Source: a virus. Taken from it: a DNA stretch of 38,335 bases. Every line of letters starts with the position of its first letter. Positions within the stretch are counted from its first letter, which is position 1. Positions 1 to 38,335 of this stretch are shown piece by piece. Where the stretch lies: IMG/VR virus record IMGVR_UViG_3300017998_000006; one strand, given 5' to 3'. The notes under the pieces were generated by a model. It had not been told where the DNA came from. It worked only from the letters and a program-made list of their open reading frames with translations, and did no database searches. Both the position numbers and the translations under genes were made by a program.

Positions 1-123
1 ATACAAGATCCAATTGTTTTTAATACGGGGATTAAAATGACTTGGACATGCGGCGTTACTGCGCGCGTGAGCTTCTCTGGCACCTGTCTGCTGTTCGCGC
101 AAGCATGGTACTACACTGAGAAC
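1..123. repeat. Terminal direct repeat, copy 1 (identical to 38213..38335)
   Basis: atacaagatccaattg...gcatggtactacactgagaac read at both ends of the window, 123/123 identical; signature of a closed circular (or terminally redundant) assembly. Confidence 0.97.
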
Positions 124-126
124 TGA
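1..126 (+). CDS. 3' end (duplicate copy) of the junction-spanning DUF2961-like gene that starts at 36983; stop TGA at 124..126
   Basis: 36983..38335 is 451 codons without stop and ends flush with the repeat; after the repeat the same frame hits tga at 124..126 (C-terminus ...LLFAQAWYYTEN*). Confidence 0.8.
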   Translation: MQDPIVFNTGIKMTWTCGVTARVSFSGTCLLFAQAWYYTEN

Positions 127-133
127 GGCGAAC

Positions 134-670
134 ATGAAACGCTTATTGATCGGATTGATGCTTTGCGGAATGGCCCTGGCACAGACGCCTCCCGCTTCGG
201 TGACGGTTACTGTGAAATATGGAACCGTTCAAAAAATCTGGAACTTCGTCTTCGGGGCGCCATACACCATCACCGATCTGGAGTGTACGCAGCCGCCAGA
301 CGCGCCGGCGCCGGCGCCGGGAAGCACGATGCTGCTGCCAGGGGATTCTTCGACCTGTACCGTGACGATCAACCAAGCAGCCCCGGCCGCCGGACTCCAA
401 ATCCAGGTCACGATTCCATCGCCGCTTACAGGTGGCCCAACAGGCGGCGTACTGACAATCCCTTCCGCTGCAACTACAGGCACGTTCACGGTCACGTATT
501 CAGTGTCCGCGAATGCTCCAACAATCTTCATGGGCGAGGCAGTCGAGATCGTTGGTCCGGTAAGCGATGAGAGCTACCTCTCTCTATTCATCCCCTGTTG
601 CGCGCGCGCGGACCTATGCGGCCTTCCACTTGCCCAGGTGAGCCAGGAGCCATGTGTAGGGGCAGACTGA
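134..670 (+). CDS. Secreted protein with Sec-type signal peptide, function unknown (6th gene of the signal-peptide cassette)
   Basis: GAGG 6 nt before ATG; N-terminus MKRLLIGLMLCGMALAQTPP (basic n-region, hydrophobic core, small-residue site); T/V/P-rich beta-type body; Cys-rich tail FIPCCARADLCG..EPCVG. Confidence 0.7.
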   Translation: MKRLLIGLMLCGMALAQTPPASVTVTVKYGTVQKIWNFVFGAPYTITDLECTQPPDAPAPAPGSTMLLPGDSSTCTVTINQAAPAAGLQIQVTIPSPLTGGPTGGVLTIPSAATTGTFTVTYSVSANAPTIFMGEAVEIVGPVSDESYLSLFIPCCARADLCGLPLAQVSQEPCVGAD

Positions 671-676
671 AGAACC

Positions 677-1078
677 TCAGGCTCGATAGAACCTGAAAGG
701 CCCGATTTCAGCCGTTTGCTTTTCAGCAGTGGCCCAGTCTGGCCGCATGGCAAACGAAGCGCTCTCGTACATCAAAGCACCCCCAGTAGGGTCATCCCCA
801 GGAACATCCACCACCGCACAACAGGCCAACCAGGCACGCCAATCTCCAACATTGCGCCGATCTGGTAGCCGGGCCGCGTTCGGATCTTTCGGGTTGAAAC
901 TCGAGAACTGATACGGCCACAGTATCACCGAGGCCGGATCGCTTCCACGAAAACCAGTGGCCGCGCGATTCAGAATCACGTGGAGTACGGCCCGCTTCGC
1001 ATCGTCCGATTGGCCCCGTGCCTCTCGCCAAAGACAAAGAGCAGCAAGGAAGGGCTGGTAGGAGTCCGCGGCGCCCAT
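677..1078 (-). CDS. SleB-like cell-wall hydrolase (Hydrolase_2 family), probable endolysin
   Basis: LAALCLWREARGQSDDAKRAVLHVILNRA...ILWPYQFSSFNP matches the SleB/CwlJ-type pattern (E-A-R-G-[QE], V-x-x-NR, QFS); last gene of the minus-strand block, directly after a holin-like gene. Confidence 0.85.
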   Translation of the reverse strand: MGAADSYQPFLAALCLWREARGQSDDAKRAVLHVILNRAATGFRGSDPASVILWPYQFSSFNPKDPNAARLPDRRNVGDWRAWLACCAVVDVPGDDPTGGALMYESASFAMRPDWATAEKQTAEIGPFRFYRA

Positions 1079-1353
1079 TACTTCGTCGCCTCAGGCGGAG
1101 CCTGCGTAGTAGTTTTGCTCGTGGTTTCAGTCTGTGAAGACTGCCCGGGCTTGGCATCCCCCGCCTGCTCCGGCAAATGAGAGCCAGACTGCACGCCCAG
1201 TGCATTGTTCAGCGCTGCGATGATGGCCCCGATTATCATCCCCAAGCCAACGCCATATTTCGGTTCCCAAAAGAATGACGCCAGACCGATGATCGCCAAG
1301 ACGCCTAGACACTCTAAAGCGATCCACTGGTTTGAGTTCATTTTGGATGGCAT
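1078..1353 (-). CDS. Holin-like small membrane protein (2 TM + hydrophilic tail)
   Basis: TM1 WIALECLGVLAIIGLASFFW, TM2 GVGLGMIIGAIIAALNNALG, then charged/T-rich tail; TAATG 1-nt overlap with the hydrolase start at 1078. Confidence 0.55.
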   Translation of the reverse strand: MPSKMNSNQWIALECLGVLAIIGLASFFWEPKYGVGLGMIIGAIIAALNNALGVQSGSHLPEQAGDAKPGQSSQTETTSKTTTQAPPEATK

Positions 1354-1655
1354 GATGTTGTCTCCGGTGGTGAAAGATTAAACAACCGCCCAACGGTGTT
1401 GCGCCATTCCAGGGACTCGCTCGAGAACAGTTGGAGGGTCGTGTTTAGATCGGCCAGAACGCTCACAGCCGGCGCCAGGGCGTCGAGCACGGCTTTGAGG
1501 ACCCCGGAAACGTCGGCGGCAGCCTCGAGGAGCGCCCCATGGAGTAGGGGCACCAGGTGATCCTCCAAGGCAAACCCACTCGCCTGTGCTTCAGTGGCGG
1601 CCTGTTTAATCAGCGCCGTGAGATCGTCCTTCGACGGAATACCAGTCAGGCTCAT
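1338..1655 (-). CDS. Hypothetical Ala/Leu-rich helical protein
   Basis: 105-aa ORF, ATG start ATGA-coupled to the upstream 27-aa ORF; protein-like helical composition; 16-nt overlap with the holin-like gene. Confidence 0.6.
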   Translation of the reverse strand: MSLTGIPSKDDLTALIKQAATEAQASGFALEDHLVPLLHGALLEAAADVSGVLKAVLDALAPAVSVLADLNTTLQLFSSESLEWRNTVGRLFNLSPPETTSCHPK

Positions 1656-1735
1656 CTATGGAACCTCGCAAATGGCGTGTACAGAAACGCCATGAGCAGA
1701 ACCAGCATCCAGCGAAGCCGCTCAAAAGTGCTCAT
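1652..1735 (-). CDS. 27-aa hydrophobic peptide (below the ORF-track cutoff)
   Basis: Translated by hand: MSTFERLRWMLVLLMAFLYTPFARFHR*; its ATG overlaps the stop of 1732..1920 (ATGA) and its TGA overlaps the ATG of 1338..1655 (ATGA), filling the only gap in this gene chain. Confidence 0.45.
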   Translation of the reverse strand: MSTFERLRWMLVLLMAFLYTPFARFHR

Positions 1736-1920
1736 TTCCGCACGACTTTCTTGACCACCTTTTTAACTGTAGCCTTCGGGTGCTTGATCGCCTGCGCTAA
1801 AGTATTGGCGTTCACCACGATTGTAGTGATCGCCCCCGCTGCTGGCAGCACGTCCCTGACGAACTTAACCGCCAACAGCGGAGAGCAGAGCAATAACGCG
1901 ATAGCGACCGCCCGGCGCAT
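1732..1920 (-). CDS. Small N-terminally anchored protein with Lys-rich tail
   Basis: MRRAVAIALLLCSPLLAV (signal/anchor) ... KHPKATVKKVVKKVVRK; sits in the lysis-proximal gene chain. Confidence 0.5.
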   Translation of the reverse strand: MRRAVAIALLLCSPLLAVKFVRDVLPAAGAITTIVVNANTLAQAIKHPKATVKKVVKKVVRK

Positions 1921-1923
1921 CGG

Positions 1924-2289
1924 CTACGGAGTCGGGGGCGCGGGCGGCGTGACCGAGATCGCGGCGGCCTTGGTAACCAGCGCCGCAGAAGCGGCCTGAA
2001 TGCCATCCAAAGCAGCTTGATCCGCCGAAGACAGGGTGCCCGGCGAGTTCTGAAAATTGCTGATGAGGGTATCCAATGCGGCGATTCCCGCCACGACGGA
2101 ATCCAGGGTTGCGCTGATGGTGGTTAGAGCCACTTCCTCTTGTGCGGCCCAATCGGTGATCTTCGACATGATGTTGTTCTCCAGGGTTATGCTCAATGCA
2201 AGAAGCTTCTTGATCTCCCGCAAAGCGTTGTTGACGTTTTCGAGGACCGCTTGGCAGTCCCCGTCTATTCTTCGCAGCCAGTCGAACAT
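1924..2289 (-). CDS. Hypothetical helical protein ending in a PPAPPTP tail
   Basis: 121-aa ORF, coiled-coil-like A/L/I composition; C-terminus ISVTPPAPPTP resembles the tail of the upstream neighbour 2296..2724. Confidence 0.65.
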   Translation of the reverse strand: MFDWLRRIDGDCQAVLENVNNALREIKKLLALSITLENNIMSKITDWAAQEEVALTTISATLDSVVAGIAALDTLISNFQNSPGTLSSADQAALDGIQAASAALVTKAAAISVTPPAPPTP

Positions 2290-2295
2290 ACTGGC

Positions 2296-2724
2296 TTATG
2301 TGGTGGGCGCCGGCGGCACAGTAGGCGCCGCTGCTTTCACTGCCGGCGCGACGGCCTTGATGTCCGCGACCAACTGCGCGTCCAGCGCCACGTTGACGAA
2401 TCCTCCGGCAGCAGCTTTTTCCGCGTCCTCGATGGCGACGATAGCTTTAGCGAGCACTGCCTCCGCCGTGCGCTCAATGTTCACCAGTTGTGGACAGATT
2501 AGGCCGGTGATCGCCTCAATGGTGGGCGCGGCCTTATCCGCTTTTTCCAGGATCGGCAGAACATCGTTTTCAATGGACCGCCGGACTTTCTTCAAATCGC
2601 CAATGGCGACTGCATATGTGTGTTCCAACGTAAGAATGAGACTCATGGCCCAAGCATACACCCAGGAGTCCTCAACAGCAAGCCAACAGGGATTAAGGGA
2701 AGCCCGTACACGCCCTTCCGACAC
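2296..2724 (-). CDS. Hypothetical helical protein ending in a PPAPTT tail (distant paralog of 1924..2289)
   Basis: 142-aa ORF; ...MSLILTLEHT... aligns with ...LSITLENN... of 1924..2289; C-terminus AAAPTVPPAPTT. An internal ATG at 2646 is an alternative start. Confidence 0.6.
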   Translation of the reverse strand: MSEGRVRASLNPCWLAVEDSWVYAWAMSLILTLEHTYAVAIGDLKKVRRSIENDVLPILEKADKAAPTIEAITGLICPQLVNIERTAEAVLAKAIVAIEDAEKAAAGGFVNVALDAQLVADIKAVAPAVKAAAPTVPPAPTT

Positions 2725-2926
2725 GTTCCGAGGGGTTTAGCCCCGCCGCTTCAGGAGGCCCATCGAGGGAACCGAGGCGGCGGGGAGGTGGCGAGGCCAA
2801 AGCCTCAAGCCACAAATCTATTGTACCGCAAGCGCACTTTCGTTCAGTGCTGCCCAATTTTTCAGCGCGTCCGAAACCGCATTTTCCACAGGCTTCAACC
2901 ACCACGGGTTGTGGTTTTGCAGCCAC
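2693..2926 (-). CDS. Possible small zinc-ribbon protein (weak)
   Basis: GTG-start ORF, ACGKCG...CACG Cys pairs; no SD; second half is Pro/Gly-rich and overlaps 2296..2724 by 32 nt. Confidence 0.25.
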   Translation of the reverse strand: MAAKPQPVVVEACGKCGFGRAEKLGSTERKCACGTIDLWLEALASPPPRRLGSLDGPPEAAGLNPSERVGRACTGFP

Positions 2927-3271
2927 TCGGTGAAAAAGTTCGCAAGTCCTTTAGAATCGTCTCGGAAAGTTTACATAATAGCCGTTACAGGAAGGGAGGA
3001 GCTTACCACAAGTTCAGGTGGGATATAAGTGGTTATCGGACGGCTGAGCACCAGCCCTCACCAAGGTTTTCATCCCTTCGGCCTTGGCTGCCCTCCGCCC
3101 TGCGTTTTTAGCGGCCTTCCCGACTAAAAAGCTTTCGCTGTTCCCGTTTAGCTTCGCGGCGGGTGCGTCGCGTTACAACGCTCACCTTGGCAGGGTCCAC
3201 CATGCGAGCAAGCATTATCGTGGGGCGAAAACCACTGGTCCGGACTAGTTGATAATCCCGTCAAAGACATC

Positions 3272-3298
3272 CGCGTCTCGAACCCTTCAGGAGACGCG
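3272..3298 (-). terminator. Hairpin after the 3345..3542 gene (end of the structural operon)
   Basis: cgcgtctc (3272..3279) / gagacgcg (3291..3298), 8-bp GC-rich stem, 11-nt loop, about 50 nt downstream of the stop; no long U-tract. Confidence 0.45.
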
Positions 3299-3344
3299 AA
3301 ACCACAGCTTAAACCGAAAAGTCTACGCTGTCAAGCCCCGAATT

Positions 3345-3542
3345 TCAGCCGCCGATCAGCTTCAAGCCGGTAGCCGTTACCAGGATATCGGCCAGCAGCA
3401 AGCACGCGACCAAGAAGCACAGCAGCCGCGACCCCAGCACGTCAAAGGGGGGATTATTCGGCGGACGAAATACGGCGATCACCGCCAGCACAAACGCAAA
3501 GACCAGAAGAATCAGAGAGAGCACCTTGTTACCGCCTTTCAA
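3345..3542 (-). CDS. Small 2-TM membrane protein
   Basis: VLSLILLVFAFVLAVIAVF and LLCFLVACLLLADILVTATGL; follows the transglycosylase gene. Confidence 0.6.
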   Translation of the reverse strand: MKGGNKVLSLILLVFAFVLAVIAVFRPPNNPPFDVLGSRLLCFLVACLLLADILVTATGLKLIGG

Positions 3543-3554
3543 CCCCAGTATACG

Positions 3555-4076
3555 CTAAGCCGTGGCCCACCAGAGTAGCCCCAGCCCCGCCACGGCCAAG
3601 CCAACCCATACCCAGGGGCTTGTGCCCGAATCGCTCGAGAGATCTGGCAGCCCGTCCGTGAGATCCGCCATGATTCTATCCGAGGGTGTCGAATCCACGT
3701 TGATGCTTCCGAGGATGCTGGACGCGTAGGACTGCCCCGCCGCCAGATGTGTAGGCCCGGCATTGTAGGCCGCCAGCGCATCGCTCCAGTTCCCGAACTG
3801 CTGGTACAGCGAAGCCAGCAACGAAACGCCGCCCTCAACGTTCTGGGTGAGATCCGAGGCGTTGACGTTCAGCGCGGTTGCCGTCGCCGGCATGAGCTGG
3901 AAGACGCCAATCTCCCCGGCTGAGCCCACCGCGTTCTGGTTGAAGCTCGACTCCTTTTGCGCTACGGCAACAGCGATTGAAGGCGGTACGCCGAGCTGAT
4001 CCGCTACTGAGGTTATGAGGCTCTGAATGCTTGTGGAAGTCGCCCCGAGTCCCCGCCGCACTGTGCGCCAGTACAT
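3555..4076 (-). CDS. Lytic transglycosylase (SLT domain) with C-terminal membrane anchor
   Basis: AVAQKESSFNQNAVGSAGEIGVFQLMP and ALAAYNAGP = catalytic E-S and AYNAG motifs of family-1 lytic transglycosylases; C-terminal TM WVWVGLAVAGLGLLWWATA; N-terminal leader MYWRTVRRGLG. Confidence 0.85.
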   Translation of the reverse strand: MYWRTVRRGLGATSTSIQSLITSVADQLGVPPSIAVAVAQKESSFNQNAVGSAGEIGVFQLMPATATALNVNASDLTQNVEGGVSLLASLYQQFGNWSDALAAYNAGPTHLAAGQSYASSILGSINVDSTPSDRIMADLTDGLPDLSSDSGTSPWVWVGLAVAGLGLLWWATA

Positions 4077-4080
4077 GACG

Positions 4081-4623
4081 TCACTCCCCGGCCGGCCAGA
4101 GATACCCGATAAACCGGCTGTTGAAGTTCCCTGAGTTCTGCACGATCGCTATGGTCGTCAGAACCTTCAACTGGATCAGATCGGACGGTGCGAAGATCCG
4201 CGGCCGCGAGAACCGCCACGGAATCTCGTAGGATCCGATCGGCGCCAACTCCGCACCGAAACCCTGGACATAGCGCCCCGCGATCGCCAGAGCCGAAGGC
4301 GTCAAGGGGTTGTTCACATCCAGCGTCCAGATGATGTCACCGGAGCCAGGTATGAAGCCTCCCACTGGATCAAAGTTCCACATCACGCCCGTGAGCGCGA
4401 ACTGGTGGCCACTGGGTACCTGGTAGGACAGCAGCACGGTCAAGACTGTCGGAGCGGGCGCCGCCAGGGAGTTCGACACGTAAATGTCAATCGCGTTTTG
4501 CGACGGCGACAGCGACGGCCCGCAGACCGGATCGCGCAACCTTGGATCGCGCGGCAACATGGTAGCAACGGTGCTCACCTCTGGCACACCGTAAAGTGGC
4601 CTTCCTCTACGCATCGGACTCAT
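4081..4623 (-). CDS. Structural-module paralog (1 copy of the beta-module); putative capsid/vertex protein
   Basis: ATGA overlap with 4620..5219; module elements HQFALTGVMWNF / IIWTLDVNNP / RIFAPSDLIQLKVLT / SRFIGYLWP. The CDS is solid; the function is inferred. Confidence 0.55.
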   Translation of the reverse strand: MSPMRRGRPLYGVPEVSTVATMLPRDPRLRDPVCGPSLSPSQNAIDIYVSNSLAAPAPTVLTVLLSYQVPSGHQFALTGVMWNFDPVGGFIPGSGDIIWTLDVNNPLTPSALAIAGRYVQGFGAELAPIGSYEIPWRFSRPRIFAPSDLIQLKVLTTIAIVQNSGNFNSRFIGYLWPAGE

Positions 4624-5219
4624 TGGCAGCCCTCCTCACCAGCCGGCAATGGCTCCAGCGTGCCGATGACCAGCTCAACGCGCTGCTGAACTCCCACGAA
4701 TGCGCCGCCAGCATTTAGGTACCCTGCCGTGTTCCAGAGTTCAACCATGAACAGCCCCGAGCCGACGACCGGATAGGGCGCGCAGAGCAGGTTTGGAAAT
4801 GACCCCGCGATCACGAAGACGGCGCTGTAGTACGTCGGCTTGAAATTCGCAAGGAAAAGCGACGGCACCGGCTCATCGAACAGCTTGTGACCCAACGAGG
4901 TGTCCGTGATCTGCACGTTGAACTGAGGCGGGGTGATCGCCGTAAGGCCCGGAGGTAGCTCGCCACCAACTGACCCAACCAACTCCGCCGGCAAATAGAA
5001 TCCGTAAATCAGCGAGCCCGGCGTGATCTTCAGACCGTGCGATACATAGCCATTGGCCGGCATGACTTCACTTGGCGAATCCGGCGACTTGTACAGCCTC
5101 GGCCGGTAGCACAACTCGTCTGCCAACGGCGCCAGTTGCCGGATCGCGGCCGCATCGAACGATCCCCAGGTGTCGCGCGTCAAGGCGTCCAGACTCAGCG
5201 GGCTGATGGGCAGATTCAT
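4620..5219 (-). CDS. Structural-module paralog (1 copy)
   Basis: ATGA overlaps on both sides; FNVQITDTSLGHKLFDEPVPSLFLANF / PYPVVGSGLFMVELWN / RVELVIGTLEP. Confidence 0.55.
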   Translation of the reverse strand: MNLPISPLSLDALTRDTWGSFDAAAIRQLAPLADELCYRPRLYKSPDSPSEVMPANGYVSHGLKITPGSLIYGFYLPAELVGSVGGELPPGLTAITPPQFNVQITDTSLGHKLFDEPVPSLFLANFKPTYYSAVFVIAGSFPNLLCAPYPVVGSGLFMVELWNTAGYLNAGGAFVGVQQRVELVIGTLEPLPAGEEGCQ

Positions 5220-6178
5220 GGCAGCACCTTTACCCCAGTAAGCAACACCGGGAAGTCAAGCGGGGACTGGTTCGCATACGCGCCATCGGCACGCGTGAAA
5301 TCCAGGTACATGAACTGGCTTCGCTGGATGTAAATCTCCGGGTAGAAGAGCCCGGGATTCGACGGCCCGCAGAACTCGGCCAGCAGACCGTTTGTGAGGC
5401 TGCCACACGGGTACGATTCTCCCTGAACTCCAAAACCGTAAGCAGGTTGCCCAAGAGTCCCCTGACCCGGACGTCCAAACAGAATACTCGCATGCACCGG
5501 CAGATTCGAGTATGGCTTACCATCCGAATCACGCAGGGTGATTTCGACCTCGAAATAATCGGCGTTGTTGCCTTGCTGATTGTTGTCCGTGCCAGCCCGC
5601 CCACCCCTGAGAACAAAATCCGCATCGGGCTGCACGATGAAGGGAACGACCATCGGAGCCGTCGTGGTCACAGGCAACTGCAAGGCGATCACGGGATAGC
5701 AGTATGGCCGGATGGGGCCGTGCTGGGCCGCGTACGTAACCCCTTGGCGACTTCCCCATACGTAGAGTTTGACGCCCCGGAAATACAGCCGAACATTCGT
5801 GAGGGTGCCCAGCCCTGCGTTTTCCACGTCCACGTAGATGATGCCACCAGCCGGGTAGATACTCTGCGGGAATACCGGGGTGGGACTCCCCTGTTGACCA
5901 AAACAGTACGAATGCAAGGTTGCTGGAACCCTTTGCTGGCTGACGTAGTTCTCATCCGGCCCCGTGAAACTGGTTTTCAGAAACTGCAAGCCCGCCTGCA
6001 GGTTGCGAATGCCTTCTTGAATGCTCTGCTGTGGCTGCACTCTGAAAGCCCGCGACCGCAGAACAAATGGAGCGTCAAGATCGAGCACCAACGGCACCGC
6101 AGTTCTGATCTCACCAGGCGCGAGGCTCGCAATCCTCAACACGTAGTCCTGATGACGTTCCTGAAAACGAGGGTTCAT
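5216..6178 (-). CDS. Structural-module paralog with two tandem copies (double-jelly-roll-like?)
   Basis: Copy 1: DAPFVLRSRAFRV..YVSQQRVPATL..PQSIYPAGGIIYVDVEN..VRLYFRGVKLY. Copy 2: DADFVLRGGRAG..VEITLRDSDGKPYSNLPVHASILFG..PEIYIQRSQFMYLDF..FPVLLTGVKV. Confidence 0.6.
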   Translation of the reverse strand: MNPRFQERHQDYVLRIASLAPGEIRTAVPLVLDLDAPFVLRSRAFRVQPQQSIQEGIRNLQAGLQFLKTSFTGPDENYVSQQRVPATLHSYCFGQQGSPTPVFPQSIYPAGGIIYVDVENAGLGTLTNVRLYFRGVKLYVWGSRQGVTYAAQHGPIRPYCYPVIALQLPVTTTAPMVVPFIVQPDADFVLRGGRAGTDNNQQGNNADYFEVEITLRDSDGKPYSNLPVHASILFGRPGQGTLGQPAYGFGVQGESYPCGSLTNGLLAEFCGPSNPGLFYPEIYIQRSQFMYLDFTRADGAYANQSPLDFPVLLTGVKVLP

Positions 6179-6672
6179 AAAGCCCCCTCGTAACGCTTCA
6201 GGCCGTACAGCGTGATCTCAGGCAACTGAGCCGTGTTGTTCGGGTCGATGTTTTTGAAGGAGACCAAGATGCCTGACCCAGGGGGGCATTCAATCTCCGG
6301 CTCTATGGGCACCGGAAGACCACCAGCGGCGCTCCCGGACGGGTTGACATACTGAATGACGGGCACGTAGTCCGAGCTGAGCGCGTTTCCAAACGGATCG
6401 AAGAAGCGCACCAACAAGGTCACGGGGATGCCGCCAATACCAACGCCCAGATTCAACCGGACGCCCCGCCAGAGGAACTTCGAGCCGGTCTCAATCGCCA
6501 GGGGAATGTTTTCCTGAGTTGAAAGAACAGCGAGCGGTGAGTAAGCAGCATTGAACAGATCGTAGAAGTAGCTGAACGCCTGCTCCCGGCAGCCTCGTGG
6601 AGATGGATAAAACCACTGGGGCCGATAATCCACGCACCCGAGCACCGGAACGCCGATGAGAGAAGGACTCAT
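6175..6672 (-). CDS. Structural-module paralog (1 copy)
   Basis: SKFLWRGVRLNLG / LLVRFFDPFGNALSSDYVPVIQYV / PEIECPPGSGILVSFKN / LPEITLYGLKRY; ATGA overlaps on both sides. Confidence 0.55.
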   Translation of the reverse strand: MSPSLIGVPVLGCVDYRPQWFYPSPRGCREQAFSYFYDLFNAAYSPLAVLSTQENIPLAIETGSKFLWRGVRLNLGVGIGGIPVTLLVRFFDPFGNALSSDYVPVIQYVNPSGSAAGGLPVPIEPEIECPPGSGILVSFKNIDPNNTAQLPEITLYGLKRYEGAL

Positions 6673-7610
6673 GCTCCCACCTTTCGCCGTTTGACGCCTT
6701 CCACGTAGACTTGCAGGTACATTTGCCCTACGCCGGCGAAGTCCACCAACTGAAGGTCAAAGATGAGCGTGTCTTGGGCTTTCAGCCACCAGTCATGCGC
6801 GTACGGTGCCCCGCCGATGTAGCGAGCCACGTCGATGTAGTCATCCGAAAACACATGCCCTGAAGCCGCGCGGATCCTGGCCAGGATCTCTCCGCCCGTC
6901 ACAGTGGCATCCTGGGTTACGTTGAAATGGAAACGCCGCACCACGAAATCCGAGGCGCTTTCGATGGGAATCTCAATGGTTGCAAACTGCAAGATGTCCG
7001 CTGGACTCGTGAACTGCAAACCCTGGCCGATGACTGGGACCGCAGAGCAGTACGTGAACGGCGAATCCTCGTAGCCAGGTGGTGTCGCGGGGCCTGTGCC
7101 ATGCATCCAGCATGGTGCCAGGATGTTCTGGTTTGGATTGTCCAAATACTGCGGCGGCAGGGGCCCGGCCGCTTCGGAAGGCTTTTGCGACTTGACGTAG
7201 TAGCAGTAGGCCCCTTCGAACAGCATCTGAACGGCAGCGCTCAGCGCCGTCAGCCGAACCTGGATCTTGGACTGAGGCGGACACGGAACCTGTTTCGCCA
7301 TCAGCAGCCGGCCGGAGCCGTAGCCCGCGACCTCCTGCACAAGCTGGGACTGATTCAGGAACGGCTGTCCATTCGGCAGAATCACTTGCCAGTACGGCAC
7401 ATCACCGTTAGCCGAGATCGCGCGCAGCATCCAGGTTGTGTCGCCAGTGATCGTCTTCTCAATCGTCGTCTGGCCGCTTGTGAGATCCAAGCTCTGAAGC
7501 AAAAACGAATGGGGGATATAGACCGCAGACATTCCTCGAGGAGGTGTCGGGCGCCCGCACTTGCTGAGCACCCAATCGGCTTCGAGGATGAGCTGCGAGT
7601 CTTTTTTCAT
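6669..7610 (-). CDS. Structural-module paralog with two tandem copies (double-jelly-roll-like?)
   Basis: Copy 1: TTWMLRAISANG..WQVILPNGQPFLNQSQLVQEVAG..KQVPCPPQSKIQVRL..QMLFEGAYCY. Copy 2: SDFVVRRFHFNV..LARIRAASGHVFSDDYIDVARYIG..WWLKAQDTLIFDLQL..LQVYVEGVKR. Confidence 0.6.
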   Translation of the reverse strand: MKKDSQLILEADWVLSKCGRPTPPRGMSAVYIPHSFLLQSLDLTSGQTTIEKTITGDTTWMLRAISANGDVPYWQVILPNGQPFLNQSQLVQEVAGYGSGRLLMAKQVPCPPQSKIQVRLTALSAAVQMLFEGAYCYYVKSQKPSEAAGPLPPQYLDNPNQNILAPCWMHGTGPATPPGYEDSPFTYCSAVPVIGQGLQFTSPADILQFATIEIPIESASDFVVRRFHFNVTQDATVTGGEILARIRAASGHVFSDDYIDVARYIGGAPYAHDWWLKAQDTLIFDLQLVDFAGVGQMYLQVYVEGVKRRKVGA

Positions 7611-7798
7611 GCGTTCACACCTGAAAGACTACCACACCTCTGGCGTCCACAACACGCGCCCTTCCAAGCGGTCCATTGGGCCGTAGGGCCTTTGCCCATT
7701 CCACCGCGGCCCAAAAGTTCGGCACCACCTTGCCGCCTTGCCAGTACGGAGACTGGCGCGGGCAAAGGTACTGGACCACAAATGGCGGCATGGATCAC
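7607..7798 (-). CDS. Doubtful 63-aa ORF bridging two operon segments
   Basis: GTGA-coupled upstream and ATGA-coupled downstream; begins MIHAA like the longest form of 7795..8124; Gly/Pro/Ala-rich composition is not convincingly protein-like. Confidence 0.3.
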   Translation of the reverse strand: MIHAAICGPVPLPAPVSVLARRQGGAELLGRGGMGKGPTAQWTAWKGACCGRQRCGSLSGVNA

Positions 7799-8076
7799 GC
7801 TGCTTTCGCCTTTTTCGCTTTCGCCTTCGAAATGTAACGTACACGCCGCCGACGCCAGTAAGGCTTATACGCCTCTTGGCATCTTTCCTCTTCAGCGATT
7901 GCAGCGCGCAGATAGTTGTCCACCACATCGAGCACAGCTTGAAGCTCCTCGGGATAACCCCCGCTGCATTCCATCAGACACGACCCAACACCTTTGCACA
8001 GGATTCTAAGCCACGCCTCGGCTTTCTGGCGTTCTGCTCGTAACCCTTCCTCTACCGGATCGACTTTTCGTTTCAT
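7795..8076 (-). CDS. Small protein with Lys/Arg-rich C-terminus
   Basis: GGAGG 6 nt before ATG 8076 (MKRKVDPVEEG...); C-terminus WRRRRVRYISKAKAKKAKAA. A GTG at 8124 (GTGA-coupled) is an alternative start. Confidence 0.65.
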   Translation of the reverse strand: MKRKVDPVEEGLRAERQKAEAWLRILCKGVGSCLMECSGGYPEELQAVLDVVDNYLRAAIAEEERCQEAYKPYWRRRRVRYISKAKAKKAKAA

Positions 8077-8120
8077 CGCGTCCTCCGGTTTGAGAATAAC
8101 ACCAAAACGGGCGGCATGAA

Positions 8121-8432
8121 TCACCGCTTCCCCCGCATCTTCCGCCCGGTGATCTTCACCACGCCGTTGGGGAGCTTCGTAATCGTCACCGAGGCCATAT
8201 TCCGCAAGGTGGTGGACTTGCCGTTGACCTTGCGGGGGTTCGTTCGACCCACCGTTCTGTTGTAAGCAGCCGCGTAAATGCGCTCCCAGTACGCCTTCTT
8301 CGATTCAAAATCTGGTTCGAGCAAAGCATGAAACCGCACCGTCATTCGCGCTTTTGATGGCCTAATTTTACGCCGCCCAAGAACTGCATTGCGACCGTCA
8401 TCAGAGCCCTGTTGTCGAAAGAACTCTACCAT
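8121..8432 (-). CDS. Basic protein carrying the shared C-terminal module NPRKVxGxSTTLRNMASVTIxKLPNGVVKITGRKMxGKR (paralog B)
   Basis: GAGAGG 8 nt before ATG 8432 (MVEFFRQQG...; longest ORF reaches 8597); the last ~40 aa are near-identical to residues ~65-103 of 12970..13365. Confidence 0.65.
   Translation of the reverse strand: MVEFFRQQGSDDGRNAVLGRRKIRPSKARMTVRFHALLEPDFESKKAYWERIYAAAYNRTVGRTNPRKVNGKSTTLRNMASVTITKLPNGVVKITGRKMRGKR
8136..8242. repeat. Dispersed repeat, copy B (coding; pairs with 13069..13175)
   Basis: Hand alignment: 107 nt with 20 mismatches, including a 27-nt perfect block (8136..8162 = 13069..13095). Confidence 0.85.
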
Positions 8433-8661
8433 CCGAGCGCCTCTCTTCCTATGGTATACTCTCGCATATGGCTCTGAATGGATGGTGCGGAGGACGCCAC
8501 GGGAAATGGCGAAGCAATCTGGAGTTTTTCCGACGGATGGACGCGCAAGCCAGCGCGATACAACCATCGAAACATCGCCCGAATGACGCAAAAACACCCG
8601 ATAAACCCGCCATTCCAGGCCCCGTGTTCACGGACGGATCGAAGATAGACTTCTAGCCCCG

Positions 8662-8976
8662 TCACCGCTTCCCCTTCCGACTGGACATCAGCACCAGCGC
8701 GCCCGCACCGATACCCAGGGCCAGCCCAGGATTCGCCTGAATCCACGCCAGCACCGCATTCGTTGACAGCGGTGTGCCCGTGTCCGTCAAGCTCACCGGC
8801 ACCTGGCAGGAGCCGAGCACCGCCGCCTTAGCGTTGTCGGCCGCCGTGTTGACCCGGAAGAGGTACGCCTGGCTCGCCAAAATTCGGCTGTCCGACATCG
8901 GTGTCTCGCCATTCGGCATAGTCGGAGCCACAAGCGGCGTCGTACCCGTAGCTGGCAGATTCGCTGGCACGTACAT
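8662..8976 (-). CDS. C-terminally anchored small membrane protein
   Basis: GAGAGGA 8-9 nt before ATG; C-terminus GLALGIGAGALVLMSSRKGKR (TM + basic tail); directly downstream of the capsid-like gene. Confidence 0.65.
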   Translation of the reverse strand: MYVPANLPATGTTPLVAPTMPNGETPMSDSRILASQAYLFRVNTAADNAKAAVLGSCQVPVSLTDTGTPLSTNAVLAWIQANPGLALGIGAGALVLMSSRKGKR

Positions 8977-9010
8977 ACCAAGATCCTCTCGCCCCTTCCA
9001 CTCGAAATCT

Positions 9011-9049
9011 CCGGCAGCCGCGCGAAGGAGCCCATAACGCGGCTGCCGG
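9011..9049 (-). terminator. Strong hairpin between the capsid-like gene and the next gene (attenuator/terminator or mRNA stabiliser)
   Basis: ccggcagccgcg (9011..9022) / cgcggctgccgg (9038..9049): 12-bp perfect stem, 15-nt loop, 24 nt after the 9073 stop. Confidence 0.6.
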
Positions 9050-9072
9050 AAGTCTCCGCGAGGAGATCTGTG

Positions 9073-9789
9073 CTACTGAACGCTGCGATCCGTCCAGCCC
9101 TTCATCATCGTCACCAGGGTGATACCCTGGCCACCGTTCGCAGCCGTCTGCCACGCCGGGAGAGTCGCGCCGGGGAACTTGATCTGCAGGCTGAAGTTCT
9201 GCAACGGCGCAATGTACTTCGCAAAGTTGCCGAACGTCCAGACACCGAGCGGAGAAGGCAGGCCGAGGCCCCAGTGGACATCGCCTTGCCGTTCCGAGGA
9301 CCCGTACAGGCCAATGCCCGGCGGATGGAATTCGAGCAGACCTTCGAAGAACACCTTGTCGTCGATTCGGAACTCGAAATACGAGCTGTAGCAGAACTGC
9401 TGGATATCCACCAGCAGCGAATCGATGCTCTGGGCCGTGGGAGCCGTCGACGTGGCCGGCTGGCCCTTGAAATAGAAGCCAAGCTGGTTCAGGATCAGGC
9501 AACGCGGCGCAAGGAACATCCCGCCGTTCGGAAGGTTCGTTTGCAGCTTCGTCTTGATCAGAGCCGTGTTGATCTGATCGTTTTGGTTCAAACCTTGGGC
9601 GAACGGGGTATAGACCGACAGCGCCGAGCTGCCGGCGTTCTGGGTCAGCGTGTCGTAATAGATCCACGCTCCCCGGTCCACCCACCCTTTCATGATGCTG
9701 TTGATATCCATGCCCCTTGCGGACTGGGCATTCGGAGTGTAACCCCCGCCATACGCTACTGTGCCTTGCGGCGCTGATGTTCCGGCCAT
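9073..9789 (-). CDS. Candidate major capsid protein, small beta-rich (single jelly-roll-like?)
   Basis: GGAG 11 nt before ATG; followed by the strongest hairpin in the genome; CLILNQLGFYF / FEFRIDDKVFFEGLLEFHPPGIGLYG / IAPLQNFSLQIKF / ITLVTMMKGW follow the same element order as the 4081..7610 modules; 238 aa is too small for an HK97 fold. Confidence 0.45.
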   Translation of the reverse strand: MAGTSAPQGTVAYGGGYTPNAQSARGMDINSIMKGWVDRGAWIYYDTLTQNAGSSALSVYTPFAQGLNQNDQINTALIKTKLQTNLPNGGMFLAPRCLILNQLGFYFKGQPATSTAPTAQSIDSLLVDIQQFCYSSYFEFRIDDKVFFEGLLEFHPPGIGLYGSSERQGDVHWGLGLPSPLGVWTFGNFAKYIAPLQNFSLQIKFPGATLPAWQTAANGGQGITLVTMMKGWTDRSVQ

Positions 9790-9881
9790 TTCTTTTTACT
9801 CCGGGGCAAGCTCTCGCAAGCCCCCAAATTCTTTACTGCCGACGCACACCGTGCGCCTCGGTTGTCCGGATCGGCCCGAAG

Positions 9882-10754
9882 CTAGAACGCCCCCATGCCA
9901 TCGCTGCCGGCGGCCACCGCGTTAGCGTTGACCCCGGACGAAGCCATGACCAGCGGGGTCGGCCCCCAGCCATCGGGGATTTCAATTTGCGCCGACTGCA
10001 GGCCATCCACGTACCGCTGTGGAGTCACCCAGTTCGACGCCATGTAGTCCCCGACACCCTGGAGGCTGGCATACTGGCCAAAGGGGGTGTAGTCCGTGAT
10101 CAGCCGGAGCACCACTTGAACCACCGCGCCGGCAAAGATGCCCTTTGCCGCCGCGTCATTCTTCATGATGCCCTTGGCTGCCCACGCCAAAAGTCCGCCG
10201 GCCGCCAGATTGGCGCCGTAGCCCAGAAACCCGGTGTTCTTGGTTCCGAGGACCATCTGCGCGCCCAGTTTCGAGCCGACAGCCCCGGCGATGATGTACA
10301 ACGCCTGGGCGACTTGCCCTCCCCAGGAGCCGCCCATGGGGTTGTGGTGACGGCGGCGCTGATAGCGCCGCGCCGGGTTGTGCCTTGCGTACGACCGGCG
10401 TCTCTTATGACGCCGGCCAGGATCGTTCGTGCGCTTGCGGCCAGGATCATTCGACCTGGACCGGGCGCGATGTGTTCGCGTTTTGGCCATTGCCTGTCTC
10501 CTTGACGCCGGTTTTCTCTTGGGATTCCCCAGCGTTAACAGCACTTGCTCTCCCAGATTGCGTCTCACCGGACGGGGAGAGGTGCGTCTCCGGTGAGCCG
10601 TGTTACGTTTCTGCGCGCGCGCACGATGAGTGCTGCGCTTCGCCTTGACAGCAGCCTGTCGGCGCTTGCCGCCGAAGCCAGCGCGGATCTGCTTCAGGCT
10701 GAACTTGCGCCGAGCCGGGTTGGCGATTGAAACTCGTCTGTGTGCGATAGCCAT
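9882..10754 (-). CDS. Arg-rich basic protein with Gly/Ala-rich hydrophobic C-terminal half (DNA-condensing / internal protein?)
   Basis: The first ~150 aa are dominated by R/K with repeated NP-x-[RK][RK] units (ANPARRK, GNPKRKP, NDPGRKRTNDPGRRHKRRR, HNPARRYQRRRHHNP); then GGQVAQALYIIAGAVGSKLGAQMVLG...LAAGGLLAWAAKGI. Confidence 0.55.
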   Translation of the reverse strand: MAIAHRRVSIANPARRKFSLKQIRAGFGGKRRQAAVKAKRSTHRARAQKRNTAHRRRTSPRPVRRNLGEQVLLTLGNPKRKPASRRQAMAKTRTHRARSRSNDPGRKRTNDPGRRHKRRRSYARHNPARRYQRRRHHNPMGGSWGGQVAQALYIIAGAVGSKLGAQMVLGTKNTGFLGYGANLAAGGLLAWAAKGIMKNDAAAKGIFAGAVVQVVLRLITDYTPFGQYASLQGVGDYMASNWVTPQRYVDGLQSAQIEIPDGWGPTPLVMASSGVNANAVAAGSDGMGAF

Positions 10755-10785
10755 GTGACCTCCTCAGATCAAAGTCGCCATCCGG

Positions 10786-11274
10786 TTACGGCATGGACGG
10801 GATATTCGAAGCCAACGGCGTCCACGGCCTCTGGATAATCACGTTGAACGTGCAATCGGAGCCGGTGATGGCGTTCGCAGCCGGCTTCGTCACAGTCAAC
10901 GCGTTCGCACCGAGTGCCCACGTCAGCGCCGGATACGCCGTGCCCCCAGCGCTCATGTAAGCGATGACCCAGGGCCTCAAGACTGCCAGCGCAGCCGTCG
11001 ACACGTTGAAATTATGCGTGATAGTGGCCGCCCCACTCTCCGTGCCTGTCCAAGCTACCTGTGCCGCAACGCTCTGCACATTGGCAGCTTGGGCCCGGGT
11101 TGGAGCGGCACCGCCTGTGGTTGGGTCGAGGTACGTAACCGTGATCCCCGCGATCCCCATGGACAGGCAGGCCACCAGCGATTGAGTCGAAATGTGAATG
11201 TTGAAGGCGAAAACGACGGCTACTGCCATCAGGAAAAGCAGCGCCGCCGCGCCCAGCTTGTGAAGTTTGCTCAT
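10786..11274 (-). CDS. N-terminally anchored/secreted beta-rich protein
   Basis: AGGAG 10 nt before ATG 11274 (MSKLHKLGAAALLFLMAVAVVFAF...); T/A/V-rich body; the longest ORF (to 11337) lacks an SD. Confidence 0.65.
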   Translation of the reverse strand: MSKLHKLGAAALLFLMAVAVVFAFNIHISTQSLVACLSMGIAGITVTYLDPTTGGAAPTRAQAANVQSVAAQVAWTGTESGAATITHNFNVSTAALAVLRPWVIAYMSAGGTAYPALTWALGANALTVTKPAANAITGSDCTFNVIIQRPWTPLASNIPSMP

Positions 11275-11473
11275 ACTCTCGTTTCTCCTTTTTGCCCGGC
11301 GTGCGGGCTTGCTTCTCTCAAAAACCGTCCACCGCAAAGCAAAAGGGGCTACCTGCGTTCAGGAGCCTATGACAACTCCCAAACGCCGGCAGCCCCTTCT
11401 AGAAGGCTTGCCCTGCGGTTCACTACATCACCAGGCGATTCCGGCCGGTCTCGCCTAATGAACCTTCAGAAAC

Positions 11474-12970
11474 TCACGGTGCGCTCACGAGCACCTCGTT
11501 GACCGGGTGACGAACCTCGATATGATCCGGCCCTACCCTGTCCGCAAAATTGTGCGCCCGGCGCCACTCATAGACCTCAGCGCCGTGCTGGTACGCTTCC
11601 GGCGCATTCTGGTAGGCATACGTGCCGTCCCAGGTCCCTTTACCGTAGAGCGGATGTCGGTGTGGGAACATCAAATGCTTGGCGTCTACAATGACGCCAT
11701 CCCGCCGCGCGACATCCGTAAAATCGTTGTCCGCGAACATGCCCCAGTACTCGGGATAGAACAGCCGCCCATAGCGTTCGTAGTACGGTCTCGTGACGAT
11801 GTTGAATGTCATCAGCGAATTGTTGCCACCCGTCGAAATCCAGACCGCAGCCTCAGCGCTCAAATCCGGCAGAACCTTGAGCAGCTCAGTATCCCAGTGG
11901 GGAGGCGGAAACCAGTCGTCCGCTACAGTAATCAAAACCTTACCCGTTGCGACAGCGCCAGCCGCATTGAACGCCGTCACCGCCGTGTGCCGATCATGGT
12001 TGCTGATCTTCTTGAAATGCTCCCACGGCACGCTTGATCGTTGAAGCTCGACCGTCTGCTCCGTGCATAGAATGTACTCACAGTCTTCGGGGTTGTCAGC
12101 CAGGTCGTACCACTCCTGGCAGGCGTTCCGCCAGCCATCGGGGAATCTCAATGTGGCATGGCACAGCGAGAACAGCGGGATTCCAGACCCGAACAACTTC
12201 CGCCGCGGACGCGGCGCGCGAACCATCGGCTCAGCGGCCAGATCCACGGTTTCAAACTGATCAACCGGCTCCGGTATCGGCGCCGTCTTCAAGTGCGGAA
12301 CTTTGACTTGCGGATCGACCAGAATCAACGCCCCGCCCCGTTCCCGAGCGTGGATGCAGAACGCAATATCCTCTCCAGTCATGCCCCACCGCAGGTTCTC
12401 CCCGCAAAATGGCACGAATGGATTGGCCCCTGCTTTCGCCAGCATCCCGTAGCGCATCAGCACCACCGGAAATCCGGTGTAGCCAACCTCCAAGAGCCGA
12501 TTCTCCCTGGCCGCCGTCTTCATCTCCGACGCATCGAAAGGCAGCACGGTGTAATCCGGCCGCAACCTGCCACATGAGACGATGGGGGGCATTCCCTGCC
12601 TCATGTTCGGCTCAGTCCAGCACCAGCCCGCTACCATGTCCGCTTTCGGAAACTCGTCCAGATCCTTTTTCAGCCGCGCGAAATGCTCCGGCAAGACGAT
12701 ATTGTCGTCATCGATCCACAAAACGTAGTCGATGGGTGTTGGAGAATGGAGCATCTCAAGCACCATGCTGGAACGCGTCACGAAGACCGAAGAGGAGTAC
12801 CCGAACAGCGGAGCCGGGTCGTACCCGCTCGACAGCAGCGACATGAACAGGTTGGTCCAGTTCGTCACCCAAGCCGAGGAGAAGGACTCACCCGGCATAC
12901 AGATGCCGATCGATACCCGCCTCGCCGGCGTGCCGTCGTTACCGTTCGTCTTGCCCAAGGTAAGCTCCAT
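11474..12970 (-). CDS. Two-domain glycosyltransferase (GT2-like N-domain + second GT-like domain)
   Basis: N-domain: RVSIGICMPGESF, DxD-type VLWIDDDNIVLP, GEDIAFCIHARERGG..KVPHL. C-domain: LFSLCHATLRFP.., ITVADDWFPPPHWD, ADNDFTDVA. Confidence 0.75.
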   Translation of the reverse strand: MELTLGKTNGNDGTPARRVSIGICMPGESFSSAWVTNWTNLFMSLLSSGYDPAPLFGYSSSVFVTRSSMVLEMLHSPTPIDYVLWIDDDNIVLPEHFARLKKDLDEFPKADMVAGWCWTEPNMRQGMPPIVSCGRLRPDYTVLPFDASEMKTAARENRLLEVGYTGFPVVLMRYGMLAKAGANPFVPFCGENLRWGMTGEDIAFCIHARERGGALILVDPQVKVPHLKTAPIPEPVDQFETVDLAAEPMVRAPRPRRKLFGSGIPLFSLCHATLRFPDGWRNACQEWYDLADNPEDCEYILCTEQTVELQRSSVPWEHFKKISNHDRHTAVTAFNAAGAVATGKVLITVADDWFPPPHWDTELLKVLPDLSAEAAVWISTGGNNSLMTFNIVTRPYYERYGRLFYPEYWGMFADNDFTDVARRDGVIVDAKHLMFPHRHPLYGKGTWDGTYAYQNAPEAYQHGAEVYEWRRAHNFADRVGPDHIEVRHPVNEVLVSAP

Positions 12971-13365
12971 TAGCGCTTTCCCATCTTCCGCTTGCTGTAG
13001 AACCGCTTCTCAGCGCGCCGCTTGAGGATCTTCTTCCGCTGGGCAGCCGAGTAGTTCCGTTTGCCCGCCATCTTCCGCCCGGTGATCTTCACCACCCCAT
13101 TGGGAAGCTTTCGGATGGTCACTGAGGCCATGTTTCGCAAGGTGGTGGAACGACCACGGACCTTGCGCGGATTCGAAATCGCATAGCGTTTGCCACCATC
13201 CACAACAGAGAGCGTTTCGCCAGGCTTCAGATGCGGCCGGCCAATATGAATTTGGCCTTCTCGAATCTTCTGCTCAACGACTTGCTTGGCATCGCTCCCC
13301 TCGTAATCGCGGTAGTATCGAATCGCCGCCGCCTTGCTCACGAAATGACTTGTGCCGTACGTCAT
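12970..13365 (-). CDS. Basic protein carrying the shared NPRKV..STTLRNMASVTI..NGVVKITGRKM module (paralog A) plus a Lys/Arg tail
   Basis: SNPRKVRGRSTTLRNMASVTIRKLPNGVVKITGRKMAGKR then NYSAAQRKKILKRRAEKRFYSKRKMGKR; ATGA-coupled upstream, TAATG-coupled to the glycosyltransferase. Confidence 0.7.
   Translation of the reverse strand: MTYGTSHFVSKAAAIRYYRDYEGSDAKQVVEQKIREGQIHIGRPHLKPGETLSVVDGGKRYAISNPRKVRGRSTTLRNMASVTIRKLPNGVVKITGRKMAGKRNYSAAQRKKILKRRAEKRFYSKRKMGKR
13069..13175. repeat. Dispersed repeat, copy A (coding; pairs with 8136..8242)
   Basis: See 8136..8242; 87/107 identical by hand alignment. Confidence 0.85.
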
Positions 13366-13754
13366 GGCTTCGCCCCCTGCGCGTCCAAGAACCTGTCCAG
13401 CCGGTTGCGCAGCCTTTCGATTTCACCAGAGATATCGTTCAGCTTTACTGGAACCCCCGAGAAATCCCTGATCGCAGTTCGCATCTGGTCCAGTTCTTTC
13501 TCGATCGCCATCAGCCGCAGTTCCCGCACTTCCCACTCCCGAACGTTGCGGTTGATGATCTTTACCGCCGAAAATATGACGGTGAACAGAGAGATGACTT
13601 GAAGCACGACGATGAGCCAGTCCCGAAACTCCAGAACAGAGCCGCCAACCGCGCCGTGGTCTGTGGACTGAGACCAAGCAAGGAAGGGAAGCCACATCAC
13701 AAACGCAAACAGAACCGCTGGAAATCGGAGTTTCGTTATGCACTGCCGCTGCAT
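13362..13754 (-). CDS. Membrane protein with coiled-coil C-terminal half
   Basis: TM segments FPAVLFAFVMWLPFLAW and WLIVVLQVISLFTVIFSAV, then REWEVRELRLMAIEKELDQMRTAIRD..IERLRNRLDRF. Confidence 0.65.
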   Translation of the reverse strand: MQRQCITKLRFPAVLFAFVMWLPFLAWSQSTDHGAVGGSVLEFRDWLIVVLQVISLFTVIFSAVKIINRNVREWEVRELRLMAIEKELDQMRTAIRDFSGVPVKLNDISGEIERLRNRLDRFLDAQGAKP

Positions 13755-15286
13755 CAGTTTCGTATCCCTTCCGGTTCGACCGAGTACTCACCGCCAGCAA
13801 AAGCCAGCGCTTGGTTCATCACGTCGTACAGTAGCCGAGGTTTCGGCGCGCGCCTTTCACCAAAGCCGTAGGACATGCGCGTCTTGCCCTCTTCGGAGAG
13901 CTTGTGGTGGTAGGATGCTTCCCCGCCCTGGTCTCCCAAGTGGTCTTTGGCCGTGAAGTACCAGAGCTTCACCACTTCCCCCAGGTCCTCAATGTCGTGA
14001 TACGGCTTCCCTATTCCAAACGCTGAGAGTTTCACCGCCTGGTCCCCGCCTTCGATGTAGAGCTGCGTTCCGCGCTCATTCGAGCACAGCACCGCGTCTC
14101 CGAACCGTTCCAAGTCCACCAGACCCCCGTCGTTCGCGCGCACAGTCAGCTTCTCCAGCTCGCCCAGGGCGGCCAGGTGCGCGTGGTAGTGAACTGGCTT
14201 TTCGACTTCCACCAGCTCACCGGACGGCCGACCGTGGAACTTCTGGTACATCGAGGCCGCCGCGTCTGCGGGGTTCCGTGTCGCCTTCTTCTTGAGCTTC
14301 ACACCCAGCTTCATGAACTCCTGGCCCAGTATGGCAGCCATGGTAGGGTCCACGTTCTTCCGCCGCCCTTTCGCGGCCGCTCGCTGCAATTCCGCCGCGC
14401 CTTCTGGGGTACGCCTTTTGGAGGCCGCGCACACTGCGTTAGGATCGTCCACATCGCCGCGCCTTGATACAGCCGCAACACACCGCGCGAAAGAACTCTG
14501 ACCCGGGTTCAAAGTCTTCTGGACAAGCTCGTCGCGCCGTTCCAAAAGCCTTTTCATCTTTTTAGCATCCGTAGTTCCCAGAATCTCTCGGTTGATGGAG
14601 TCAACCTCAGCTCCGAGCCTCGAATGCGGACCCCTGTTTTTGCGATTCCACGATGTGATGAAGCCTTTCACGTCCTTTTCCGAGTCAAACAGCGAATCAC
14701 CACCACCCAAGGATGTACGCCAGCCCGCCTCGTCCGACCCGTACACCCGGTATCCTTTATAGGTCTGCGAGATCTCGCGCGCCGCAGTATGTGCGGGAGC
14801 ATACCGCGACGCGCTGCGGGCGCTGGCGGGCATGGTTTGACGCGGAGACGTGGCTTTCGAGGAGAAAGGCCAGAGGTTACGGCGGGAAGACTTCAAATCC
14901 GCAATCCGCCGCGCGTACTCGATTCGTTTCGACCTCGGGGTGGCATGGATCATCGCGCCAGCTTCCCCGTGCTCGCCTGAGTGCTGCTGTTGCGAGACAG
15001 CCCAAGCGTACTGCGCAAAAGTCGGTACCCCGCCTTTCGCCGGGTTGTACTGATTCGTCGGAACTCCGGCGCCTATCCGCTTGAATGCCACCGCCAGCTT
15101 CCCGTTACAGGACCGGCACCCATAGGCGAGGTTCTGAAGCTCTCCGTTTGCTTCGTTCCCGTCCAAATGCATAACCCCCAACTGACGACGAGAGCCGCAC
15201 AGAACGCAGCGGCGCTCACCTCGTACCGTGTTCTGAGCGCGATAGCGTTTCGCCCGATCGGTTAGGTTGGCACGCTGAGCCATCAT
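13754..15286 (-). CDS. 510-aa protein with N-terminal HNH-type zinc-finger nuclease motif fused to a large unknown domain
   Basis: Start MMAQRANL at 15286 is ATGA-coupled to 15283..15579; RRCVLCGSRRQLGVMHLDGNEANGELQNLAYGCRSCN fits C-x2-C..H-x-D/N..N..C-x2-C HNH; the remainder has no motif I recognise. Confidence 0.6.
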   Translation of the reverse strand: MMAQRANLTDRAKRYRAQNTVRGERRCVLCGSRRQLGVMHLDGNEANGELQNLAYGCRSCNGKLAVAFKRIGAGVPTNQYNPAKGGVPTFAQYAWAVSQQQHSGEHGEAGAMIHATPRSKRIEYARRIADLKSSRRNLWPFSSKATSPRQTMPASARSASRYAPAHTAAREISQTYKGYRVYGSDEAGWRTSLGGGDSLFDSEKDVKGFITSWNRKNRGPHSRLGAEVDSINREILGTTDAKKMKRLLERRDELVQKTLNPGQSSFARCVAAVSRRGDVDDPNAVCAASKRRTPEGAAELQRAAAKGRRKNVDPTMAAILGQEFMKLGVKLKKKATRNPADAAASMYQKFHGRPSGELVEVEKPVHYHAHLAALGELEKLTVRANDGGLVDLERFGDAVLCSNERGTQLYIEGGDQAVKLSAFGIGKPYHDIEDLGEVVKLWYFTAKDHLGDQGGEASYHHKLSEEGKTRMSYGFGERRAPKPRLLYDVMNQALAFAGGEYSVEPEGIRN

Positions 15287-15579
15287 ATTACGGCCTTTTG
15301 AAGCTTCCGACTGCGCCGCCGGCGCCGAATGCCTTTGGCAACGGTCTGTGTGCCTCGCTTCGTGGTGAAGAACACCGAGAACGCGATGTACAACACACCA
15401 GCCACCGTGGCCCATTCCCCAATGCCCCACTGCGAAAAGTCGAGGCCAGAGTCGAAGAGCCCCATCCCACCGCACCCGCACATGCCAGGACAGCCCAGCC
15501 CTACCTGTCTGTCCCAGGCCGCTTGACCATTCGGCGGGAAACTCGGAACCTGACCACACGGGACGGACTGAATAAACAT
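15283..15579 (-). CDS. Cys-rich C-terminally anchored membrane protein with poly-Arg tail
   Basis: GAGGAGA before ATG 15579 (MFIQSVPCGQ..); GLGCPGMCGCGGMGLF; TM WATVAGVLYIAFSVFF then KGIRRRRRSRKLQKAVI. Confidence 0.6.
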   Translation of the reverse strand: MFIQSVPCGQVPSFPPNGQAAWDRQVGLGCPGMCGCGGMGLFDSGLDFSQWGIGEWATVAGVLYIAFSVFFTTKRGTQTVAKGIRRRRRSRKLQKAVI

Positions 15580-15581
15580 CG

Positions 15582-15884
15582 CTATCTCCTCGCCCCCATC
15601 ATGGCCATCAAAAGAAGGCCCGCAACCACCGCTCCACAGGTGTAGAGAATCCAGTCGCACACGGCAATCGGAGAGGTTATGATCGTGCTCGAACAACCCG
15701 TATCCACGGGTAAGTTTGAAGCCGAATCCCCTGCACTCGTACCAACAGGCAACTGTCCGGTAGGAGCGCCCCAGCATACAAGGTCCACTATGCTGGACCA
15801 CGCGTCACAATCAACGATGGTGCCCGAACTATTGATGCGATAGTCCGCACCAAGCCCTCGCCGAGATGTATGCCGCATCAACAT
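15582..15884 (-). CDS. Cys-containing C-terminally anchored membrane protein with RRGLG leader
   Basis: MLMRHTSRRGLGADY...; 5 Cys; C-terminus DWILYTCGAVVAGLLLMAMMGARR (the longest ORF starts at TTG 15896). Confidence 0.6.
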   Translation of the reverse strand: MLMRHTSRRGLGADYRINSSGTIVDCDAWSSIVDLVCWGAPTGQLPVGTSAGDSASNLPVDTGCSSTIITSPIAVCDWILYTCGAVVAGLLLMAMMGARR

Positions 15885-15983
15885 TCGAGTTTCCAAACAA
15901 ACTGCAAAACCAGCCGGTAGAGCAGGAACATCACCATGCCCCTGCCCTCAACAGCACTACCCTTGCCGCCATCCCGCCCGCCC

Positions 15984-16256
15984 TTATTGCGGCTGAATGG
16001 ACAGGTTCACTTCCTGGTACGCCCCGCCCTTCGCATCGCGGCTTAGATGCCCGCTCGCGGACACCGCTACCGCCTTCAGCGGATCGAACGTGCCCAGACA
16101 CTGATCGATGACGGCGGCAATCTGCTTCACCGTCTCGCGTTCCCCGTCATTCTCCAACCCGGCGGGCGCATCGGCCAAAGGAATCGAGAAAGCCTTCGCA
16201 AGTTTCAGCTTCGCGTCGGCGTTATTTTTCGCAACTACCGTTACACTCCACGACAC
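15984..16256 (-). CDS. Hypothetical 90-aa soluble protein
   Basis: GAGGAG 9 nt before GTG start; MSWSVTVVAKNNADAKLKLAKAF...; overlaps the RHH-like gene by 16 nt. Confidence 0.6.
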   Translation of the reverse strand: MSWSVTVVAKNNADAKLKLAKAFSIPLADAPAGLENDGERETVKQIAAVIDQCLGTFDPLKAVAVSASGHLSRDAKGGAYQEVNLSIQPQ

Positions 16257-16477
16257 GACCTTTTTCTCCTCTTCGTTTTCTGCAAAATCCCAAAATGCCG
16301 GGCCGCATCGACTACGGTTAGTTCCGCAGGAATGCCGCTATCTTCCAAAGCCTTCACCAGCACGTCACGCAGGCCCCCATTCCACACCGCCTCACCGCCC
16401 TTGATTCGCTTCGCCGCCTGATCGCAGAGAGCAAGGACCCCTTGCGGGATCGTCAGGCGAATCCGAGTAATCGGCAT
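16241..16477 (-). CDS. Possible ribbon-helix-helix DNA-binding protein
   Basis: MPITRIRLTIPQGVLALCDQAAKRI (beta-strand then helix, Arc/CopG-like) ..RDVLVKALEDSG; basic tail KTKRRKRS; the start is an internal ATG of ORF 16241..16564. Confidence 0.4.
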   Translation of the reverse strand: MPITRIRLTIPQGVLALCDQAAKRIKGGEAVWNGGLRDVLVKALEDSGIPAELTVVDAARHFGILQKTKRRKRSCRGV

Positions 16478-16488
16478 AGGCTGAGCAC

Positions 16489-16773
16489 TCACCGGCGCCG
16501 CCTCCCACCGCTCAGCATTGCCAGCGCGAAAATGCCCACACCGGCCACGATAGCGACCGTCCACAACGAAAAGCAGAAGCTGCTCCCGCTGGACAAATCA
16601 ATGCAGTAATCGCTCCCTGAACTCGTGCTCGCCGAATTCACTGCAGCACACGGATCGTTTCCAAAAGCATCGGGACAAGACGCAAAGCCCATCCCTCTCA
16701 ATGGCCTCGGTCTCAGTTGGACAGGTTGTATCCAGGCCGGCGTTACCGGTACCGCCGTAAACCTCGTTACCAT
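16489..16773 (-). CDS. Cys-containing C-terminally anchored membrane protein with LRGMG leader
   Basis: MVTRFTAVPVTPAWIQPVQLRPRPLRGMGFASCPDAFGNDPC...; C-terminus LWTVAIVAGVGIFALAMLSGGRRRR. The start is uncertain: the longest ORF to 16968 overlaps the upstream gene by 100 nt. Confidence 0.55.
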   Translation of the reverse strand: MVTRFTAVPVTPAWIQPVQLRPRPLRGMGFASCPDAFGNDPCAAVNSASTSSGSDYCIDLSSGSSFCFSLWTVAIVAGVGIFALAMLSGGRRRR

Positions 16774-16868
16774 CGGGTGTGCCCACCACGGGCCCCGCGA
16801 AGGGTCAACAATCAGTCCCGCGTCGTTGATGCAAGGCGGCTGCCCGGTTTGAGCACAGGGCGGATAGC

Positions 16869-17312
16869 TCACGCGAACCTCCGGCGCTGATAGAATCTGC
16901 CCATGCCGCGGTAGAGGCCCAGCCCGCTCATTCCTTGGGTCACCAGGTACGGCTCCATCAGAGACCAATACTGAGCCGCCGTCATGGTAGCCGTGCGCGG
17001 ATTCGCATCGGTAAATGTGAAAACCGATTCCGGGGCAGGAGGAGTCACCGAGGATACCGACTTGAGGTACACGTTCCAGCCATCCGCCGTCAACAAAGCA
17101 TTCGCCGGAGCCGCCGCGACCATCCGGCTATAGATCGCCGCCAGCGAATTAAAGGCGGGCGTCGTAGTCGTGGGCGTCGTGGTGGCCGGTGTCGTGGTGG
17201 CGGGAGTCGTAGTGGCGGGAGTCGTAGTGGCCACAGCCGGCGTCGCAAAGTACGTCTCGTACACCCAGTACGCCCCAACCCCAATCGCCAGCCACTTGAT
17301 AATGTCTTTCAT
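16869..17312 (-). CDS. N-terminally anchored protein with (T3-4 P A)x5 linker
   Basis: ATGA-coupled start MKDIIKWLAIGVGAYWVY (TM); ATTTPATTTPATTTPATTTPTTTTPA; C-terminus GLGLYRGMGRFYQRRRFA. Confidence 0.65.
   Translation of the reverse strand: MKDIIKWLAIGVGAYWVYETYFATPAVATTTPATTTPATTTPATTTPTTTTPAFNSLAAIYSRMVAAAPANALLTADGWNVYLKSVSSVTPPAPESVFTFTDANPRTATMTAAQYWSLMEPYLVTQGMSGLGLYRGMGRFYQRRRFA
17157..17231. repeat. 5 x 15-nt tandem coding repeat (Thr-Thr-Thr-Pro-Ala units)
   Basis: gggcgtcgtagtcgt / gggcgtcgtggtggc / cggtgtcgtggtggc / gggagtcgtagtggc / gggagtcgtagtggc on the plus strand; the last two units are identical. Confidence 0.9.
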
Positions 17313-18301
17313 CGTTTGCCTCCAGAGGAGAATGCAAAAAGCGAAATGGCACACGCCGCCGCAACCAGCGCCCAGTTCGGAACACCGGCAATCATTTCAT
17401 TGGTGAACCAGTTGGCCGTCGTAGCCGTCGTGGTAGCCGGCGTCGTGGTCGAACCCGTCGTGGTCGAAATGGGCGTGGTCGAAACGGGTGTGGTCGAAAC
17501 GGGCGTAGTAACCGAAGTTGCGGGTGCGGCCTGAACCGTAAAGCTAAACGAGCTTATTCCGATCCCGTTTACCGTCCAGCCCTCGTACCAAGAGCCAATC
17601 GCGGAACTGTCTATGGTGCCCGACAAAGAGAAGTTGCCCCAGTTGTCCGTGGTGCCAGTCGGGGTGGTGTTCATCGCGCCATTCTTCCCGCCCACTACAG
17701 CAATTGGCGCATTTGGCGTGGCGCCGCTGATGCTGATCGTCCAGGTATCGCCCGGATAAAGGACGTTTCCGCCTCGACTCGTTACAAAACTCAGACTCCC
17801 ATGCCCCGGCACTGGAGTAATGGGACCGGCTACGACAATAGAAGGATTCGCAATGGAACTGGACCCAGTCTGAACCACAGGAACGATAGACGCCAAAATG
17901 CTCGAAGGTACCCTGCCACCGTACTGCTGCTGGATATCCGAAATTTGTTGCGCCCGTTTGGTGTTCCGCTGACTGCAAGCGAATTGTGCGGCAACATCGG
18001 GCCCCGGACACAACTCCCACCCAACCGCTGTCTGCAAGTCTGAGTAGGATGCCCATGACGTGTTCATCGCCGCAGAAACAGAAGCAGTGTCTACAGACGG
18101 GTTCGTGCCTTGAGCCGGAGTCGGAACGACCCCTGATTGCATCCCTTGTTGCAGCCAGTAGTCATAATTCGACACGGAATCCGAATACGGGCCACTCGGG
18201 CAATTTGTAGGCGTGCAGGTATCGCCCAGCCCGGCGCGACGCCGCCTCGACGGAACGACGTTCACTCGCACCGCCATCGGAAGCCGCTGTCGAATAATCA
18301 T
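17309..18301 (-). CDS. C-terminally anchored protein: RRRRAGLG leader, Cys-containing domain, beta-sandwich-like domain, Thr/Pro linker
   Basis: ATGA-coupled start MIIRQRLPMAVRVNVVPSRRRRAGLGDTC; ..LYPGDTWTISISGATPNAPIAVVGG..; TTPVSTTPVSTTPISTTTGSTTTPATTTATT; C-terminus WALVAAACAISLFAFSSGGKR. Confidence 0.65.
   Translation of the reverse strand: MIIRQRLPMAVRVNVVPSRRRRAGLGDTCTPTNCPSGPYSDSVSNYDYWLQQGMQSGVVPTPAQGTNPSVDTASVSAAMNTSWASYSDLQTAVGWELCPGPDVAAQFACSQRNTKRAQQISDIQQQYGGRVPSSILASIVPVVQTGSSSIANPSIVVAGPITPVPGHGSLSFVTSRGGNVLYPGDTWTISISGATPNAPIAVVGGKNGAMNTTPTGTTDNWGNFSLSGTIDSSAIGSWYEGWTVNGIGISSFSFTVQAAPATSVTTPVSTTPVSTTPISTTTGSTTTPATTTATTANWFTNEMIAGVPNWALVAAACAISLFAFSSGGKR
17445..17504. repeat. 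4 x 15-nt tandem coding repeat (Thr-Thr-Pro-Val/Ile-Ser units)
   Basis: gtggtcgaacccgtc / gtggtcgaaatgggc / gtggtcgaaacgggt / gtggtcgaaacgggc, with degenerate units on both sides. Confidence 0.85.
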
Positions 18302-19041
18302 GACATCACCGCCACGAGTGCCAAGGCCGCCGCCAGCAAAACCCAAGACGGAAGGCTCGACAGCTCGCTCAATGCGGAATTTGCCGCCCCTGTCACAAGT
18401 GAAGACACCGAATCTGGCACCACATTGGGGTCCTGGCTTATGGGGTCGCGATAAGCATTGAACCAGTTCCAGCACTGGCCCGCCGCCGGCCCGCCTGGCC
18501 AGGGAGAATCCGCCGTAGCCTTCCAGGTACACGCCCCAGACTGCCGATCCGAGATGCACCGCTTACCGGCGTTCCCCGTGGATGGGTTGCCGCACATGTT
18601 CACCAGCGTGGCCCAGATCGCATCGAAGTTTGCCAACGCCGTTTTCTGTTGGCTTTCAGTCCGCGGAGCCGCCACGCTGAAGTAGGTTGAGATGTTCTGC
18701 CGAAGCAGCGGTTCCGCCTGATTTGCCCACCCGGAAGTTTCGATGCACGTCTGTCCACACCCGGAGTTTTTGATAAGATCTGCTGCCAGCAGCGTAATCC
18801 CCACAATCGCCGCGCCAACAATCGGAATGGCGACGGCCGTAGAGACTCCAAGTATGCCAGCGGCCGTGGCCCCCGTTGCGGCCGCTACAGCCGGCGCCGC
18901 TGCCGATCCGAAGGCCTGGGTGTACTGTGCATCCGTGGCCGCCGTGCCCATCCCGCGACTCCGGTGTCTCGATTGCACAGCCCGGCCAAAGCCTTGCACC
19001 GGCGAGACGAACGCGCGCGAATGGGTCCGAATGTACATCAT
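18298..19041 (-). CDS. Two-TM, Cys-rich membrane protein with SRGMG leader
   Basis: MMYIRTHSRAFVSPVQGFGRAVQSRHRSRGMGTAATD; TM ILGVSTAVAIPIVGAAIVGITLLAADLI; 8 Cys in the middle domain (GCGQTC, MCGNPS, KRCISDRQSGAC, GQCWNW); C-terminal TM WVLLAAALALVAVMS. Confidence 0.65.
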   Translation of the reverse strand: MMYIRTHSRAFVSPVQGFGRAVQSRHRSRGMGTAATDAQYTQAFGSAAAPAVAAATGATAAGILGVSTAVAIPIVGAAIVGITLLAADLIKNSGCGQTCIETSGWANQAEPLLRQNISTYFSVAAPRTESQQKTALANFDAIWATLVNMCGNPSTGNAGKRCISDRQSGACTWKATADSPWPGGPAAGQCWNWFNAYRDPISQDPNVVPDSVSSLVTGAANSALSELSSLPSWVLLAAALALVAVMS

Positions 19042-20162
19042 TTCTTTGCGATCAACAAAACAGCACCCAGGGCAGCCACCAGCACCAGGATTGTGCCCGT
19101 GCTCAAACCGCCAATGCCAGAAGACGAAAGCAGGGAACTCGCCGCCGTGCTGCTGGATGGCGTGATAATCGTCGTCCCGCTCGCCGTCTTATACGTGGTA
19201 GTGGGCGCGATGACGCGGCTAGCAATCGTCGTCCACGAGTTCAGTAGTGTGTTCAGCTCGTTCTGAAAGCTGGATCCGCCGGTGGTCGACAATCCCCCGC
19301 TCGATGATTCGGCAACTGGGCATTGAGCGGAACCCAGAACGCAGCTCGTGCCATCCGAGAACTCAACGATACTGTCGCCTCCGGCCGTTACCGTAGGGTC
19401 TGGAATCGTTACGCAGTTGGCCCCGTCCTCATCGCACTGGTAGGTATCCCCCAATCCGCGCATCCCACGCCGCCGGCGCATAAGCCGTGTCCGCGGTACA
19501 GCGCCCATGCCCGACCATCCCCGGCCGCGGATGTATCCCGCCATCCTCTTTATAGGGCGCTCACGCTCCACCGGCTGCCCGTCCTGGTCCCATGCCTGGT
19601 AGCGGAGGATGTGATCTGCCGGGACTTCCCACCCCGGATACTTCGCATCCGGCGGCATCGCGTCCATAACGAATCGCCGGCCGTCCTCAAGCGTGGCTAC
19701 CGCGTAGACGTGCGACCAGCGCTGCGCATCCCCCGGATCGGCCGCCACCGTGACGATCTCCCACGGCACGCCCAAGCACTCGAGGAAGCAGCACACGAGC
19801 ATTGTGAAATCGTCGCAGTCGCCTTGCGGACTCCTGGCGCGCACCATGACCGAGGGCGACACCAGCAGTTCAAGCTCCGGCGGGTTGGGCGTGGGGATGT
19901 GCTGTAGCAGTGAATCGTCGGAAACAAACTTCAGGGTATGGCGGATCGACCACCAGATGGCCCAGCACGCAGCGTAGGCCCCGGCCCGCCCTTGCGAATA
20001 CTTCAGGAGCGCATTGCGCGCGGCCGCTTGCACCACAGGGTCTTGCGCACACTGGCGGATCTGCTGTGCCATGAGCGCAACTGTTTGCGCGGTCGAGTGG
20101 TCCTGATTGTTTAGGTCCGCCTGGTAGCGCTCGACCATGATCGGAAGGGTAGAGGTGGCCAT
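19038..20162 (-). CDS. Transglutaminase-like cysteine-protease domain protein with S/T-rich C-terminal half and C-terminal TM anchor
   Basis: QGDC(116)DDF, 35 aa, WSH(151)VY, 16 aa, VMD(167)A = Cys-His-Asp spacing of transglutaminase-like/papain-type fold; LMRRRRGMRGLGDTYQC at ~aa 228-243; C-terminus GTILVLVAALGAVLLIAKK. Confidence 0.55.
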   Translation of the reverse strand: MATSTLPIMVERYQADLNNQDHSTAQTVALMAQQIRQCAQDPVVQAAARNALLKYSQGRAGAYAACWAIWWSIRHTLKFVSDDSLLQHIPTPNPPELELLVSPSVMVRARSPQGDCDDFTMLVCCFLECLGVPWEIVTVAADPGDAQRWSHVYAVATLEDGRRFVMDAMPPDAKYPGWEVPADHILRYQAWDQDGQPVERERPIKRMAGYIRGRGWSGMGAVPRTRLMRRRRGMRGLGDTYQCDEDGANCVTIPDPTVTAGGDSIVEFSDGTSCVLGSAQCPVAESSSGGLSTTGGSSFQNELNTLLNSWTTIASRVIAPTTTYKTASGTTIITPSSSTAASSLLSSSGIGGLSTGTILVLVAALGAVLLIAKK

Positions 20163-20171
20163 TCAGCCAAG

Positions 20172-20201
20172 AGAGTACCACCAATCCCAAAGCCTTGTAA
20201 A
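20172..20201 (-). promoter_or_regulatory. Candidate leftward promoter of the late block (TTTACA-18-TACTCT), near-leaderless
   Basis: Minus strand reads TTTACA (20201..20196), an 18-nt spacer, TACTCT (20177..20172), then 9 nt to ATG 20162; no SD in between. Confidence 0.4.
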
Positions 20202-20300
20202 CCATTCGCCTTAAAGTAGTTTACACTAAGGGCGGTGCCGCACAGGTGCCGTATTGATGCCCTCCAGTGCCAGAAAAAGTGCTAAAATGAGGCTGAAACT

Positions 20301-21866
20301 ATGGCAAAAACCAAGCCGCAAAGACCCAAAACCAGCCGAGTAGCTGAATTCCCGGCGCCTTCGAGTGACCCTGGAGCCGCAGACACCGCCGTCGCAGCCG
20401 AAGAACTGCCCGAACCGCAGCCACCGCCGAAAGCTGCGCAGAAGTCCGGCCAGTCCAAGCAAAAAGAACGGGACTTCGGCCCAGACCCGCTGCCAAAGAT
20501 CCAGGAATTTTTTGAACGATGCTCTGGTATCCGCCAACAGGACTGGCAAGCACGCGCCAAGGTCAAAGTCTACCGCTTAAAGCCGATCTACGATATGCTG
20601 ATCGGCTCGAAACGCAAGTACATTCGCATCTACGAGCTTGGCGCACCAACCGAGGAGCAGATCAAGCACGACTGCGGCAGCGGCCGCTACCGGCTCTACC
20701 TCAACTTCAAAACAGACGGAGCCGACCACGAAAAAGAACTCGCCTCCGTCGAGATCGATATTCTCGATCCGGCGTTCCCGCCTAACCTACCAGTAGGTGA
20801 TTGGCTGAACGATGAGGCAAACAGAGAGTGGAGGTGGGCGAGGCCCCTGCTCGAAGCACGCGAAGCGGAGGCAGCCGCCAAAGTCGCAAATAAAAACGAA
20901 CGCGCGGCGGCCAGCAGCTCTGGAAACATGCTCGAAGCCGTCCAGGTCCTCGGCGAACTCCAGGACCGCGCCGAGGAACGCGCGCGCGAACGAATCGACA
21001 GCGGACGGCCCCAAACTTGGGACCCTGCTCAGCAGCTTGCCACCGTGGTAACCGCAGCAAAGGACATCGCCGGCGCGCTCAAAGCCACCCCAGAAAATCC
21101 CATCCCAGCTTTCATATCCGAGCAAATGACCGCGATGCGCACCGAGCTTGCGGACGCGCGGCGGCGCAGTGATACGCTCATGGACAAGCTGTTGGATATG
21201 GCCCGAGCCCCGCAGCCCCAGCAGCAGAACGGCCTAAGCGCCGTCAAGGAAATCATGCAGGGCATCAAAGACTTCCTGCCCACCGTCCGGGATCTTTGGC
21301 CGAATGCGCCCGAGGATATCGCAGAGCGCGTGGTCAAATCGAAGATGGGACCGTGGCAGGAATTCTTCGCCCCGGTGCTTCCCAGACTCGTTGACGCGCT
21401 CGCTCCGATCATGCCTGCGATGGCAGCCGGTTTGATGGGAGGCAACGGACCAGCAAGACCGCCAGGAATGCCACCGCAAGCCCGTCTGCCCAACCCAGCC
21501 ATGCCCCAACCCAGCCCCCAGTCCCCGCCGCAAGCGCAGCACGCTCCAAACCTCGACGAAATGCTTTTGAACGCTCTGACCAGTGACCGCGACGGCGGAG
21601 AATTCGCGGACTCGCTCGTCATGCTCTTCGGCCAGCAAGGACAACTGATGTACCGCCAGGCCGCTTCACTCGGAGAGCAGGGCTTGCTTACGTTGATTCA
21701 GCAACGGCCCGTCTGGAACCAACTTGGACCGCTGCAATCCAAGGTGCCAGCCTTCGTTCATGAGTTCATCGAATGGGGCCAGGAGCCACAGGAAGAGATG
21801 GCGGAAGGCGCAGAACCGCCCGCCGCCGGTGAGGTGGTGGACCTCACGGGAGAAGCCACACAATGA
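20301..21866 (+). CDS. 521-aa early protein, unknown function (coiled-coil, Pro/Gln-rich), VVDLTGE tail
   Basis: GAGG 11 nt before ATG; first gene of the rightward block; C-terminus AAGEVVDLTGEATQ*; no NTPase or polymerase motif seen. Confidence 0.7.
   Translation: MAKTKPQRPKTSRVAEFPAPSSDPGAADTAVAAEELPEPQPPPKAAQKSGQSKQKERDFGPDPLPKIQEFFERCSGIRQQDWQARAKVKVYRLKPIYDMLIGSKRKYIRIYELGAPTEEQIKHDCGSGRYRLYLNFKTDGADHEKELASVEIDILDPAFPPNLPVGDWLNDEANREWRWARPLLEAREAEAAAKVANKNERAAASSSGNMLEAVQVLGELQDRAEERARERIDSGRPQTWDPAQQLATVVTAAKDIAGALKATPENPIPAFISEQMTAMRTELADARRRSDTLMDKLLDMARAPQPQQQNGLSAVKEIMQGIKDFLPTVRDLWPNAPEDIAERVVKSKMGPWQEFFAPVLPRLVDALAPIMPAMAAGLMGGNGPARPPGMPPQARLPNPAMPQPSPQSPPQAQHAPNLDEMLLNALTSDRDGGEFADSLVMLFGQQGQLMYRQAASLGEQGLLTLIQQRPVWNQLGPLQSKVPAFVHEFIEWGQEPQEEMAEGAEPPAAGEVVDLTGEATQ
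21834..21854 (+). repeat. 21-nt gene-end element, copy 1 (gtggtggacctcacgggagaa)
   Basis: Encodes VVDLTGE and contains GGAG 8-10 nt before the next ATG. Confidence 0.85.
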
Positions 21867-22330
21867 CACCTGTATACCAAATGGCCCCAGTCGCGGGGCG
21901 TTCGCCAATTTGGGCCACCGCAGAAGAATTTCGCGCCGTTCTAGAGCGTAAGAAAACGGCGATTCAAAAGCTCTGCACAGCGGCATGTGAATACTTGACA
22001 CTCGAAATCGACGCGGCTTTAGAAGGCTTTGAACACGCTCAGGTAGTTGGCCCGCCAACGCGCGCAACCGTGAAACCCGAAGATCTGATCGAAGCACAGC
22101 AGCGCTGCGAAGTGATCCAATCCCGAATAGAGGAGTTGCAAGAGGCGATTGACAGGTCGCCCATTCCGGAAATGGCCGTACTGCTCAAAACCGTCATGAT
22201 TCCAACCATTCAAACGGAATTAGAGCAGGCAACAGCATACCGAGACCACCTGCAACGTGGTCTTGAACAACAAACAGAACCGCCGAGCAGGGATGATAAA
22301 GTGGTGGACCTTACAGGAGAACCAGTATGA
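21863..22330 (+). CDS. Early protein, unknown function, VVDLTGE tail
   Basis: ATGA-coupled; helical/acidic; C-terminus SRDDKVVDLTGEPV*. Confidence 0.7.
   Translation: MTPVYQMAPVAGRSPIWATAEEFRAVLERKKTAIQKLCTAACEYLTLEIDAALEGFEHAQVVGPPTRATVKPEDLIEAQQRCEVIQSRIEELQEAIDRSPIPEMAVLLKTVMIPTIQTELEQATAYRDHLQRGLEQQTEPPSRDDKVVDLTGEPV
22301..22321 (+). repeat. 21-nt gene-end element, copy 2 (gtggtggaccttacaggagaa)
   Basis: 19/21 identical to copy 1; preceded by gataaa as in copy 3. Confidence 0.85.
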
Positions 22331-22605
22331 GCATTTCCGTTACAGAGGCATCGGAGCTTCGCCAAGCTGCGACGGAACGCCTGAATCAGCCCGCTATTGC
22401 GCTTCTGAAGGCACAGCTTGAGCAAGCCCGCAAATTACAATCGGCAACGTACGGACTACTCAGCCTAACTTTGCGCGACTGTGATAAGGTAGACCTCGAA
22501 TACGAACGGCTGCGATGCGCCGTAATCGAAGCACAAAGGCAGGAACAGGCAGAACGGGCCGCCACGAATGATAAAGTGGTGGACCTCACAGGAGAATCGG
22601 CATGA
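22327..22605 (+). CDS. Early protein, unknown function, VVDLTGE tail
   Basis: ATGA-coupled; C-terminus ATNDKVVDLTGESA*. Confidence 0.7.
   Translation: MSISVTEASELRQAATERLNQPAIALLKAQLEQARKLQSATYGLLSLTLRDCDKVDLEYERLRCAVIEAQRQEQAERAATNDKVVDLTGESA
22576..22596 (+). repeat. 21-nt gene-end element, copy 3 (gtggtggacctcacaggagaa)
   Basis: 20/21 identical to copies 1 and 2. Confidence 0.85.
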
Positions 22606-22799
22606 ACAGCAGAGCTTTCGCTTGCCTCACGGACGATGAACTAGAACGAATCGTGATGGAAGAGTTTTCAAAAGCGGAATCCGAAGGCTCCCACATCGCG
22701 CGCGACTGCGAAGTCTTTCTTGCTCGACGTGTCGCCGCCCGTTGCCGCCACCTCGCCCAGGTTGAAGTGGCGAACCTCATAGGAGAACTCGCACAATGA
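22602..22799 (+). CDS. Small early protein with degenerate tail (VANLIGE)
   Basis: ATGA-coupled on both sides; C-terminus AQVEVANLIGELAQ*. Confidence 0.65.
   Translation: MNSRAFACLTDDELERIVMEEFSKAESEGSHIARDCEVFLARRVAARCRHLAQVEVANLIGELAQ
22767..22787 (+). repeat. 21-nt gene-end element, copy 4, degenerate (gtggcgaacctcataggagaa)
   Basis: 17/21 identical to copy 3. Confidence 0.7.
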
Positions 22800-23128
22800 G
22801 CAAACTCAAACGGCGCCGCCACCTCCGCAAAAATCCCGCTGCCAATTTAACCCCTTTTGGACGGGATCTCCTAATCAGGATGCTGATCGGGGCTGAACCG
22901 CCAGAACTGGACATGATAATCGGTCTCACGCATTTGACGCGCGGCGCCCTGAATTCCAGCACCACAAAACACGCCGATTGTGCCTGCAAAGGCGAATGCC
23001 CTTGCCATACTTTCGGAGCACCCGCCGCCGGCCAACCATGTCCGCCCGACTGTAAGCACTATGGTGACCACTTCGATGGCTGCCACCGTTGCGACCCCAA
23101 ATGCCAACCGCCGGAGAAAGTTCAATGA
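22796..23128 (+). CDS. Cys/His-rich (metal-binding?) small protein
   Basis: RRRHLRKNPAANLTPFGRDLLIRML..; C-half HADCACKGECPCH..CPPDCKHYGDHFDGCHRCDPKC. Confidence 0.65.
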   Translation: MSKLKRRRHLRKNPAANLTPFGRDLLIRMLIGAEPPELDMIIGLTHLTRGALNSSTTKHADCACKGECPCHTFGAPAAGQPCPPDCKHYGDHFDGCHRCDPKCQPPEKVQ

Positions 23129-23607
23129 GCCTAGCCTTCATCACCACCTGCGCGCACTGCCCGCAGAAGTTCACGACGCCTGGTTTCGGAGATCTGCTCG
23201 GAACCGAATCAGGCCGGCTCAAAATCGGGAACGTCTTCCAAGCGCTGATCGGACATCTGCAAAAGCGCCACCCGGAGCAAGCTCAGCGAGCCGACCTGAG
23301 CGCCGCGATGCTCGGAGGCCTGCTACGCCTGATGAATTTCCACTCCGACGACCCGGTAGCCCTTGCTATGCGGGAATGGAACCGCCACGTGATCCACGAA
23401 ATGACGCGCGCCGCGACGTGCCCCGACAACAAGATTGAGGAGCAAGTCGCAGCCCTGGGCCTCAACGAATACACCGCCTTGCGCGTGGTCACACTCATAA
23501 AGCAGATGCGAGATGTGATCGAGGAGCGCGGAGCCTTTGCACCACCGGACCCCGCCAGCGCATCGAACGGCAAGCCACCCGCTGGCCCGACGCTGGTACT
23601 GCCGTGA
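23125..23607 (+). CDS. Hypothetical protein
   Basis: ATGA-coupled start MSLAFITTCAHCPQKF...; 160 aa with protein-like composition. Confidence 0.65.
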   Translation: MSLAFITTCAHCPQKFTTPGFGDLLGTESGRLKIGNVFQALIGHLQKRHPEQAQRADLSAAMLGGLLRLMNFHSDDPVALAMREWNRHVIHEMTRAATCPDNKIEEQVAALGLNEYTALRVVTLIKQMRDVIEERGAFAPPDPASASNGKPPAGPTLVLP

Positions 23608-23613
23608 GCAGTT

Positions 23614-24243
23614 ATGTACAGCCAAAACAACGAAGAGGAAATTATCCGCGACCTCTTCAAAGATGAGGTTGGAACATTCCTGGACATCGGCGCCTGTGAC
23701 GGGAAGCTGAACAGCAACACTCTGACCCTCGTAGAACGCGGATGGTCAGGCGTGCTGGTCGAACCGAGTCCCGGAGCGTTCCAGGCACTCTACAAAAGGC
23801 ACGGTAAGAATCCCAAACTGCAACTCGTGAATGCCGCCATCGGCACGCATTCGCACCTCGCGCAATTCTGGGACTCATGGGAAACGGCGCCCGGCTACGG
23901 TACGACCGAACCATTGAACCGTGAACGCTGGACAGGATTGGTCGGAGTATGGCAGCGTTTTCTAATCCCAGTATTCCCGTTCACAGAACTGCTCGAAAAC
24001 TGGCGTCAGCAGCCGTTCGATTTCGTCAGCATCGACACCGAAGGCACCAGCTCTCAACTGTTCCAGATCCTTTTGGCGTCGTATGAGAAACCACGGGTGA
24101 TCTGCGTAGAGCATGACGGATGGCTCCAGAACTGTATCGAGGCAGCCGCACCCCACGGATACCGGGAAGTGGCATGGAACGCGGAAAATCTGATACTGAC
24201 CACCATCGGCCCCACCAGCACCGTCCAGATGTTGTCAAAATAG
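23614..24243 (+). CDS. SAM-dependent methyltransferase, FkbM family-like
   Basis: GTFLDIGACDGKLNSNT (motif I hD-h-GA-x-x-G) and GVLVEPSPGAFQALYKRHGKNPKLQLVNAAIG match the Methyltransf_21/FkbM pattern. Confidence 0.7.
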   Translation: MYSQNNEEEIIRDLFKDEVGTFLDIGACDGKLNSNTLTLVERGWSGVLVEPSPGAFQALYKRHGKNPKLQLVNAAIGTHSHLAQFWDSWETAPGYGTTEPLNRERWTGLVGVWQRFLIPVFPFTELLENWRQQPFDFVSIDTEGTSSQLFQILLASYEKPRVICVEHDGWLQNCIEAAAPHGYREVAWNAENLILTTIGPTSTVQMLSK

Positions 24244-24273
24244 CCCTTCAGGAGCACAATTAGAACTGGGTGC

Positions 24274-24295
24274 TACGCGGGATACCACCCGCGTA
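24274..24295 (+). terminator. Hairpin after the methyltransferase gene
   Basis: tacgcggg (24274..24281) / cccgcgta (24288..24295), 8-bp stem, 6-nt loop; no clear U-tract. Confidence 0.4.
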
Positions 24296-24329
24296 CGCGC
24301 ACATCTTAAACTTTCGAGGAGTGTTGACT

Positions 24330-24755
24330 ATGGCAAAAACGACGGACCCCACAGAACAGCACCGAGGGATCAAGGAAGAATGGCTAAATCTGCCCCGCCG
24401 CAAGTGCGACAATTGCGGAAAATCGTACAAGCCGAAGCACCCGAAACAGCGGTTCTGCAAAGACCAGTGCCGCTTTCAATGCTTGCGCAACGGCAGCGCC
24501 ATCTTGCAACTCAAGGAGCGGATCGCCCCAGAGGTCCGCAAGCAGATCCAGCTCGAAACAGTCTGCCCAGACTGCAAAGGCAAAGGCACAAGACTTTTTA
24601 ATGAGGATGTCCGCAAGTTCACCGAGAAGCGAAGCCGCGACACTGTTCAAGTGGTGTGCGAGACGTGCATCAACGGAAGGGTGCTAACGCCTTTTGGCCG
24701 CGACGTGCTGGCACTTGTGACCAGCGGGCACGTCGTGAAGGGACTCCAGAAGTAG
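24330..24755 (+). CDS. Zinc-ribbon / DnaJ-type CxxCxGxG zinc-finger protein
   Basis: GAGGAG 10 nt before ATG; CDNCGK..RFCKDQCR; CPDCKGKG and CETCINGR; LTPFGRDVLALV shared with 22796..23128. Confidence 0.65.
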   Translation: MAKTTDPTEQHRGIKEEWLNLPRRKCDNCGKSYKPKHPKQRFCKDQCRFQCLRNGSAILQLKERIAPEVRKQIQLETVCPDCKGKGTRLFNEDVRKFTEKRSRDTVQVVCETCINGRVLTPFGRDVLALVTSGHVVKGLQK

Positions 24756-24767
24756 CGGAATCTGTGA

Positions 24768-24828
24768 GGGGCCGGTAAGCATCATGACCCGCCGTTGCGT
24801 TTCCCCCTGTTGGGAACTCACCGGCCCC
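24768..24828. terminator. Inverted repeat between convergent genes (possible bidirectional terminator)
   Basis: ggggccggt (24768..24776) / accggcccc (24820..24828), 9-bp GC stem but a 43-nt loop. Confidence 0.35.
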
Positions 24829-24866
24829 CCCGCTCTGGTCACTGAACGATATCCGCTACCCTCCTT

Positions 24867-25424
24867 TCACGAAGTCTTTTTTGCGTGCAACTCTTCAACC
24901 GCCCGCTGCACGTCGCTCGGGGTGACTGGCTTCAAGGTGTCCCGGCCTGATACCGGAGGCGGAGCTAATTGACGGCGGGCCATCTCTTCTTCCTGCTGCG
25001 CCTCCCATCTGTCCCACTGAGCCTTTTCCCATAAGTGTTTTTTGTGACCGCCGTACTCGCAATACGGAGAGCCGGGCTCGCACAGCGGACACGCTGGAGC
25101 CAACAGGCCGCGCGTAACCAAATCAGCCACGCGCTGATCACTGGCCTCGAATCGCTCTTTATCGGTCTGCCGTTCTGCCGTGGCGCGCTCTGATTCGTCG
25201 CGGATTAGGCAGGCCGCTCCCATTAGATCAAAATCCGTAGGGCAGAACGGACTGCTGAGCCGCCAGCGGTCAACAATGGCCATCATGGGAACACCCTGCT
25301 TATCCGCGGCTTCTTCAAGGCCTTTGGCTAAAGCCTGTACTCCTGCCAAATCTCGCGGATAATTCTGGCAGCGTTCAAAGCACGCCGCCAGAGTTTCAGC
25401 GATCGGCTCCTCAGTTTCGGTCAT
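24867..25424 (-). CDS. Hypothetical protein (last gene of the leftward island)
   Basis: ATGA-coupled to 25421..26572; 185 aa, acidic, CPLCEPGSPYCEYGGH Cys cluster. Confidence 0.65.
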   Translation of the reverse strand: MTETEEPIAETLAACFERCQNYPRDLAGVQALAKGLEEAADKQGVPMMAIVDRWRLSSPFCPTDFDLMGAACLIRDESERATAERQTDKERFEASDQRVADLVTRGLLAPACPLCEPGSPYCEYGGHKKHLWEKAQWDRWEAQQEEEMARRQLAPPPVSGRDTLKPVTPSDVQRAVEELHAKKTS

Positions 25425-26572
25425 GCCCGCTCCTGGCGGCGCCGCTTTGCAAGCTCAATCGCCTGCTCCGTAGGAGTCATGCGCCCGCTGCGTTGCACTG
25501 GCATGCCCGGCGGCAGATCCTTGGAAGCCCTCCAGTTGACCAGCGCATCTTTCACGATGGACGCGCAAACTTTGGGTGAAGATATGGGCCGTTCGGCCCG
25601 TTGAATCACGAATTTAACCAGGAAGTCATGGGACAGATCGCCCAGGGCGTTGAGAGCTTGATCGAAGGCTACTTGATCGGCCGATAGCGACCGCTGGCAG
25701 GATTTCAAGAGAATCGGATCGAAAAGCCGGGCCAACTCATCAGCCCTTGGGTGTTTCGCCTTTACTTCGCCCTTCGCCTTATTTTCGCCCTGCTGTGGAT
25801 AACCTGTGGATTTCTGCTGTTCATGAAGACGTGCGTGTCTCGCATTCGCCTTTTGTTCGCCATGTAACTTGTTGGAAACATTAGAAACATGGTTTTTCTG
25901 GCTTCGGTCTGTGGAAAACTCTTGTAATGCTTCCGAACATACCAGGAGCTCGCCCCCTTTTACCACGGCCGTGAAGGCCATGTCAACCGCGCCACCGGCC
26001 TTGAAGCAAAAGGAAGAAACCGGACATTCGATTTTGATCCGCTCAGAAAACTCGCCGGCCTTCACCTGGCGGGGCGCCTTGACAAGCTCGACGGTTTCTT
26101 TCGGCTCCGCAGGCTCCGCAGATGGCTGAGGCTCTTTTCGGTCCTCTGGCTTGTAGTCGGGCAGGTTCTGCCAGTCCCGGTACATCAGCCGAACGGAGAC
26201 GGTGCCGCGGATGCTATGGCGCACCTGGGCCATACCTGAGACCTCCAGGTACTTGATGTCTCGATCCACCGTGCGCTTGTCGGTACAGCATTCGAGCGCC
26301 AATGCGGGCTTGTCGAGATCGGGGCTCCACTCCGACGGCTGTTTGCCGGATTTCTTGGCTTTGGCAGCTTGGATGTTGACTTCGCTTGAAATCGCGTCAA
26401 TCAGACTTCGGCAGCTTAACCCAGGACACAGACGAGGTAGTTCAGCCCGCCAGGCATGGTAAAACTGGCACCATCCGGTCTGCGCTTCAAACTCGCTCTG
26501 TTGTCGAAGTCTCTGCCGGAGATCCTCTACGCTGTTGAGCGTTTGGCGCGGGCGCCGTTGAGTTGCAGGCAT
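25421..26572 (-). CDS. Winged-helix replication-initiator-like protein
   Basis: ELPRLCPG...LDKPALALECCTDKRTVDRDIKYLEVSGMAQVRH..VSVRLMYRDWQNLP (wHTH-like, paralogous to 26584..26979), followed by a long K/E/Q-rich region and a helical C-domain. Confidence 0.5.
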   Translation of the reverse strand: MPATQRRPRQTLNSVEDLRQRLRQQSEFEAQTGWCQFYHAWRAELPRLCPGLSCRSLIDAISSEVNIQAAKAKKSGKQPSEWSPDLDKPALALECCTDKRTVDRDIKYLEVSGMAQVRHSIRGTVSVRLMYRDWQNLPDYKPEDRKEPQPSAEPAEPKETVELVKAPRQVKAGEFSERIKIECPVSSFCFKAGGAVDMAFTAVVKGGELLVCSEALQEFSTDRSQKNHVSNVSNKLHGEQKANARHARLHEQQKSTGYPQQGENKAKGEVKAKHPRADELARLFDPILLKSCQRSLSADQVAFDQALNALGDLSHDFLVKFVIQRAERPISSPKVCASIVKDALVNWRASKDLPPGMPVQRSGRMTPTEQAIELAKRRRQERA

Positions 26573-26583
26573 TTATAGACTCC

Positions 26584-26979
26584 TTATGCTGACTTGGAAA
26601 TTTTAATTACGCGTGGAACGGGAACCCGACCTGGCAACTTCGGCCAGCGTTTGAAACACAAGCGAATGGAAACTGCTCCCCAGCGATGCTTCACGTCGGC
26701 CATCCGTGAGGACTCCAAGTAGCCGATTTCTCTGTCCAGCGACCGGCGATTAACCCGACAGACCGTAGCAAGCCACTCTTTGTCAAGGTGTGGTGTCCAT
26801 CCATCCGTCTGGGTTCTGGCTAATACGGCAAAGATCAGAGCCCAGGTGGCGGCACCGTGGCATAGCCTGGGAAGATCAGCTAACCACGGATAGAGATACG
26901 GGATTTTTCGCCGGTGCTTTCGGATTGCCGCAAAAAGAGTATTTGGATTACAGTCTGACTTGACGCCATGCAGTATCAT
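26584..26979 (-). CDS. Small winged-helix protein, paralog of the N-domain of 25421..26572
   Basis: AGGAG 8 nt before ATG; DLPRLCHG...LDKEWLATVCRVNRRSLDREIGYLESSRMADVKH..VSIRLCFKRWPKLP aligns motif-for-motif with 25421..26572. Confidence 0.6.
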   Translation of the reverse strand: MILHGVKSDCNPNTLFAAIRKHRRKIPYLYPWLADLPRLCHGAATWALIFAVLARTQTDGWTPHLDKEWLATVCRVNRRSLDREIGYLESSRMADVKHRWGAVSIRLCFKRWPKLPGRVPVPRVIKISKSA

Positions 26980-27327
26980 TGGAGATCTCCTGGATTTTTG
27001 GAAGGGGAGTTTCTAACGGGGCGATCAGCACTGCCTTGATGGTGGTGACCGCCCCTGGCACTGAATCGGCAGCGAGCCGATCCGGACGCAACAATCATAG
27101 CACCCCTTGAAACATATTGCAAGGGGAATCCGGCGATGGGTCTTGAACTCAAGGCAATTCGGAGTATACACCCAAAAACAGGTGATTTCAAGAAGTTTTT
27201 TTCTGAAACAGGGAAGAAAAGGCGAAAACAAGACGCGAATGTCTCTATTTCATGCCATGTCAGGACACGCACGTCCGAACCGGGGGGGGAATATATAAGG
27301 TACTTAAAACTGAAAACCAAGAAGGAA
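26980..27327. promoter_or_regulatory. Non-coding AT-richer region upstream of the initiator-like genes; candidate origin/regulatory region
   Basis: No convincing ORF; A-tracts; hairpins ATCGGC-agcga-GCCGAT (27065..27081) and CCCCTTG-10 nt-CAAGGGG (27103..27126). Confidence 0.3.
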
Positions 27328-27386
27328 GGCGGGCGGGTTTCTTCGGTCGAGAGTACCCTACTTCGAGACGGGCCGGCCCGCCCGCC
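27328..27386. terminator. GC-rich hairpin with T-rich flanks on both strands (terminator of 27403..27615, possibly bidirectional)
   Basis: ggcgggcggg (27328..27337) / cccgcccgcc (27377..27386), 10-bp stem; followed by gtttcttcgttttc on plus and ttccttcttggttttcagtttt on minus; the loop is long (39 nt). Confidence 0.55.
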
Positions 27387-27402
27387 GTTTCTTCGTTTTC
27401 TG

Positions 27403-27615
27403 CTAACGGACCAAGACGGCCCGGCGCGCAGCCTCGCTCCGCTGTTTCGGCGTCAACTTGCTGGCGCGTGCCAAACCGCCCTTCCTGCCCATCGTGAACG
27501 AATCCCATTCAGTCGTGGGCGATTGAAGAAGTTCCAGTGAGCGAATGAGGTCCTGAATCTGTGCGTATCGCGCCTTCAATGCCGCGATACATCTATACAG
27601 ATGATCATCCGTCAT
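27403..27615 (-). CDS. Small basic protein with GG-x-ARA-x-KL..Q-x-S..A-x-x-A tail motif
   Basis: 70-aa ORF; C-terminus GRKGGLARASKLTPKQRSEAARRAVLVR; followed by the terminator hairpin. Confidence 0.6.
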   Translation of the reverse strand: MTDDHLYRCIAALKARYAQIQDLIRSLELLQSPTTEWDSFTMGRKGGLARASKLTPKQRSEAARRAVLVR

Positions 27616-27638
27616 CGTGCCAGTGGTCCTCTCTTACC

Positions 27639-27761
27639 CTAGCCTTTCAGCTTGTGCCACCGAGCCAAAGCAGCCCCGCGCGCAATCTCTTCCCGACGCT
27701 GGTAGGCCTCCAACCACAATATCTCGAAGTCTAAATCAGTAGCGCGCTTTCGAAGGAGCAT
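27639..27761 (-). CDS. 40-aa ORF ending in a ...ARGAALARWHK motif (below the ORF-track cutoff)
   Basis: Hand translation MLLRKRATDLDFEILWLEAYQRREEIARGAALARWHKLKG*; in series between two ORFs with a related tail. Confidence 0.3.
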   Translation of the reverse strand: MLLRKRATDLDFEILWLEAYQRREEIARGAALARWHKLKG

Positions 27762-27777
27762 CAAACAATACGCAACA

Positions 27778-27921
27778 TTACTTTATGTCACGGCGTTTCC
27801 TCTTTCGAGCCTTGGACCAACGGGCCAAAGCCGCCTTCTTCGCGGAAACACTTAACTGTTTTTTACTGAGCTTCTTTGCGCGTGCAAGGCCGCCCAAGTG
27901 GCCCATCTGATGAGAATCCAT
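27778..27921 (-). CDS. 47-aa basic ORF with GGLARAKKL...AKKAALARW motif (below the ORF-track cutoff), apparently leaderless
   Basis: Hand translation MDSHQMGHLGGLARAKKLSKKQLSVSAKKAALARWSKARKRKRRDIK*; its ATG lies 6 nt after a TACTAT -10 box. Confidence 0.4.
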   Translation of the reverse strand: MDSHQMGHLGGLARAKKLSKKQLSVSAKKAALARWSKARKRKRRDIK

Positions 27922-27927
27922 GACCCC

Positions 27928-27957
27928 ATAGTACCTGCGAAGAGTCACGCATTGCAA
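27928..27957 (-). promoter_or_regulatory. Candidate leftward promoter (TTGCAA-18-TACTAT)
   Basis: Minus strand: TTGCAA (27957..27952), 18-nt spacer, TACTAT (27933..27928), 6 nt, ATG 27921. Confidence 0.5.
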
Positions 27958-27975
27958 TATTCGTGCAGAATTCTC

Positions 27976-28004
27976 TTGACATGCGTAAAGCTACGCAGTA
28001 AACT
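27976..28004 (+). promoter_or_regulatory. Candidate rightward promoter (TTGACA-17-TAAACT)
   Basis: Consensus -35 TTGACA (27976..27981), 17-nt spacer, TAAACT (27999..28004); GTG 28012 lies 7 nt downstream. Confidence 0.6.
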
Positions 28005-28011
28005 TGGAATC

Positions 28012-28338
28012 GTGATTGAGACACCCTTTGGCATCCGTTCCGAGATCCGCTACCGCCCCGCGAAGCCGATTCGAGACCCTGAGTACCGCCGATGGGTGAA
28101 GAGACTGCCATGCGCCGCGTGCGGGCGATCCTGGGGTATTGATCCGGCGCACACCGGCCCGCACGGGATGTCCCAGAAGGCTTCAGACCTGACGTGCATC
28201 CCGCTCTGCCGGCGATGCCACGACGCCTTTGACGCCGCGCCCCAAGACTTCGCAGAGCAACATCGGATCGAGGTTTCGGCACTGATTCAACGGCTAAACC
28301 AGGAGTACAGCGAAACCCAAAGGCGGAAGGTGGCATGA
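28012..28338 (+). CDS. HNH/DUF968-like zinc-finger nuclease-type protein
   Basis: RRWVKRLPCAACGRSWGIDPAHTGPHGMSQKASDLTCIPLCRRCHDAF (C-x2-C ... H ... C-x2-CH). GTG 28012 chosen because the promoter lies inside the longest ORF (from GTG 27898). Confidence 0.55.
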   Translation: MIETPFGIRSEIRYRPAKPIRDPEYRRWVKRLPCAACGRSWGIDPAHTGPHGMSQKASDLTCIPLCRRCHDAFDAAPQDFAEQHRIEVSALIQRLNQEYSETQRRKVA

Positions 28339-28523
28339 TGACACTTAATTCTTTTGAAGCGATTCTACGGGGCCAGTGGTCCCACCTCGAGGCTGTGATC
28401 CGTGGTCCGGTGCCCTACTGGCTCACCACCATGCGCCAGTGGACTTCCCAGGGAGTCATCTGCTGGACCGTCCTGGTGATTGCTACGCTTGCCACCGCGC
28501 GGACCTGCCGGAGGTGCAAATAG
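28335..28523 (+). CDS. Small membrane protein
   Basis: ATGA-coupled; TM GVICWTVLVIATLATA; C-terminus RTCRRCK. Confidence 0.55.
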   Translation: MMTLNSFEAILRGQWSHLEAVIRGPVPYWLTTMRQWTSQGVICWTVLVIATLATARTCRRCK

Positions 28524-28525
28524 CC

Positions 28526-28711
28526 ATGGCAAACGAAGCCCTTATCCAACGTGTCCGAGCCTCAGCCGGCGGCGGGCGCATTCACCAGGTAGAGCAGTTG
28601 ATCGGAGCCTACCGAATGTACGGCGCCGTCCTCGAGCGCAGACCGGCCGACCGAGACAGCCGGCAGAAATTCCAGGCCGTCGAAGCCCAACTGGAAAGGC
28701 AGGTATGCTGA
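28526..28711 (+). CDS. Hypothetical small protein
   Basis: GGAGG 11 nt before ATG; MANEALIQRVRASAGGG...; helical. Confidence 0.55.
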   Translation: MANEALIQRVRASAGGGRIHQVEQLIGAYRMYGAVLERRPADRDSRQKFQAVEAQLERQVC

Positions 28712-29043
28712 TGGACCGTTTCACCGAGGAATCCGTTTTCGGCCCGGCGCAGAACTTCCGGCTGAGCCGGCAAGCCGAGCCGAAGCCCTTCTTTGCCATC
28801 GCAGAGCCTTGCCAGCGGTGCGGGCGCCCGCTCGACGGTACGGAGTGCCCGTGCGAAGACGATCCCGAAACGCCTGTAGAGCCTCGGTGCCCGATTGAAT
28901 ACGCGCTGATTCTGCAAGCCCAAGCCGTCGCACAACTGAACTACCAGGTGAAACTCCACCGGCTTACATGCCCCATCTGCCAGCGCACGCACAAGGAAGC
29001 CGGCCGCGAGCCAGGCCGCACCACATGGGAGAAGGCCGCTTGA
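28705..29043 (+). CDS. Zinc-binding small protein
   Basis: Start overlaps the previous stop (ATGCTGA); CQRCGRPLDGTECPC ... CPICQRTH. Confidence 0.55.
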   Translation: MLMDRFTEESVFGPAQNFRLSRQAEPKPFFAIAEPCQRCGRPLDGTECPCEDDPETPVEPRCPIEYALILQAQAVAQLNYQVKLHRLTCPICQRTHKEAGREPGRTTWEKAA

Positions 29044-29204
29044 TGCGTACCAGCGACGATGTGACAGCCGAATCCGCTTACAGGTTGAGCCAAAGCCGAC
29101 AGGAGGCAATCGCGGCCCGCCGCAAACTGACCCGATTTCGTATTTTGATCGTTTTGCAGTGGGCCTTCATCATATGGCTCATCTGGTCCAGGAGGCCTTG
29201 CTGA
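29043..29204 (+). CDS. 53-aa membrane protein
   Basis: TGATG-coupled; TM FRILIVLQWAFIIWLIW. Confidence 0.5.
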   Translation: MRTSDDVTAESAYRLSQSRQEAIAARRKLTRFRILIVLQWAFIIWLIWSRRPC

Positions 29205-29539
29205 TGCCCCTTTACGGCCCATTGTCGCCCACAGAATCCGCCGCGCGCCGTCCAGAGCCGCTACGCCCCGGCCAACACATCAACCATGTACGTTTTGAAG
29301 AGGCGCATCCGTACCGCGTGGTGGGACCTGAGAACATACCGCAGCGCCGGTTCGCAACGCTTGTATGCGCCGCCAGAACAGTAGCGTACGCCGGCCCGCG
29401 CTTCCACGTCGAGTGCGGAGACTTCCGCGCCTCATACCACGAGTGCCAGCGCTTCGCAAACAACGCCGATTTTGACCGCCAGGTGCAAGAGGCCCGGGAA
29501 GACGCGAAGTACTGGGAGAAGATCAAGGAGCCTAAATGA
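29204..29539 (+). CDS. Hypothetical protein
   Basis: GGAGG 9 nt before ATG 29204; TGATG coupling; MPLYGPLSPTES... Confidence 0.55.
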   Translation: MPLYGPLSPTESAARRPEPLRPGQHINHVRFEEAHPYRVVGPENIPQRRFATLVCAARTVAYAGPRFHVECGDFRASYHECQRFANNADFDRQVQEAREDAKYWEKIKEPK

Positions 29540-29943
29540 ACGTCCACTTCGAACCCAACGTACCCCAGACTTTGGCCCTTCAGGAACCAAGAGCCGAGCA
29601 GTTCGGAGACTACGAGATCACATACACGCTCACCGACGGCCGGCTACTGAAAGTCTCCAAGGCCGTCGCCGCGAAAATCAACGAGTTGGACTTGCAGCCC
29701 GGCGAAACCTTTGGGATCTGCAAGCAGATGGTCTTCAATGAGCAGCGCAGGCGCGACACGCCAGTCTGGACGGTCTGGTTAACCCCGGAGACCGAGAAGG
29801 CCAGGACCAAGCAGGAGACACAGCCGCCCATGACGCTGGCCGACGTGAAGCGACCGGGGAAGGTCCGTAGCATCCGCAAAAAAGGACCAGAGCAGCAAAC
29901 CTTGATATTCGACCGAGACCTTTTGGAACTGGTAATGCTATGA
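29536..29943 (+). CDS. Hypothetical protein
   Basis: ATGA-coupled on both sides; 135 aa with protein-like composition. Confidence 0.65.
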   Translation: MNVHFEPNVPQTLALQEPRAEQFGDYEITYTLTDGRLLKVSKAVAAKINELDLQPGETFGICKQMVFNEQRRRDTPVWTVWLTPETEKARTKQETQPPMTLADVKRPGKVRSIRKKGPEQQTLIFDRDLLELVML

Positions 29944-30998
29944 AATCCCCGCAAAACTGGGCCATTTATTGTCTCAAAGATCCACGCACCGGCACAGTTC
30001 GTTATGTCGGCTGGACTTCACAAACACCCACAAGGCGTATGACATGCCATCTTTCAGAAGCACTTCACGAGTCGCGACAAGCACATACATTCAAATCCAG
30101 ATGGATTCGCCTCCTGCTAACCACAGGGGTTCGACCTGTCATGGAAGTTCTGGAAACAGGCATAGGCGATTCCTGGGCATCAGCAGAACAACGGTGGATA
30201 GCATTCTTTCGTGGTAACGGGGCGGCTCTCACAAATGGATCAGACGGAGGAGAAGGCAATTTGGGCTACAGTCCACCGCCAGAGGTTCGAGAGAAGATCT
30301 CACGCGCAAACAAGGGCTGCAAACGTTCGCCTGAGCATATAGCCAAAATGGCAGCAGCGGCTCGGCTGGCAAACACTGGGAGGCACCGTTCGCCGGAAAT
30401 CACAGAAAAAATTGCGAGCCAGCTACGTGGAGTTCCAAGACCTCCTGAAGTGTGGGAAAACTGCCGCAAAGCCTCAAAAGGCCGGATCGTATCAAAAGAA
30501 ACCCGCCAAAAACTCTCCGATTGTCGAAGGGGAAAGCCTCTATCTTTGGAAACTCGGGCGAGAATGAGTGAATCGGCCAAACACAAACCGCCCATGAGTG
30601 CTGAAACTCGCGCTCTCTTATCTGCAAAACTGAAAGGTCGCACATGCGGAACTCCAGAAGGACGTAGGAGCCGAATCGAAAAGATGCGGGGCCGCATAAA
30701 TCCCAAAGCGATAGCCGCCATGATCGCGGCAAACACCGGCTCCAAACACCCACCCGAAACAGCAGCTAAAAATGCGGCAACCCGTGCTAGCTGGCCCCCC
30801 GAATATCGGGCCGAAGTTGGTAGGCGAATCAGCGAGAAGTGCAAAGGCCGAAAACATTCAGCCGAAACACGGGAAAAACTCGCCGCATGGCATCGGGGCC
30901 GTAAAGCTTCTCCAGAAACGCTCATCAGAATGAGCGAATCTGCCAAGCGGAAGAGTTCAGCCAGCAACAACGGGTTGCTGAGCCTGTGGGAGCGCTGA
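29940..30998 (+). CDS. GIY-YIG homing endonuclease with ~10 NUMOD3-type repeats
   Basis: WAIYCLKDPRTGTVRYVGWTS (GIY-x10-YVG), ...AEQRWIAFF..LTNGSDGG; then repeated S/P-x-E-x-R-x-K-h-S-x-x-x-K/R-G units (PEVREKISRANKG, PEHIAKMAAAA, PEITEKIASQLRG, KETRQKLSDCRRG, LETRARMSESAKH, AETRALLSAKLKG, AETREKLAAWHRG, PETLIRMSESAKR). Confidence 0.85.
   Translation: MKSPQNWAIYCLKDPRTGTVRYVGWTSQTPTRRMTCHLSEALHESRQAHTFKSRWIRLLLTTGVRPVMEVLETGIGDSWASAEQRWIAFFRGNGAALTNGSDGGEGNLGYSPPPEVREKISRANKGCKRSPEHIAKMAAAARLANTGRHRSPEITEKIASQLRGVPRPPEVWENCRKASKGRIVSKETRQKLSDCRRGKPLSLETRARMSESAKHKPPMSAETRALLSAKLKGRTCGTPEGRRSRIEKMRGRINPKAIAAMIAANTGSKHPPETAAKNAATRASWPPEYRAEVGRRISEKCKGRKHSAETREKLAAWHRGRKASPETLIRMSESAKRKSSASNNGLLSLWER
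29940..30998 (+). mobile_element. Free-standing homing-endonuclease gene (selfish mobile gene)
   Basis: GIY-YIG/NUMOD3 architecture as in phage Seg/Tev-type endonucleases; its 3' 39 nt are duplicated 281 nt downstream. Confidence 0.5.
30960..30998 (+). repeat. 39-nt direct repeat, copy 1 (3' end of the endonuclease gene)
   Basis: gccagcaacaacgggttgctgagcctgtgggagcgctga; 36/39 identical to 31241..31279, with the last 27 nt perfect. Confidence 0.9.
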
Positions 30999-31279
30999 TG
31001 AACTCCACCGAAGCAGAAATGGCTCTTGACGATATCCAAAGAGTTCTTGGAGTTGCCAAACGGGTCATCGCAGCGCAGTTATCCCGACGAGCAGCAACCT
31101 GCACACCCACCTGTAACGCCAATCTCGTACCCGGCATGGCACACAATTGCGCACTGGGAGTGCGGGTACGGGAAATTGTGGACCGCCTAGTGTGGGAGAC
31201 ACCAGCGGCAAGACGTGAAATAGAAGATGTTTTAATTTCCGCCAGCAACTCAGGGTTGCTGAGCCTGTGGGAGCGCTGA
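30998..31279 (+). CDS. Hypothetical protein sharing its last 12 residues with the endonuclease
   Basis: TGATG-coupled; MNSTEAEMALDD...; C-terminus ASNSGLLSLWER* versus ASNNGLLSLWER* in 29940..30998. Confidence 0.6.
   Translation: MNSTEAEMALDDIQRVLGVAKRVIAAQLSRRAATCTPTCNANLVPGMAHNCALGVRVREIVDRLVWETPAARREIEDVLISASNSGLLSLWER
31241..31279 (+). repeat. 39-nt direct repeat, copy 2
   Basis: gccagcaactcagggttgctgagcctgtgggagcgctga. Confidence 0.9.
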
Positions 31280-31281
31280 AC

Positions 31282-31506
31282 ATGGCACAGACCAAGACGC
31301 GAAGCGAAGAGGTCCGAAAGATCATCAAGGCATTGCTGGAAGCCGGAGACGCCAGCGCAGCCGCATCAAGCACCGGCAATCCGGCTGAACTCAACAAGGC
31401 GGAGCGCCAAACTGACCGGGCGATCACCAAGGCCTACAGGTTCATGACGGGCGAAGACCCGCCGACTGGCGACCTCGTGGAATTCGTCTACGGAGAGCCA
31501 GAATGA
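31282..31506 (+). CDS. Hypothetical small protein
   Basis: ATG 2 nt after the previous stop; MAQTKTRSEEVRKIIKALLEAGD... Confidence 0.55.
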   Translation: MAQTKTRSEEVRKIIKALLEAGDASAAASSTGNPAELNKAERQTDRAITKAYRFMTGEDPPTGDLVEFVYGEPE

Positions 31507-31682
31507 ACAGCTTTCAGTACGCCATAGCCAAAGCCGCTTGGGAAGCCTCCTACGAAGCCAACCACGAGGACGAGTTCGCAGGCTTTGACGATCTCAGCCC
31601 GAAAAGACAACGCGCATGGCTTGCGGCTGCCATCGCAGCGCTTGAAAAAGCTGCCGAATACGCCGCTGGAAGGTCCCAATGA
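31503..31682 (+). CDS. 59-aa protein (below the ORF-track cutoff), N-terminal paralog of 31679..31900
   Basis: Hand translation MNSFQYAIAKAAWEASYEANHEDEFAGFDDLSPKRQRAWLAAAIAALEKAAEYAAGRSQ*; ATGA-coupled at both ends. Confidence 0.55.
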   Translation: MNSFQYAIAKAAWEASYEANHEDEFAGFDDLSPKRQRAWLAAAIAALEKAAEYAAGRSQ

Positions 31683-31900
31683 ACAGTTTTCAGTACGCCA
31701 TAGCCAAAGCCGCGGAAGCATTTGAAAACGAGTTTCTGATCCGGCTGGCCGCCACCTGGTTAAAGTGCCGATGGTGGATCATGGGACACCGGCTGTACGG
31801 AGGCCCCTACGACCTTCCAGGAACGCTGTTGGCGATGGAGGACTATGCCGCCGAAATGCGCCTCCTGTGCGCTGAAATCAAGGTGCGCCCTCATGTATGA
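31679..31900 (+). CDS. Hypothetical small protein, same first 12 residues as 31503..31682
   Basis: MNSFQYAIAKAAEAFENEF...; the first 35 nt are 34/35 identical to 31503..31537. Confidence 0.6.
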   Translation: MNSFQYAIAKAAEAFENEFLIRLAATWLKCRWWIMGHRLYGGPYDLPGTLLAMEDYAAEMRLLCAEIKVRPHV

Positions 31901-32066
31901 GCCCGACAAGTGCCCGCACTGCGGCAAGCGCGCCATGCCCGCAATACGCCCCGAGAGCAAGGCCACTGCGAGACGTTGCCAAGAGTGCGGGTACGTTGAA
32001 GACTTCCGACAAGGAGCAAACTTTGAAACCAGAGAAAACGCTGCTAATGGAAATTCTCAGAGATGA
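31893..32066 (+). CDS. Zinc-ribbon small protein
   Basis: MYEPDKCPHCGKRA...RRCQECGYVEDF; the start overlaps the previous stop. Confidence 0.55.
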   Translation: MYEPDKCPHCGKRAMPAIRPESKATARRCQECGYVEDFRQGANFETRENAANGNSQR

Positions 32067-32235
32067 AATTCGAGCGAAACTACCGAGTTTCACTCGATTG
32101 TGTAACCAAGACGCTCCGCCGACCATCCTGATGCACCAAGACACCTTCGGGATCAGCGACGAAGAGATGTTGCTACTCGGGAAAGCCATCAAATACGGTG
32201 GTAGCCACGGCAAGACCATAACGGTGATTCCATGA
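32047..32235 (+). CDS. Hypothetical small protein
   Basis: In-frame ATG of ORF 31897..32235 (MEILRDEIRAKLPSF...); the upstream part of that ORF overlaps the zinc-ribbon gene. Confidence 0.45.
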   Translation: MEILRDEIRAKLPSFTRLCNQDAPPTILMHQDTFGISDEEMLLLGKAIKYGGSHGKTITVIP

Positions 32236-32600
32236 GCCGTCTTTTAAGGGTGACCTACCGCGCCACCTTCCAGCAGCCCAAACAGGGTCCGCTAAATCTG
32301 ATGGGCTGCCGCATGCTCATCGCGTGGTACGCCGAAGTCTACCAGGCCACCAAAGAACGCTGGTCGGCCCGCACACCTTTGGATAAGCCCGACACGCCCA
32401 AAAACGAGCCGTGGCCACTCCAACACGGCGCCACAGCCGAGCAGATGCGCCTGAACGTCGCCGAAGCCTTCGAAACGCAACTGACGCCCTGGGAAATGTG
32501 GGGCAACCCCGGCACAAAAATGGACTCAGCCCGTCTTTTACAGCCCGAAGAGGTTGAGATCCGAGAGAATGGACAAGTCTACTTCAAGGAGCCAAAATAA
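32232..32600 (+). CDS. Hypothetical protein
   Basis: ATGA-coupled; 122 aa. Confidence 0.65.
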   Translation: MSRLLRVTYRATFQQPKQGPLNLMGCRMLIAWYAEVYQATKERWSARTPLDKPDTPKNEPWPLQHGATAEQMRLNVAEAFETQLTPWEMWGNPGTKMDSARLLQPEEVEIRENGQVYFKEPK

Positions 32601-33493
32601 TGGACCGCAGAGAGATTTTGAACGAACTACAGCAGATCGTCGCCATCACGGACACCGTAGGTTCAGACTACGGCATTCCAGAAGTCGCCCGCCGCGCCAA
32701 GAGTCTAATCCAGGTGGTCGAATCCTGGCCAATAGCCTTCCCGCCGGCCCCGTTTGTCAGCGATCAATGCGCCGAAAGACACCACTGCAAATGTCAAACA
32801 GAGCATGAATGCCACTGCTCCTGCCACGACCGGTGTGGCCGAGGCCCAGAAGCCCCACAGCAGCCCGCTGAACCCGCGCTTCCCACCGTGCCCAAGCCGT
32901 TCGCAGCATGGCGAAAGGAGCAGGAAGCCGCCTACGAACCTGGCTCTGACGCCAGCGCAGCCAGCGGACCGGCCGCCCGCCACATCGACACCCCAGACGA
33001 GCTGCTGGAACTCCTGGCCGGCGTATCCAGTGATCCCCAAGTAGAAGGGCTCAGCTTGGCGCAGAAGGCATCTACCATGGCACTGCTGCACATTGCCAAG
33101 ACTTTGCCGCAAATCTCGTACCAGCTCGAAGACATCGACACCGCACTGGAACAGATTGGCATACCGATAGACAATGGGGCCAAGACGCTGGAGCAGCTCG
33201 CCGAGATGCAGCGCACGGCTATGGATTACCTAATGGACAAGAGCGTTGCCGCAACCGCACCGCAGCCAATGCGAATCTATGTCAAACGCTCCCGCAGACG
33301 CGCTGCCGAAGCCTGCACAAGCGCACGAGCGGCCGAGGCGAACGAAATGGCCCGCAAGATCGTTGCAGAAATCGAGGTTGTGTCACCAGAAGACGAAGCC
33401 GAAAAAACAGTCAGAATCGCCCTCATGCTTCGCCGCTGGCGGTACGGAGATGATGCGAAAGAATCCCCCACCAGCCCCCAGAAGCCGAGCTAA
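32600..33493 (+). CDS. Hypothetical protein with Cys/His cluster
   Basis: TAATG-coupled; CAERHHCKCQTEHECHCSCHDRCG; acidic helical C-half. Confidence 0.65.
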   Translation: MDRREILNELQQIVAITDTVGSDYGIPEVARRAKSLIQVVESWPIAFPPAPFVSDQCAERHHCKCQTEHECHCSCHDRCGRGPEAPQQPAEPALPTVPKPFAAWRKEQEAAYEPGSDASAASGPAARHIDTPDELLELLAGVSSDPQVEGLSLAQKASTMALLHIAKTLPQISYQLEDIDTALEQIGIPIDNGAKTLEQLAEMQRTAMDYLMDKSVAATAPQPMRIYVKRSRRRAAEACTSARAAEANEMARKIVAEIEVVSPEDEAEKTVRIALMLRRWRYGDDAKESPTSPQKPS

Positions 33494-33513
33494 AGCGCAC
33501 AGGGAGGCCAGTC

Positions 33514-33774
33514 ATGGGCGATCTGCTACAGTTCGAGAAGCGTAAGGCCGGCCGGCCCAGGCTCTCACCACCAATCGTGCACAGCGACTCGCTATGCTCC
33601 TGTGGCCAGCCAAAGCCTCCCCTTGCCCGGGCCTGCCGGGAATGCTCTTGGCGAGATGAGCAGATCTTCGCGCGGCTGGACAGAGCCACCAGAACCGGCC
33701 GGCAATTGGCCAGGCGGGCCGAATATCTCATCCAAAACGGCAAGGAAGAACTGCTCGAGCAGGAATTCCGCTGA
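33514..33774 (+). CDS. Small Cys4 protein with basic N-terminus (possible regulator)
   Basis: GGGAGG 8 nt before ATG; KRKAGRPRLSPP; LCSCGQP...ACRECSW; last gene before the signal-peptide cassette. Confidence 0.55.
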   Translation: MGDLLQFEKRKAGRPRLSPPIVHSDSLCSCGQPKPPLARACRECSWRDEQIFARLDRATRTGRQLARRAEYLIQNGKEELLEQEFR

Positions 33775-33805
33775 TGAAGCCCCTTTCAGGCGTATACTTA
33801 TAGCC

Positions 33806-34690
33806 ATGAGACCTAAACTCTTGGCCTTGCTCCTCTCCCTTGGCAGCCTTGCAGCCTACGGCCAAGCTCCCGACTGCCAATTCACCCAAACCTTCACCGC
33901 GACCGGCTACGGCGTCACCGCGTCCAACCAGGCCGTGGCAAACCTCGGAACGCAATGCGTCACCTGGCGGCTCTCCTACTACGCCGACAACATGACGGCC
34001 CTTTCAATCCAGATCGAAGGCGCACCAGACTCTGCCGGCTCTCCTGGAACGTTCTCAGCCGTGCCCACCACCGCATGCTCGAGCACCGTGCAGCCACCAT
34101 GTATGCTTGACGGCGCGAACCCATTGACGGATATCAACCACAATACTGAAGCGTTCCGCGGATACTACGCATGGATCGCTTTACACGTTACAGTTTTCAC
34201 GTCTCCCGGCTCCGGCGAGATCACCGCCCGCATGTACGGGTACAAAGGCACGTCCTCAGCCAGCGTAATAGGGGGAGGCGGTGGCGTACCAGTAATCCCC
34301 TGTATCGGCACTCCTGGCGCGACCGCAGGTGCTTACCTTCAGCAGTGCCAGACCACTGCTGGAGCAATCTATGCGTGCAACAACCCTGCGAATTGCACGG
34401 TGGCTGTTGACTGGGTCACCGGCTCAGCCACCGTCAGCAAAGCCTCTACAACGGTTACCTTAGGGCCAATCGTTGACGGAGGCTGCGCCGAGACGCCCGT
34501 CTTCAATTTTGCCGGCATTTTGGCCGGCGACACGGTTTTTGCCGGGACCACCTCGACAGGAATGCCCGCCAGCGTGACGGTGGCCGCCAAGGTGGTTTCT
34601 AACAATGTTGTCGCTGTTGATGTTTGCAATCTCAGCGGCGGAATTTACACGGTTTCAAACGCGACCTTCACGGTCGCTATGGCAAAATAG
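33806..34690 (+). CDS. Secreted protein (signal peptide) with C-terminal CNLSGG-type domain
   Basis: MRPKLLALLLSLGSLAAYGQAP; no SD, but TATACT lies 7 nt before ATG; C-domain LGPIVDGGCAE..GDTVFAG..VAVDVCNLSGG..ATFTV is paralogous to 34703..35605. Confidence 0.65.
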   Translation: MRPKLLALLLSLGSLAAYGQAPDCQFTQTFTATGYGVTASNQAVANLGTQCVTWRLSYYADNMTALSIQIEGAPDSAGSPGTFSAVPTTACSSTVQPPCMLDGANPLTDINHNTEAFRGYYAWIALHVTVFTSPGSGEITARMYGYKGTSSASVIGGGGGVPVIPCIGTPGATAGAYLQQCQTTAGAIYACNNPANCTVAVDWVTGSATVSKASTTVTLGPIVDGGCAETPVFNFAGILAGDTVFAGTTSTGMPASVTVAAKVVSNNVVAVDVCNLSGGIYTVSNATFTVAMAK

Positions 34691-34702
34691 GAGAATTTTA
34701 AA

Positions 34703-35605
34703 ATGAAACGCTTGGTTCTATTCGCAGTTTGCAGTCTCACGCTGTTCGCTCAAGCTCCCGTGCAACGCTATACCTCTATTCTCAACGAGGGAGCGACCGG
34801 AACAACCGTTGCCACAATCACATCCCTGACTGGGGCTCCTTCCAAGGCCATCAAGACCACCGTCGGCTGCGCCGGCATCGTCGGCGTCACCGTGGGAGGG
34901 GCCGGCATCACCGGCAGCGCGATTATCGCCACCAATGGGAATGCCTCCATCGTTTTCGACGGGAACACCGTAGCCGGAGATTATTTCACCTGTTCGGGAA
35001 CCGTCGCGGGCAACGCTCACGATACCGGATCCAGTACCTATCCGACAGGTGGTTGGGTGGGAGGAATCGTGCTCACGACGAATGCCGGGACTGGCACGTA
35101 TGCCGCGGTTCTATTTCCTCAGCAGGCGCTCGCCGGAGCCAATGTCGCATTGAGCAATCTCGTCAGCCCGGTGGTTAGCCAGACATTGGAATTTGCCGCC
35201 ACCAAAAGCGTGGGCGATACGACGGCACCCCCTCAGTATCTCTATTTTTACGGGGCTGGAACGCAGGGATCCGATTCTTTCGAGTTCATCGGAACACCAT
35301 CCGGGAATCAGCAGATCACCATTTCTGGATCCGGAACAATAGGGTTCCGGCTGATCGGAACAGCTACTATTACACCCGGATCGCTGGTGGACGGTGCCTG
35401 CGCGGATCAATCCCCCACGGTTGCGCTCACCGGTGCCGTCGCCGGAGATCCGGCCGTGATAGGCGCTCCGTCTACGCTTGCGGCGGGGTTATACGCCCTA
35501 GGAGTGACGACCGCCACCAACACGATTACAGTTCGGCTGTGCAACCTGAGCGGAGGTACGCTTACGCCAGCCAGTGGCACATACACGGCAACTATTGTGC
35601 ATTAA
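34703..35605 (+). CDS. Secreted protein (signal peptide) with C-terminal CNLSGG-type domain
   Basis: AGGAGA 11 nt before ATG; MKRLVLFAVCSLTLFAQAP; C-domain PGSLVDGACAD..GDPAVIG..ITVRLCNLSGG..GTYTATI. Confidence 0.7.
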   Translation: MKRLVLFAVCSLTLFAQAPVQRYTSILNEGATGTTVATITSLTGAPSKAIKTTVGCAGIVGVTVGGAGITGSAIIATNGNASIVFDGNTVAGDYFTCSGTVAGNAHDTGSSTYPTGGWVGGIVLTTNAGTGTYAAVLFPQQALAGANVALSNLVSPVVSQTLEFAATKSVGDTTAPPQYLYFYGAGTQGSDSFEFIGTPSGNQQITISGSGTIGFRLIGTATITPGSLVDGACADQSPTVALTGAVAGDPAVIGAPSTLAAGLYALGVTTATNTITVRLCNLSGGTLTPASGTYTATIVH

Positions 35606-35633
35606 GCCGCGCATCCCACGACAGGAAACACTC

Positions 35634-36734
35634 ATGAAAACAGTCATCAGCGGGGCTCTCCTAGCGGTTTCTCTCGCAATGACGGCAGACTGGTTGTGCG
35701 CTCAGGACCCCGTTCTCCGGCAGCCCAGCCCAAGCATCGCAACCGATACCGCCTCTCTCGGGCCAGAACTGACCACTAGCGGGAGTTGCAACGGAACAGG
35801 CTGGACAGGGACTTACCCGAATTACATTGCGCCAGGCACCTCCGCCGCGTTGACTTGCACCGGCTTTGCGAGTGGCCAGTTTTACCAGACGGTGACTTCC
35901 ATTGGGGCCGGTGGCTCTGGGGGCGTTACCGTCGCAATCGGAACTGCCCAAACCGTTTACGAAACAAGTGGAATCGTCACGGCGGGCCTGAAGGCCAATG
36001 GCACGGCATTGACGTACACGCCAGATTCTACCTACACGGGGACGATTGGAATAAGTGCAAAGCTAATAACGCCGATTTCAACCTTTTCTTACGTCGGACG
36101 GGATTCGACGAACGCTGTCTCTACCCAGTTTCTCCGGCAGACACTTGCATCGTTGGTGAACGACTTCGGAGACGACAGCGGGGCTTACTGTACGACTTGC
36201 AGCTACAACTCGAACAGCGGCGCTCAGGGACTGTTCAGTATCACCACGGGCAGCGCTAACACGAACAGCGGCTTTCAAGGGATGGCCAGTCTCACCACGG
36301 GTAACGCTAACACAAATAGTGGCCTTCAAGGGATGTTGAGCCTCACCACGGGAATCCTCAACACGAACAGCGGCTATCAAGGGATGGCCGGTCTCACCAC
36401 GGGAAGCTTCAACAGTGCTCTGGGCTATCAGGCTGGTCGATACGTCACGGGAGGTTCTGTCGCAAACCAAACCAGTTCGTACTCTCTGTATTTAGGCATA
36501 AACACCATGGCTAAAACAGACGGGGACACGAATGAGCTTGTGCTGGGATACAACGCAACCGGGGCAGGATCAAACACCGCCGTAATTGGCAATGGATCGG
36601 TTACGGACGTGTATTTCGGGAGCGCCACGCCGGCGGCCACGCTTCATTCGTCGAGCATCGCCTTGACTGGAGCCTCTTTCACCTTGAACGGTAAAACATG
36701 CACCATCGTAGGCACGGCAATTTCTTGTATCTAG
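35634..36734 (+). CDS. Secreted fibre/adhesin-like protein with YadA-head-like (Hep_Hag-type) repeats
   Basis: MKTVISGALLAVSLAMTADWLCAQDP; NSGAQGLFSITTGSANT / NSGFQGMASLTTGNANT / NSGLQGMLSLTTGILNT / NSGYQGMAGLTTGSFNS / ALGYQAG..; later SNTAVIGNGS. Confidence 0.65.
   Translation: MKTVISGALLAVSLAMTADWLCAQDPVLRQPSPSIATDTASLGPELTTSGSCNGTGWTGTYPNYIAPGTSAALTCTGFASGQFYQTVTSIGAGGSGGVTVAIGTAQTVYETSGIVTAGLKANGTALTYTPDSTYTGTIGISAKLITPISTFSYVGRDSTNAVSTQFLRQTLASLVNDFGDDSGAYCTTCSYNSNSGAQGLFSITTGSANTNSGFQGMASLTTGNANTNSGLQGMLSLTTGILNTNSGYQGMAGLTTGSFNSALGYQAGRYVTGGSVANQTSSYSLYLGINTMAKTDGDTNELVLGYNATGAGSNTAVIGNGSVTDVYFGSATPAATLHSSSIALTGASFTLNGKTCTIVGTAISCI
36213..36416 (+). repeat. 4 x 51-nt tandem coding repeat (17-aa units)
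   Basis: aacagcggcNNtcaRggRatg...ctcaccacgggNa..c..aacac units start at 36213, 36264, 36315 and 36366. Confidence 0.9.
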
Positions 36735-36743
36735 GAGATTTTA

Positions 36744-36983
36744 ATGGGCAAAACACCAATTCTCGTGTTCGTCGGACTAATGCTCTTCGCAGTAGAGCCG
36801 AAACCGAAGCCTCCAACAGTTGAGGAATTGCAGACTCAGGTGACGCAACTCCAAGCGCAGATCTCGCAGAAGAACCAGCAGATAGCGGCGATGCAGGCCA
36901 ATATCGTAGCGAGCCAAAAGATGTTTGGCGCGTGCTTCCAAAGTCTGGCAGAAGCGGAACAGCGTGCCGCAGAAAGAAAATAA
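36744..36983 (+). CDS. Small anchored/secreted coiled-coil protein
   Basis: AGGAGA 7 nt before ATG; MGKTPILVFVGLMLFAV; LQTQVTQLQAQISQKNQQIAAMQ. Confidence 0.6.
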   Translation: MGKTPILVFVGLMLFAVEPKPKPPTVEELQTQVTQLQAQISQKNQQIAAMQANIVASQKMFGACFQSLAEAEQRAAERK

Positions 36984-38335
36984 TGAAACGCGTTCTCCCC
37001 CTGGTTTATCTCGCAGTGGCCGCAGGATGGTTATGTGCTCAGAATCCCGTAGTTCGGAGCAACATCGGGGCACATCTGGCGTGTCCAGCAGCTTCCAGTT
37101 CAGGTACCACTTACACCTGTGCCACTTCTCCGACCTTCACCCCAGCCGCAAACGACTGCGTTCTGCTGGTGGCGGATGTCGCCAGTGGCGCATCGCCCAC
37201 CCTGGCAGTCAACGGCGCTGCGGCTCTCGGAATCACGAAGCAGCAGAACGGCGCGGCGCTTGTGGCCAACGATCTGTTAGCCAACGGTCGAGTTCTGGTC
37301 TGCATGGATGCCGCTTCGCATTGGCAGATGCAGGGACAAACCGGAAACGCGGCGAGTGGCGGAGTTACTAGCATCAATGGCCTTACTGGGGCCGTGGCGC
37401 AACAGCAGATCACAGACATCTTCTCATCGAGCAAACCCGCAGGTGTCATGGGTACGTATTACGGCAGTCAGACTCTAGGCGCAGGCGCGACGGGAACTCT
37501 ACTCGCTACTGTAACCGGATCTGGATATGTGAGCGAGATATTTGTCGCGGTGAACCAAAGCCCCATCGCAATCACCGTCACAGTGGATGGAGAAGCCACT
37601 CCGTCAATTTCCGCATATAGCGTTCAGACGTTCTTAGGAGATGGGCTGTGTGACATAAGCCCATCTTGGGGAGGAAAGTGGATACGTGGCGGAAATAACG
37701 GAGCCAACAACTGCGGCGGGCTGTTCCGCATCCCAATCCCATTCTCTTCGTCGATTCTCATCCAGGCCAAGAATAATTCCGCCAACACTGTTGGCATCGC
37801 AAGCTATGTGGTGTATCACACCGGGATCACCGACAACTGGATATATACGCAAAGGCTTTACAACTCCGAAGCTTACGTTGCAGGGATGGCCGAGGACACA
37901 GAGGGGACTATTCTGGATGTGACCCCCAACAAGCGTGGCCGGTTGGTGGGAGTCGGCTGGATTTACGATGGGGCTCCCGGCGGCGCTAGCCCATCGACAG
38001 GACCGCTAGAAGGCCCATTCAAGATCTATATTGATGGATCTGGAACCGCAGCTTACAGAACTTCAGGGAGCGAAGATTTCTTTGGAATGCCCTGGTACTT
38101 CCAGCATCTTAATAACTTTGGCTCGGGATACAATACCACCCTTGCCCCTTCGTCGGAAGATATCGCACTGACGTTTGATGCGCCACCCACCTTCGGTGCA
38201 CAGCGCTTTTTTATACAAGATCCAATTGTTTTTAATACGGGGATTAAAATGACTTGGACATGCGGCGTTACTGCGCGCGTGAGCTTCTCTGGCACCTGTC
38301 TGCTGTTCGCGCAAGCATGGTACTACACTGAGAAC
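36983..38335 (+). CDS. Secreted protein with C-terminal DUF2961/GH172-like beta-jelly-roll domain (spans the circular junction; stop at 124..126)
   Basis: MKRVLPLVYLAVAAGWLCAQNP; ITVTVDGEATPS, FRIPIPFSSSILIQAKNNS, GRLVGVGW..LEGPFKIYIDGSG..TSGSEDFFG, QRFFIQDPIVFNTGIKMTW, AQAWYY follow the DUF2961 motif order as I recall it. Confidence 0.65.
   Translation, partial: MKRVLPLVYLAVAAGWLCAQNPVVRSNIGAHLACPAASSSGTTYTCATSPTFTPAANDCVLLVADVASGASPTLAVNGAAALGITKQQNGAALVANDLLANGRVLVCMDAASHWQMQGQTGNAASGGVTSINGLTGAVAQQQITDIFSSSKPAGVMGTYYGSQTLGAGATGTLLATVTGSGYVSEIFVAVNQSPIAITVTVDGEATPSISAYSVQTFLGDGLCDISPSWGGKWIRGGNNGANNCGGLFRIPIPFSSSILIQAKNNSANTVGIASYVVYHTGITDNWIYTQRLYNSEAYVAGMAEDTEGTILDVTPNKRGRLVGVGWIYDGAPGGASPSTGPLEGPFKIYIDGSGTAAYRTSGSEDFFGMPWYFQHLNNFGSGYNTTLAPSSEDIALTFDAPPTFGAQRFFIQDPIVFNTGIKMTWTCGVTARVSFSGTCLLFAQAWYYTEN
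38213..38335. repeat. Terminal direct repeat, copy 2 (identical to 1..123)
   Basis: See 1..123. Confidence 0.97.

Follow-up and report, generated by a model that had tools for sequence, protein, structure and literature searches.

The window, by which we mean the whole stretch of 38,335 nt analysed here (IMG/VR record IMGVR_UViG_3300017998_000006), is a complete circular genome of 38,212 bp. Positions 1-123 are identical to 38213-38335, and this terminal overlap of 123 bp (repeat family D2) sets the unit length and marks the genome as complete, either circular or terminally redundant. Many contigs, the longest of 38.4-38.6 kb, encode the protein of 20301-21866 with 100% identity, and several samples yielded a re-assembly of the same virus in this size range. 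The search for relatives returned metagenome contigs, mostly of 33-45 kb, and no sequence similarity to any virus isolate was found; the window contains no tRNAs and no Rfam matches. The lineage is one of bacterial viruses previously undescribed yet widespread in soil and peat, with Gram-negative bacteria of soil or peat as the probable hosts. The features of the genome are collected in Table 1.

Table 1. Features of the 38,212-bp genome, in window coordinates, with the evidence for each.
Position	Strand	Feature	Basis
677..1353	-	Lysis pair	Pfam, TM scan
677-1078	-	SleB-type cell-wall hydrolase	Pfam Hydrolase_2 E 5e-10
1078-1353	-	91-aa two-TM holin-like protein	TM scan
3555..4076	-	Lytic transglycosylase (SLT), hydrophobic C-terminal tail	Pfam SLT E 5e-23
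4081..5219	-	Two core proteins, 199 aa and 180 aa, fold undetermined	Conserved
5216..6178	-	320-aa double-jelly-roll-like protein, candidate capsomer protein	AF2, Foldseek, internal duplication
6175..6672	-	165-aa single-module protein, candidate penton or single-jelly-roll partner	hhalign; core gene
6669..7610	-	313-aa protein, two putative jelly-roll module copies	hhalign; core gene
7795..8976	-	Three small genes
7795-8124	-	Basic protein
8121-8597	-	Basic protein, pI 11.6
8662-8976	-	104-aa protein, C-terminal anchor	Anchor called by eye
9073..9789	-	238-aa jelly-roll-like beta-sandwich, candidate capsid/shell protein	AF2, Foldseek
9882..10754	-	Arg-rich protein, pI 12.0	Core gene
10786..11274	-	162-aa protein, N-terminal anchor
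11474..12970	-	Two-domain glycosyltransferase within the structural block	Pfam GT2 E 3e-7
12970..13365	-	131-aa very basic protein, pI 11.3
13362..13754	-	130-aa protein, two N-terminal TM segments and coiled coil	TM scan
13754..15286	-	510-aa protein (p510), N-terminal HNH-like zinc domain
15283..17312	-	Six small genes in a run	TM scan; gene calls in identical contigs L016/L017
17309..18301	-	330-aa protein, T/P-rich linker, C-terminal anchor
18298..19041	-	Cys-rich membrane protein, internal and C-terminal TM	Conserved
19038..20162	-	Transglutaminase-like (papain-fold) cysteine peptidase, S/T-rich linker, C-terminal membrane anchor	Core gene
20301..21866	+	521-aa conserved protein (p521), divergent from late block
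23614-24243		FkbM methyltransferase	Domain match
25421..26979	-	Candidate replication initiator (383 aa) and 131-aa paralogue of its N-terminal domain
27898..28338	+	DUF968/HNH-type nuclease, also in distant relatives
29940..30998	+	Homing endonuclease, NUMOD3 repeats (repeat family D8)	GIY-YIG-like N-terminus by eye
33602..36734	+	Three T/G/A-rich proteins, N-termini read as signal peptides	Repeat family D1

The late operon covers about 20 kb, and its first gene encodes the protein in which a preliminary description of this DNA had noticed a protease-like domain. The domain is transglutaminase-like (Pfam Transglut_core, E 0.026): C116, H151 and D167 are invariant in 6 relatives, and TG2 is matched weakly at the catalytic Cys. 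A TM segment of the protein lies at 353-371, and the gene is present in all loci covering its region. Downstream, the start of 17309..18301 was re-set to an ATG overlapping the upstream stop codon; in the run of six small genes C-terminal TM segments were detected in 16489-16872, 15582-15884 and 15283-15579, and by eye 16869-17312 has an apparent N-terminal TM segment and TTPA repeats. The HNH domain of the p510 family is a separate gene in relative L009, and the C-terminal ~180 aa of p510 (RNP...FHG...GGDQ...EPEGIRN) constitute a universally conserved core domain of unidentified fold. The glycosyltransferase also matched PHROG 1574 (E 4e-17) and PHROG 14945, and has homologues in relatives.

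Basic and membrane-associated products are a further component of this block. The basic proteins span pI 11.3-12.0, two of them (12970-13365 and 8121-8597) having a 40-aa module in common (repeat family D3). The Arg-rich protein, already recognised in the preliminary description, joins a protamine-like N-terminus of ~140 aa and variable length to a Gly/Ala-rich, hydrophobic and strongly conserved C-domain; wherever both genes are covered, its gene directly precedes that of the 238-aa protein, and we propose that it acts as a membrane-tethered DNA condenser. The earlier count of eight C-terminally anchored membrane proteins can be kept as about eight: a hydropathy scan combined with inspection of the C-termini gave seven besides the SLT, six being above the scan threshold, and the anchors of 8662-8976 and of the SLT (C-terminus WVWVGLAVAGLGLLWWATA) were called by eye only. 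The SLT was found in relatives too.

Capsid-type folds are recognisable in the structures predicted from this genome. The AF2 model of the 320-aa protein (pLDDT 84, pTM 0.87) consists of two jelly rolls, and the N- and C-halves of the protein are homologous to each other. Foldseek returned 27 PDB matches at E<=1e-3, nearly all of them double-jelly-roll (DJR) capsid proteins and GH172: the best was the STIV MCP (E 3e-6), followed by the GH172 structures 4kq7 and 8ah3 (E ~7e-6), with the SGIV MCP, the phiCjT23 capsid, P3 of PRD1/PR772 and PBCV-1 Vp54 further down. Global TM-scores with these matches were only ~0.25 and the rmsd 17-20 A, hence the two barrels may not sit relative to each other as they do in true capsid DJR proteins. 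The family comprises 300 clusters among 1.84 billion representatives, and the protein has no match to Pfam DUF2961.

The repeated beta-modules pointed out previously proved to be real paralogues. In hhalign, the 165-aa family aligned with either half of the 320-aa protein at prob 99% and E ~1e-17, and with each half of the 313-aa protein at prob 96-99%, so that the 313-, 165- and 320-aa proteins form a 2+1+2 array of copies of one module; the jelly-roll fold of the first two is inferred from their homology to the third, itself a predicted double jelly roll. No relation to this module could be detected in the 199-aa and 180-aa proteins. The 238-aa protein, with 260+ homologues, had been considered the best capsid candidate, and AF2 predicts it as a jelly-roll-like beta-sandwich (pLDDT 77, pTM 0.74). 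Its model had no significant PDB match in Foldseek (best E 0.017), the weak ones including viral jelly-roll capsids, among them SPV1 (chain 6oj0_Z, E 0.07, not significant) and P23-77 VP17, and TNF/C1q folds.

A set of ten genes keeps the same order in all related loci that cover the late region, and this core includes the 313/165/320-aa array, the 238-, 199- and 180-aa proteins, the Arg-rich protein and the transglutaminase-like peptidase. The fixed set of the late operon further takes in many tail-anchored membrane proteins and the membrane-anchored lytic transglycosylase. The strongest conservation across the compared loci of the lineage is that of the 238-aa and the Arg-rich protein. p521 and the C-domain of p510 are likewise large and universally conserved, with no function assigned.

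Outside the late block, p521 begins with a conserved domain (GSGRYRL), continues through a coiled coil and ends in a P/Q-rich tail; none of the tests run supported it as a terminase or portal. The candidate initiator weakly matched a phage O-like family (PHROG 391, E 0.011), and its small paralogue shares 39% identity with its N-terminal domain (BLASTP, E 4e-21). The homing endonuclease gene is an insertion, missing from a 37.8-kb relative. A fourth T/G/A-rich gene of the signal-peptide type spans the genome junction (134-670), and the three proteins of 33602..36734 are not conserved in the examined portions of relatives.

The genome encodes no NTPase of any kind. The preliminary description had reported no Walker-A motif in coding ORFs and no terminase, portal, tail, HK97 capsid, integrase or polymerase, and both statements held. 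Its near-misses, AKAKKSGKQ (25421-26572) and LSEEGKT (13754-15286), are present as described, and a six-frame search with [AG]xxxxGK[ST] found three strings, none in a credible reading frame: those at 14869 (plus strand) and 10333 (minus strand) were rejected as lying in antisense or non-coding frames, and ARPSVGKT at 8546 falls within the probable N-terminal extension of a 158-aa basic protein. Searches of ~45 proteins against Pfam, PHROGs and NCBIfam gave no match to terminase, portal, tail, HK97 capsid, polymerase, integrase or ATPase, the only solid domain matches being SLT, Hydrolase_2, GT2, FkbM methyltransferase, DUF968/HNH and NUMOD3/homing endonuclease. The three genes considered most likely to hide a divergent TerL, portal or ATPase (20301-21866, 13754-15286 and 32600-33493) showed no such similarity in single-sequence searches, and family profiles of the first two yielded nothing beyond noise from coiled coils and a match to an HNH-like zinc domain. 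The same expression retrieved no P-loop packaging enzyme from 35 related loci (605 kb), where a SNF2-methylase fusion, in one relative, was the only P-loop protein of a viral locus to be judged credible; precomputed Pfam annotation of the relatives contained no ATPase either. For the relatives, this absence of a packaging ATPase covers the examined portions only. We know of no bacterial virus of this size without a DNA-packaging motor.

The reading that we favour, at somewhat better than an even chance, is a new lineage of tailless jelly-roll viruses, probably membrane-containing, whose DNA is enclosed by condensation and co-assembly. The non-tailed, membrane-containing virion suggested earlier thus gains support from the jelly-roll predictions; no virion has been seen, and its type, the internal membrane, the icosahedral shape, the condensation of DNA and the motor-less packaging are all inferred. 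The jelly-roll proteins would build a tailless shell over a host-derived lipid membrane, and the Arg-rich protein, embedded in the membrane, would condense the 38-kb DNA with its protamine-like tail, helped by three small basic proteins; shell and membrane would then assemble around the nucleoprotein without pumping of DNA into a preformed capsid. On entry, two wall-degrading enzymes of the viral membrane would open the peptidoglycan; for replication, the virus may depend on a winged-helix-type initiator together with the replisome of the host, and the holin-like protein and SleB-type hydrolase may release the progeny. To our knowledge, no bacterial virus sets a precedent for co-assembly with 38 kb of dsDNA. 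Some DJR viruses, namely the Odin group and FLiP, do lack a packaging ATPase and are presumed to form their particles around the genome, although they have the smallest genomes of the DJR supergroup (PMC5894146).

Neither a host motor nor a non-P-loop motor can be excluded, and the same jelly-roll virion could be filled by pumping DNA into a preformed procapsid, through a host translocase (e.g., FtsK) or an unrecognisable non-P-loop enzyme. This is unlikely, though it retains real weight: other DJR viruses above ~10 kb all use an FtsK/HerA-type packaging ATPase (PMC5894146 and established knowledge), and the conserved, functionally unassigned p521 and C-domain of p510 are candidate viral enzymes. 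Against it, neither p521 nor p510 has Walker A/B motifs or ATPase similarity in Pfam, PHROGs, NCBIfam and PDB profile searches, and the abundant protamine-like proteins argue for condensation. Moreover, no virus is known to us that borrows a host packaging motor. A pleomorphic or enveloped, vesicle-like virion in the style of plasmaviruses or pleolipoviruses, or a membrane-wrapped nucleoprotein core, with the jelly rolls as spikes or receptor binders, appears doubtful. It would accommodate the many membrane proteins, the membrane-anchored Arg-rich protein, the absence of an encoded ATPase and the TNF/C1q-like folds matched by the 238-aa model; in the loci compared, the jelly-roll array (25-40% identity) has also diverged more rapidly than either the 238-aa or the Arg-rich protein, some family members show three matched stretches, and one carries N-terminal Ig-like He_PIG domains, a fusion that would fit a spike or adhesin role too. 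However, the 320-aa model matched DJR capsid proteins and their GH172 relatives best, not fibre knobs, and the 2+1+2 array is universal and collinear, as expected for shell components; PRD1 similarly has the DJR protein P3 beside the single-jelly-roll P31.

That the element is not a virus at all but a plasmid or other non-encapsidated mobile element encoding envelope and secreted proteins is very improbable. The circular map, the lack of hallmark virus genes by sequence and the block of proteins with signal-peptide-like N-termini are compatible with it, but genes for partition, conjugation or a relaxase are lacking, a comparison with 72,556 plasmids gave no match, the genome carries a lysis cassette, an SLT and predicted capsid-type jelly rolls, its size is tightly held at 33-45 kb across distant relatives, and members of the lineage occur in IMG/VR. 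Genome size and the long late operon resemble a siphovirus layout, yet a highly divergent tailed phage with undetected terminase, portal and HK97 capsid is scarcely credible: TerL is a P-loop ATPase and no coding frame contains a Walker A motif, no PHROG or Pfam head or tail family was matched, and the two most informative structural proteins are predicted as jelly rolls, not HK97.

For the motor-less, co-assembling jelly-roll virus that we prefer, the genome probably lies near the PRD1/STIV-type architectural class and not outside all known classes. Like viruses of this class (Tectiviridae, Turriviridae and Corticoviridae PM2; Bamfordvirae), it combines a predicted DJR protein and single-jelly-roll partner with many small membrane proteins; it shares a membrane-anchored lytic transglycosylase with PRD1 (cf. 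P7) and a circular genome with PM2 and STIV. It differs in lacking the FtsK/HerA packaging ATPase, in its size (38 kb vs. 10-18 kb), in its Arg-rich nucleoprotein-like proteins, and in having two different two-module proteins whose halves are still recognisable as homologues of one another and of the single-module protein; no isolate resembles it in sequence, and the global TM-scores are low. The Odin group and Finnlakeviridae (FLiP, phiCjT23) share the DJR-type capsid candidate without packaging ATPase and, presumably, encapsidation by assembly around the genome (PMC5894146), and the phiCjT23 capsid is among the 320-aa matches. Their genomes are nonetheless much smaller than those of the present lineage (33-45 kb), that of FLiP being ssDNA, and the large set of membrane and basic proteins sets the lineage apart.

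In SPV1 (Portogloboviridae), single-jelly-roll proteins form an icosahedral shell over a membrane that surrounds a dsDNA nucleoprotein core; the genome is circular and is not known to encode a packaging ATPase. A chain of its cryo-EM structure (6oj0) is among the weak matches of the 238-aa model. SPV1 is, in contrast, a ~20-kb virus of an archaeal hyperthermophile without sequence similarity to the present genome, and we are not aware of DJR proteins reported for it. Helvetiavirae (Sphaerolipoviridae, Simuloviridae, Matshushitaviridae: SH1, P23-77) resemble the proposed virion in having several separate jelly-roll shell proteins and an internal membrane, with P23-77 VP17 again among the weak 238-aa matches, but they encode a packaging ATPase and two single-jelly-roll MCPs, whereas single- and two-module versions of one module stand side by side here. 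Cellular DJR proteins, the DUF2961/GH172 glycosidases, supply the second and third structural matches of the 320-aa model; its gene, however, lies in a conserved viral late operon beside paralogous modules and not in a sugar-utilisation context.

No packaging motor was recognised in this genome. The preliminary description had reported that the usual hallmark genes are missing, and profile scans against Pfam, PHROGs and NCBIfam of about 45 window proteins, taking in every enzyme-sized ORF, confirmed this: they returned no terminase, portal, capsid or tail match, and none to a polymerase, integrase, helicase or ATPase. The claim that no coding ORF carries a Walker A motif also held, as a six-frame search with the expression [AG]xxxxGK[ST] gave three strings, none of them a credible P-loop and two of them in antisense or non-coding frames; the near-miss strings quoted earlier are present in the window as stated. 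The string ARPSVGKT at 8546 was dropped as a P-loop, since it sits in a doubtful N-terminal extension of a 158-aa basic protein. A terminase large subunit (P-loop ATPase plus nuclease) was found neither in the window nor in 35 related loci, and Walker-A scans and all profile searches of the window and of these loci failed to reveal an FtsK/HerA-superfamily packaging ATPase. Portal and HK97-fold capsid proteins gave no profile match, and the only two proteins modelled, of 238 and 320 aa, are both predicted jelly rolls. Taken with the hydropathy analysis, these scans support the motor-less, hallmark-free gene content as a whole.

The genome is one of a large family known from metagenomes, with more than 260 homologues of the 238-aa protein and more than 156 of the 320-aa protein; an exhaustive profile search gave 300 clusters at 50% identity in 1.84 billion representatives, and long contigs bearing lineage genes concentrate at 33-45 kb. 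Among GenBank phages no match was obtained by megablast of 25 kb of the window or by tblastn of the 320-aa and 238-aa proteins, and no published description of the lineage was found in the literature. We compared the 35 related loci (605 kb in total, from IMG/VR, JGI, ENA, Logan and NCBI) by running HMMs for ten window families against all their ORFs. Wherever the region is covered, the most divergent relatives included, gene order is invariant, from p521 (a 521-aa protein, divergent) and the transglutaminase-like peptidase through the C-terminal domain of p510 (a 510-aa protein) and the Arg-rich protein to the 238-aa, 313-aa, 165-aa, 320-aa, 199-aa and 180-aa proteins. Precomputed Pfam annotation of neighbouring genes in the relatives comprised only lytic transglycosylase (SLT), HNH, GerE, He_PIG, radical SAM, DNA methylase, PAPS reductase, DUF968 and GT2. 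When ORFs of at least 100 aa in the 35 loci were scanned for Walker A, only one credible P-loop protein emerged from a viral locus: the early region of IMGVR_UViG_3300032893_000124 (L033, 13557-15848) encodes a 763-aa fusion of an SNF2-like helicase with an N6/N4 DNA methylase. This is an accessory gene, probably with an anti-restriction role, and not a packaging enzyme. Early regions are covered in only about a dozen relatives; as far as sampled, it is the lineage that lacks a motor, and not this genome alone by accident. A divergent relative, IMGVR_UViG_3300037116_000081 (L026), lies on an 85.9-kb contig, about twice the usual length, and may be either an unusually large representative of the lineage or a provirus joined to host DNA.

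The 123 bases at the start of the window are identical to the 123 at its end (repeat D2), indicating a closed unit of 38,212 bp, with a G+C content of about 58%. A protein 100% identical to p521 is recorded in 57 blocks of the contig collection, on at least 27 contigs, the longest of 38.4-38.6 kb, so that the same virus has been assembled repeatedly at the same size. The genes are arranged in four blocks (see table). No tRNAs were detected in the window by tRNA scan and no Rfam families by Rfam scan, and searches for sigma-70 promoters and intrinsic terminators did no better than shuffled sequence and were uninformative.

Coordinates of gene blocks and of the principal predicted genes in the window
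Feature	Coordinates	Direction or strand	Basis or remark
Late block, 20 kb	20162 down to 677	leftward	
Rightward block	20301-24755	rightward	
Short block with initiator-like gene	24867-27615	leftward	
Rightward block	27898-36983, running over the junction into 134-670	rightward	
SleB-type hydrolase	677-1078		solid profile match
SLT	3555-4076	-	solid profile assignment
199-aa and 180-aa core proteins	within 4081-5219	-	
320-aa protein	5216-6178	-	
165-aa protein	6175-6672	-	
313-aa protein	6669-7610	-	
Small basic proteins near the Arg-rich gene	12970-13365, 8121-8597, 7795-8124		
238-aa protein	9073-9789	-	
Arg-rich protein	9882-10754	-	
Glycosyltransferase, two-domain GT2-type	11474-12970		solid profile match
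p510	13754-15286	-	
T/P-rich-linker proteins	17309-18301, 16869-17312 (TTPA)		
Transglutaminase-like protein	19038-20162		weak Pfam core match
p521	20301-21866	+	
FkbM-type methyltransferase	23614-24243		solid profile match
Phage-O-like initiator	25421-26572		weak but coherent PHROG match
131-aa initiator paralogue	26584-26979		
DUF968/HNH nuclease	27898-28338		solid profile match; conserved in distant relatives
NUMOD3 homing endonuclease	29940-30998		solid profile match; GIY-YIG-like N-terminus by eye
Four T/G/A-rich proteins with signal-peptide-like N-termini	33602-36734 and 134-670		

The AlphaFold2 model of the 320-aa protein (60-sequence alignment) is confident (pLDDT 84, pTM 0.87) and has two barrels of seven to eight strands each. 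Foldseek returned 27 PDB matches at E ≤ 1e-3, nearly all to double-jelly-roll (DJR) capsid proteins and to cellular GH172/DUF2961 proteins, including the MCP of STIV (E 3.4e-6, probability 1.0), SGIV, phiCjT23, PRD1 and PR772, with the capsid proteins of PBCV-1 and Melbournevirus just above the cut-off. Superposition was poor (global TM-scores about 0.25, rmsd 17-20 Å); in the model, local barrel architecture fits DJR proteins but overall superposition does not, and neither Pfam nor the family profile searched against the PDB gave a sequence-level link to DJR capsid proteins. For the 238-aa protein, the model (56-sequence alignment) is a beta-sandwich of about eight strands (pLDDT 77, pTM 0.74), with only weak Foldseek matches in the PDB (best E 0.017), namely PNGase F, SGIV and PBCV-1 capsid proteins, SPV1 (E 0.07), P23-77 VP17, small plant and insect virus capsids and TNF/C1q domains; in BFVD the best match, to uncharacterised proteins, had E 4e-4. 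Its predicted fold is jelly-roll-like, without a close structural relative. When the profiles of nine family alignments were searched against every PDB chain, only noise or coiled-coil matches resulted.

Profile-profile comparison revealed homology between the two halves of the 320-aa family (probability 81-91%, E down to 5e-7), and showed that the 165-aa family aligns with both of these halves (99%, E ~1e-17) as well as with both halves of the 313-aa protein (96-99%). These half-by-half homologies resolve three adjacent genes into five copies of one jelly-roll module (2+1+2), which accounts for the repeated beta-modules noticed in the preliminary description; the 238-, 199- and 180-aa families had no detectable kinship to the module by the same comparison. 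The 165-aa protein would have a jelly-roll fold by homology and may be a single-jelly-roll partner, a penton role being only a candidate. Judged from these alignments, the lineage holds single and double versions of one putative jelly-roll module that are still recognisable as such. Some members of the 320-aa family (among P0389, P0396, P0398, P0401, P0404, P0405, P0409 and P0421), of about 390-500 aa, have three matched stretches, which suggests three modules; P0304 (736 aa) carries He_PIG Ig-like domains N-terminal to the two-barrel part, the sole match when Pfam was run on the most distant or longest members. Module number and decorations thus vary over the lineage.

The late block also encodes very basic proteins with a pI of 11.3-12.0, among them the Arg-rich one reported earlier. 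Where eight C-terminally anchored proteins had been counted, a hydropathy scan, with two C-termini read by eye, upheld about seven plus the SLT, which ends in a hydrophobic tail; the SleB-type hydrolase was borne out by its profile match. The late operon holds about 10 membrane proteins; these and the C-terminal anchors of the SLT and of the peptidase are no more than indirect evidence for an internal lipid membrane. The Arg-rich protein combines a low-complexity, protamine-like N-terminus of variable length with a strongly conserved, hydrophobic, Gly/Ala-rich C-terminal domain of about 130 aa, features that suggest membrane embedding and a tail able to bind DNA, DNA binding being inferred. 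A 119-nt repeat, 80% identical, occurs at 8124-8242 and 13057-13175 in two otherwise unlike basic proteins, whose shared 40-aa module is 88% identical (NPRKVxGxSTTLRNMASVTIxKLPNGVVKITGRKMxGKR). The Arg-rich protein likewise contains 'NP' followed by basic residues, and the conserved domain of p510 begins with such a string, which may be a processing or binding motif.

The transglutaminase-like protein, in which Cys116, His151 and Asp167 do not vary across six relatives, ends in a TM segment; we read it as a membrane-anchored papain-fold peptidase, its activity being inferred, and NlpC/P60-type enzymes offer an analogy for a possible role as a cell-wall endopeptidase. The glycosyltransferase gene lies among those of proteins with T/P-rich linkers typical of O-glycosylation sites, and akin genes are present in several relatives, which suggests, as an inference, that virion proteins are glycosylated by a virus-encoded enzyme. 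The p510 protein is a fusion of an N-terminal HNH-like zinc domain (weak but coherent match) with a C-terminal core domain of about 180 aa. In one relative (L009, compared at 7158-8120 and 18128-18910) the HNH domain is a separate gene lying elsewhere, and it is missing from the orthologues in two others (L007 and L005), indicating a mobile domain that repeatedly joins the core. A longer alternative start (13754-15559, 601 aa) was dropped, as gene calls in identical contigs give 510 aa. A conserved N-terminal domain and a coiled-coil centre make up p521, whose 17-sequence profile matched no Pfam family and, in the PDB, nothing but designed coiled coils; neither its profile nor that of p510 found anything portal- or capsid-relevant in the PDB. 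The HNH domain of p510 or the DUF968 nuclease could process replicated DNA without a terminase.

In virus megataxonomy, the DJR capsid protein together with an FtsK/HerA ATPase is the signature of one of the two great dsDNA virus groups, and the known exceptions to this pairing have very small genomes. By analogy, the present inventory, with a two-barrel capsomer candidate, a one-barrel partner, many small membrane proteins, a membrane-bound transglycosylase and a lysis cassette, would match that of internal-membrane jelly-roll-capsid viruses (PRD1, PM2, STIV); in nearly all of these, however, the ATPase goes with the DJR capsid, whereas here it is missing. The lineage that lacks it is unusually rich in protamine-like proteins, and one of these is membrane-anchored. 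Of a Portogloboviridae-type set, Arg-rich and basic proteins are present, their DNA binding being inferred, and an ATPase is lacking; the 238-aa beta-sandwich matches SPV1 only weakly. Overall, the element would work most like a virion of PRD1/STIV type whose encapsidation dispenses with a motor in the manner of SPV1 or the Odin group. We lean slightly towards a mechanism in which circular DNA would be condensed on the inner face of a viral membrane patch while the jelly-roll shell co-assembles around it, an arrangement that resembles archaeal SPV1 in architecture. Entry would proceed via the two wall hydrolases of the virion membrane and exit via the holin-like protein and the SleB-type enzyme. 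Gene content, paralogy, conservation and the lack of NTPases are shown by the analysis, and the folds at the level of prediction; shell geometry, membrane, DNA condensation, enzyme roles and host are inferred, without particle-level evidence. Among DJR viruses, the published ATPase-less exceptions are the Odin group, with some of the smallest genomes of the supergroup, and FLiP, a phage with ssDNA; assembly around the genome is presumed for both (PMC5894146).

A packaging motor may instead be unrecognised or supplied by the host, which would agree with the pairing usual in PRD1-like viruses; we consider this unlikely, none having emerged from the scans of the window or of its relatives. Rather improbable too is a particle of pleomorphic or enveloped type, on which the jelly-roll proteins would serve as spikes: the jelly-roll array evolves faster than the 238-aa and Arg-rich proteins in the loci compared, and one Ig-domain fusion occurs in the 320-aa family, both of which favour spikes, and beside them stand the DJR matches of the 320-aa model. 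The closed unit read as a plasmid is a very poor fit, no partition, relaxase or type IV secretion gene having been matched by Pfam among window proteins, nor any PLSDB plasmid by tblastn of the initiator-like and 238-aa proteins. A cryptic tailed phage is scarcely credible, since Caudoviricetes membership fails on terminase, portal/HK97 capsid and tail hallmarks; the sole PHROG tail match (tape measure, E 0.024, to a 121-aa coiled-coil protein) is at chance level. Co-assembly of a jelly-roll shell around membrane-condensed DNA remains our preferred reading.

The genome thus represents a large, widespread, unclassified lineage without a defining hallmark of its nearest architectural class. Membership of Bamfordvirae is not established, as Foldseek E-values are good but TM-scores low, and the ATPase criterion is not met. 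It is a tentative and rather doubtful possibility that the lineage forms a deep branch of the bacterial dsDNA viruses, of class or kingdom rank, which encapsidates a genome of about 38 kb without any NTPase, a membrane-anchored protamine-like protein condensing the DNA and a jelly-roll shell and membrane being wrapped around it, and that the lineage preserves a living intermediate of capsid evolution, a single-jelly-roll gene beside two duplication-derived double-jelly-roll genes of still recognisable homology. A lineage with DJR-like proteins, genomes of 33-45 kb and no ATPase, widespread in soil and peat, would mean that motor-less encapsidation scales to phage-sized dsDNA genomes in bacteria, and the sparse catalogue of non-tailed phages would gain a family- or order-level addition. 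It would also provide a sequence-level case of single-to-double jelly-roll duplication, bearing on the debate whether DJR proteins arose by fusion of viral single jelly rolls or by capture of cellular GH172-like proteins. Such genomes carry almost no markers used by profile-based virus finders, for which they are a blind spot.

The host can only be inferred. The only GTDB matches were contigs of 41-43 kb binned in a Phycisphaerales MAG and a Terriglobia MAG, which are probably the virus itself. At the end of a 536-kb contig (L011, ENA ERZ25039590, 9568-11238), jelly-roll array fragments adjoin cellular genes for an LpxK/KdtA fusion, NAPRTase and PPIase: a 165-like gene is represented by its C-terminal part and a 199-like gene by its N-terminal part, while a 320-like gene of 299 aa is intact. 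The arrangement may reflect provirus decay in a Gram-negative host, or else a chimera formed in assembly. A 71-kb contig (L003, 1-9000) and another locus of the same study (L002) have identical 238-aa genes and the same downstream order; in L003 several downstream genes are truncated and unrelated PIN, DUF4279 and CLC channel genes lie upstream of the Arg-rich gene, reflecting either an integration junction within the late operon or a chimeric assembly. Neither of these element/cellular junctions (L011, L003) carries a tRNA or integrase marker, and the element parts are fragmentary or truncated.

Outside the late block, the 131-aa gene directly upstream of the initiator gene is a paralogue of the initiator N-terminal domain (39% identity, E 4e-21) and may encode a truncated regulator or competitor of initiation. 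The homing endonuclease gene is absent from a 37.8-kb IMG/VR relative (L012), where only the '...LLSLWER' end is kept, and in the window both the endonuclease gene and the one after it end in a 43-nt direct repeat, 91% identical (30956-30998 and 31237-31279), which would fit a recent insertion by homing with duplication of the target 3' end. The four T/G/A-rich proteins begin with what can be read as Sec signal peptides (...LFAQAP, ...AYGQAP, ...LCAQDP, ...MALAQTP); a C-terminal domain is common to two of them (33% identity, E 6e-9), and one gene contains at least four tandem 51-nt (17-aa) units at 36207-36410. These genes are not conserved in the portions of the relatives covered, and could encode receptor-binding proteins or lysogenic-conversion-type morons. 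A 21-nt repeat, GTGGTGGACCTCACGGGAGAA, occurs at the 3' ends of four consecutive early genes (21834-21854, 22301-22321, 22576-22596 and 22767-22787), giving the near-identical C-termini VVDLTGE in the first three proteins and a degenerate VANLIGE in the fourth. A docking-peptide role for these C-termini was dropped, as the repeat directly precedes the next start codon and holds the GGAG-type ribosome-binding site of the next gene; it looks like a duplicated gene-junction or translational-coupling cassette.

Follow-up and report, generated by a model that had tools for sequence, protein, structure and literature searches.

The five minus-strand genes gA to gE raise the question of what kind of proteins they encode, and for what kind of virus. 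The window, that is, the whole 38,335-nt stretch of DNA analysed here, carries a 123-nt terminal repeat at its ends, which marks the genome as complete and implies that it is either circular or terminally redundant. It belongs to an undescribed, tail-less bacterial virus of peat and soil with a genome of 38 kb, the bacterial host being indicated by genes for a lytic transglycosylase (SLT) and a SleB-type hydrolase and by Shine-Dalgarno sites. Many of the virus proteins are predicted from their sequence to be C-tail-anchored in a membrane. The preliminary description had placed five genes at 4081-7610 and reported ATGA overlaps at all four internal junctions; ORF calls confirm the coordinates, with all five genes on the minus strand, and the sequence confirms the overlaps (Table 1). 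Overlaps of 4 nt are also found at no fewer than eight other places in the genome, according to the ORF coordinates, and ATGA coupling is thus not peculiar to the gA-gE operon.

Table 1. Features of the gene block and its surroundings in the window.
Feature	Position	Strand	Evidence or description
SLT, lytic transglycosylase with C-terminal membrane anchor	3555..4076	-	Pfam SLT E 5e-23; PHROGs virion-associated lysin families
gE, 180 aa	4081..4623	-	probable very divergent sixth module copy
gD, 199 aa	4620..5219	-	conserved N-terminal arm and beta-rich core
gC, 320 aa	5216..6178	-	two tandem predicted jelly-roll modules
gC C module	about 5219-5740	-	variable low-confidence loop at aa 235-275
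gC N module	about 5741-6178	-	internal repeat and AlphaFold2 model
gB, 165 aa	6175..6672	-	one predicted jelly-roll module; sequence hub of the family
gA, 313 aa	6669..7610	-	ORF; two tandem predicted jelly-roll modules
gA C module	about 6672-7115	-	gB-profile and module-HMM matches
gA N module	about 7116-7553	-	gB-profile and module-HMM matches
p104, small, C-terminal transmembrane helix	8662..8976	-	sits between cap238 and gA; ENC 34
GC-rich 15-bp stem-loop	9009..9052	-	directly after the cap238 stop
cap238, 238 aa	9073..9789	-	probable main shell protein; beta-sandwich with disordered 40-aa N-arm
p290	9882..10754	-	arginine-rich N-half (~130 aa) and glycine/alanine-rich hydrophobic C-half

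Pairwise BLASTP among the proteins is marginal (best E 0.007). A phmmer search with the single gB sequence across 92 related loci recovers the gA orthologs at E 1.8e-7 and the gC orthologs at 7.6e-5, and in profile-profile comparisons with hhalign gB acts as the hub, matching each of the other gA and gC modules at E values from 2e-20 to 6e-12 (gCn 2e-20, gCc 3e-13, gAc 1e-12, gAn 6e-12). The two halves of gC match each other at E 1.5e-9, an internal repeat, and the gB profile falls twice on gA, at aa 43-137 (E 5e-10) and aa 175-313 (E 2e-11). A module HMM finds two domains in 48 of 61 gA and 85 of 94 gC proteins, and a single domain in 83 of 86 gB proteins. The sequence elements (a) to (d), for which a shared order had been proposed, stand in register across the five-module alignment and coincide with strands that the gC model predicts. 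At the level of sequence, these comparisons show gA, gB and gC to be paralogs with five copies of one predicted jelly-roll module of ~140 aa. None of the proteins gA to gE matches a Pfam family, glycoside-hydrolase and lectin families included, and a gC profile found nothing among PDB sequences at E<=10.

For gE, the alignment of aa 30-180 to the merged module profile reaches an hhalign score of 24.8, which none of 60 block shuffles equalled (mean 13.2, sd 2.7), and weak module-HMM matches occur in 15 of 60 gE members versus 17 of 5950 background ORFs (0.3%); gE is probably a very divergent sixth copy. The case of gD is different, as four of 60 shuffles equal its score and only three of 62 members show a weak match. 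The seven copies (1+1+2+1+2) originally counted are therefore reduced: two in gA, one in gB and two in gC hold, gE is a weak sixth, and gD is unsupported, so that the alignments firmly support 2+1+2 modules, perhaps with one further, and not seven. On the other hand, gD is the best conserved protein of the block, with 54% median pairwise identity over 29 genomes and 350 homolog clusters, and its loop near aa 78-96 takes insertions of 120-420 aa in relatives (variants P0416, P0424, P0428 and P0429). It would appear to be a beta protein in its own right, strongly conserved, in which the loop that accepts insertions is exposed.

The AlphaFold2 model of gC (pLDDT 85.4, pTM 0.87) consists of two similar all-beta halves arranged as tandem beta-sandwiches, each with seven strands and a short helix, and the elements follow one another in the same sequence in both. 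The protein is thus predicted to contain two jelly-roll barrels in tandem in one polypeptide, and to fall into the double-jelly-roll fold class; a jelly-roll fold for gA and gB would follow from their homology to gC. A Foldseek search of the PDB with this model gives 47 matches at E<=1e-3, most of them double-jelly-roll proteins, and the top matches comprise capsid proteins of STIV, PRD1, iridovirus and PBCV-1 together with DUF2961/GH172, PNGase F and PHM. STIV B345 is the best of them (E 1.3e-6, probability 1.0), PRD1 P3 follows at E 6e-5, and it is major capsid proteins that match best, with penton and turret proteins not among the top matches. The initial guess of a jelly-roll fold, which had named both of these proteins as comparisons, is supported to that extent, but the TM-score to all double-jelly-roll matches is low, 0.2-0.29 (about 0.25), with an rmsd of about 17 A. 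Given these values a side-by-side capsomer geometry is only a possibility, and a stacked arrangement of the barrels, as in STIV A223, is equally possible on the model. Matches in BFVD are heterogeneous, and include CUB-like entries and 'minor tail protein' entries of tailed phages.

The 238-aa protein encoded upstream, cap238, had been described as showing the same order of elements. Profile and shuffle tests detect no sequence similarity to the module, and only the fold class would be common: its AlphaFold2 model (pLDDT 77) is a single beta-sandwich whose best fold matches are all jelly-roll capsid proteins, none of them significant (top SPV1 6oj0_Z, E 0.066, probability 0.51). It has more than 260 homolog clusters and a median identity of 38% over 29 genomes, and is the probable main shell protein. 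The stem-loop that follows it (-33 kcal/mol in 50 nt; -44 kcal/mol in 96 nt) is likely to act as an attenuator or transcript stabiliser that sets cap238 apart from the genes that follow. Protein abundance can be read from hairpins and codon bias in an indirect way only. Hairpins of <=-20 kcal/mol follow cap238 in 72% and p290 in 93% of the 29 genomes, and in the same genomes they follow gA, gB and gC in 7-21%, gE in 25% and gD in 41%. The codon bias of cap238 (GC3 0.79, ENC 42) is the highest among the large genes, with gD as high, while ENC is 49 for gA, 51 for gB and 53 for gC; the strongest bias in the genome is that of p104. Taken together, hairpins and codon bias suggest that cap238 is the shell protein made in large amounts and that gA-gE are present in fewer copies. 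In all mapped genomes that extend far enough, the gene directly upstream of cap238 is p290 (median identity 40%), a candidate DNA-condensing, membrane-associated core protein judging from its composition, and p104 might possibly serve as a membrane anchor of the assembly.

Synteny of the block extends over no fewer than 29 distinct genomes from metagenomes, about 38-43 kb in size, in most of which the order is p183-p290-cap238-...-gA-gB-gC-gD-gE-(gB2)-SLT, with local rearrangement in a few divergent lineages. Its genes show 32-54% median identity over the 29 genomes, comparable to cap238, and gA and gC are roughly as conserved as the latter. The second gB-like gene, gB2, follows gE in 10 of the 29 genomes and is absent from the window, and SLT ends the block in the window, in L001 and in 9 of 23 other mapped relatives. 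The fusion state of the modules, as read from these sequences, varies among lineages: gA exists as two separate single-module genes in the divergent clade L093/L094, and both the L008 lineage and P0381 carry gD and gA as one fused gene. Such gD-gA fusions and the fission of gA suggest, as Rosetta-stone evidence, a physical partnership, and the block offers a natural example of single jelly-roll genes joined into double ones. In some lineages further genes have been put into it, encoding FG-GAP (L011) or Ig-like He_PIG (L004) proteins, along with an unannotated 341-aa ORF in L003 that is taken to be lectin-like; glycosyltransferases are conserved within the block.

Our tentative proposal, put forward as a possibility and with some reserve, is that gA-gE serve in equimolar amounts as minor-capsid proteins, or as proteins of the five-fold vertices, in a tail-less, membrane-containing icosahedral dsDNA virus of soil and peat bacteria, with cap238 as the shell. 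In this model, cap238, bracketed by strong hairpins, would be made in excess and form the lattice, read-through transcripts would supply lower amounts of gA-gE, and stop-start ATGA coupling would render these roughly equimolar. The five proteins, for which we infer a location in the virion, would co-assemble around the five-fold axes, each asymmetric unit holding a single copy of every one of them, into a penton base on which turret or spike layers are stacked, similar to STIV A223, C381 and A55. The assembly would be tethered to the internal membrane and act with the adjacent membrane-anchored transglycosylase at attachment and cell-wall penetration, while the arginine-rich p290 would presumably condense the DNA as the particle co-assembles, in the manner of SPV1, the genome having no packaging ATPase. 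The insertions of up to 420 aa in gD, the inserted adhesin-like genes and the terminal SLT with its transmembrane anchor give the block a host-interaction character.

A different assignment, which we consider rather unlikely, makes gA and gC the major capsid proteins: double-jelly-roll capsomers that are either trimers, of one protein or of both, or 2+2+1+1 pseudo-hexamers that also take in gB, gB2 or gE, with gB as a single-jelly-roll penton in the style of PRD1, PM2 and STIV, and cap238 in a minor, cementing or membrane-facing role. The lengths of 313-320 aa are typical of double-jelly-roll capsid proteins from prokaryotic viruses, the C module contains a variable tower-like loop, conservation equals that of cap238, and a single-module paralog adjoins, gB (165 aa) lying between gA and gC. 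Nevertheless, the poor superposition of gC on every double-jelly-roll capsid protein, despite its pTM of 0.87, means that its two domains may be placed differently relative to each other, one clade has two genes in place of gA, codon bias is below that of cap238 and hairpin bracketing is missing. In addition, equimolar coupling is ill-suited to a major-to-penton ratio well above 10, the BFVD matches are heterogeneous, and there is no FtsK/HerA-type ATPase. Pfam and PHROGs searches gave no ATPase match, and no P-loop ATPase was found in the complete genome; Walker A motifs are absent from every credible ORF of it and from within 10 kb of the block across the 92 related loci. Most members of the double-jelly-roll class encode a packaging ATPase of the FtsK/HerA (A32-like) type, but its absence is not disqualifying, as FLiP and the Odin-type group also have none (PMC8812541).

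It is improbable that the block proteins, virion-associated or secreted, belong instead with the cellular double-jelly-roll proteins that bind or act on carbohydrates (GH172/DUF2961 or PNGase F-like), and form receptor-binding or depolymerase spikes in place of parts of the shell. The E values of DUF2961/GH172, PNGase F and PHM against gC are close to those of the capsid proteins, glycosyltransferases are kept in the block, and CUB-like and minor-tail proteins appear among the BFVD matches. However, the predicted similarity of gC to GH172/DUF2961 and PNGase F is at the fold level only, with no sequence match to Pfam glycoside-hydrolase or lectin families or to the PDB; a set of five or six paralogs that keeps its order, undergoes fusion and fission and is conserved moderately and uniformly is atypical of fast-evolving receptor binders or enzymes, and the lineage-specific adhesin-like genes inserted elsewhere in the block suit receptor binding better. 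A baseplate or tail-fibre module of an extremely divergent tailed phage, the outcome that the preliminary description had named as refuting its guess, is highly improbable. In its favour, a lysin-type gene comes after the block, as is common for tail genes, 'minor tail protein' entries account for a few of the BFVD matches, and the proteins encoded at 33.6-36.7 kb have fibre-like repeats. Against it, Pfam and PHROGs detect neither a terminase nor a portal among the ~70 ORFs of the complete genome, and likewise no HK97 capsid protein, tape measure, tube, sheath or other tail gene. No Walker A motif occurs in any credible ORF, and tblastn of the block at E<=1 returned nothing from 50,697 deposited phage records. 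gC matches capsid-type proteins, and the structural protein with the best conservation is modelled as a jelly-roll-like sandwich, the cap238 model having no HK97 matches in the fold search.

Compared with known systems, the minor-capsid or vertex reading shares features with several groups. Like the PRD1-type viruses (Tectiviridae, Corticoviridae, Autolykiviridae; proteins P3 / P31 / P5), this virus would be tail-less, with an internal membrane and double-jelly-roll proteins beside a single-jelly-roll vertex protein, as well as a membrane-bound transglycosylase, and PRD1 P3 is among the gC fold matches. In PRD1 the N-domain of the spike is a paralog of the penton, and P7 is a virion-associated membrane-bound transglycosylase. 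The PRD1-type viruses differ in having one double-jelly-roll protein, not two, and most have an FtsK/HerA ATPase; tblastn against deposited phages shows no sequence similarity, and the TM-score is low. Genomes of prokaryotic double-jelly-roll viruses are also smaller, at <20 kb (PMC8812541).

SPV1 (Portogloboviridae), a capsid protein of which is the non-significant top fold match of cap238, has circular dsDNA and a shell of single-jelly-roll proteins (VP4/VP10) over a membrane and a nucleoprotein core. It lacks both a packaging ATPase and a polymerase, and its few recognisable genes include those for a glycosyltransferase and a methyltransferase (PMC8459092); FLiP also lacks the packaging ATPase (PMC8812541; PMC8459092). 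The likeness is at the genome level only, and comprises circular or terminally redundant DNA, the missing ATPase, membrane proteins and the arginine-rich p290, whereas SPV1 has a hyperthermophilic archaeal host, a 20-kb genome and no tandem jelly-roll paralog array. In the Helvetiavirae (P23-77 VP16/VP17; SH1 and HCIV-1 VP4/VP7), adjacent genes encode paralogous vertical single-jelly-roll capsid proteins that form hetero-oligomeric pseudo-hexameric capsomers, and the group is central to the debate on single-to-double jelly-roll fusion (PMC8812541). They differ in possessing only two single-module proteins, no fused forms and a packaging ATPase, and no sequence or significant fold link to the block was found here.

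In the Picornavirales, paralogous jelly-roll domains occur as separate (picornavirus VP1-3), 2+1 (comovirus L+S) or fully fused (nepovirus single coat protein) chains. Fusion states vary there as they do between gAn + gAc and gA, an analogy that implies no homology; the Picornavirales infect eukaryotes, have RNA genomes and build a pseudo-T=3 lattice in which the barrels lie horizontally.

A further parallel is STIV (Turriviridae), with jelly rolls throughout the virion, an internal membrane and, in B345, the best PDB fold match of gC. Its B345 has two jelly-roll domains, A223 two and C381 three, its vertex proteins are present in one copy each per asymmetric unit, and it has a glycosylated capsid protein, a small transmembrane anchor protein in the internal membrane and a virus glycosyltransferase (PMC10551542). 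Many jelly-roll domains in virion proteins thus have a precedent in this archaeal virus, and none is known from bacterial viruses. STIV has an archaeal host, a 17-kb genome and an A32-like packaging ATPase; the present virus has a bacterial host, a 38-kb genome and no ATPase. The jelly-roll proteins of STIV have no mutual sequence similarity, whereas those of the block are paralogs detectable by sequence in one coupled operon, a kind of multi-jelly-roll set for which no precedent is known.

The five minus-strand reading frames of the operon were recovered by ORF calling just where the preliminary description had placed them, and reading of the sequence confirms an ATGA at all four internal junctions between gA and gE. 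Each of the five genes is preceded by a Shine-Dalgarno-like site. The coupling is genuine, yet it represents a genome-wide style, with at least eight further 4-nt overlaps between ORFs elsewhere (e.g., at 13362-13365, 19038-19041, 21863-21866, 25421-25424 and 29940-29943). The junctions from gA to gE are tight in the relatives too, but take the form of an ATGA in only 7-11 of 28-29 cases.

Coordinates of the operon genes, of neighbouring genes and of the recognizable enzyme genes in the viral genome
Feature	Coordinates	Strand	Remark
gA	6669-7610	-	313 aa ORF
gB	6175-6672	-	165 aa ORF
gC	5216-6178	-	320 aa ORF
gD	4620-5219	-	199 aa ORF
gE	4081-4623	-	180 aa ORF
SLT transglycosylase, C-terminal anchor	3555-4076	-	solid family match
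SleB-type cell-wall hydrolase	677-1078	-	Pfam Hydrolase_2, E 5e-10
GT2 glycosyltransferase	11474-12970		solid family match; inside structural block
FkbM methyltransferase			solid family match
NUMOD3 endonuclease	29940-30998	+	solid family match
cap238	9073-9789	-	238 aa, candidate shell protein
p290	9882-10754	-	directly precedes cap238
p158	8121-8597		small gene, paralog of p131
p131	12970-13365		small gene, paralog of p158

Seven copies of one beta-strand module, distributed 1+1+2+1+2 over the five genes, had been proposed. When the six proteins are compared pairwise by BLASTP, matches are only marginal, the best being gB-gC at E 0.007, so relatives were gathered and profile methods were used instead. 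At least 156 clusters of gC homologs were found in metagenomes, and scans of IMG/VR and JGI provided 92 loci with flanks, comprising 6,390 ORFs. Among these ORFs, a single-sequence phmmer search with gB reaches orthologs of gA (1.8e-7) and gC (7.6e-5), and iterated searches seeded with gA, gB or gC end in one superfamily. Profile-profile comparison of the ortholog sets links gB to the N and C halves of gC (99% / 5e-19 and 96% / 4e-9) and of gA (97% / 5e-10 and 97% / 2e-11), and the two halves of gC to each other (93%). In module-specific alignments gB is the hub (E 2e-20 to 6e-12), and the kinship of gA modules with gC modules is far weaker (E 6e-6 to 4.5e-3). Searched with a module HMM, 48/61 gA and 85/94 gC proteins show two domains and 83/86 gB proteins one, and the four ordered sequence elements, (a) to (d), originally used to define the module run in register throughout the five-module alignment. 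By these profile comparisons, we regard the paralogy of five modules and the tandem architecture of gA and gC as established.

The two remaining operon genes behave differently. gE aligns with the merged module profile collinearly over its full length with a score of 24.8, a value reached by 0/60 block-shuffled controls (mean 13.2, sd 2.7), and weak module-HMM matches occur in 25% of gE members versus 0.3% of background ORFs; gE is thus probably a very divergent module copy. The likeness of gD to the module does not rise above control, its score being equalled by 4/60 shuffles and a weak match appearing in 3/62 members. Of the proposed seven copies, the alignments therefore speak firmly for 2+1+2 in gA, gB and gC and perhaps for one more in gE, and not for gD. 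The suggestion that cap238 has the same order of elements was not borne out, no sequence similarity to the module being found. Pfam and PHROGs searches with gA-gE, cap238, p290 and p183 (the last a transmembrane protein gene) gave no matches, nor did the gC profile against PDB sequences.

Among 29 distinct genomes, the modules are arranged as 2+1+2 in 14, as 2+1+2+1 in ten and as 1+2+2 in two, with 1+1+1+2, 2+2+1 and 2+2+2 seen once each. The idea that exactly five modules, forming a hetero-pentamer, are the rule was rejected, since five are present in 18 genomes and six in 11. In the loci L093 and L094 gA is divided, one gene corresponding to its N half and another to its C half; the halves lie 1.1 kb apart in the former and 8 nt apart in the latter, with stops in both frames. 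Between the halves in L093 lies a 209-aa ORF (13419-14048), whose end motif KLKLWVILKGLYLQG resembles the last strand of the module and which may represent a further divergent paralog. The L008 lineage and P0381 show a fusion in which gD forms the N-terminal part, ahead of a gA-type double module. An apparent split of gC in L094 (4180-4330; a contig from a Terriglobia MAG) was rejected as a frameshift, probably a sequencing error, because the conserved linker is legible in the other frame and gC is intact in the sister locus L093. The fusion and fission variants can be taken as established. Relatives of gD also carry insertions of 120-420 aa, all at one loop. Positions 52-100 of the gD profile recurrently pick up, as weak matches, the He_PIG Ig-like repeats of large cellular adhesins (P0459, P0502, P0474), with whole-library E down to 2e-9, and when 45 gD proteins were in turn compared with Pfam no He_PIG appeared; the resemblance may reflect a common beta-hairpin motif. 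The apparently conserved ORFs of two clusters, 196 and 127 aa long, are shadow frames antisense to gC and gD.

An AlphaFold2 model of gC, built on a 76-sequence alignment (pLDDT 85, pTM 0.87), consists of two all-beta halves, residues 1-145 and 150-320, in both of which a short helix separates four strands from the three that follow. Foldseek returned 47 PDB matches at E<=1e-3, the best being STIV B345 (1.3e-6) and the DUF2961 protein 4kq7 (2.5e-6), followed among the top matches by GH172, the capsid proteins of iridovirus, PRD1/PR772 and PBCV-1, PNGase F and PHM. The proteins heading this set form the double-jelly-roll class as defined in PMC8812541. TM-scores to these structures are only 0.2-0.29, with an rmsd of ~17 A, so the barrels are either placed unlike those of capsid trimers or placed in a way that the model does not capture; matches in BFVD are mixed. 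At the level of the model, the fold class of gC is considered established. For cap238, with more than 260 clusters of homologs, the model (pLDDT 77) is a single beta-sandwich behind a disordered N-arm of 40 residues. Its best fold matches are all jelly-roll capsid proteins, SPV1 first, but are non-significant (E 0.066), and no HK97-fold was found among them. The initial guess of a jelly-roll fold thus holds for the predicted class of gC and falls short of significance for cap238.

The genes discussed so far belong to a conserved block, which in most of the 29 genomes runs p183-p290-cap238-small genes-gA-gB-gC-gD-gE-(gB2)-SLT. A second gB-like gene, gB2, follows gE in 10/29 genomes, and the order is locally rearranged in a few divergent lineages. 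Median pairwise identity is 54% for gD, 42.5% for gC, 40% for p290 and gA, 38% for cap238, 34% for gB and 32% for gE. Judged from the mapped genomes, this synteny counts as established, and the conserved order and identities argue that gA-gE are core virion genes, not fast-evolving accessories, which would place their products in the virion. p290 has an extremely arginine-rich N half of ~130 aa followed by glycine/alanine-rich hydrophobic segments. In all mapped genomes whose sequence reaches far enough, it is the gene immediately upstream of cap238; DNA condensation or membrane tethering as a core protein is its candidate role. The GT2 glycosyltransferase gene is kept in the structural block of most mapped relatives. 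Lineage-specific inserts within the block encode an FG-GAP repeat protein (L011 10804-12033), an Ig-like He_PIG protein (L004 6924-7433) and a 341-aa ORF with no Pfam match, taken as lectin-like by inspection (L003 5897-6922); they look like exchangeable host-recognition parts. The small genes p158 and p131 flank the capsid block, one of them with a weak Arc-like repressor match, and a 119-nt direct repeat of 80% identity is shared by 8124-8242 and 13057-13175.

A perfect 123-nt direct terminal repeat (bases 1-123 = 38213-38335) marks the window as a complete, circular or terminally redundant genome of 38,212 bp. About 70 ORFs were compared with Pfam, and the 20 larger ones with PHROGs as well; the five enzyme families in the table are the only solid matches among the ORFs scanned. 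No terminase, portal, HK97 capsid protein, tail protein, polymerase or integrase was found in these scans of the complete genome, no Walker A motif in any credible ORF, and no conserved P-loop protein up to 10 kb away from the block in any of 92 loci. Neither tRNAs nor Rfam families were found in the genome. Completeness and, in these scans, the absence of the hallmark genes can be taken as established.

Two signals bear on the relative abundance of the products. Downstream of p290 and of cap238, 93% and 72% of the 29 genomes, respectively, have a strong hairpin (at least -20 kcal/mol within 50 nt), compared with only 7-21% downstream of gA, gB and gC; the window has a 15-bp GC stem at ~9009-9052. 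cap238 has the strongest codon bias among the large genes (GC3 0.79, ENC 42), the ENC of gA, gB and gC being 49, 51 and 53. Taken together, hairpins and codon bias suggest that cap238 is produced in excess over gA-gE. In STIV, a double-jelly-roll shell protein is accompanied by a penton base with two jelly rolls and a turret protein with three, each vertex protein has one copy per asymmetric unit, compared with 15 copies of the shell subunit, and a small transmembrane protein acts as membrane anchor (PMC10551542). SPV1 and FLiP illustrate that jelly-roll viruses without a packaging ATPase are possible (PMC8459092, PMC8812541). Joining these precedents to the evidence presented here, the best explanation, which we advance tentatively, is that gA-gE form a vertex or minor-capsid assembly and cap238 the lattice. 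cap238 would build the lattice, an equimolar, translationally coupled set of gA-gE would build the five-fold vertex or minor-capsid assembly, and this assembly would act together with the neighbouring transglycosylase.

That gA and gC are instead the true major capsomers accords with their tandem modules and with the capsid proteins among the gC matches, and sits poorly with the signals of cap238 excess; we consider it rather unlikely. Glycan-binding or enzymatic spikes made of gA-gE would fit GH172 and PNGase F among the same matches, set against the conserved block order, and appear improbable. A divergent tailed-phage baseplate, the outcome that the preliminary description had set against its capsid reading, is very improbable, with no tail protein in Pfam or PHROGs scans and no HK97 match for cap238. 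Extending the vertex or minor-capsid reading, the virus could belong to a bacterial virus lineage that is new at a high rank. Its icosahedral virions would contain a membrane and lack an ATPase, with cap238 as a portoglobovirus-like shell protein of the single-jelly-roll type, p290 in a nucleoprotein core, and a hetero-oligomeric ring or turret made of five or six distinct, homologous modules; its double jelly rolls would have arisen by duplication and fusion within the virus. This composite we regard as conceivable but doubtful. Location in the virion, stoichiometry, the presence of a membrane and the mode of DNA condensation are steps that we infer. Given that the same modules occur as separate or fused genes in relatives, such a lineage would exemplify double jelly rolls arising within a virus genome.

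Relatives come from peat, permafrost and soil, as contigs of ~38-43 kb. A search of 50,697 phage records by blastn and tblastn gave nothing, including tblastn with gA, gC, gD and cap238 at E<=1, so that no relatives were found in the GenBank phage collection INPHARED (August 2025); gC gave nothing by tblastn against PLSDB plasmids at E<=0.1, and literature searches turned up no account of this virus group. A GTDB scan with gC found nothing, and one with cap238 only two virus-sized contigs, binned into MAGs of Phycisphaerales and Terriglobia; these are not prophages, and they are weak evidence for a host. A 536-kb contig carrying P0017 was rejected as an integration site, its viral part beginning mid-operon at the contig end and the contig being probably chimeric. 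Single-protein IMG/VR scans with p521 and p601 retrieved one close relative only. A widespread lineage of bacterial viruses with genomes of 38-43 kb and none of the standard hallmarks, it appears to be undescribed.

Several features lie outside the block. Many proteins encoded at 15.5-20.2 kb have a terminal transmembrane helix, some behind Thr/Pro-rich linkers; a minus-strand run at 15283-20162 (159, 416, 247 and 374 aa) ends each protein in a single C-terminal helix, the 416-aa protein having an Ig-like region and a Thr/Pro-rich linker and the 374-aa protein a weak transglutaminase-core (cysteine protease-like) match. On the plus strand (33602-36734), three consecutive proteins begin with signal-peptide-like segments, and the third contains three 51-nt tandem repeats (36207-36410) encoding NTNSG-QGM-LTTG units, fibre/adhesin-head-like; secretion signals are uncommon on phage structural proteins. 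A 601-aa ORF (13754-15559, minus strand), with its true start probably near Met92, combines an HNH-like zinc-finger segment and a basic region with a C-terminal domain of ~170 aa (FHGRP...YIEGGDQ...WYFT-KDHL) that is common to all lineages and matches no known family. The NUMOD3-type homing endonuclease gene, with a GC3 of 0.48, low against the rest of the genome, and a 43-nt repeat (30956-30998 / 31237-31279) spanning its 3' end, is probably a recently inserted mobile gene. The SleB-type hydrolase adjoins small ORFs with one or two transmembrane segments in the 1338-1999 region, likely a lysis cassette apart from the virion-type SLT.

The origin of double-jelly-roll capsid proteins is open between fusion of viral single-jelly-roll genes and capture of a cellular double-jelly-roll enzyme (PMC8812541). 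Duplication and fusion within a virus, if true here, is the very scenario that the cellular-capture (DUF2961) hypothesis questions. We know of no sequence-level trace of jelly-roll duplication in known viruses; here single and tandem forms remain alignable (E down to 2e-20), and since gA occurs both fused and as two genes, the direction of fusion and its consequences are open to study. Jelly-roll virion proteins are an already known kind; what is new is that one operon carries single and tandem jelly-roll paralogs whose kinship can be detected in sequence, and that these occur naturally in fused and unfused versions, a point of direct relevance to the debate on double-jelly-roll origins. These genes also mark a widespread peat and soil group of hundreds of protein clusters and dozens of ~38-43 kb contigs. 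If particles are confirmed, tail-less bacterial dsDNA viruses would reach about twice their usual genome size, and the group would provide a bacterial counterpart to archaeal virions of the STIV or SPV1 type.

Follow-up and report, generated by a model that had tools for sequence, protein, structure and literature searches.

A transglutaminase-like enzyme and glycine-motif membrane proteins as a candidate maturation system of an uncultured tailless virus

The window analyzed here is a 38,335-nucleotide stretch of viral DNA (IMG/VR record IMGVR_UViG_3300017998_000006). A minus-strand operon begins with the gene of an enzyme-like protein and continues with genes of proteins that share a short glycine motif, G-[LM]-G; further carriers of the motif are encoded elsewhere in the genome. 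The features are listed below, with an arrow after the last residue of the motif.

19038..20162, minus strand: first gene of the operon, 374 aa, transglutaminase-like cysteine-protease domain plus a C-half
19662..19817, minus strand: codons of the catalytic triad, Cys116 (19815-19817), His151 (19710-19712) and Asp167 (19662-19664)
19503..19511, minus strand: second, upstream site G218-M219-G220 (GWSGMG↓AVP) in the linker of the same protein
19449..19460, minus strand: internal site R235-G236-L237-G238, before D239, the proposed self-cleavage site
18298..19041, minus strand: carrier, 247 aa, 32-residue basic leader ending in RGMG (18946-19041; ...HRSRGMG↓TAA)
17309..18301, minus strand: carrier, 330 aa, 26-residue leader ...SRRRRAGLG↓DTC (18224-18301)
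16869..17312, minus strand: mirror-image carrier, 147 aa, GLGLYRGMG↓RFYQRRRFA at the C terminus (RGMG at 16899-16910)
16489..16773, minus strand: carrier, 94 aa, 29-residue leader ...RPRPLRGMG↓FAS (16687-16773)
15582..15884, minus strand: carrier, 100 aa, 12-residue leader MLMRHTSRRGLG↓ADY (15849-15884)
15283..15579, minus strand: carrier missed in the initial annotation, 98 aa, Cys/Gly-rich leader ...GCGGMG↓LFDSGLDFSQWGIGEW (GMG at 15460-15468)
9882..10754, minus strand: very basic protein, 290 aa, additional carrier with LQGVG↓DYM at 10050-10058
9073..9789, minus strand: candidate jelly-roll major capsid protein, 238 aa, the genome's most conserved protein (260 homologues)
3555..4076, minus strand: lytic transglycosylase (SLT; Pfam SLT, E 4.7e-23), leader MYWRTVRRGLG↓ATS (4044-4076), C-terminal membrane helix

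At least eight membrane or core proteins carry the motif, and the enzyme-like protein bears it as well. All seven motif sequences quoted in the initial annotation were found where it had placed them on the minus strand. The gene starts, and hence the leaders, of 18298-19041, 17309-18301 and 16869-17312 are supported by ATGA stop/start overlaps, and those of the SLT gene and 15283-15579 by tight spacing; AGGAG lies upstream of the ATG of 15283-15579.

Behind its leader, 18298-19041 continues with an internal membrane helix, then a conserved 6-Cys domain and finally a second membrane helix at the C terminus; G30 and G32 did not vary among 10 orthologues, the most distant at 31% identity, whereas leader length ranged from 7 to 36 residues. 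In 17309-18301 the leader is followed by a Cys-containing beta-rich body, from which a Thr/Pro linker leads to VPNW, a membrane helix and GGKR, and the motif aligns in the orthologues of L001, L002 and L010. The two shorter carriers, 16489-16773 (L001 orthologue 60% identical) and 15582-15884, continue with a 4-Cys and a 5-Cys body, respectively, each followed by a membrane helix and a basic end (GGRRRR and GARR). In 15283-15579 the motif (GCGGMG↓LFDS) precedes a membrane helix and a long basic tail, and orthologues in L001, L009, L006 and L012 show G-x-G followed by LF.(S/G)G.D.S.WG..EW. The mirror-image protein 16869-17312 instead places an N-terminal hydrophobic anchor, a Thr/Pro linker and its body before the motif; the C-terminal G-x-G and basic tail are kept in L001, L002, L008 and L010, and the site is internal in L009. 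The C-terminal hydrophobic helix and basic tail that had been ascribed to most carriers were borne out by hydropathy, except that the hydrophobic segment of 16869-17312 is N-terminal. SLT orthologues of distant genomes retain a leader (L012, MFVATLPHYGLG↓QSVS; L013, ...EVVRGIG↓ATTP).

The basic protein 9882-10754, which the initial annotation did not count as a carrier, has an Arg/Lys-rich N-half and a hydrophobic middle and is likely a genome-condensing or core protein. Its G[LMV]GDY aligns in L001, L003, L009 and L010 and is also present in L011, L012 and L013; in relatives a second site, RRxNPG[LM]G, marks the point where the basic part meets the hydrophobic one. It is a further substrate candidate for the enzyme discussed below.

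RG[LM]G occurred six times in the proteins of the window, against 0.42 expected from 5,000 within-protein shuffles, and four times within the first 35 residues, against 0.07; no shuffle reached either count, although the motif was defined after being seen, which makes these P values optimistic and leaves conservation in relatives as the independent evidence. The earlier estimate of about one chance occurrence was slightly too generous to chance (0.48 from composition). G[LM]G was also enriched in five distant genomes, each taken separately. Nine further genomes supplied orthologues, some as little as about 30% identical, in which G-x-G stands invariantly at the same alignment column. Across ten genomes the motif was tightly associated with a membrane helix at the C terminus (36 of 65 proteins versus 19 of 228; Fisher P = 4e-15, odds ratio 13.7), these cross-genome statistics counting orthologues, which are non-independent. 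Arg was present at P4 in only 24 of 95 sites; specificity would therefore depend mainly on G-[LM]-G. In L012, Gln follows the motif at 7 of 12 sites, the enzyme's own included, compared with 3 of 83 elsewhere (P = 7e-6), and this genome-wide shift points to one shared reader of the motif.

The enzyme-like protein 19038-20162 comprises a transglutaminase-like domain (residues 1-200), a disordered basic linker (about 205-265) and a Ser/Thr-rich C-half that ends in a membrane helix and KK. In the AF2 model, pLDDT exceeded 90 over most of residues 20-200 and fell below 50 for 214-265. The best Foldseek matches in the PDB were the transglutaminase-like putative proteases 3kd4 (E 1.7e-5) and 3isr (E 6.4e-4). 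Pfam PF01841 matched 15 of 32 homologues, several above its cut-off, and PF06035 matched 4 of 32 just under its cut-off (best 25.9 bits, E 9.4e-6; cut-off 27 bits); a Pfam search with 19038-20162 itself gave no PF06035 match. The N-terminal domain is thus confidently modelled as a transglutaminase-like cysteine-protease fold, in agreement with the original proposal. The motifs GDCDDF, WSHVY and VMDA, from which the triad had been read, are present: Asp115, Cys116 and His151 were each found in 228 of 228 homologues and Asp167 in 226, and no homologue with a dead catalytic site was found among the 228. Homologues are numerous (554 clusters at E<=1e-30 among 1.84 billion representatives).

Viral enzymes of the transglutaminase fold can also be cell-wall peptidases. 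PeiP of phage psiM2 was a weak structural match to the domain (E 0.02), and this match counts against a reading as a maturation protease, the fold also occurring in wall peptidases.

The motif had been placed right at the junction of the catalytic domain with the anchored C-half, and RRRRGMRGLG↓DTY (residues 228-241) indeed lies in the modelled disordered linker. G236 was kept in 210 and G238 in 211 of the 213 homologues covering the position, about as conserved as the catalytic residues, in a linker that is otherwise hypervariable around it; position 237 is L, M, V, F or I, and position 239 is mostly D (86), Q (80) or A (24). A second copy, GWSGMG↓AVP, was overlooked at first and lies 18 residues upstream of RGLG. 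Two to four tandem sites occurred in 32 of 88 protease linkers of a representative set, and tandem copies are a frequent feature of redundant protease sites. The enzyme gene and motif carriers were present in every related genome whose region covers the operon head, with the enzyme gene first and carriers directly after it; the L013 region stops short of the operon head.

We consider it about evenly balanced that G-[LM]-G is the recognition and cleavage site of a membrane-tethered viral maturation protease that cuts itself and its neighbours. The motif usually comes after Arg and before Asp, Ala or Gln. The protease would be the Cys116-His151-Asp167 domain of 19038-20162, tethered by the protein's own C-terminal helix and hence sharing both membrane plane and topology with its substrates. 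These would be the virion membrane proteins with a C-terminal anchor whose genes lie directly downstream, together with the SLT entry enzyme and the basic core protein. As particles assemble, short and mostly basic N-terminal leaders would be removed, the C-terminal basic peptide of 16869-17312 would be released and the modules of 9882-10754 would be separated. The cut in the enzyme's own linker would free the catalytic domain and leave the C-half in the membrane as a structural protein. The bodies and the protease domain would be cytoplasmic or capsid-facing, with the basic tails on the genome side. The fold and triad, enrichment, conservation, link to membrane anchoring, disordered linker and co-occurrence lend partial support to the maturation system proposed initially; the hydrolysis itself, the enzyme responsible, the precise bond cut, its timing and the topology are inferred. 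The even number of Cys in several carrier bodies hints at an oxidising, extracytoplasmic location, which is hard to square with a protease domain in the cytoplasm and with proteins that lack signal peptides.

In some relatives the leader consists of no more than one to six non-basic residues (e.g., MGLG↓TT, MHPNGLG↓Y and MSYEAIGLG↓A), and their removal seems pointless unless a defined new N terminus matters. Leaders this short that still keep G-L-G suggest that the motif itself matters rather than leader removal, as it would if it were an uncut docking or sorting signal, the alternative already named in the initial annotation. Such a signal might bring the anchored proteins, and with them the enzyme protein, to the site of assembly, the inner face of the capsid or a scaffold; the transglutaminase-like domain might then be the receptor or have an unrelated role. 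Conservation, tandem copies in disordered linkers and genome-specific flank preferences fit binding equally well. However, Cys and His are kept in 228 of 228 homologues and Asp in 226 of 228, and a triad so well conserved speaks for catalysis. In addition, the sites lie at module boundaries, whether ahead of the body, behind it in the mirror-image protein or at the basic/hydrophobic junction of the core protein in relatives, and sites that may be N-terminal, internal or C-terminal, flanked before or after by a dispensable basic peptide, are typical of propeptide junctions. Docking without cleavage has a modest chance of being the explanation.

The sites may also be cut by another protease, from the host or an unrecognised viral one, with the enzyme domain serving as a virion-associated wall endopeptidase for entry or exit that would be delivered, as the SLT protein is, in the form of a membrane-anchored precursor. 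Transglutaminase-fold wall peptidases are known in archaeal viruses, and PeiP and PeiW were among the structural matches; the SLT entry enzyme has the same layout of leader, body and anchor. A search of the genome revealed no second protease-like protein, a point in favour of the operon's own enzyme, but most of its proteins lack a recognisable fold and could not be annotated, so another protease is possible. Against this division of labour, the genome already encodes a SleB-type hydrolase beside the SLT, structure and profile comparisons place the domain closer to putative proteases and the LapG-type family than to wall hydrolases, and host proteases do not explain a virus-genome-specific P1' shift unless the hosts differ. 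We regard it as improbable.

The enzyme as a transpeptidase or transglutaminase, forming a thioester at G[LM]G and transferring the acyl group to a protein or lipid amine in a sortase-like linking of virion components, appears very unlikely. Many members of the fold do perform acyl transfer (TG2, FXIII and TgpA were among the matches), and the mirror-image carrier, whose body precedes the site, would lend itself naturally to the role of acyl donor. N-terminal leaders, however, would make little sense, only the short leader being transferred; nothing points to classical Gln-Lys cross-linking, since the position behind the motif is not conserved as Gln, and no known C-terminal sorting-domain family was matched. 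Finally, an artefact of chance or of composition in Gly/Arg-rich, GC-rich coding sequence, for which the post hoc definition and the commonness of G, R and L would speak, has a negligible probability and is effectively refuted by the shuffles, the enrichment in five other genomes and the column-level conservation in orthologues and across the 228 homologues.

The proposed protease would work much as the adenovirus protease does, although it belongs to another enzyme family. The adenovirus protease (adenain, MEROPS C5) is a cysteine protease of the Ulp1-like clan CE that cuts at (M/I/L)XGG↓X or (M/I/L)XGX↓G; among its substrates are a membrane-active protein and very basic proteins that condense the genome, and a short basic C-terminal peptide, pVIc (GVQSLKRRRCF), is released. 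Here, too, a virus-encoded cysteine protease is proposed to act on several virion precursors at a short Gly-containing consensus, the candidate substrates include membrane and very basic genome-condensing proteins, RFYQRRRFA after RGMG recalls pVIc, and the candidate capsid is of the jelly-roll type. The earlier comparison with adenoviral G-x-G sites holds only as an analogy of logic, since both site pattern and enzyme fold differ: the fold here is transglutaminase-like with Cys-His-Asp order, the site is [R]-G-[LM]-G, there is no sequence relationship, and the enzyme is membrane-anchored and bears its own site.

LapG (BTLCP; PF06035, MEROPS C93) is a site-specific endoprotease that removes an N-terminal module at the di-alanine TAAG site of LapA; it is soluble and periplasmic, with a signal peptide and one adhesin substrate. 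It shares with the present enzyme the transglutaminase-like Cys-His-Asp architecture and a site of small residues, and PF06035 is the nearest named peptidase family by profile; in contrast, the viral protein has no signal peptide but a C-terminal anchor, many proposed substrates and a G[LM]G site. The C39 peptidase domains of ABC exporters are papain-like cysteine peptidases that cut acidic or amphipathic double-glycine leaders ending in GG, GA or GS. Short N-terminal leaders ending in two small residues and a cysteine peptidase encoded beside its substrates are common to both, whereas C39 domains are fused to an ABC transporter and act on exported peptides; here the substrates would be anchored virion proteins, and no ATPase or transporter was found in the genome. 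Prohead proteases (HK97 gp4, T4 gp21 and assemblin) are serine proteases of a different fold that belong to HK97-fold capsids of tailed phages and herpesviruses; they strip propeptides from several proteins of the assembling virion, as is proposed here. Pfam and PHROG searches of the genome gave no match to prohead proteases, portal, terminase or HK97-type capsid.

The virus group is uncultured, tailless, bacterial and very widespread, and the source virus is a novel one, probably membrane-containing, of the jelly-roll type judged by its candidate capsid protein. For the capsid candidate 9073-9789, the AF2 model had a pLDDT of 75, and its weak Foldseek matches in the PDB (best E 0.011) were mostly jelly-roll capsid proteins (SGIV, PBCV-1, SPV1 and P23-77 VP17). 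The genome resembles internal-membrane tailless viruses (PRD1, with its anchored transglycosylase P7, and Sulfolobus polyhedral virus 1, SPV1) in encoding an SLT that ends in a membrane helix, numerous small membrane proteins and a candidate jelly-roll capsid protein; as in SPV1, no packaging ATPase is recognisable in the genome and a candidate nucleoprotein is present. It differs in that no sequence similarity of the genome to any cultured phage was found, and the structural match of the capsid candidate is weak. To our knowledge, no proteolytic maturation system has been described for internal-membrane tailless viruses such as PRD1 and SPV1. The glycine-motif proteins and the enzyme encoded with them would most likely constitute a previously unknown virus maturation system.

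The G-[LM]-G motif, often preceded by Arg, occurs in the linker of a transglutaminase-like enzyme and in eight carrier proteins encoded on the same strand. In the sequences below, ↓ marks the point after the motif, from which P-numbers are counted.

Enzyme and motif carriers
19038-20162, minus strand: enzyme, 374 residues; transglutaminase-like domain, linker, and Ser/Thr-rich C-half with a terminal membrane helix
18298-19041, minus strand: carrier
17309-18301, minus strand: carrier
16869-17312, minus strand: carrier with the motif near its C-terminus
16489-16773, minus strand: carrier
15582-15884, minus strand: carrier
15283-15579, minus strand: carrier (GCGGMG↓LFDS), missed by the initial annotation
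9882-10754, minus strand: very basic carrier of 290 residues, missed by the initial annotation
3555-4076, minus strand: carrier, the SLT protein

The initial annotation had proposed that the first gene encodes a protease that removes leaders at this motif. Its underlying observation is confirmed and extended here. All the sequences it quoted were recovered at their coordinates, and its gene starts are credible, with ATGA stop/start overlaps in three carriers and the others within a few bases of the preceding gene. Hydropathy also bore out the terminal helices and basic tails. RG[LM]G occurred six times in the 54 predicted proteins, against a mean of 0.42 in within-protein shuffles, and none of the 5,000 rounds reached six. 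In the first 35 residues, four occurrences were observed versus 0.07 expected. Because the motif was defined after being seen, independent genomes were relied on. Nine relatives were fetched, with first-gene products 77% to about 31% identical to that of the window, or found only via the capsid candidate (9073-9789, minus strand). In orthologues, G-x-G keeps its alignment column behind leaders of 7 to 36 residues, and G[LM]G was enriched both overall and at N-termini in all five distant loci, each taken separately. Across ten genomes, 36 of 65 proteins with a C-terminal helix had an N-terminal G[LMV]G leader versus 19 of 228 others (odds ratio of 13.7; Fisher P = 4e-15), counts that include orthologues and are not independent.

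The basic carrier 9882-10754 has a conserved G[LMV]GDY, and a further site lies in relatives where the basic part meets the hydrophobic part. About 140 extremely Arg/Lys-rich residues are followed by a hydrophobic segment and then a conserved C-terminal part, and the protein is a candidate protamine-like genome-condensing protein.

In a logo of 95 sites, P3 was G, P2 was L (61) or M (34), and P1 was G. Upstream, P4 was R (24), S (14), or A (12), with R-rich P5 to P8; downstream, P1' was D (29), A (16), or Q (10), and P2' was often aromatic or small. In one relative, L012, Gln followed the motif at 7 of 12 sites, including the enzyme's own, versus 3 of 83 elsewhere (P = 7e-6), a shift that supports a putative single, co-evolving reader of the motif. 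Leaders often begin with M-[YLIFM]-x-R, as in MYWRT, MLMRH, MMYIRT, and MIIRQ in the window and MYARR, MYRRN, MYQRS, MYTRAP, MYMRTH, and MIVKRR in relatives; therefore, the leader N-terminus may also be recognized.

Many carriers have a second common signature, [G/V]-[IVL]-P-x-W, right before the terminal helix (VPNWALV, LPSWVLL, IPTWAWL, IPGWVWV, and VPDWVWY). It was seen, for example, in 17309-18301 and 18298-19041 of the window and in the related loci L002 (12576-13841), L003 (9612-10226 and 11530-12015), and L013 (517-1389), and it resembles exosortase-type sorting signals in format, without a match to curated models. Carrier tails as a whole, often [IVL]-P-x-W plus a helix and a basic tail, are built like sorting domains and lack a known signature. 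Known C-terminal sorting domains (PEP-CTERM, IPTL-CTERM, MYXO-CTERM, GlyGly-CTERM, and similar) were rejected because no carrier exceeded its NCBIfam cut-off. The best score among carriers was 11.8 bits for MYXO-CTERM in the SLT protein (cut-off, 20), and PEP-CTERM reached 13.9 in the enzyme homologue P0092 (cut-off, 20.7).

The enzyme has the transglutaminase-like Cys-His-Asp domain that had been read from GDCDDF, WSHVY, and VMDA, in an order and spacing typical of the transglutaminase-like superfamily (PF01841). When homologues were aligned to the profile with hmmalign, Asp115, Cys116, and His151 were present in 228 of 228 and Asp167 in 226 of 228. No catalytically dead homologue, in which decay of the motif without the enzyme could be seen, was found among the 228. 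Against Pfam Transglut_core (PF01841), the window protein scored 15.2 bits (E = 0.026; curated cut-off, 23 bits). Its homologues P0083, P0084, P0087, and P0092 exceeded the cut-off with 26.5 to 50.1 bits, and 15 of the 32 aligned homologues matched at E < 0.01; thus, the window enzyme is placed in the superfamily transitively. AlphaFold2 with the family alignment returned the anticipated papain/transglutaminase fold, with a pLDDT of >90 over most of residues 20 to 200 and <50 for residues 214 to 265, the linker that holds the motif. The first Foldseek matches in the PDB were 3kd4 (E = 1.7e-5) and 3isr (E = 6.4e-4), both transglutaminase-like putative cysteine proteases, followed by transglutaminases, PNGase/Rad4, arylamine N-acetyltransferases, TgpA, and PeiW (pseudomurein endoisopeptidase). 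Sequence searches of the PDB gave only a weak match to the TG2 active site with the enzyme profile (E = 0.15), nothing useful with the homologue P0075, and nothing with the profile of 18298-19041.

Among 1.84 billion cluster representatives, searching with the profile yielded 3,813 relatives of the enzyme, 554 of them at E ≤ 1e-30, and the full-length architecture was kept among the matches listed. In the 213 sequences covering the linker, G236 was present in 210 and G238 in 211, position 237 was L, M, V, F, or I, and position 239 was D (86), Q (80), or A (24). In a representative set, the site was found in 88 of 90 scorable full-length sequences and the terminal helix in all 90; two to four tandem sites were present in 32 of the 88 linkers, and the one clear exception reads RRGMA-D. 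The linker site is therefore conserved like an active-site residue amid hypervariable surroundings.

The anatomy, statistics, conservation, and fold are observed; that the motif is cleaved, by which protease, at which bond, when, and in what membrane topology is inferred. A maturation protease that recognizes a consensus site is the simplest model drawing on all the results, and it is plausible but unproven. The enzyme would be made anchored by its own C-terminal helix and so share the topology of the carriers, which are encoded directly downstream of it in every relative with the operon start fetched. Cuts at G[LM]G would remove short, mostly basic N-terminal peptides, release a basic C-terminal nonapeptide from 16869-17312, a mirror-image protein with an N-terminal anchor, and separate the modules of the basic core-like protein 9882-10754. 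By cutting its own linker, the enzyme would turn its gene into a two-product polyprotein, consisting of a freed catalytic domain and a conserved anchored C-half. The carriers lack signal peptides, which would place their bodies in the cytoplasm or, in an internal-membrane particle, on the side facing the capsid, and their basic tails toward the DNA. However, several carrier bodies contain 4 to 6 cysteines, which hints at an oxidizing compartment, and this conflict is a real difficulty for the model.

The motif might instead be an uncut docking or sorting signal. Conservation, tandem copies, and the genome-specific flank are explained equally well by docking and by cleavage, and docking is favoured by the non-basic leaders of only 1 to 6 residues in some relatives (MGLG↓TT, MHPNGLG↓Y, and MSYEAIGLG↓A). 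However, docking leaves unexplained both the perfectly conserved catalytic triad and the sites at module junctions on either side of the body. The enzyme could also act on the cell wall as a virion peptidase, the sites then being cut by another protease: PeiP and PeiW, which are transglutaminase-fold wall enzymes of archaeal viruses, are among its weaker structural matches, and most proteins of the window are unannotatable. Sortase-like transpeptidation is conceivable but is poorly motivated for N-terminal leaders. A chance origin of the motif, the reading on which the shuffles and the five separate loci bear, is excluded.

Readings of the leaders as known signals were also rejected. The leaders have no hydrophobic stretch, and the motif also lies internally and at C-termini, unlike in Sec, Tat, or lipoprotein signal peptides; for a Tat reading of the RR leaders in particular, most carriers lack a hydrophobic core afterwards. 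Classical Gln-Lys cross-linking was discarded, as the motif is not followed by a conserved Gln, and the leader-enzyme pair is not of the double-glycine/C39 kind.

The proposed maturation protease resembles adenovirus maturation in logic, in which a cysteine protease trims several precursors at a Gly-containing consensus. Among the adenovirus precursors are basic core proteins and a membrane-active protein, and trimming frees a short basic peptide from a C-terminus. However, adenain (C5, clan CE) has a Ulp1-like fold with His-Glu/Asp-Cys, whereas the enzyme here is transglutaminase-like with Cys-His-Asp. Adenain sites read (M/I/L)XGG↓X or (M/I/L)XGX↓G, whereas P4 here is R, S, or A instead of hydrophobic. 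The window enzyme is thus not an adenain, as both fold and site pattern differ. Its nearest relatives are transglutaminase-like proteases, among which LapG is the characterized enzyme that trims N-termini site-specifically at small residues. Matches of four homologues to the LapG-type family PF06035 (BTLCP, C93) fall just under its 27-bit cut-off, with P0075 (25.9 bits) the best and P0068 at 21.2 bits, and the window protein has no match. LapG-type enzymes are secreted to the periplasm with an N-terminal signal peptide, whereas the window enzyme has no hydrophobic N-terminal segment, its sole terminal helix by hydropathy being residues 353 to 371; localization, anchoring, and substrates all differ. 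Among the window proteins scanned with Pfam and PHROGs, none matched the prohead proteases of tailed phages and herpesviruses (S77, S78, U9, and U35), and there was no HK97-type morphogenetic module. In the literature, no G[LM]G leader or transglutaminase-like maturation protease was found described for prokaryotic viruses. BTLCP genes in tailed river phages have been treated as auxiliary genes in one paper, which is a different matter.

The 38,335-base window (58% G+C) is an essentially complete virus-like genome. Contigs carrying an identical first-gene product reach up to 38,637 bases, and the sizes of relatives cluster at 33 to 47 kb.

Gene blocks and nameable genes
20162 down to 677, minus strand: minus-strand genes
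from 20301, plus strand: divergent gene block
677-1078: SleB-type wall hydrolase
3555-4076: SLT lytic transglycosylase
11474-12970: family-2 glycosyltransferase
23614-24243: FkbM methyltransferase
27898-28338: DUF968 protein
29940-30998: NUMOD3 homing endonuclease

Neither the DNA of 15000-21000 nor, by tblastn, the enzyme and the capsid candidate matched any of 50,697 phage records. Among 17 larger or structural proteins, PHROG matches were limited to the SLT protein, the glycosyltransferase, weak HNH matches, and the homing endonuclease. Pfam searches of 38 predicted proteins recovered neither a portal or terminase nor a capsid protein of the HK97 or double jelly-roll type, and also no packaging ATPase or second protease. 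Portals and packaging enzymes of the terminase or FtsK/HerA type were absent from both the Pfam and the PHROG results for the window proteins scanned, and a search of all six frames found no P-loop (Walker A) ATPase in a credible gene. As judged from its sequence, the genome seems to be without a motor for packaging DNA. Neither a polymerase nor a primase was detected in the window, and promoters and terminators in 13500-20500 were at background level. The most conserved protein is the capsid candidate 9073-9789, with 260 homologues, the C-terminus G[WL]TDR[SA]VQ, and an extension N-terminal of DINSIM that differs between relatives (2 to 27 residues). It was modelled as a jelly-roll at a pLDDT of 75, and its sole structural neighbours were weak (best E = 0.011), most of them jelly-roll capsid proteins from membrane-containing viruses, namely SGIV, PBCV-1, SPV1, and P23-77 (VP17). 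Contigs of relatives were binned with a Sulfotelmatobacter (Acidobacteriota) genome and a Phycisphaerales genome from palsa, binning being weak host evidence. No description of this virus group was found in the literature, and the lineage itself looks new.

Several other features were observed in the window and its relatives. Three consecutive plus-strand proteins (20301-21866, 21863-22330, and 22327-22605) share a C-terminal peptide, GEVVDLTGEATQ, DDKVVDLTGEPV, and NDKVVDLTGESA, respectively, by which all three may dock to one partner. A matching ending, DDKVVDLTGEASQ, is present in the close relative L001, and none was found in the fetched parts of more distant loci. Five beta-rich proteins of unrecognized fold, possibly capsid or vertex paralogues, run through 4081-7610 (minus strand). 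The C-terminus reads G[VL]KR[RY]... in 6669-7610 and 6175-6672 and a looser GVKVLP in 5216-6178, and these endings are also kept in L003, L011, L012, and L013. The basic, otherwise different proteins 8121-8597 and 12970-13365 (minus strand) contain a near-identical 35-residue segment, G[KR]STTLRNMASVTI[TR]KLPNGVVKITGRKM.GKR, which is a duplicated module. The protein 13754-15283 (minus strand) joins an HNH-like zinc finger at its N-terminus to a domain ending in ...LLYDVMNQALAFAGGEYSVEPEGIRN; this C-terminus is kept in all relatives as a shorter stand-alone protein, and the HNH part seems to have been inserted or fused in the window genome only. A motif common to the adjacent proteins 25421-26572 and 26584-26979 (minus strand), DR[DE]I.YLE.S.MA.V[RK]H, is probably a winged-helix replication or regulatory module. 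Four plus-strand proteins (134-670, 33602-34690, 34703-35605, and 35574-36734) have apparent classical Sec signal peptides (for example, ...MALAQTPPA, ...LFAQAPV, and ...AAYGQAPD). The signal starts directly in all but 33602-34690, where it follows an N-terminal extension of about 70 residues, suggesting an internal Met as the true start. Such signals are unusual for cytoplasm-assembled virion proteins, and these four may be host-surface modifiers or morons. In the distant relative L013, multi-copy small proteins ending in ...AGGN(A/S/E), ...AGGDK, or ...AGGK, several beginning with M-[IC]-[CY]-L-R-R, are interspersed among structural genes (136-516, 2434-2802, 14633-15103, 15369-15632, 16445-16750, 18276-18596, and 19075-19368). 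L012 has one at 4571-4858, and the window has none.

To our knowledge, proteolytic maturation at consensus sites occurs in tailed phages, adenoviruses, herpesviruses, large DNA viruses, and many RNA viruses but has no known example among prokaryotic viruses that are tailless or contain a membrane. A broader reading, which we consider rather unlikely at present, is that the window stands for a very large lineage of bacterial viruses, so far uncultured, in which the enzyme forms 554 clusters (50% identity; E ≤ 1e-30) and genomes span about 33 to 47 kb. These viruses would have a membrane-containing jelly-roll particle without a packaging ATPase and a genome condensed by a protamine-like protein, and a membrane-tethered transglutaminase-fold enzyme would perform G[LM]G cutting or transpeptidation on itself and at least eight membrane or core proteins, as an independently evolved prokaryotic counterpart of adenovirus-type maturation.

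If the maturation model is true, it would provide a new protease-substrate system with the simple code G-[LM]-G and a case of convergence with adenovirus maturation on a different enzyme fold. Virion proteins could also be annotated in a huge group of soil and peat viruses that has so far resisted annotation, since a leader together with an anchor would mark any protein as a predicted component of the virion membrane. The packaging motor used by nearly all known double-stranded DNA phages is apparently absent from this lineage, in which the system would be a first functional foothold. Should the motif prove to be a docking signal that is not cut, eight or more proteins would still share a new assembly code.

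Follow-up and report, generated by a model that had tools for sequence, protein, structure and literature searches.

Three described systems come closest to the locus reported here. The promoter-early stem-loop (PeSL) cassettes of T4-type phages are built around an intergenic element of ~100 bp that combines a promoter with a terminator stem-loop (Arbiol et al. 2010, PMC2839356), and this short repeat borders non-essential ORFs in hyperplastic genome regions (PMC2839356); deletions or mini-circles formed through the repeat have been shown for PeSLs. Internal proteins of phage T4 carry a capsid targeting sequence that directs their encapsidation into the scaffolding core (Rao and Black 2010, PMC3012670). 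The SUMO-interacting motifs (SIMs) of RNF4, in turn, include the sequences ..EIVDLTCES (SIM2) and ..PVVVDLTHND (SIM3) (PMC4083429).

The window, i.e., the whole stretch of 38,335 nucleotides that we analyzed (IMG/VR record IMGVR_UViG_3300017998_000006), belongs to a tail-less soil virus of an uncultured family linked here to the Bryobacterales (Acidobacteriota), and a blastn search of the locus against GenBank phages gave no match. Four neighboring ORFs, the conserved gene gA and the cassette genes g2, g3, and g4, end in a common peptide tail with the core VVDLTGE (degenerate in g4) that is encoded by a 21-mer on the plus strand (Table 1). Its four copies have 0, 1, 0, and 3 mismatches in 5' to 3' order, and chance predicts none (0 of 100 shuffles matched). 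The C-termini and 21-mer positions given in the first-pass annotation of this DNA are borne out, and its 21-mer consensus fits at 21834 and 22576; the fit at 22301 is inexact because Leu is encoded there by CTT, not CTC, a synonymous difference. All four copies are in frame and lie, as also annotated, just 5' of an ATGA overlap 2 to 3 codons downstream that joins each stop codon to the next start. A six-frame search found no further copy of VVDLTGE in the window. In BLASTP comparisons the similarity of the four proteins is confined to the tail and their bodies are unrelated, so that one short conserved end peptide is shared by otherwise unrelated proteins. The junctions are also laid out alike: in 4 of 4 cases GGAGAA is followed after 7 to 8 nt by ATGA, and relatives are arranged likewise. 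This places a GGAG-type Shine-Dalgarno (SD) site 5 to 10 nt before a start codon overlapping the stop of the preceding gene, as expected of a coupled junction, and the 3' half of the element (AGGAGAA, spacer, and ATGA) is reused at every junction.

Table 1. Genes of the gA-to-g6 region and copies of the shared gene-end element (window positions)
Feature	Description	Position	Core 21-mer	Strand
gA	conserved anchor gene, 521 aa; its tail is the source of the repeat	20301..21866		+
T1	gA tail core with embedded GGAG and ATGA overlap with the g2 start	21834..21866	21834-21854	+
g2	cassette gene, 155 aa, widespread four-helix family normally without tail	21863..22330		+
T2	duplicated gA gene-end junction of ~59 nt, including ATGA and the first codons of g3	22274..22332	22301-22321	+
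g3	cassette gene, 92 aa	22327..22605		+
T3	duplicated gA gene-end junction	22550..22605	22576-22596	+
g4	cassette gene, 65 aa, decayed tail copy	22602..22799		+
T4	decayed copy of the window-type gA junction	22755..22799	22767-22787	+
g5	Cys-rich cassette gene, 110 aa, in some relatives	22796..23128		+
g6	conserved gene, right border of the slot	23125..23607		+

The tail motif is present in all 28 gA homologues (49% to 100% identity). The 21 full-length homologues of clade 1 (at least 60% identity) end in VVDLTGE plus 2 to 3 residues, with a single exception of V to M, and the distant clade 2 has P-I-D-L-T-A-E followed by 12 further residues. A gA relative of 26% identity in a Bryobacterales provirus ends in V-I-D-L-T-A-Q-S. 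D514, L515, and T516 are invariant in 20 of 20 aligned homologues (48% to 74% identity to the window's gA), and the core [VI]DLT[GA][EQ] is kept at 26% to 60% identity with different codons and GGAG absent. Since the motif of clade 2 has no GGAG (the SD of these genes lies ~36 nt downstream), the motif is more than a Shine-Dalgarno site. The first-pass annotation had named conservation of GGAG alone in relatives as the outcome that would speak against its reading; this is not what we find, because the peptide core is kept with different codons and without GGAG. The comparison of synonymous and non-synonymous change that it proposed points the same way, with heptapeptide variants among 8 clade-1 gA genes being synonymous only and synonymous variants occurring at 5 of the 7 codons. 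When the two clades are compared, the D, L, T, and E columns have an average level of codon identity (0.52, against 0.53). The AF2 model of gA has an N-terminal beta domain (residues ~60 to 160), a helical domain (418 to 494), and a disordered tail (495 to 521, pLDDT ~30), and the motif is preceded by a disordered acidic and proline-rich linker whose sequence varies among homologues. With a disordered site, protein-level conservation across divergent homologues, and variable flanks, VVDLTGE is a conserved C-terminal short linear motif of gA under protein-level selection. The motif resembles SIM2 and SIM3 of RNF4 in the pattern [VI]-V-D-L-T, in its acidic neighbors, and in its disordered surroundings, which is a match of sequence pattern only; SIMs are eukaryotic, SUMO is not known from bacteria, and the likeness is a resemblance without evidence of homology. 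Separately, a protease-site reading of the tail was rejected because L-T-G-E misfits G-[LM]-G and clade 2 is without the Gly.

The slot between gA and g6 is hypervariable, holding 0 to 4 cassettes and spanning -4 to 1258 nt in 14 genomes; in the cassette-free relative L024, g6 directly overlaps the gA stop. Tail-bearing cassette ORFs occur in five genomes (the window, L015, L021, L017, and L022) as DNA copies of 13 to 21 codons, and these match the gA-tail type of the respective clade, with each of the two tail versions copied within its own clade. L015 has two cassette ORFs with the gA tail, and the cassette of L017 has a clade-2 tail (60 nt at 93%). The tail in L021 is identical to that of gA over 63 of 63 nt and sits on an accidental-looking ORF (c1) that combines four g6 codons with a low-complexity stretch and the tail. 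In L022, only the last 13 codons of the tail are present and the core is missing. At least six cassettes in the slot have no tail, and in both L017 and L021 the inserts are bordered by g6-start duplications of 15 to 16 nt. Within the window, T2 aligns over 59 nt to the 3' end of gA in relative L004 (84.7% identity), and T3, a member of repeat family D6, matches the gA ends of L001 (91.5% over 47 nt) and L004 (85.7% over 56 nt). T4 has kept 4 of 7 heptapeptide residues and differs from T1 in the final 12 codons by 6 non-synonymous and 1 synonymous change; toward its 3' end, AGGAGAA, spacer, and ATGA are intact as the conserved ribosome-binding region of g5. In L001 and L017, g5 is preceded by the same stretch from SD to start, with the peptide-coding half absent. 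SD-only remnants are found 3' of ORFs that have their own stop codon, i.e., where the element is untranslated the SD part alone survives and the peptide-coding half is lost. Full, partial, decayed (g4), and SD-only copies thereby form a continuum. Because the cassette tails copy gA ends, exist in these partial, decayed, and SD-only forms, and are accompanied by g6-start duplications, the repeat is a duplicated gene-end junction whose copies arose by duplication of the gA gene end as cassettes entered the slot. This origin was missed by the first-pass annotation.

The GC3 of the cassette genes is 0.50 to 0.59 compared to 0.67 to 0.75 in the flanking core genes, and g3, which among the loci examined was found only in contigs of this strain, combines a low GC3 (0.53) with a GC1/GC2 pattern typical of coding sequence. 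Strain-level contigs L005 to L012 have zero SNPs in g2 to g4. The start of g2 is placed by the JGI gene calls at 21881 and not at the ATGA overlap at 21863. Its family comprises 65 cluster representatives with homologues of 52% to 59% identity, and apart from the window's own g2 only the L015 member bears the tail (64 of 65 are without it); the L019 member stops short of it. The AF2 model of g2 has a mean pLDDT of 88.7, a Foldseek search of it against the PDB gave no match, and g2 has no close homologue besides itself in the 90% clusters.

As with PeSL cassettes, a short conserved repeat here marks the limits of non-essential ORFs within a hyperplastic region, the flanked ORFs are inserted, deleted, or replaced between related phages, and the repeat supplies expression signals to the neighbor of the cassette. 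Unlike in PeSL, the repeat is coding and consists of a core-gene 3' end that contains an SD and a stop overlapping the next start; the peptide is therefore also placed on the cassette proteins. No promoter-like or terminator-like site was found at the junctions, and neither the sigma-70 promoter nor the stable stem-loop of the PeSL elements is present.

Our preferred explanation joins this duplication to a proposed function of the copied peptide. In the window's clade, the motif codons of gA also hold an SD, with the ATGA overlap to the following gene just behind it, and the gA|g6 junction is a hot spot at which cassettes are inserted, lost, and swapped by recombination via short homology or microhomology. 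Every cassette event duplicates part of the junction; inserted ORFs consequently terminate in frame with a copied gA tail, and the gene behind them receives a ribosome-binding site and a coupled start that are already in place. The intact copies in g2 and g3 would then be under the same peptide-level constraint as in gA, their tails probably serving as a portable docking tag to recruit both proteins to the putative partner of gA or to let them compete for it, and the g4 copy is decaying. SIMs bind by beta-strand addition, and this is also the most likely mode of the proposed docking. We lean somewhat toward this combination of junction duplication at a cassette hot spot and a portable docking tag on g2 and g3. 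The two readings offered by the first-pass annotation are thus partly retained, with protein-level selection on the peptide supported in gA and reuse of a junction element supported for the 3' half; an RNA fold is not. Similar to the capsid targeting sequence of T4, which serves as an address, one short conserved terminal peptide is shared by diverse proteins. The T4 sequence is N-terminal and cleaved off, whereas the peptide here is C-terminal and its copies are visibly DNA duplications of the end of a neighboring gene.

The docking part of this explanation draws on the substitutions in the cassette copies and has to be weighed against a reading with the same duplication origin in which the peptide is functionless on the cassettes, its copies being young or gene-converted and the 3' half supplying SD and coupled start. 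The heptapeptide of intact cassette copies is free of non-synonymous differences, all of which fall elsewhere in the copies, and a shared docking role is thus plausible: g2, g3, and the two L015 cassette genes have diverged in the linker and the last residues with the heptapeptide unchanged, and the 2 core changes are both synonymous (chance expectation, 27% synonymous). Between g2 and g3, 2 mismatches in the 30-nt core stand against 12 in the 35-nt flanks (Fisher p = 0.013). In addition, g2 and its 52%-identical L015 homologue share the same tail fusion point and an intact core. These observations speak against a functionless peptide, yet the apparent constraint on the cassette copies is based on few substitutions and could also reflect youth of the copies or gene conversion from gA. 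Neither of the other two reading frames of the element contains a stop, and translation in one of them would join the ORF to the next gene; the tail may thus be read in frame simply because the ORF has to end at ATGA. A functionless peptide also fits the continuum from full to SD-only copies, the perfect L021 copy on a probably accidental chimeric ORF, the tail-less state of nearly all g2-family representatives and of many slot cassettes, and similar junction duplications elsewhere in the same genome (30956/31237 and 31480/31656). We consider it a real possibility, though one that falls clearly short of an even chance.

Selection of the 21-mer as RNA or DNA (a coupling structure, regulatory hairpin, or recombination site), with the peptide irrelevant even in gA, would agree with the GGAG inside the motif, the position of the element at cassette borders, and the fact that tail codons within clade 1 are more conserved at synonymous sites than other invariant blocks (0.77 versus 0.57, P = 0.015), and this last difference implies some nucleotide-level constraint as well. 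However, other codons without GGAG encode the peptide in clade 2 and in the provirus homologue, only the SD part survives where the element is untranslated, and no shared RNA fold was found: the folding of six junction RNAs was not better than that of shuffled sequences (z from +0.47 to -1.03), and their structures differ. These comparisons largely refute the nucleotide reading for the 5' 14 nt, and we regard it as very unlikely overall. Descent of the four genes from one by whole-gene duplication, with divergence of all but the C-terminus, could account for small, helical, adjacent genes on the same strand; given that BLASTP finds the tail alone, that g2 belongs to a large tail-less family, and that the slots of relatives hold quite different genes, its probability appears close to negligible. 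A C-terminal degron that marks the proteins for a host protease of ClpXP or Lon type, suggested earlier, seems extremely improbable too: the AF2 model has an exposed, disordered C-terminal tail, but its terminal 2 to 3 residues vary (ATQ, PV, SA, PA, PTA, and SVQ) and depend on the ATGA overlap with the next start, and the core of clade 2 lies 12 residues from the end. An ssrA-type degron ends in LAA, which the VVDLTGE tail does not resemble, and neither orthologues nor copies have conserved extreme C-terminal residues.

The locus documents the stepwise addition of accessory genes behind a core gene: the junction is duplicated, the insert is fused in frame, copies decay until only the SD remains, and joints show microhomology. 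Such insertions can hand the functional short linear motif of a core protein to unrelated newcomers. If the docking tag is real, the motif would offer a handle for finding the putative partner of gA and the slot would be a natural model of the recruitment of new proteins to an interaction network. Carried further, gA|g6 could be a "tagging site" at which any captured DNA gains a coupled start, a stop, and a SIM-like beta-strand docking peptide, so that newcomers including de novo ORFs are delivered to gA's putative partner; we find this version doubtful, and if true it would amount to virus-encoded wiring of new genes into an existing interaction hub. If the tail is no tag on the cassettes, the locus is a clear warning that termini shared by neighboring phage proteins can be scars of recombination rather than functional signals.

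Beyond the locus, the exact 21-mer was found in IMG/VR only in one close relative. A degenerate scan for VVDLTGE codons gave at least 118 matches, and 99 of the matches listed lie more than 20 codons from a stop and are therefore chance internal occurrences. Searching viromes for C-terminal VVDLTGE, as had been proposed, thus recovered the close relative and, among the matches listed, a single unrelated case (L139), giving no support in these matches for wider use of the motif as a C-terminal tag beyond this virus family. When short proteins with the gA tail were sought by a word-based search, only two were returned (83 and 204 aa), both on short contigs and probably fragments of gA. Pfam and PHROGs gave no useful match for gA and g2 to g6, a gA profile found no match among PDB sequences, Foldseek of gA found no match in the PDB, and the ESM Atlas yielded nothing informative for gA. 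The VIA-wide comparison of gA returned weak helical matches alone (Z <= 5.2); six of its matches are type III secretion gatekeeper proteins that align to residues 413 to 497, which we note as a lead only.

The window represents a complete virus-like genome (38,212 bp, 58% G+C) whose 123-nt terminal repeat, perfect and direct, suggests that it is either circularly permuted or carries direct terminal repeats. The first-pass annotation had noted that four consecutive, otherwise unrelated genes end in a 21-nt element encoding VVDLTGE just before an ATGA stop/start overlap, and this was borne out by ORF analysis, BLASTP and a search for the 21-mer, which had no match in any shuffle. These genes are the anchor gene gA (521 aa) and the cassette genes g2, g3 and g4 behind it. 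The element is read in the same frame in all four copies, each 2 to 3 codons upstream of its ORF stop; no further copy of the tail was found in any frame of the window, and the protein bodies show no similarity beyond it by BLASTP. The consensus gtggtggacctcacRggagaa previously given for the first three copies is right in position, but the g2 copy departs from it by a synonymous change, with CTT as its Leu codon. A longer repeat (65 nt, 78% identity) encloses the g2 and g3 copies and extends past the stop to cover the opening codons of the following gene. None of gA and g2 to g6 matched a Pfam or PHROG family of known function. In the public JGI gene calls, g2 is a 149-aa protein that begins with an ATG at 21881; the ATG at 21863, which overlaps the gA stop as ATGA, has GGAGAA 8 nt upstream.

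Features of the window and their coordinates
Feature	Position	Strand	Remark
Terminal repeat	1-123 / 38213-38335		perfect, direct
Repeat joining late genes	8124-8242 / 13057-13175		119 nt, 80% identity
gA	20301-21866	+	ends with 21-mer at 21834 (0 mismatches)
gA helical domain	21539-21791		residues 413-497
g2	21863-22330	+	ends with 21-mer at 22301 (1 mismatch)
g3	22327-22605	+	ends with 21-mer at 22576 (0 mismatches)
g4	22602-22799	+	ends with decayed copy at 22767 (3 mismatches)
g6	23125-23607		160 aa
Duplicated gene-end junction	30956-30998 / 31237-31279		43 nt, 91% identity
Duplicated gene-start junction	31480-31537 / 31656-31713		58 nt, 81% identity

The heptapeptide is a short linear motif of gA under protein-level selection and more than a Shine-Dalgarno (SD) site, given its conservation among homologues, its differing codons without GGAG and its place in a disordered tail. 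Among 5.8 billion protein clusters searched, 28 gA homologues at 49-100% identity were found. In all 21 full-length homologues at 60% identity or more (clade 1), a variable acidic/proline-rich linker leads into VVDLTGE (VMDLTGE in one exception) and a final 2-3 variable residues, and the 7 more distant ones (clade 2) have P-P-I-D-L-T-A-E followed by 12 further conserved residues; an alignment of 20 sequences shows no variation at D514, L515 and T516 of gA. The C-termini of IMG/VR relatives at 29-32% identity read V-I-E-T-T-A-E-A-N or T-I-N-T-T-A-Q-E-A-G-N, and a 26%-identical relative on a Bryobacterales MAG contig ends in V-I-D-L-T-A-Q-S. The comparison of synonymous and non-synonymous change proposed earlier came out in favor of the peptide, with synonymous variants at 5 of 7 codons and no non-synonymous one in eight clade-1 gA genes. 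Nor do relatives conserve only the GGAG: the clade-2 motif is written in different codons (ATT GAT CTG ACG GCG GAA) that lack it, with the SD of the next gene about 36 nt downstream. With both clades taken together, the D, L, T and E codons are as identical as those of the average invariant residue (0.52 vs 0.53). Within clade 1, synonymous sites are somewhat more conserved in the tail than in the rest of gA (0.77 vs 0.57, P = 0.015), which fits an overlapping SD and a role in recombination.

An AF2 model of gA with a supplied alignment is confident only in an N-terminal beta domain and a helical domain (418-494), and residues 495-521 are disordered (pLDDT ~30). PDB profile searches, Foldseek, ESM Atlas and a wider structure comparison found no recognizable fold for gA. 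Structural matches to the helical domain are weak, with Z scores (4.2-4.7) that do not reach the noise level of helical folds; type III secretion gatekeepers (TyeA, MxiC, CopN, SepL, BopN and InvE) account for 6 of the top 20, a lead only. The earlier suggestion of a translational-coupling or RNA element reused at each junction stands for the SD, spacer and ATGA, which alone behave like a nucleotide-level element, but not for an RNA fold: the RNAs of six junctions (four in the window and two in relatives) folded no better than shuffles (z +0.47 to -1.03) and had no structure in common, and no promoter-like or terminator-like sites were found at the junctions.

Comparison of gA neighborhoods in 14 distinct relatives showed that the conserved gene g6 follows gA sooner or later in all of them, with a slot of variable content in between. 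In L024 this slot measures -4 nt, the ATGA of the gA stop being the start of the translationally coupled g6, while 7 or 8 genomes carry one cassette, three carry two, L015 has three and the window four (1258 nt). The cassettes are mostly without mutual relationship and have a GC3 of 0.50-0.59 vs 0.67-0.75 for gA, g6 and g7, with GC1/GC2 in a normal coding pattern. The g2 family is widespread and comprises 65 clusters at 50% identity in a library of 1.84 billion proteins, with members of ~125-170 aa that usually end a few residues past a conserved helix; only those of the window and L015 bear the tail, and that of L019 does not. The predicted four-helix structure of g2 (pLDDT 88.7) had no fold match. 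One distant family member is not adjacent to a gA-like gene.

Copies of the gA tail end cassette ORFs in five genomes, each time of the tail type of the genome's own clade. Besides g2, g3 and the decayed g4 of the window, they are found on a g2 homologue and an unrelated 65-aa ORF in L015, on a 62-aa ORF in L021 (final 63 nt 100% identical to the gA end), on a cassette with the clade-2 tail in L017 (60 nt at 93%) and, as the final 13 codons without the I-D-L-T core, in L022. The g2 and g3 ends match gA ends of relatives at 85-91% identity over 47-59 nt spanning linker codons, stop and next start; they are closer to the "DDK" type of other lineages than to the window's own gA tail, which the g4 tail resembles. 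Several joints are preserved: the first L021 cassette opens with the first four g6 codons, and a 15-nt junction piece is repeated on the far side of the insert; the L017 g5 cassette lies between perfect 16-nt duplicates of the g6 start, the left one joined at a 6-nt microhomology to the 3' portion of a clade-1 tail. Cassettes with their own stop (the first of L001, the second of L021) retain only AGGAGAA and the spacer before the next start, and no full-length element turned up out of frame or in non-coding sequence at any locus of the family. Taken together, slot variation, tail copies, joints, cassette composition, the g2 family and other junctions identify the repeat as a duplicated gene-end junction that arises with the entry of cassettes into a recombination hot spot downstream of gA.

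We lean slightly toward the tail serving g2 and g3 as a putative functional docking tag. Among the intact copies (g2 and g3, the first two cassettes of L015 and the first of L021 and L017), all non-synonymous differences fall in the linker or last residues, at positions also variable among gA orthologues, and both core changes are synonymous (27% expected); g2 and g3 differ at 2 positions of the 30-nt core vs 12 of 35 flanking nt (p = 0.013). The g2 protein and its L015 homologue share only 52% identity, yet have the same tail fusion point and an intact core. However, the numbers behind this core constraint are small, and the pattern could also arise if the copies are young or have undergone gene conversion by gA.

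Pure hitch-hiking of the tail on cassettes is a possible though rather doubtful reading. It would suit the three non-synonymous core changes of the g4 copy, the L022 copy that retains only the part beyond the core, the apparently accidental chimeric ORF of the first L021 cassette and the absence of the tail from most cassettes and from almost the whole g2 family. The gA frame may moreover be forced by the need for a stop at the ATGA, as the other two frames of the element have no stop and one continues into the frame of the next gene.

Should the tail be a docking tag, the first candidate partner is g6, on account of the translational coupling between it and gA when no cassette intervenes. The invariant Cys9, Cys12, His44 and His49 of g6 (11 relatives) suggest a zinc site. 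SUMO-interacting motifs bind via beta-strand addition, which by analogy would be a plausible binding mode of the gA tail. Those of RNF4 contain a string nearly identical to the gA motif (PMC4083429), but this is a resemblance only. As DNA, the repeat has its closest described counterpart in the PeSL cassettes of T4-type phages, which likewise show flanking repeats, a hyperplastic region and expression signals supplied to neighbors but, unlike the gA-end repeat, consist of a non-coding promoter and terminator (PMC2839356). On the protein side, the closest is the capsid targeting sequence common to diverse T4 internal proteins (PMC3012670). New here are an identifiable donor of the copied tail, a conserved motif of the anchor gene, two tail versions each copied within its own clade, and the visibility of all intermediate stages.

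A search of IMG/VR for VVDLTGE, a check of the kind proposed earlier, listed at least 118 chance-like matches. The sole clearly C-terminal case among those listed lies in L139 (reverse strand, motif at 2896), where an unrelated viral ORF of 203 codons closes with VVDLTGE and five residues. Two gA relatives are integrated, L148 in a Bryobacterales MAG (CAVRNR010000006.1, 1.15 Mb, 26% identity) and L147 in a Bryobacteraceae MAG (JBELAO010000003.1, 219 kb, 34% identity), both adjoined by serine-recombinase-like genes; these contigs give Acidobacteriota as a host lead for the virus group.

The window holds other duplicated junctions. One gene-end repeat terminates a GIY-YIG/NUMOD3 homing-endonuclease ORF and the following ORF, and contains a GTG start, so that the ORFs after both copies begin M-G-A-L. 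At a gene-start repeat, two successive small ORFs (59 and 73 aa) have a common SD region and first 12 codons. Elsewhere in the window, a further repeat joins two otherwise different late genes.

Follow-up and report, generated by a model that had tools for sequence, protein, structure and literature searches.

The window, by which we mean the whole 38,335-nt stretch of viral DNA analysed here, contains six consecutive genes (g1-g6) that are located on the + strand, extend from position 33806 to the end of the window and, wrapping around, to position 670, and start with Sec-type N-termini. All six ORFs were present as described in the initial annotation and passed our signal-peptide test, and the same six genes are called in public annotations of identical contigs, with products of 294, 300, 366, 79, 451 and 178 aa. 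A 123-bp terminal direct repeat (1..123, identical to 38213-38335) marks a complete genome, circular or terminally redundant, with 38212 unique bases and a G+C content of 58%. With the end of the window repeating its 123-bp start, g6 is indeed the next gene on the circular map, as had been proposed. Free contigs of the same element (38.4-38.6 kb) occur in at least 49 sample blocks.

The product of g1 (33806..34690, + strand; 294 aa) consists of a signal peptide, an N-domain, a Gly-rich linker, a Cys-rich stretch and a C-terminal beta-domain. The conserved N-domain (about 145 aa; 'PDCQFTQTFT...ARMYGYKGTS') is a predicted beta-sandwich; the AF2 model of g1 (pLDDT 70-87 for residues 21-150) gave weak fold matches to XepA, the C-domains of phage depolymerases and C1q heads. 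The homologues of g1 retain the signal peptide and the N-domain and differ in their C-terminal domains, which contain classical fibre motifs. The g2 protein (34703..35605, + strand; 300 aa) comprises a signal peptide, a G/T/A-rich body and a C-terminal 'CNLSGG' domain of 80 aa, which is common to g1 and g2 (35% identity, E 2e-6). This domain, described previously as a CNLSGG beta-domain and confirmed here in both proteins, has no match in Pfam or NCBIfam. A recognisable C-terminal sorting domain was not found in this region of g1 and g2 with the same two databases, which gives no support to a role as type IX secretion cargo. A homologue of g2 in L041, a very distant member of the virus family (65% identity), has the signal peptide LALA/QNPVQR (the slash indicates predicted cleavage) and is encoded inside a structural operon.

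The third gene (g3; 35634..36734, + strand; 366 aa) encodes a signal peptide (WLCA+QDP), an N-domain and a stalk of 14-residue 'TTGxxNTNSGxQGM' repeats, whose copy number is different in strain L007. Between residues 187 and 328, g3 is similar (E 5e-7 to 6e-4) to tail-spike, tail-fibre and structural proteins from phages of Flavobacterium, Cellulophaga and Roseobacter; no family was assigned to it in Pfam (E up to 0.1) or NCBIfam (E up to 0.05). The repeats had been regarded as YadA-like fibre material: the fibre part of this claim is supported by the cultured-phage matches, and the YadA part found no match in Pfam. A trimeric autotransporter adhesin was rejected, since both the YadA Pfam domain and a C-terminal anchor are absent. 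Homologues of g3 number 6260 cluster representatives; among the best full-length matches, roughly a third are signal-bearing by our heuristic. The small g4 protein (36744..36983, + strand; 79 aa) has an N-terminal hydrophobic segment, a Pro/Lys linker and a coiled coil. Its N-terminus, MGKTPILVFVGLMLFA followed by VEPKPKPP, has no polar c-region, and it may constitute an uncleaved signal-anchor joined to a coiled coil, or a signal peptide; the prediction that g4 is membrane-anchored or exported is strongly supported.

The g5 gene (36983..38335, continuing through the terminal repeat to a stop codon at 124-126; + strand; 451 aa) encodes a signal peptide (WLCA+QNP) and a C-terminal GH172/DUF2961 jelly-roll (residues 197-430). 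The latter, suspected in the initial annotation, matches Pfam PF11175 (E 1.2e-22; 81.1 bits vs a cut-off of 27); the public record gives GH172_1st as faint. Proteins that lack a signal and begin with a classical fibre N-terminus (P0008, P0016 and P0019) contain the GH172 domain as well. The N-domain of g5 also occurs within long fibre-like proteins, and shares 36% identity with a segment of a signal-bearing protein of 1789 aa in L002. Finally, g6 (134..670, + strand; 178 aa) encodes a signal peptide (ALA+QTPP) and an Ig-like body. After removal of the signals, the proteins resemble fibres, lectins or glycosidases, and we infer that they fold into beta-sandwich or beta-helix structures.

Signal peptides were called throughout, including in relatives and cultured phages, with a home-made von Heijne-type test, whose criteria were a positive n-region, a hydrophobic core of 8 residues (mean Kyte-Doolittle value 2.0 or higher) and small residues at positions -3 and -1. 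The dependence of all calls on this test counts against the interpretation favoured below. The test was passed by 8 of the 63 called genes, six of which are the consecutive genes described above; with 8 positives among 63 genes on a circular map, six in a row would arise by chance with a probability of 2.5e-5. Among spurious ORFs about 2% passed, none of them with Q at +1. The predicted cleavage sites, AYG/QAP (g1), LFA/QAP (g2), LCA/QDP (g3), LCA/QNP (g5) and ALA/QTP (g6), agree with the recurrent A/G-Q site reported earlier for five of the six. Gln directly after the predicted cleavage site is thus found in five of the six genes, and outside them solely in a gene of the structural block (13362..13754, - strand), which is conserved in an IMG/VR relative and encodes a signal peptide ending in FLAWS + QST and a second TM segment. 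None of the six products has a C-terminal hydrophobic anchor, as had been stated, and none has a lipobox. There is strong support for the prediction that g1, g2, g3, g5 and g6 carry Sec/signal-peptidase-I type signals, whose removal would leave an N-terminal Gln.

Three observations argue that these export signals are real, as the initial annotation had assumed, and selected: (i) the clustering of six of the 8 signal-positive genes (63 tested), (ii) the retention, in divergent homologues (43-54% identity), of a signal peptide whose sequence has drifted, and (iii) the presence, at the same spot in the IMG/VR relative, a close one, of an LRR protein with a twin-arginine (TAT) signal. The even number of cysteines in every mature protein (10, 4, 6, 8 and 6; 10 in g1 and 6 in g6) suggests the formation of disulfide bonds. 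The Cys content of the cassette proteins is not enriched (2.2% vs 2.0% in the remaining proteome), which counts against the interpretation favoured below.

Q at +1 is a hallmark of Bacteroidota (the Bacteroidetes Q-rule; PMC5837995), and Acidobacteria were outside that analysis. In the genome studied here a Bacteroidota-type promoter motif is not enriched, and relatives of the virus were found in MAGs from four other phyla (Terriglobia, Phycisphaerales, Verrucomicrobia and Acidimicrobiales). A host among the Acidobacteriota, of which the initial annotation saw a weak hint in the style of the signal peptides, is one possibility. Prophages of Porphyromonas gingivalis carry Q-rule signal-peptide genes, which have been interpreted as host-surface modifiers (PMC10367356). 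As in the cassette, the predicted signal-peptidase-I cleavage exposes Gln, which implies an adaptation to the secretion and pyroglutamate system of the host; unlike the cassette, these genes are scattered, have no assigned function and lie within tailed prophages. Their interpretation is in line with the main alternative considered in this study, i.e. that the six proteins are exported and never enter the particle, and that they coat or trim the infected cell's own glycans or receptor. Superinfection would then be blocked and progeny kept off debris, as with T5 Llp or a receptor-destroying enzyme. This alternative, which we consider possible and on balance doubtful, has the merit of a simple topology, with the exported proteins staying in the envelope.

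The cassette converges on a lysis pair composed of a SleB-type cell-wall hydrolase (PF07486; 677-1078, - strand) and a holin-like protein with two TM segments (1078-1353, - strand). It is conceivable, and highly improbable, that the six genes are accessories of this lysis cassette, with g4 acting as a spanin- or XepA-like envelope disruptor and the remaining five contributing to the opening of the outer layers from inside. Besides the convergent arrangement, this idea draws on weak matches of g4, which has a TM segment and a coiled coil, to Rz-like spanin PHROGs (E about 1e-3), and on the weak fold match of g1 to XepA; the matches are at noise level and coiled-coil-driven, no o-spanin lipoprotein partner or nearby lipobox gene was found for g4, and about 4.9 kb of variable fibre-like genes go far beyond the needs of lysis. 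PBSX XepA and SPbeta YomS are exported proteins of Bacillus subtilis prophages, which are built of two linker-joined beta-sandwich domains and whose gene adjoins lysis genes. XepA is the best PDB match of the g1 model (E 3.8e-3), with a TM-score of only 0.26-0.29. It shares no sequence similarity with g1 and comes from a Gram-positive host, and the resemblance of the models may be architectural only. As XepA is an exported prophage protein, the same match also adds some weight to masking of the host surface by non-virion proteins.

A comparison with relatives revealed that the region 34254..3750 is wholly replaced between them, with flanks that align at 77-90%; the conserved far edge of the replaceable cassette is a gene encoding a lytic transglycosylase (SLT; 3555..4076, - strand). 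The content of the cassette is variable (2-6 genes; LRR, Laminin_G and GH172), and relatives contain two to five signal-bearing genes beside structural genes. The six genes form an exchangeable cassette. Its replacement as a whole, the swapped C-domains of g1 homologues, the stalk repeats common to g3 and tail spikes or fibres, and the occurrence of the GH172 domain on fibre-type proteins are typical of receptor-binding proteins. The very variable content is also a feature of moron or exclusion cassettes, as expected for host-surface masking; the layout of a receptor-binding protein, with a conserved N-domain, swapped C-domains and fibre motifs, is evidence against it. In L041, g2 (65%), the C-domain of g1 (67%) and g3 (48%) have homologues, and the capsid protein of L041 is undetectable by BLAST, which suggests that a host-specific module was moved by transfer between distant members of the family.

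The GH172 glycosidase-type domain of g5, together with the Laminin_G_3 and CHB_HEX_C domains encoded by relatives, raises the question of whether the cassette provides auxiliary host-benefit functions, i.e. secreted carbohydrate-active enzymes and adhesins that serve the nutrition or attachment of the infected or carrier cell and have no role in adsorption or exclusion. We regard this as quite unlikely: an enzyme-like domain is present in only one of the six proteins; fibre motifs, N/C swapping and tight linkage to structural and lysis genes would not be expected of metabolic genes; and no integrated copies were found, the element being met solely as free contigs of about 38 kb.

The initial annotation placed the six genes where receptor-binding genes would be expected. 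This holds by analogy only, since the window has no recognisable tail genes. Because the cassette lies on the strand opposite to that of the late genes and is preceded by, and contiguous with, small early-type genes, it could be expressed early, like exclusion genes; this counts against the interpretation favoured below and for the masking of the host surface. Against such masking, and in favour of a role in the particle, the cassette genes of most relatives point in the same direction as the structural operon and lie within it: in L014, L025-L027, L029-L031 and L041 the signal-bearing genes share the strand of the structural genes and are located at their distal end. Moreover, the six proteins lack a lipobox, match no known exclusion protein and gave no PADLOC match. 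Among known systems, T5 Llp, phi80/T1 Cor and lambda Lom/Bor are encoded by phage genes with export signals that lie beside receptor-binding genes, sometimes on the opposite strand, and they act on the host envelope as single small lipoproteins or outer-membrane proteins. The cassette differs from them in that it encodes six large proteins, which resemble fibres, lectins or glycosidases, have swapped C-domains and lack a lipobox.

No match to a terminase, portal, HK97 capsid or tail protein was found in PHROG or Pfam among the 56 proteins examined, and a 601-aa protein had no tblastn match in the phage collection. These absences and a predicted jelly-roll hallmark protein argue against a tailed phage (Caudoviricetes). 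The hallmark protein of the virus family (238 aa; 9073..9789, - strand) gave an AF2 model (pLDDT 79) whose matches are nearly all jelly-roll capsid proteins, but weak (best PDB match SPV1, E 8.5e-3; best BFVD match E 9e-4; TM up to 0.51); the best BFVD match is a 211-aa entry, equal in length to gp46 of Salisaeta phage SSIP-1. It is the probable major capsid protein. Because this protein is modelled as a jelly roll, the virus is probably tailless and membrane-rich, although the fold matches behind the tailless assignment are weak, which counts against the interpretation favoured below. It would be a member of a previously undescribed family of bacterial viruses of roughly 35-45 kb, which appear to have jelly-roll capsids, numerous membrane proteins and no tails.

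The virus was compared with tailless membrane-containing phages that have single jelly-roll capsid proteins (SSIP-1 and Thermus P23-77, with SPV1 in archaea). They have in common a circular dsDNA genome of similar size (43.8 kb in SSIP-1), the lack of recognisable tail genes and many membrane proteins, to which the weakly matched jelly-roll capsid candidate of the window may be added, and a 374-aa protein of the window matches the structural protein gp34 of SSIP-1 (E 9e-7). The hallmark protein has no sequence or profile similarity to gp45/gp46 of SSIP-1 (hhalign negative). Further differences are the FtsK/HerA-type packaging ATPase, which was not found (no Walker A motif in any sizeable ORF), and the signal-bearing spike genes, which are undescribed for SSIP-1-type viruses.

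The late block encodes many membrane proteins, as the initial annotation had recognised. The genome also encodes a 290-aa protein (9882..10754, - strand) with a protamine-like, Arg-rich N-half and a Gly-rich hydrophobic C-half, which has a homologue in L041 and is a candidate for DNA condensation at a membrane. These two features and the signal-anchor look of g4 would fit the view that uncleaved N-terminal segments anchor the six proteins in a viral lipid membrane, as spikes of a membrane-containing particle. This seems unlikely to us, as canonical -3/-1 cleavage sites with Q directly after them are present in all but one of the six, an N-in anchor would place the body on the periplasmic side, i.e. 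in the interior of a vesicle that pinches into the cytoplasm, and the same signals occur in tailed phages without a membrane. Cleavable signal peptides and assembly at or beyond the cytoplasmic membrane are known for inovirus pIII/pVIII and for the spikes of enveloped or pleomorphic prokaryotic viruses. All of these attachment proteins stay anchored in the membrane, and their particles are released by extrusion or budding; the window differs in its lack of C-terminal anchors on the six proteins, its cytoplasmic capsid protein and its lysis cassette. Two proteins of 374 and 416 aa, with C-terminal anchors and S/T-rich stalks, could be the real spikes instead of the six gene products, which counts against the interpretation favoured below.

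The earlier statement that fibres of cytoplasmically assembled phages do not carry cleavable signal peptides is contradicted by the cultured Cellulophaga siphophage phi19:1. Its gp101-gp104 are encoded next to, and downstream of, the tape measure and distal tail proteins; all four have predicted Sec-type signals, with Q at +1 in three, and are annotated as 'structural protein; annotation based on experimental MS/MS proteomics analysis'. The same pattern was found in Ingeline (gp31-34) and phi46:3 (gp79-82), which are likewise cultured siphophages of Bacteroidota, and no remarks on the signal peptides of the three phages were found in the searchable literature. Their resemblance to the cassette lies in a run of consecutive genes, here four in the fibre position, with Sec-type signals that mostly end before Gln; genes for small membrane proteins and lysis follow immediately downstream. 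Ingeline gp31, which is related to phi19:1 gp101, matches g3, with which it has stalk repeats in common. Unlike the virus studied here, these phages are tailed, have a terminase, an HK97-type capsid and a tape measure, and infect marine flavobacteria of low GC, and the similarity to g3 is confined to the repeat segment. The occurrence of architecturally similar signal-bearing proteins in phi19:1 virions is a precedent for virion association and evidence against a purely non-virion role of the cassette. Their MS/MS detection could also reflect co-purifying outer-membrane vesicles or debris, which counts against the interpretation that follows.

Between remodelling of the host surface and extracytoplasmic decoration of the particle, the evidence leans slightly towards decoration. 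The interpretation that we tentatively favour, and to which we give a little less than an even chance, is that the six genes encode adsorption and depolymerase proteins that are exported, probably carry disulfide bonds and are added to the particles outside the cytoplasm. The cassette would then be an exchangeable, exported host-surface module of the virus, whose products would pass through the inner membrane and fold on its far side; their assignment as the adsorption and depolymerase proteins of the virus is a more speculative step. Since the capsid candidate has no signal peptide, particles would form in the cytoplasm and the cassette proteins outside it, which counts against this interpretation. 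A particle built in the cytoplasm would meet the cassette proteins only at the membrane or once the envelope has been opened by holin and endolysin; attachment would follow, in the case of g1 through its conserved N-domain. The specificity for host glycans would be set by the variable C-domains and partner genes. While in the envelope, the same proteins could also mask or trim receptors, and the two roles are not exclusive. The addition of fibres after export is not known for any bacterial dsDNA virus, which likewise counts against this interpretation. Given the signal-bearing fibre proteins in particles of cultured marine phages, the production of viral attachment proteins may in some cases take place outside the cytoplasm. 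A further precedent, a run of five consecutive signal-bearing genes, is present in the uncultured tailed-phage contig L012, immediately before a lysozyme gene.

Identical sequences of 123 bases were found at both ends of the window (positions 1-123 and 38213-38335), where they constitute an exact direct terminal repeat. The window therefore represents a complete genome, circular or terminally redundant, of 38,212 unique bases, with a G+C content of 58%. Assemblies of the element were obtained from at least 49 sample blocks, on contigs of up to 38.4-38.6 kb and never on a contig exceeding 50 kb. It is thus taken to be a free replicon rather than an island inserted in other DNA; an integrated prophage, or a moron on a host chromosome, was rejected on the same grounds. 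Six consecutive genes of the + strand, referred to here as the cassette, run across the junction: g1 (33806-34690; 294 aa), g2 (34703-35605; 300 aa), g3 (35634-36734; 366 aa), g4 (36744-36983; 79 aa), g5 (451 aa), which begins at 36983, reaches the window end and terminates at a stop codon at 124-126, and g6 (134-670; 178 aa). Their products were reproduced exactly by public gene calls on identical contigs.

Signal peptides were identified using a heuristic of our own, which requires the n-region to carry a net positive charge, a hydrophobic core to be present, positions -3 and -1 to hold small residues, and the segment from core to cleavage site to be uncharged. Eight of the 63 called genes passed this test, and g1-g6 account for six of the eight; the probability of such a run arising by chance is 2.5e-5. 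About 2% of spurious ORFs also passed, none of them with Gln at +1, i.e. directly after the predicted signal peptidase I site (the Q-rule). The row of six signal-bearing genes noticed in the initial annotation is thus real and non-random, and the recurrent cleavage before Gln was likewise recovered, since the predicted site is A/G↓Q in five of the six. The exception is g4, which lacks a c-region and continues after its N-terminal segment with a Pro/Lys linker and then a coiled coil; its N-terminus may be a signal-anchor. The reported absence of a C-terminal anchor held for all six proteins. A minor alternative is that the N-termini are uncleaved anchors in a viral membrane.

The mature proteins are composed largely of G/S/T/A/N (42-59%), with just 6-10% of charged residues, and the number of Cys residues is even in each (10, 4, 6, 8 and 6). 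Cys is not enriched in the cassette proteins (2.2% vs. 2.0%, p 0.5), so it is the even number alone, and not the total content, that is suggestive of periplasmic folding. We conclude that the cassette proteins are built for the extracytoplasmic space; their predicted route is Sec export, cleavage ahead of Gln and folding with disulfide bonds.

Homologues of g5 and g1 with 43-85% identity have kept a signal peptide, the sequence of which is different. Among the 130 best full-length homologues of g3, 47 carry a signal peptide according to the same heuristic (30 of these with Gln at +1), and the remainder have N-termini of the classical tail-fibre type. The closest IMG/VR relative, L003 (IMGVR_UViG_3300039307_000112), encodes, at the corresponding convergent site, an LRR protein of 252 aa (12921-13679, - strand), whose signal is of the twin-arginine (TAT) type (SRRDFM...ARA↓QS) and also ends before Gln. 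On the basis of these three sets of proteins, we regard export as a selected property.

The bodies of the six proteins had been described as fibre- or adhesin-like. Of the elements named there, a GH172/DUF2961 domain in g5 (E 1.2e-22) and an 80-aa C-terminal domain common to g1 and g2 were found, whereas the proposed similarity to YadA was not upheld: a YadA-type autotransporter was rejected, as neither Pfam nor NCBIfam provided any support. Such support was also absent for a T9SS sorting domain, PEP-CTERM and a lipoprotein (for which no lipobox was found), and these were rejected together with the modelled defence or exclusion systems, PADLOC giving a match to none of the six.

The N-domain of g5, located upstream of GH172, recurs in long fibre-like proteins, e.g. 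a signal-bearing protein of 1789 aa in the comparison contig L002; no match to g5 was found in cultured phages. That the cassette encodes secreted enzymes of benefit to the host is a minor alternative. The repeats of g3 match proteins of cultured phages of Flavobacterium, Roseobacter and Cellulophaga, namely tail spikes, tail fibres and one virion structural protein. In an otherwise 99-99.8% identical strain (L007, 11657-11701), the 14-residue stalk repeats of g3 are expanded by approximately 150-200 bp (window ~36200-36400), and the g6 region is called differently. Homologues of g1 share a conserved signal peptide and an N-domain of ~145 aa, followed by a Gly linker and then by unrelated C-domains, some of which contain classical fibre motifs. 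A constant N-domain with exchanged C-domains is the layout of a receptor-binding protein. For g1, a structural model of intermediate quality was obtained (overall pLDDT 63.5; N-domain 70-87); its fold matches, all weak, are XepA, an exported protein of the Bacillus prophage PBSX, the C-domains of Klebsiella phage depolymerases, C1q heads and a Bdellovibrio fibre tip.

Comparable genes were found in relatives of the virus. Six of these (L025-L027 and L029-L031), with 32-42% identity in the candidate capsid protein, contain 2-4 consecutive signal-bearing genes, many with Gln at +1, which lie 6-9 kb downstream of the gene for this protein and share the strand of the structural genes. In L014 (38.6 kb), the cassette position of the window is occupied by a single gene with a confirmed signal (400 aa); the 397-aa gene before it was not flagged by the signal test, and two further signal-bearing genes lie within the structural block. 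A more distant relative, L041, whose capsid protein was detected by profile only (BLAST was negative), carries a g1-like gene, a g2-like gene (65% identity), a g3-like gene (48%) and a gene for a small membrane protein, in this order, within the structural operon and immediately before the lytic transglycosylase gene (SLT). Nucleotide alignment of relatives to the window extends 470 bases into g1 and resumes at SLT (3555-4076, - strand); the intervening 7.7 kb are replaced. This pattern identifies the six genes as a mobile, host-specific module tied to structural and entry genes, and we conclude that the cassette is a variable host-interaction module.

In the window the cassette is inverted, and this opposite-strand placement favours the main rival explanation, namely that the proteins remain in the envelope as exclusion proteins which mask or destroy receptors. 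The topological barrier also favours exclusion, which we nevertheless consider rather unlikely.

The match to g3 led to Cellulophaga phages in which four consecutive genes in the fibre position carry Q-rule signals: Ingeline (gp31-34), phi46:3 (gp79-82) and phi19:1 (gp101-104). In phi19:1, these genes come after the tape measure gene and those of two distal tail proteins. Within the 49 kb of this genome that were examined they are the only signal-bearing genes besides those of a few small unannotated flagged proteins (≤179 aa), and the only MS-identified structural proteins with signal peptides. In GenBank, each of the four is annotated with the remark 'annotation based on experimental MS/MS proteomics analysis'; such notes are the sole source of the virion evidence for phi19:1. 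The premise that fibres of phages assembled in the cytoplasm do not bear cleavable signals is contradicted by these public data on gp101-104, and the earlier interpretation is only partly right.

An uncultured tailed-phage contig, L012, contains five consecutive signal-bearing genes (5886-15382; 452, 913, 339, 182 and 1159 aa), one encoding GH172 and one CHB_HEX_C; they are flanked by baseplate-like genes on one side and by a phage lysozyme on the other. A GH172 protein bearing a signal is also encoded by an 85-kb phage whose capsid is of the Gp23 type. We found no discussion of signal peptides on such phage fibres in the searchable literature. A study of P. gingivalis prophages noted genes with Q-rule signal peptides and interpreted them as host-surface modifiers (PMC10367356). 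Directly upstream of the signal-bearing fibre genes, phi19:1 (L035, 6388-6797; gp99-gp100) and the comparison genome L034 (6239-6786) encode two small proteins, one with a coiled coil and one with a single TM segment. Both features are united in g4, and proteins of the g4 and gp99-gp100 type may be a conserved membrane-bound helper.

We tentatively favour the reading that the cassette encodes adsorption and depolymerase proteins joining the particles at envelope breach. These proteins would attach after the holin and endolysin have breached the envelope, with the conserved N-domain of g1 as the putative docking element. More doubtful is a general form of this route among some bacterial dsDNA viruses, shared by the tailless family and by tailed phages of the phi19:1 kind: receptor-binding fibres and depolymerases would be exported by Sec/Tat, mature in the periplasm through signal cleavage, pyroglutamate formation and disulfide bonding, and join cytoplasm-built particles only at envelope breach. 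To our knowledge, such two-compartment assembly has not been described for icosahedral phages, whose particles are, by the textbook rule, finished in the cytoplasm. Should the exported proteins indeed form the adsorption apparatus, this rule has exceptions, and real receptor-binding proteins would be missed by host-range prediction and by 'virion protein' classifiers which leave out proteins with signal peptides. Where viral fibres are made is directly testable in cultured Cellulophaga phages. Under either reading, the cassette shows where the host-interaction module lies in a widespread and so far unannotated virus family, which spans several bacterial phyla and has genomes of 30-46 kb without a recognisable terminase or packaging ATPase.

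Comparison of 56 proteins of the window with PHROGs and/or Pfam gave no match to a terminase, portal, HK97 capsid or tail protein, and a tailed-phage identity was therefore rejected; no Walker A motif was found in any sizeable ORF in a search for a packaging ATPase. The recognisable genes encode the SLT, a SleB-type hydrolase adjoining a two-TM holin-like gene, DUF968, a GT2 glycosyltransferase fusion and a GIY-YIG/NUMOD3 homing endonuclease. A role of the cassette proteins as lysis accessories is a minor alternative.

The 238-aa product of 9073-9789 (- strand) is the hallmark of the family, with at least 260 homologous clusters at 90% identity; all homologues are of ~190-300 aa, lack a Pfam domain and are encoded on contigs clustering at 30-46 kb. 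Its AlphaFold model (76-sequence alignment; pLDDT 79, pTM 0.74) is a beta-sandwich. The fold matches are weak and nearly all to jelly-roll capsid proteins: in the PDB those of SPV1, circovirus, iridovirus, faustovirus, PBCV-1 and STMV (best E 8.5e-3), and in BFVD the unnamed 211-aa entry I1ZBH9 (top match) and CRESS capsids (best E 9e-4, TM 0.46-0.51). Going by length alone, we suspect that I1ZBH9 is gp46 of SSIP-1, a tailless membrane-containing Salisaeta phage; no profile similarity between the hallmark protein and SSIP-1 gp45/gp46 was detected. Judging from the model, the hallmark is probably the capsid protein of an undescribed virus family.

As claimed initially, the late block of the - strand is rich in membrane proteins. 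Proteins of 374 aa (19038-20162) and 416 aa (17309-18559), both encoded on this strand, have S/T-rich stalks and C-terminal TM anchors and could be membrane-anchored spikes. The former contains a transglutaminase-like 'GDCDDFT' motif and matches the SSIP-1 structural protein gp34 (E 9e-7). Given this match, the gene content and the hallmark fold, it is likely that the element belongs to a so far undescribed family of jelly-roll viruses that are probably tailless. A 290-aa protein (9882-10754, - strand), a homologue of which occurs in L041, has a protamine-like region (R/K runs) in its first ~140 residues and a Gly-rich hydrophobic C-half, and may condense DNA at a membrane.

Gln at +1 was described as a hallmark of Bacteroidota in an analysis of five phyla, Acidobacteria not included (PMC5837995). 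The Bacteroidota promoter motif is not enriched in the window, and scans for sigma-70/Bacteroidota promoters and terminators around the cassette gave nothing informative. A genome scan placed family members in MAGs of Terriglobia, Phycisphaerales, Verrucomicrobia and Acidimicrobiales (four phyla), and no MAG carrying the window virus itself was detected. The Acidimicrobiales member (L036, CAWDEI010000007.1), with 44% identity in the capsid homologue, is integrated in a 1.47-Mb contig; members of the family may thus integrate and infect Actinomycetota besides diderm phyla.

The largest ORF encodes a protein of 601 aa (13754-15559, - strand; 554 aa in the relative), in which an HNH-like Cys/His motif lies around residues 118-165. 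Apart from a 60% identical protein in L003, it shows no detectable homology: tblastn against 50,697 phage records gave no match and a PDB sequence search only noise. A fusion of phrog_1574, a phage family without assigned function, and a GT2 glycosyltransferase (498 aa; 11474-12970, - strand) lies inside the structural block, where relatives also have GT1-, GT4- and GT9-type genes. The GIY-YIG/NUMOD3-type homing endonuclease (29940-30998, + strand; phrog_314, E 1e-18) is located among small + strand genes and is called shorter (285 aa) in the strain variant L007/L010.
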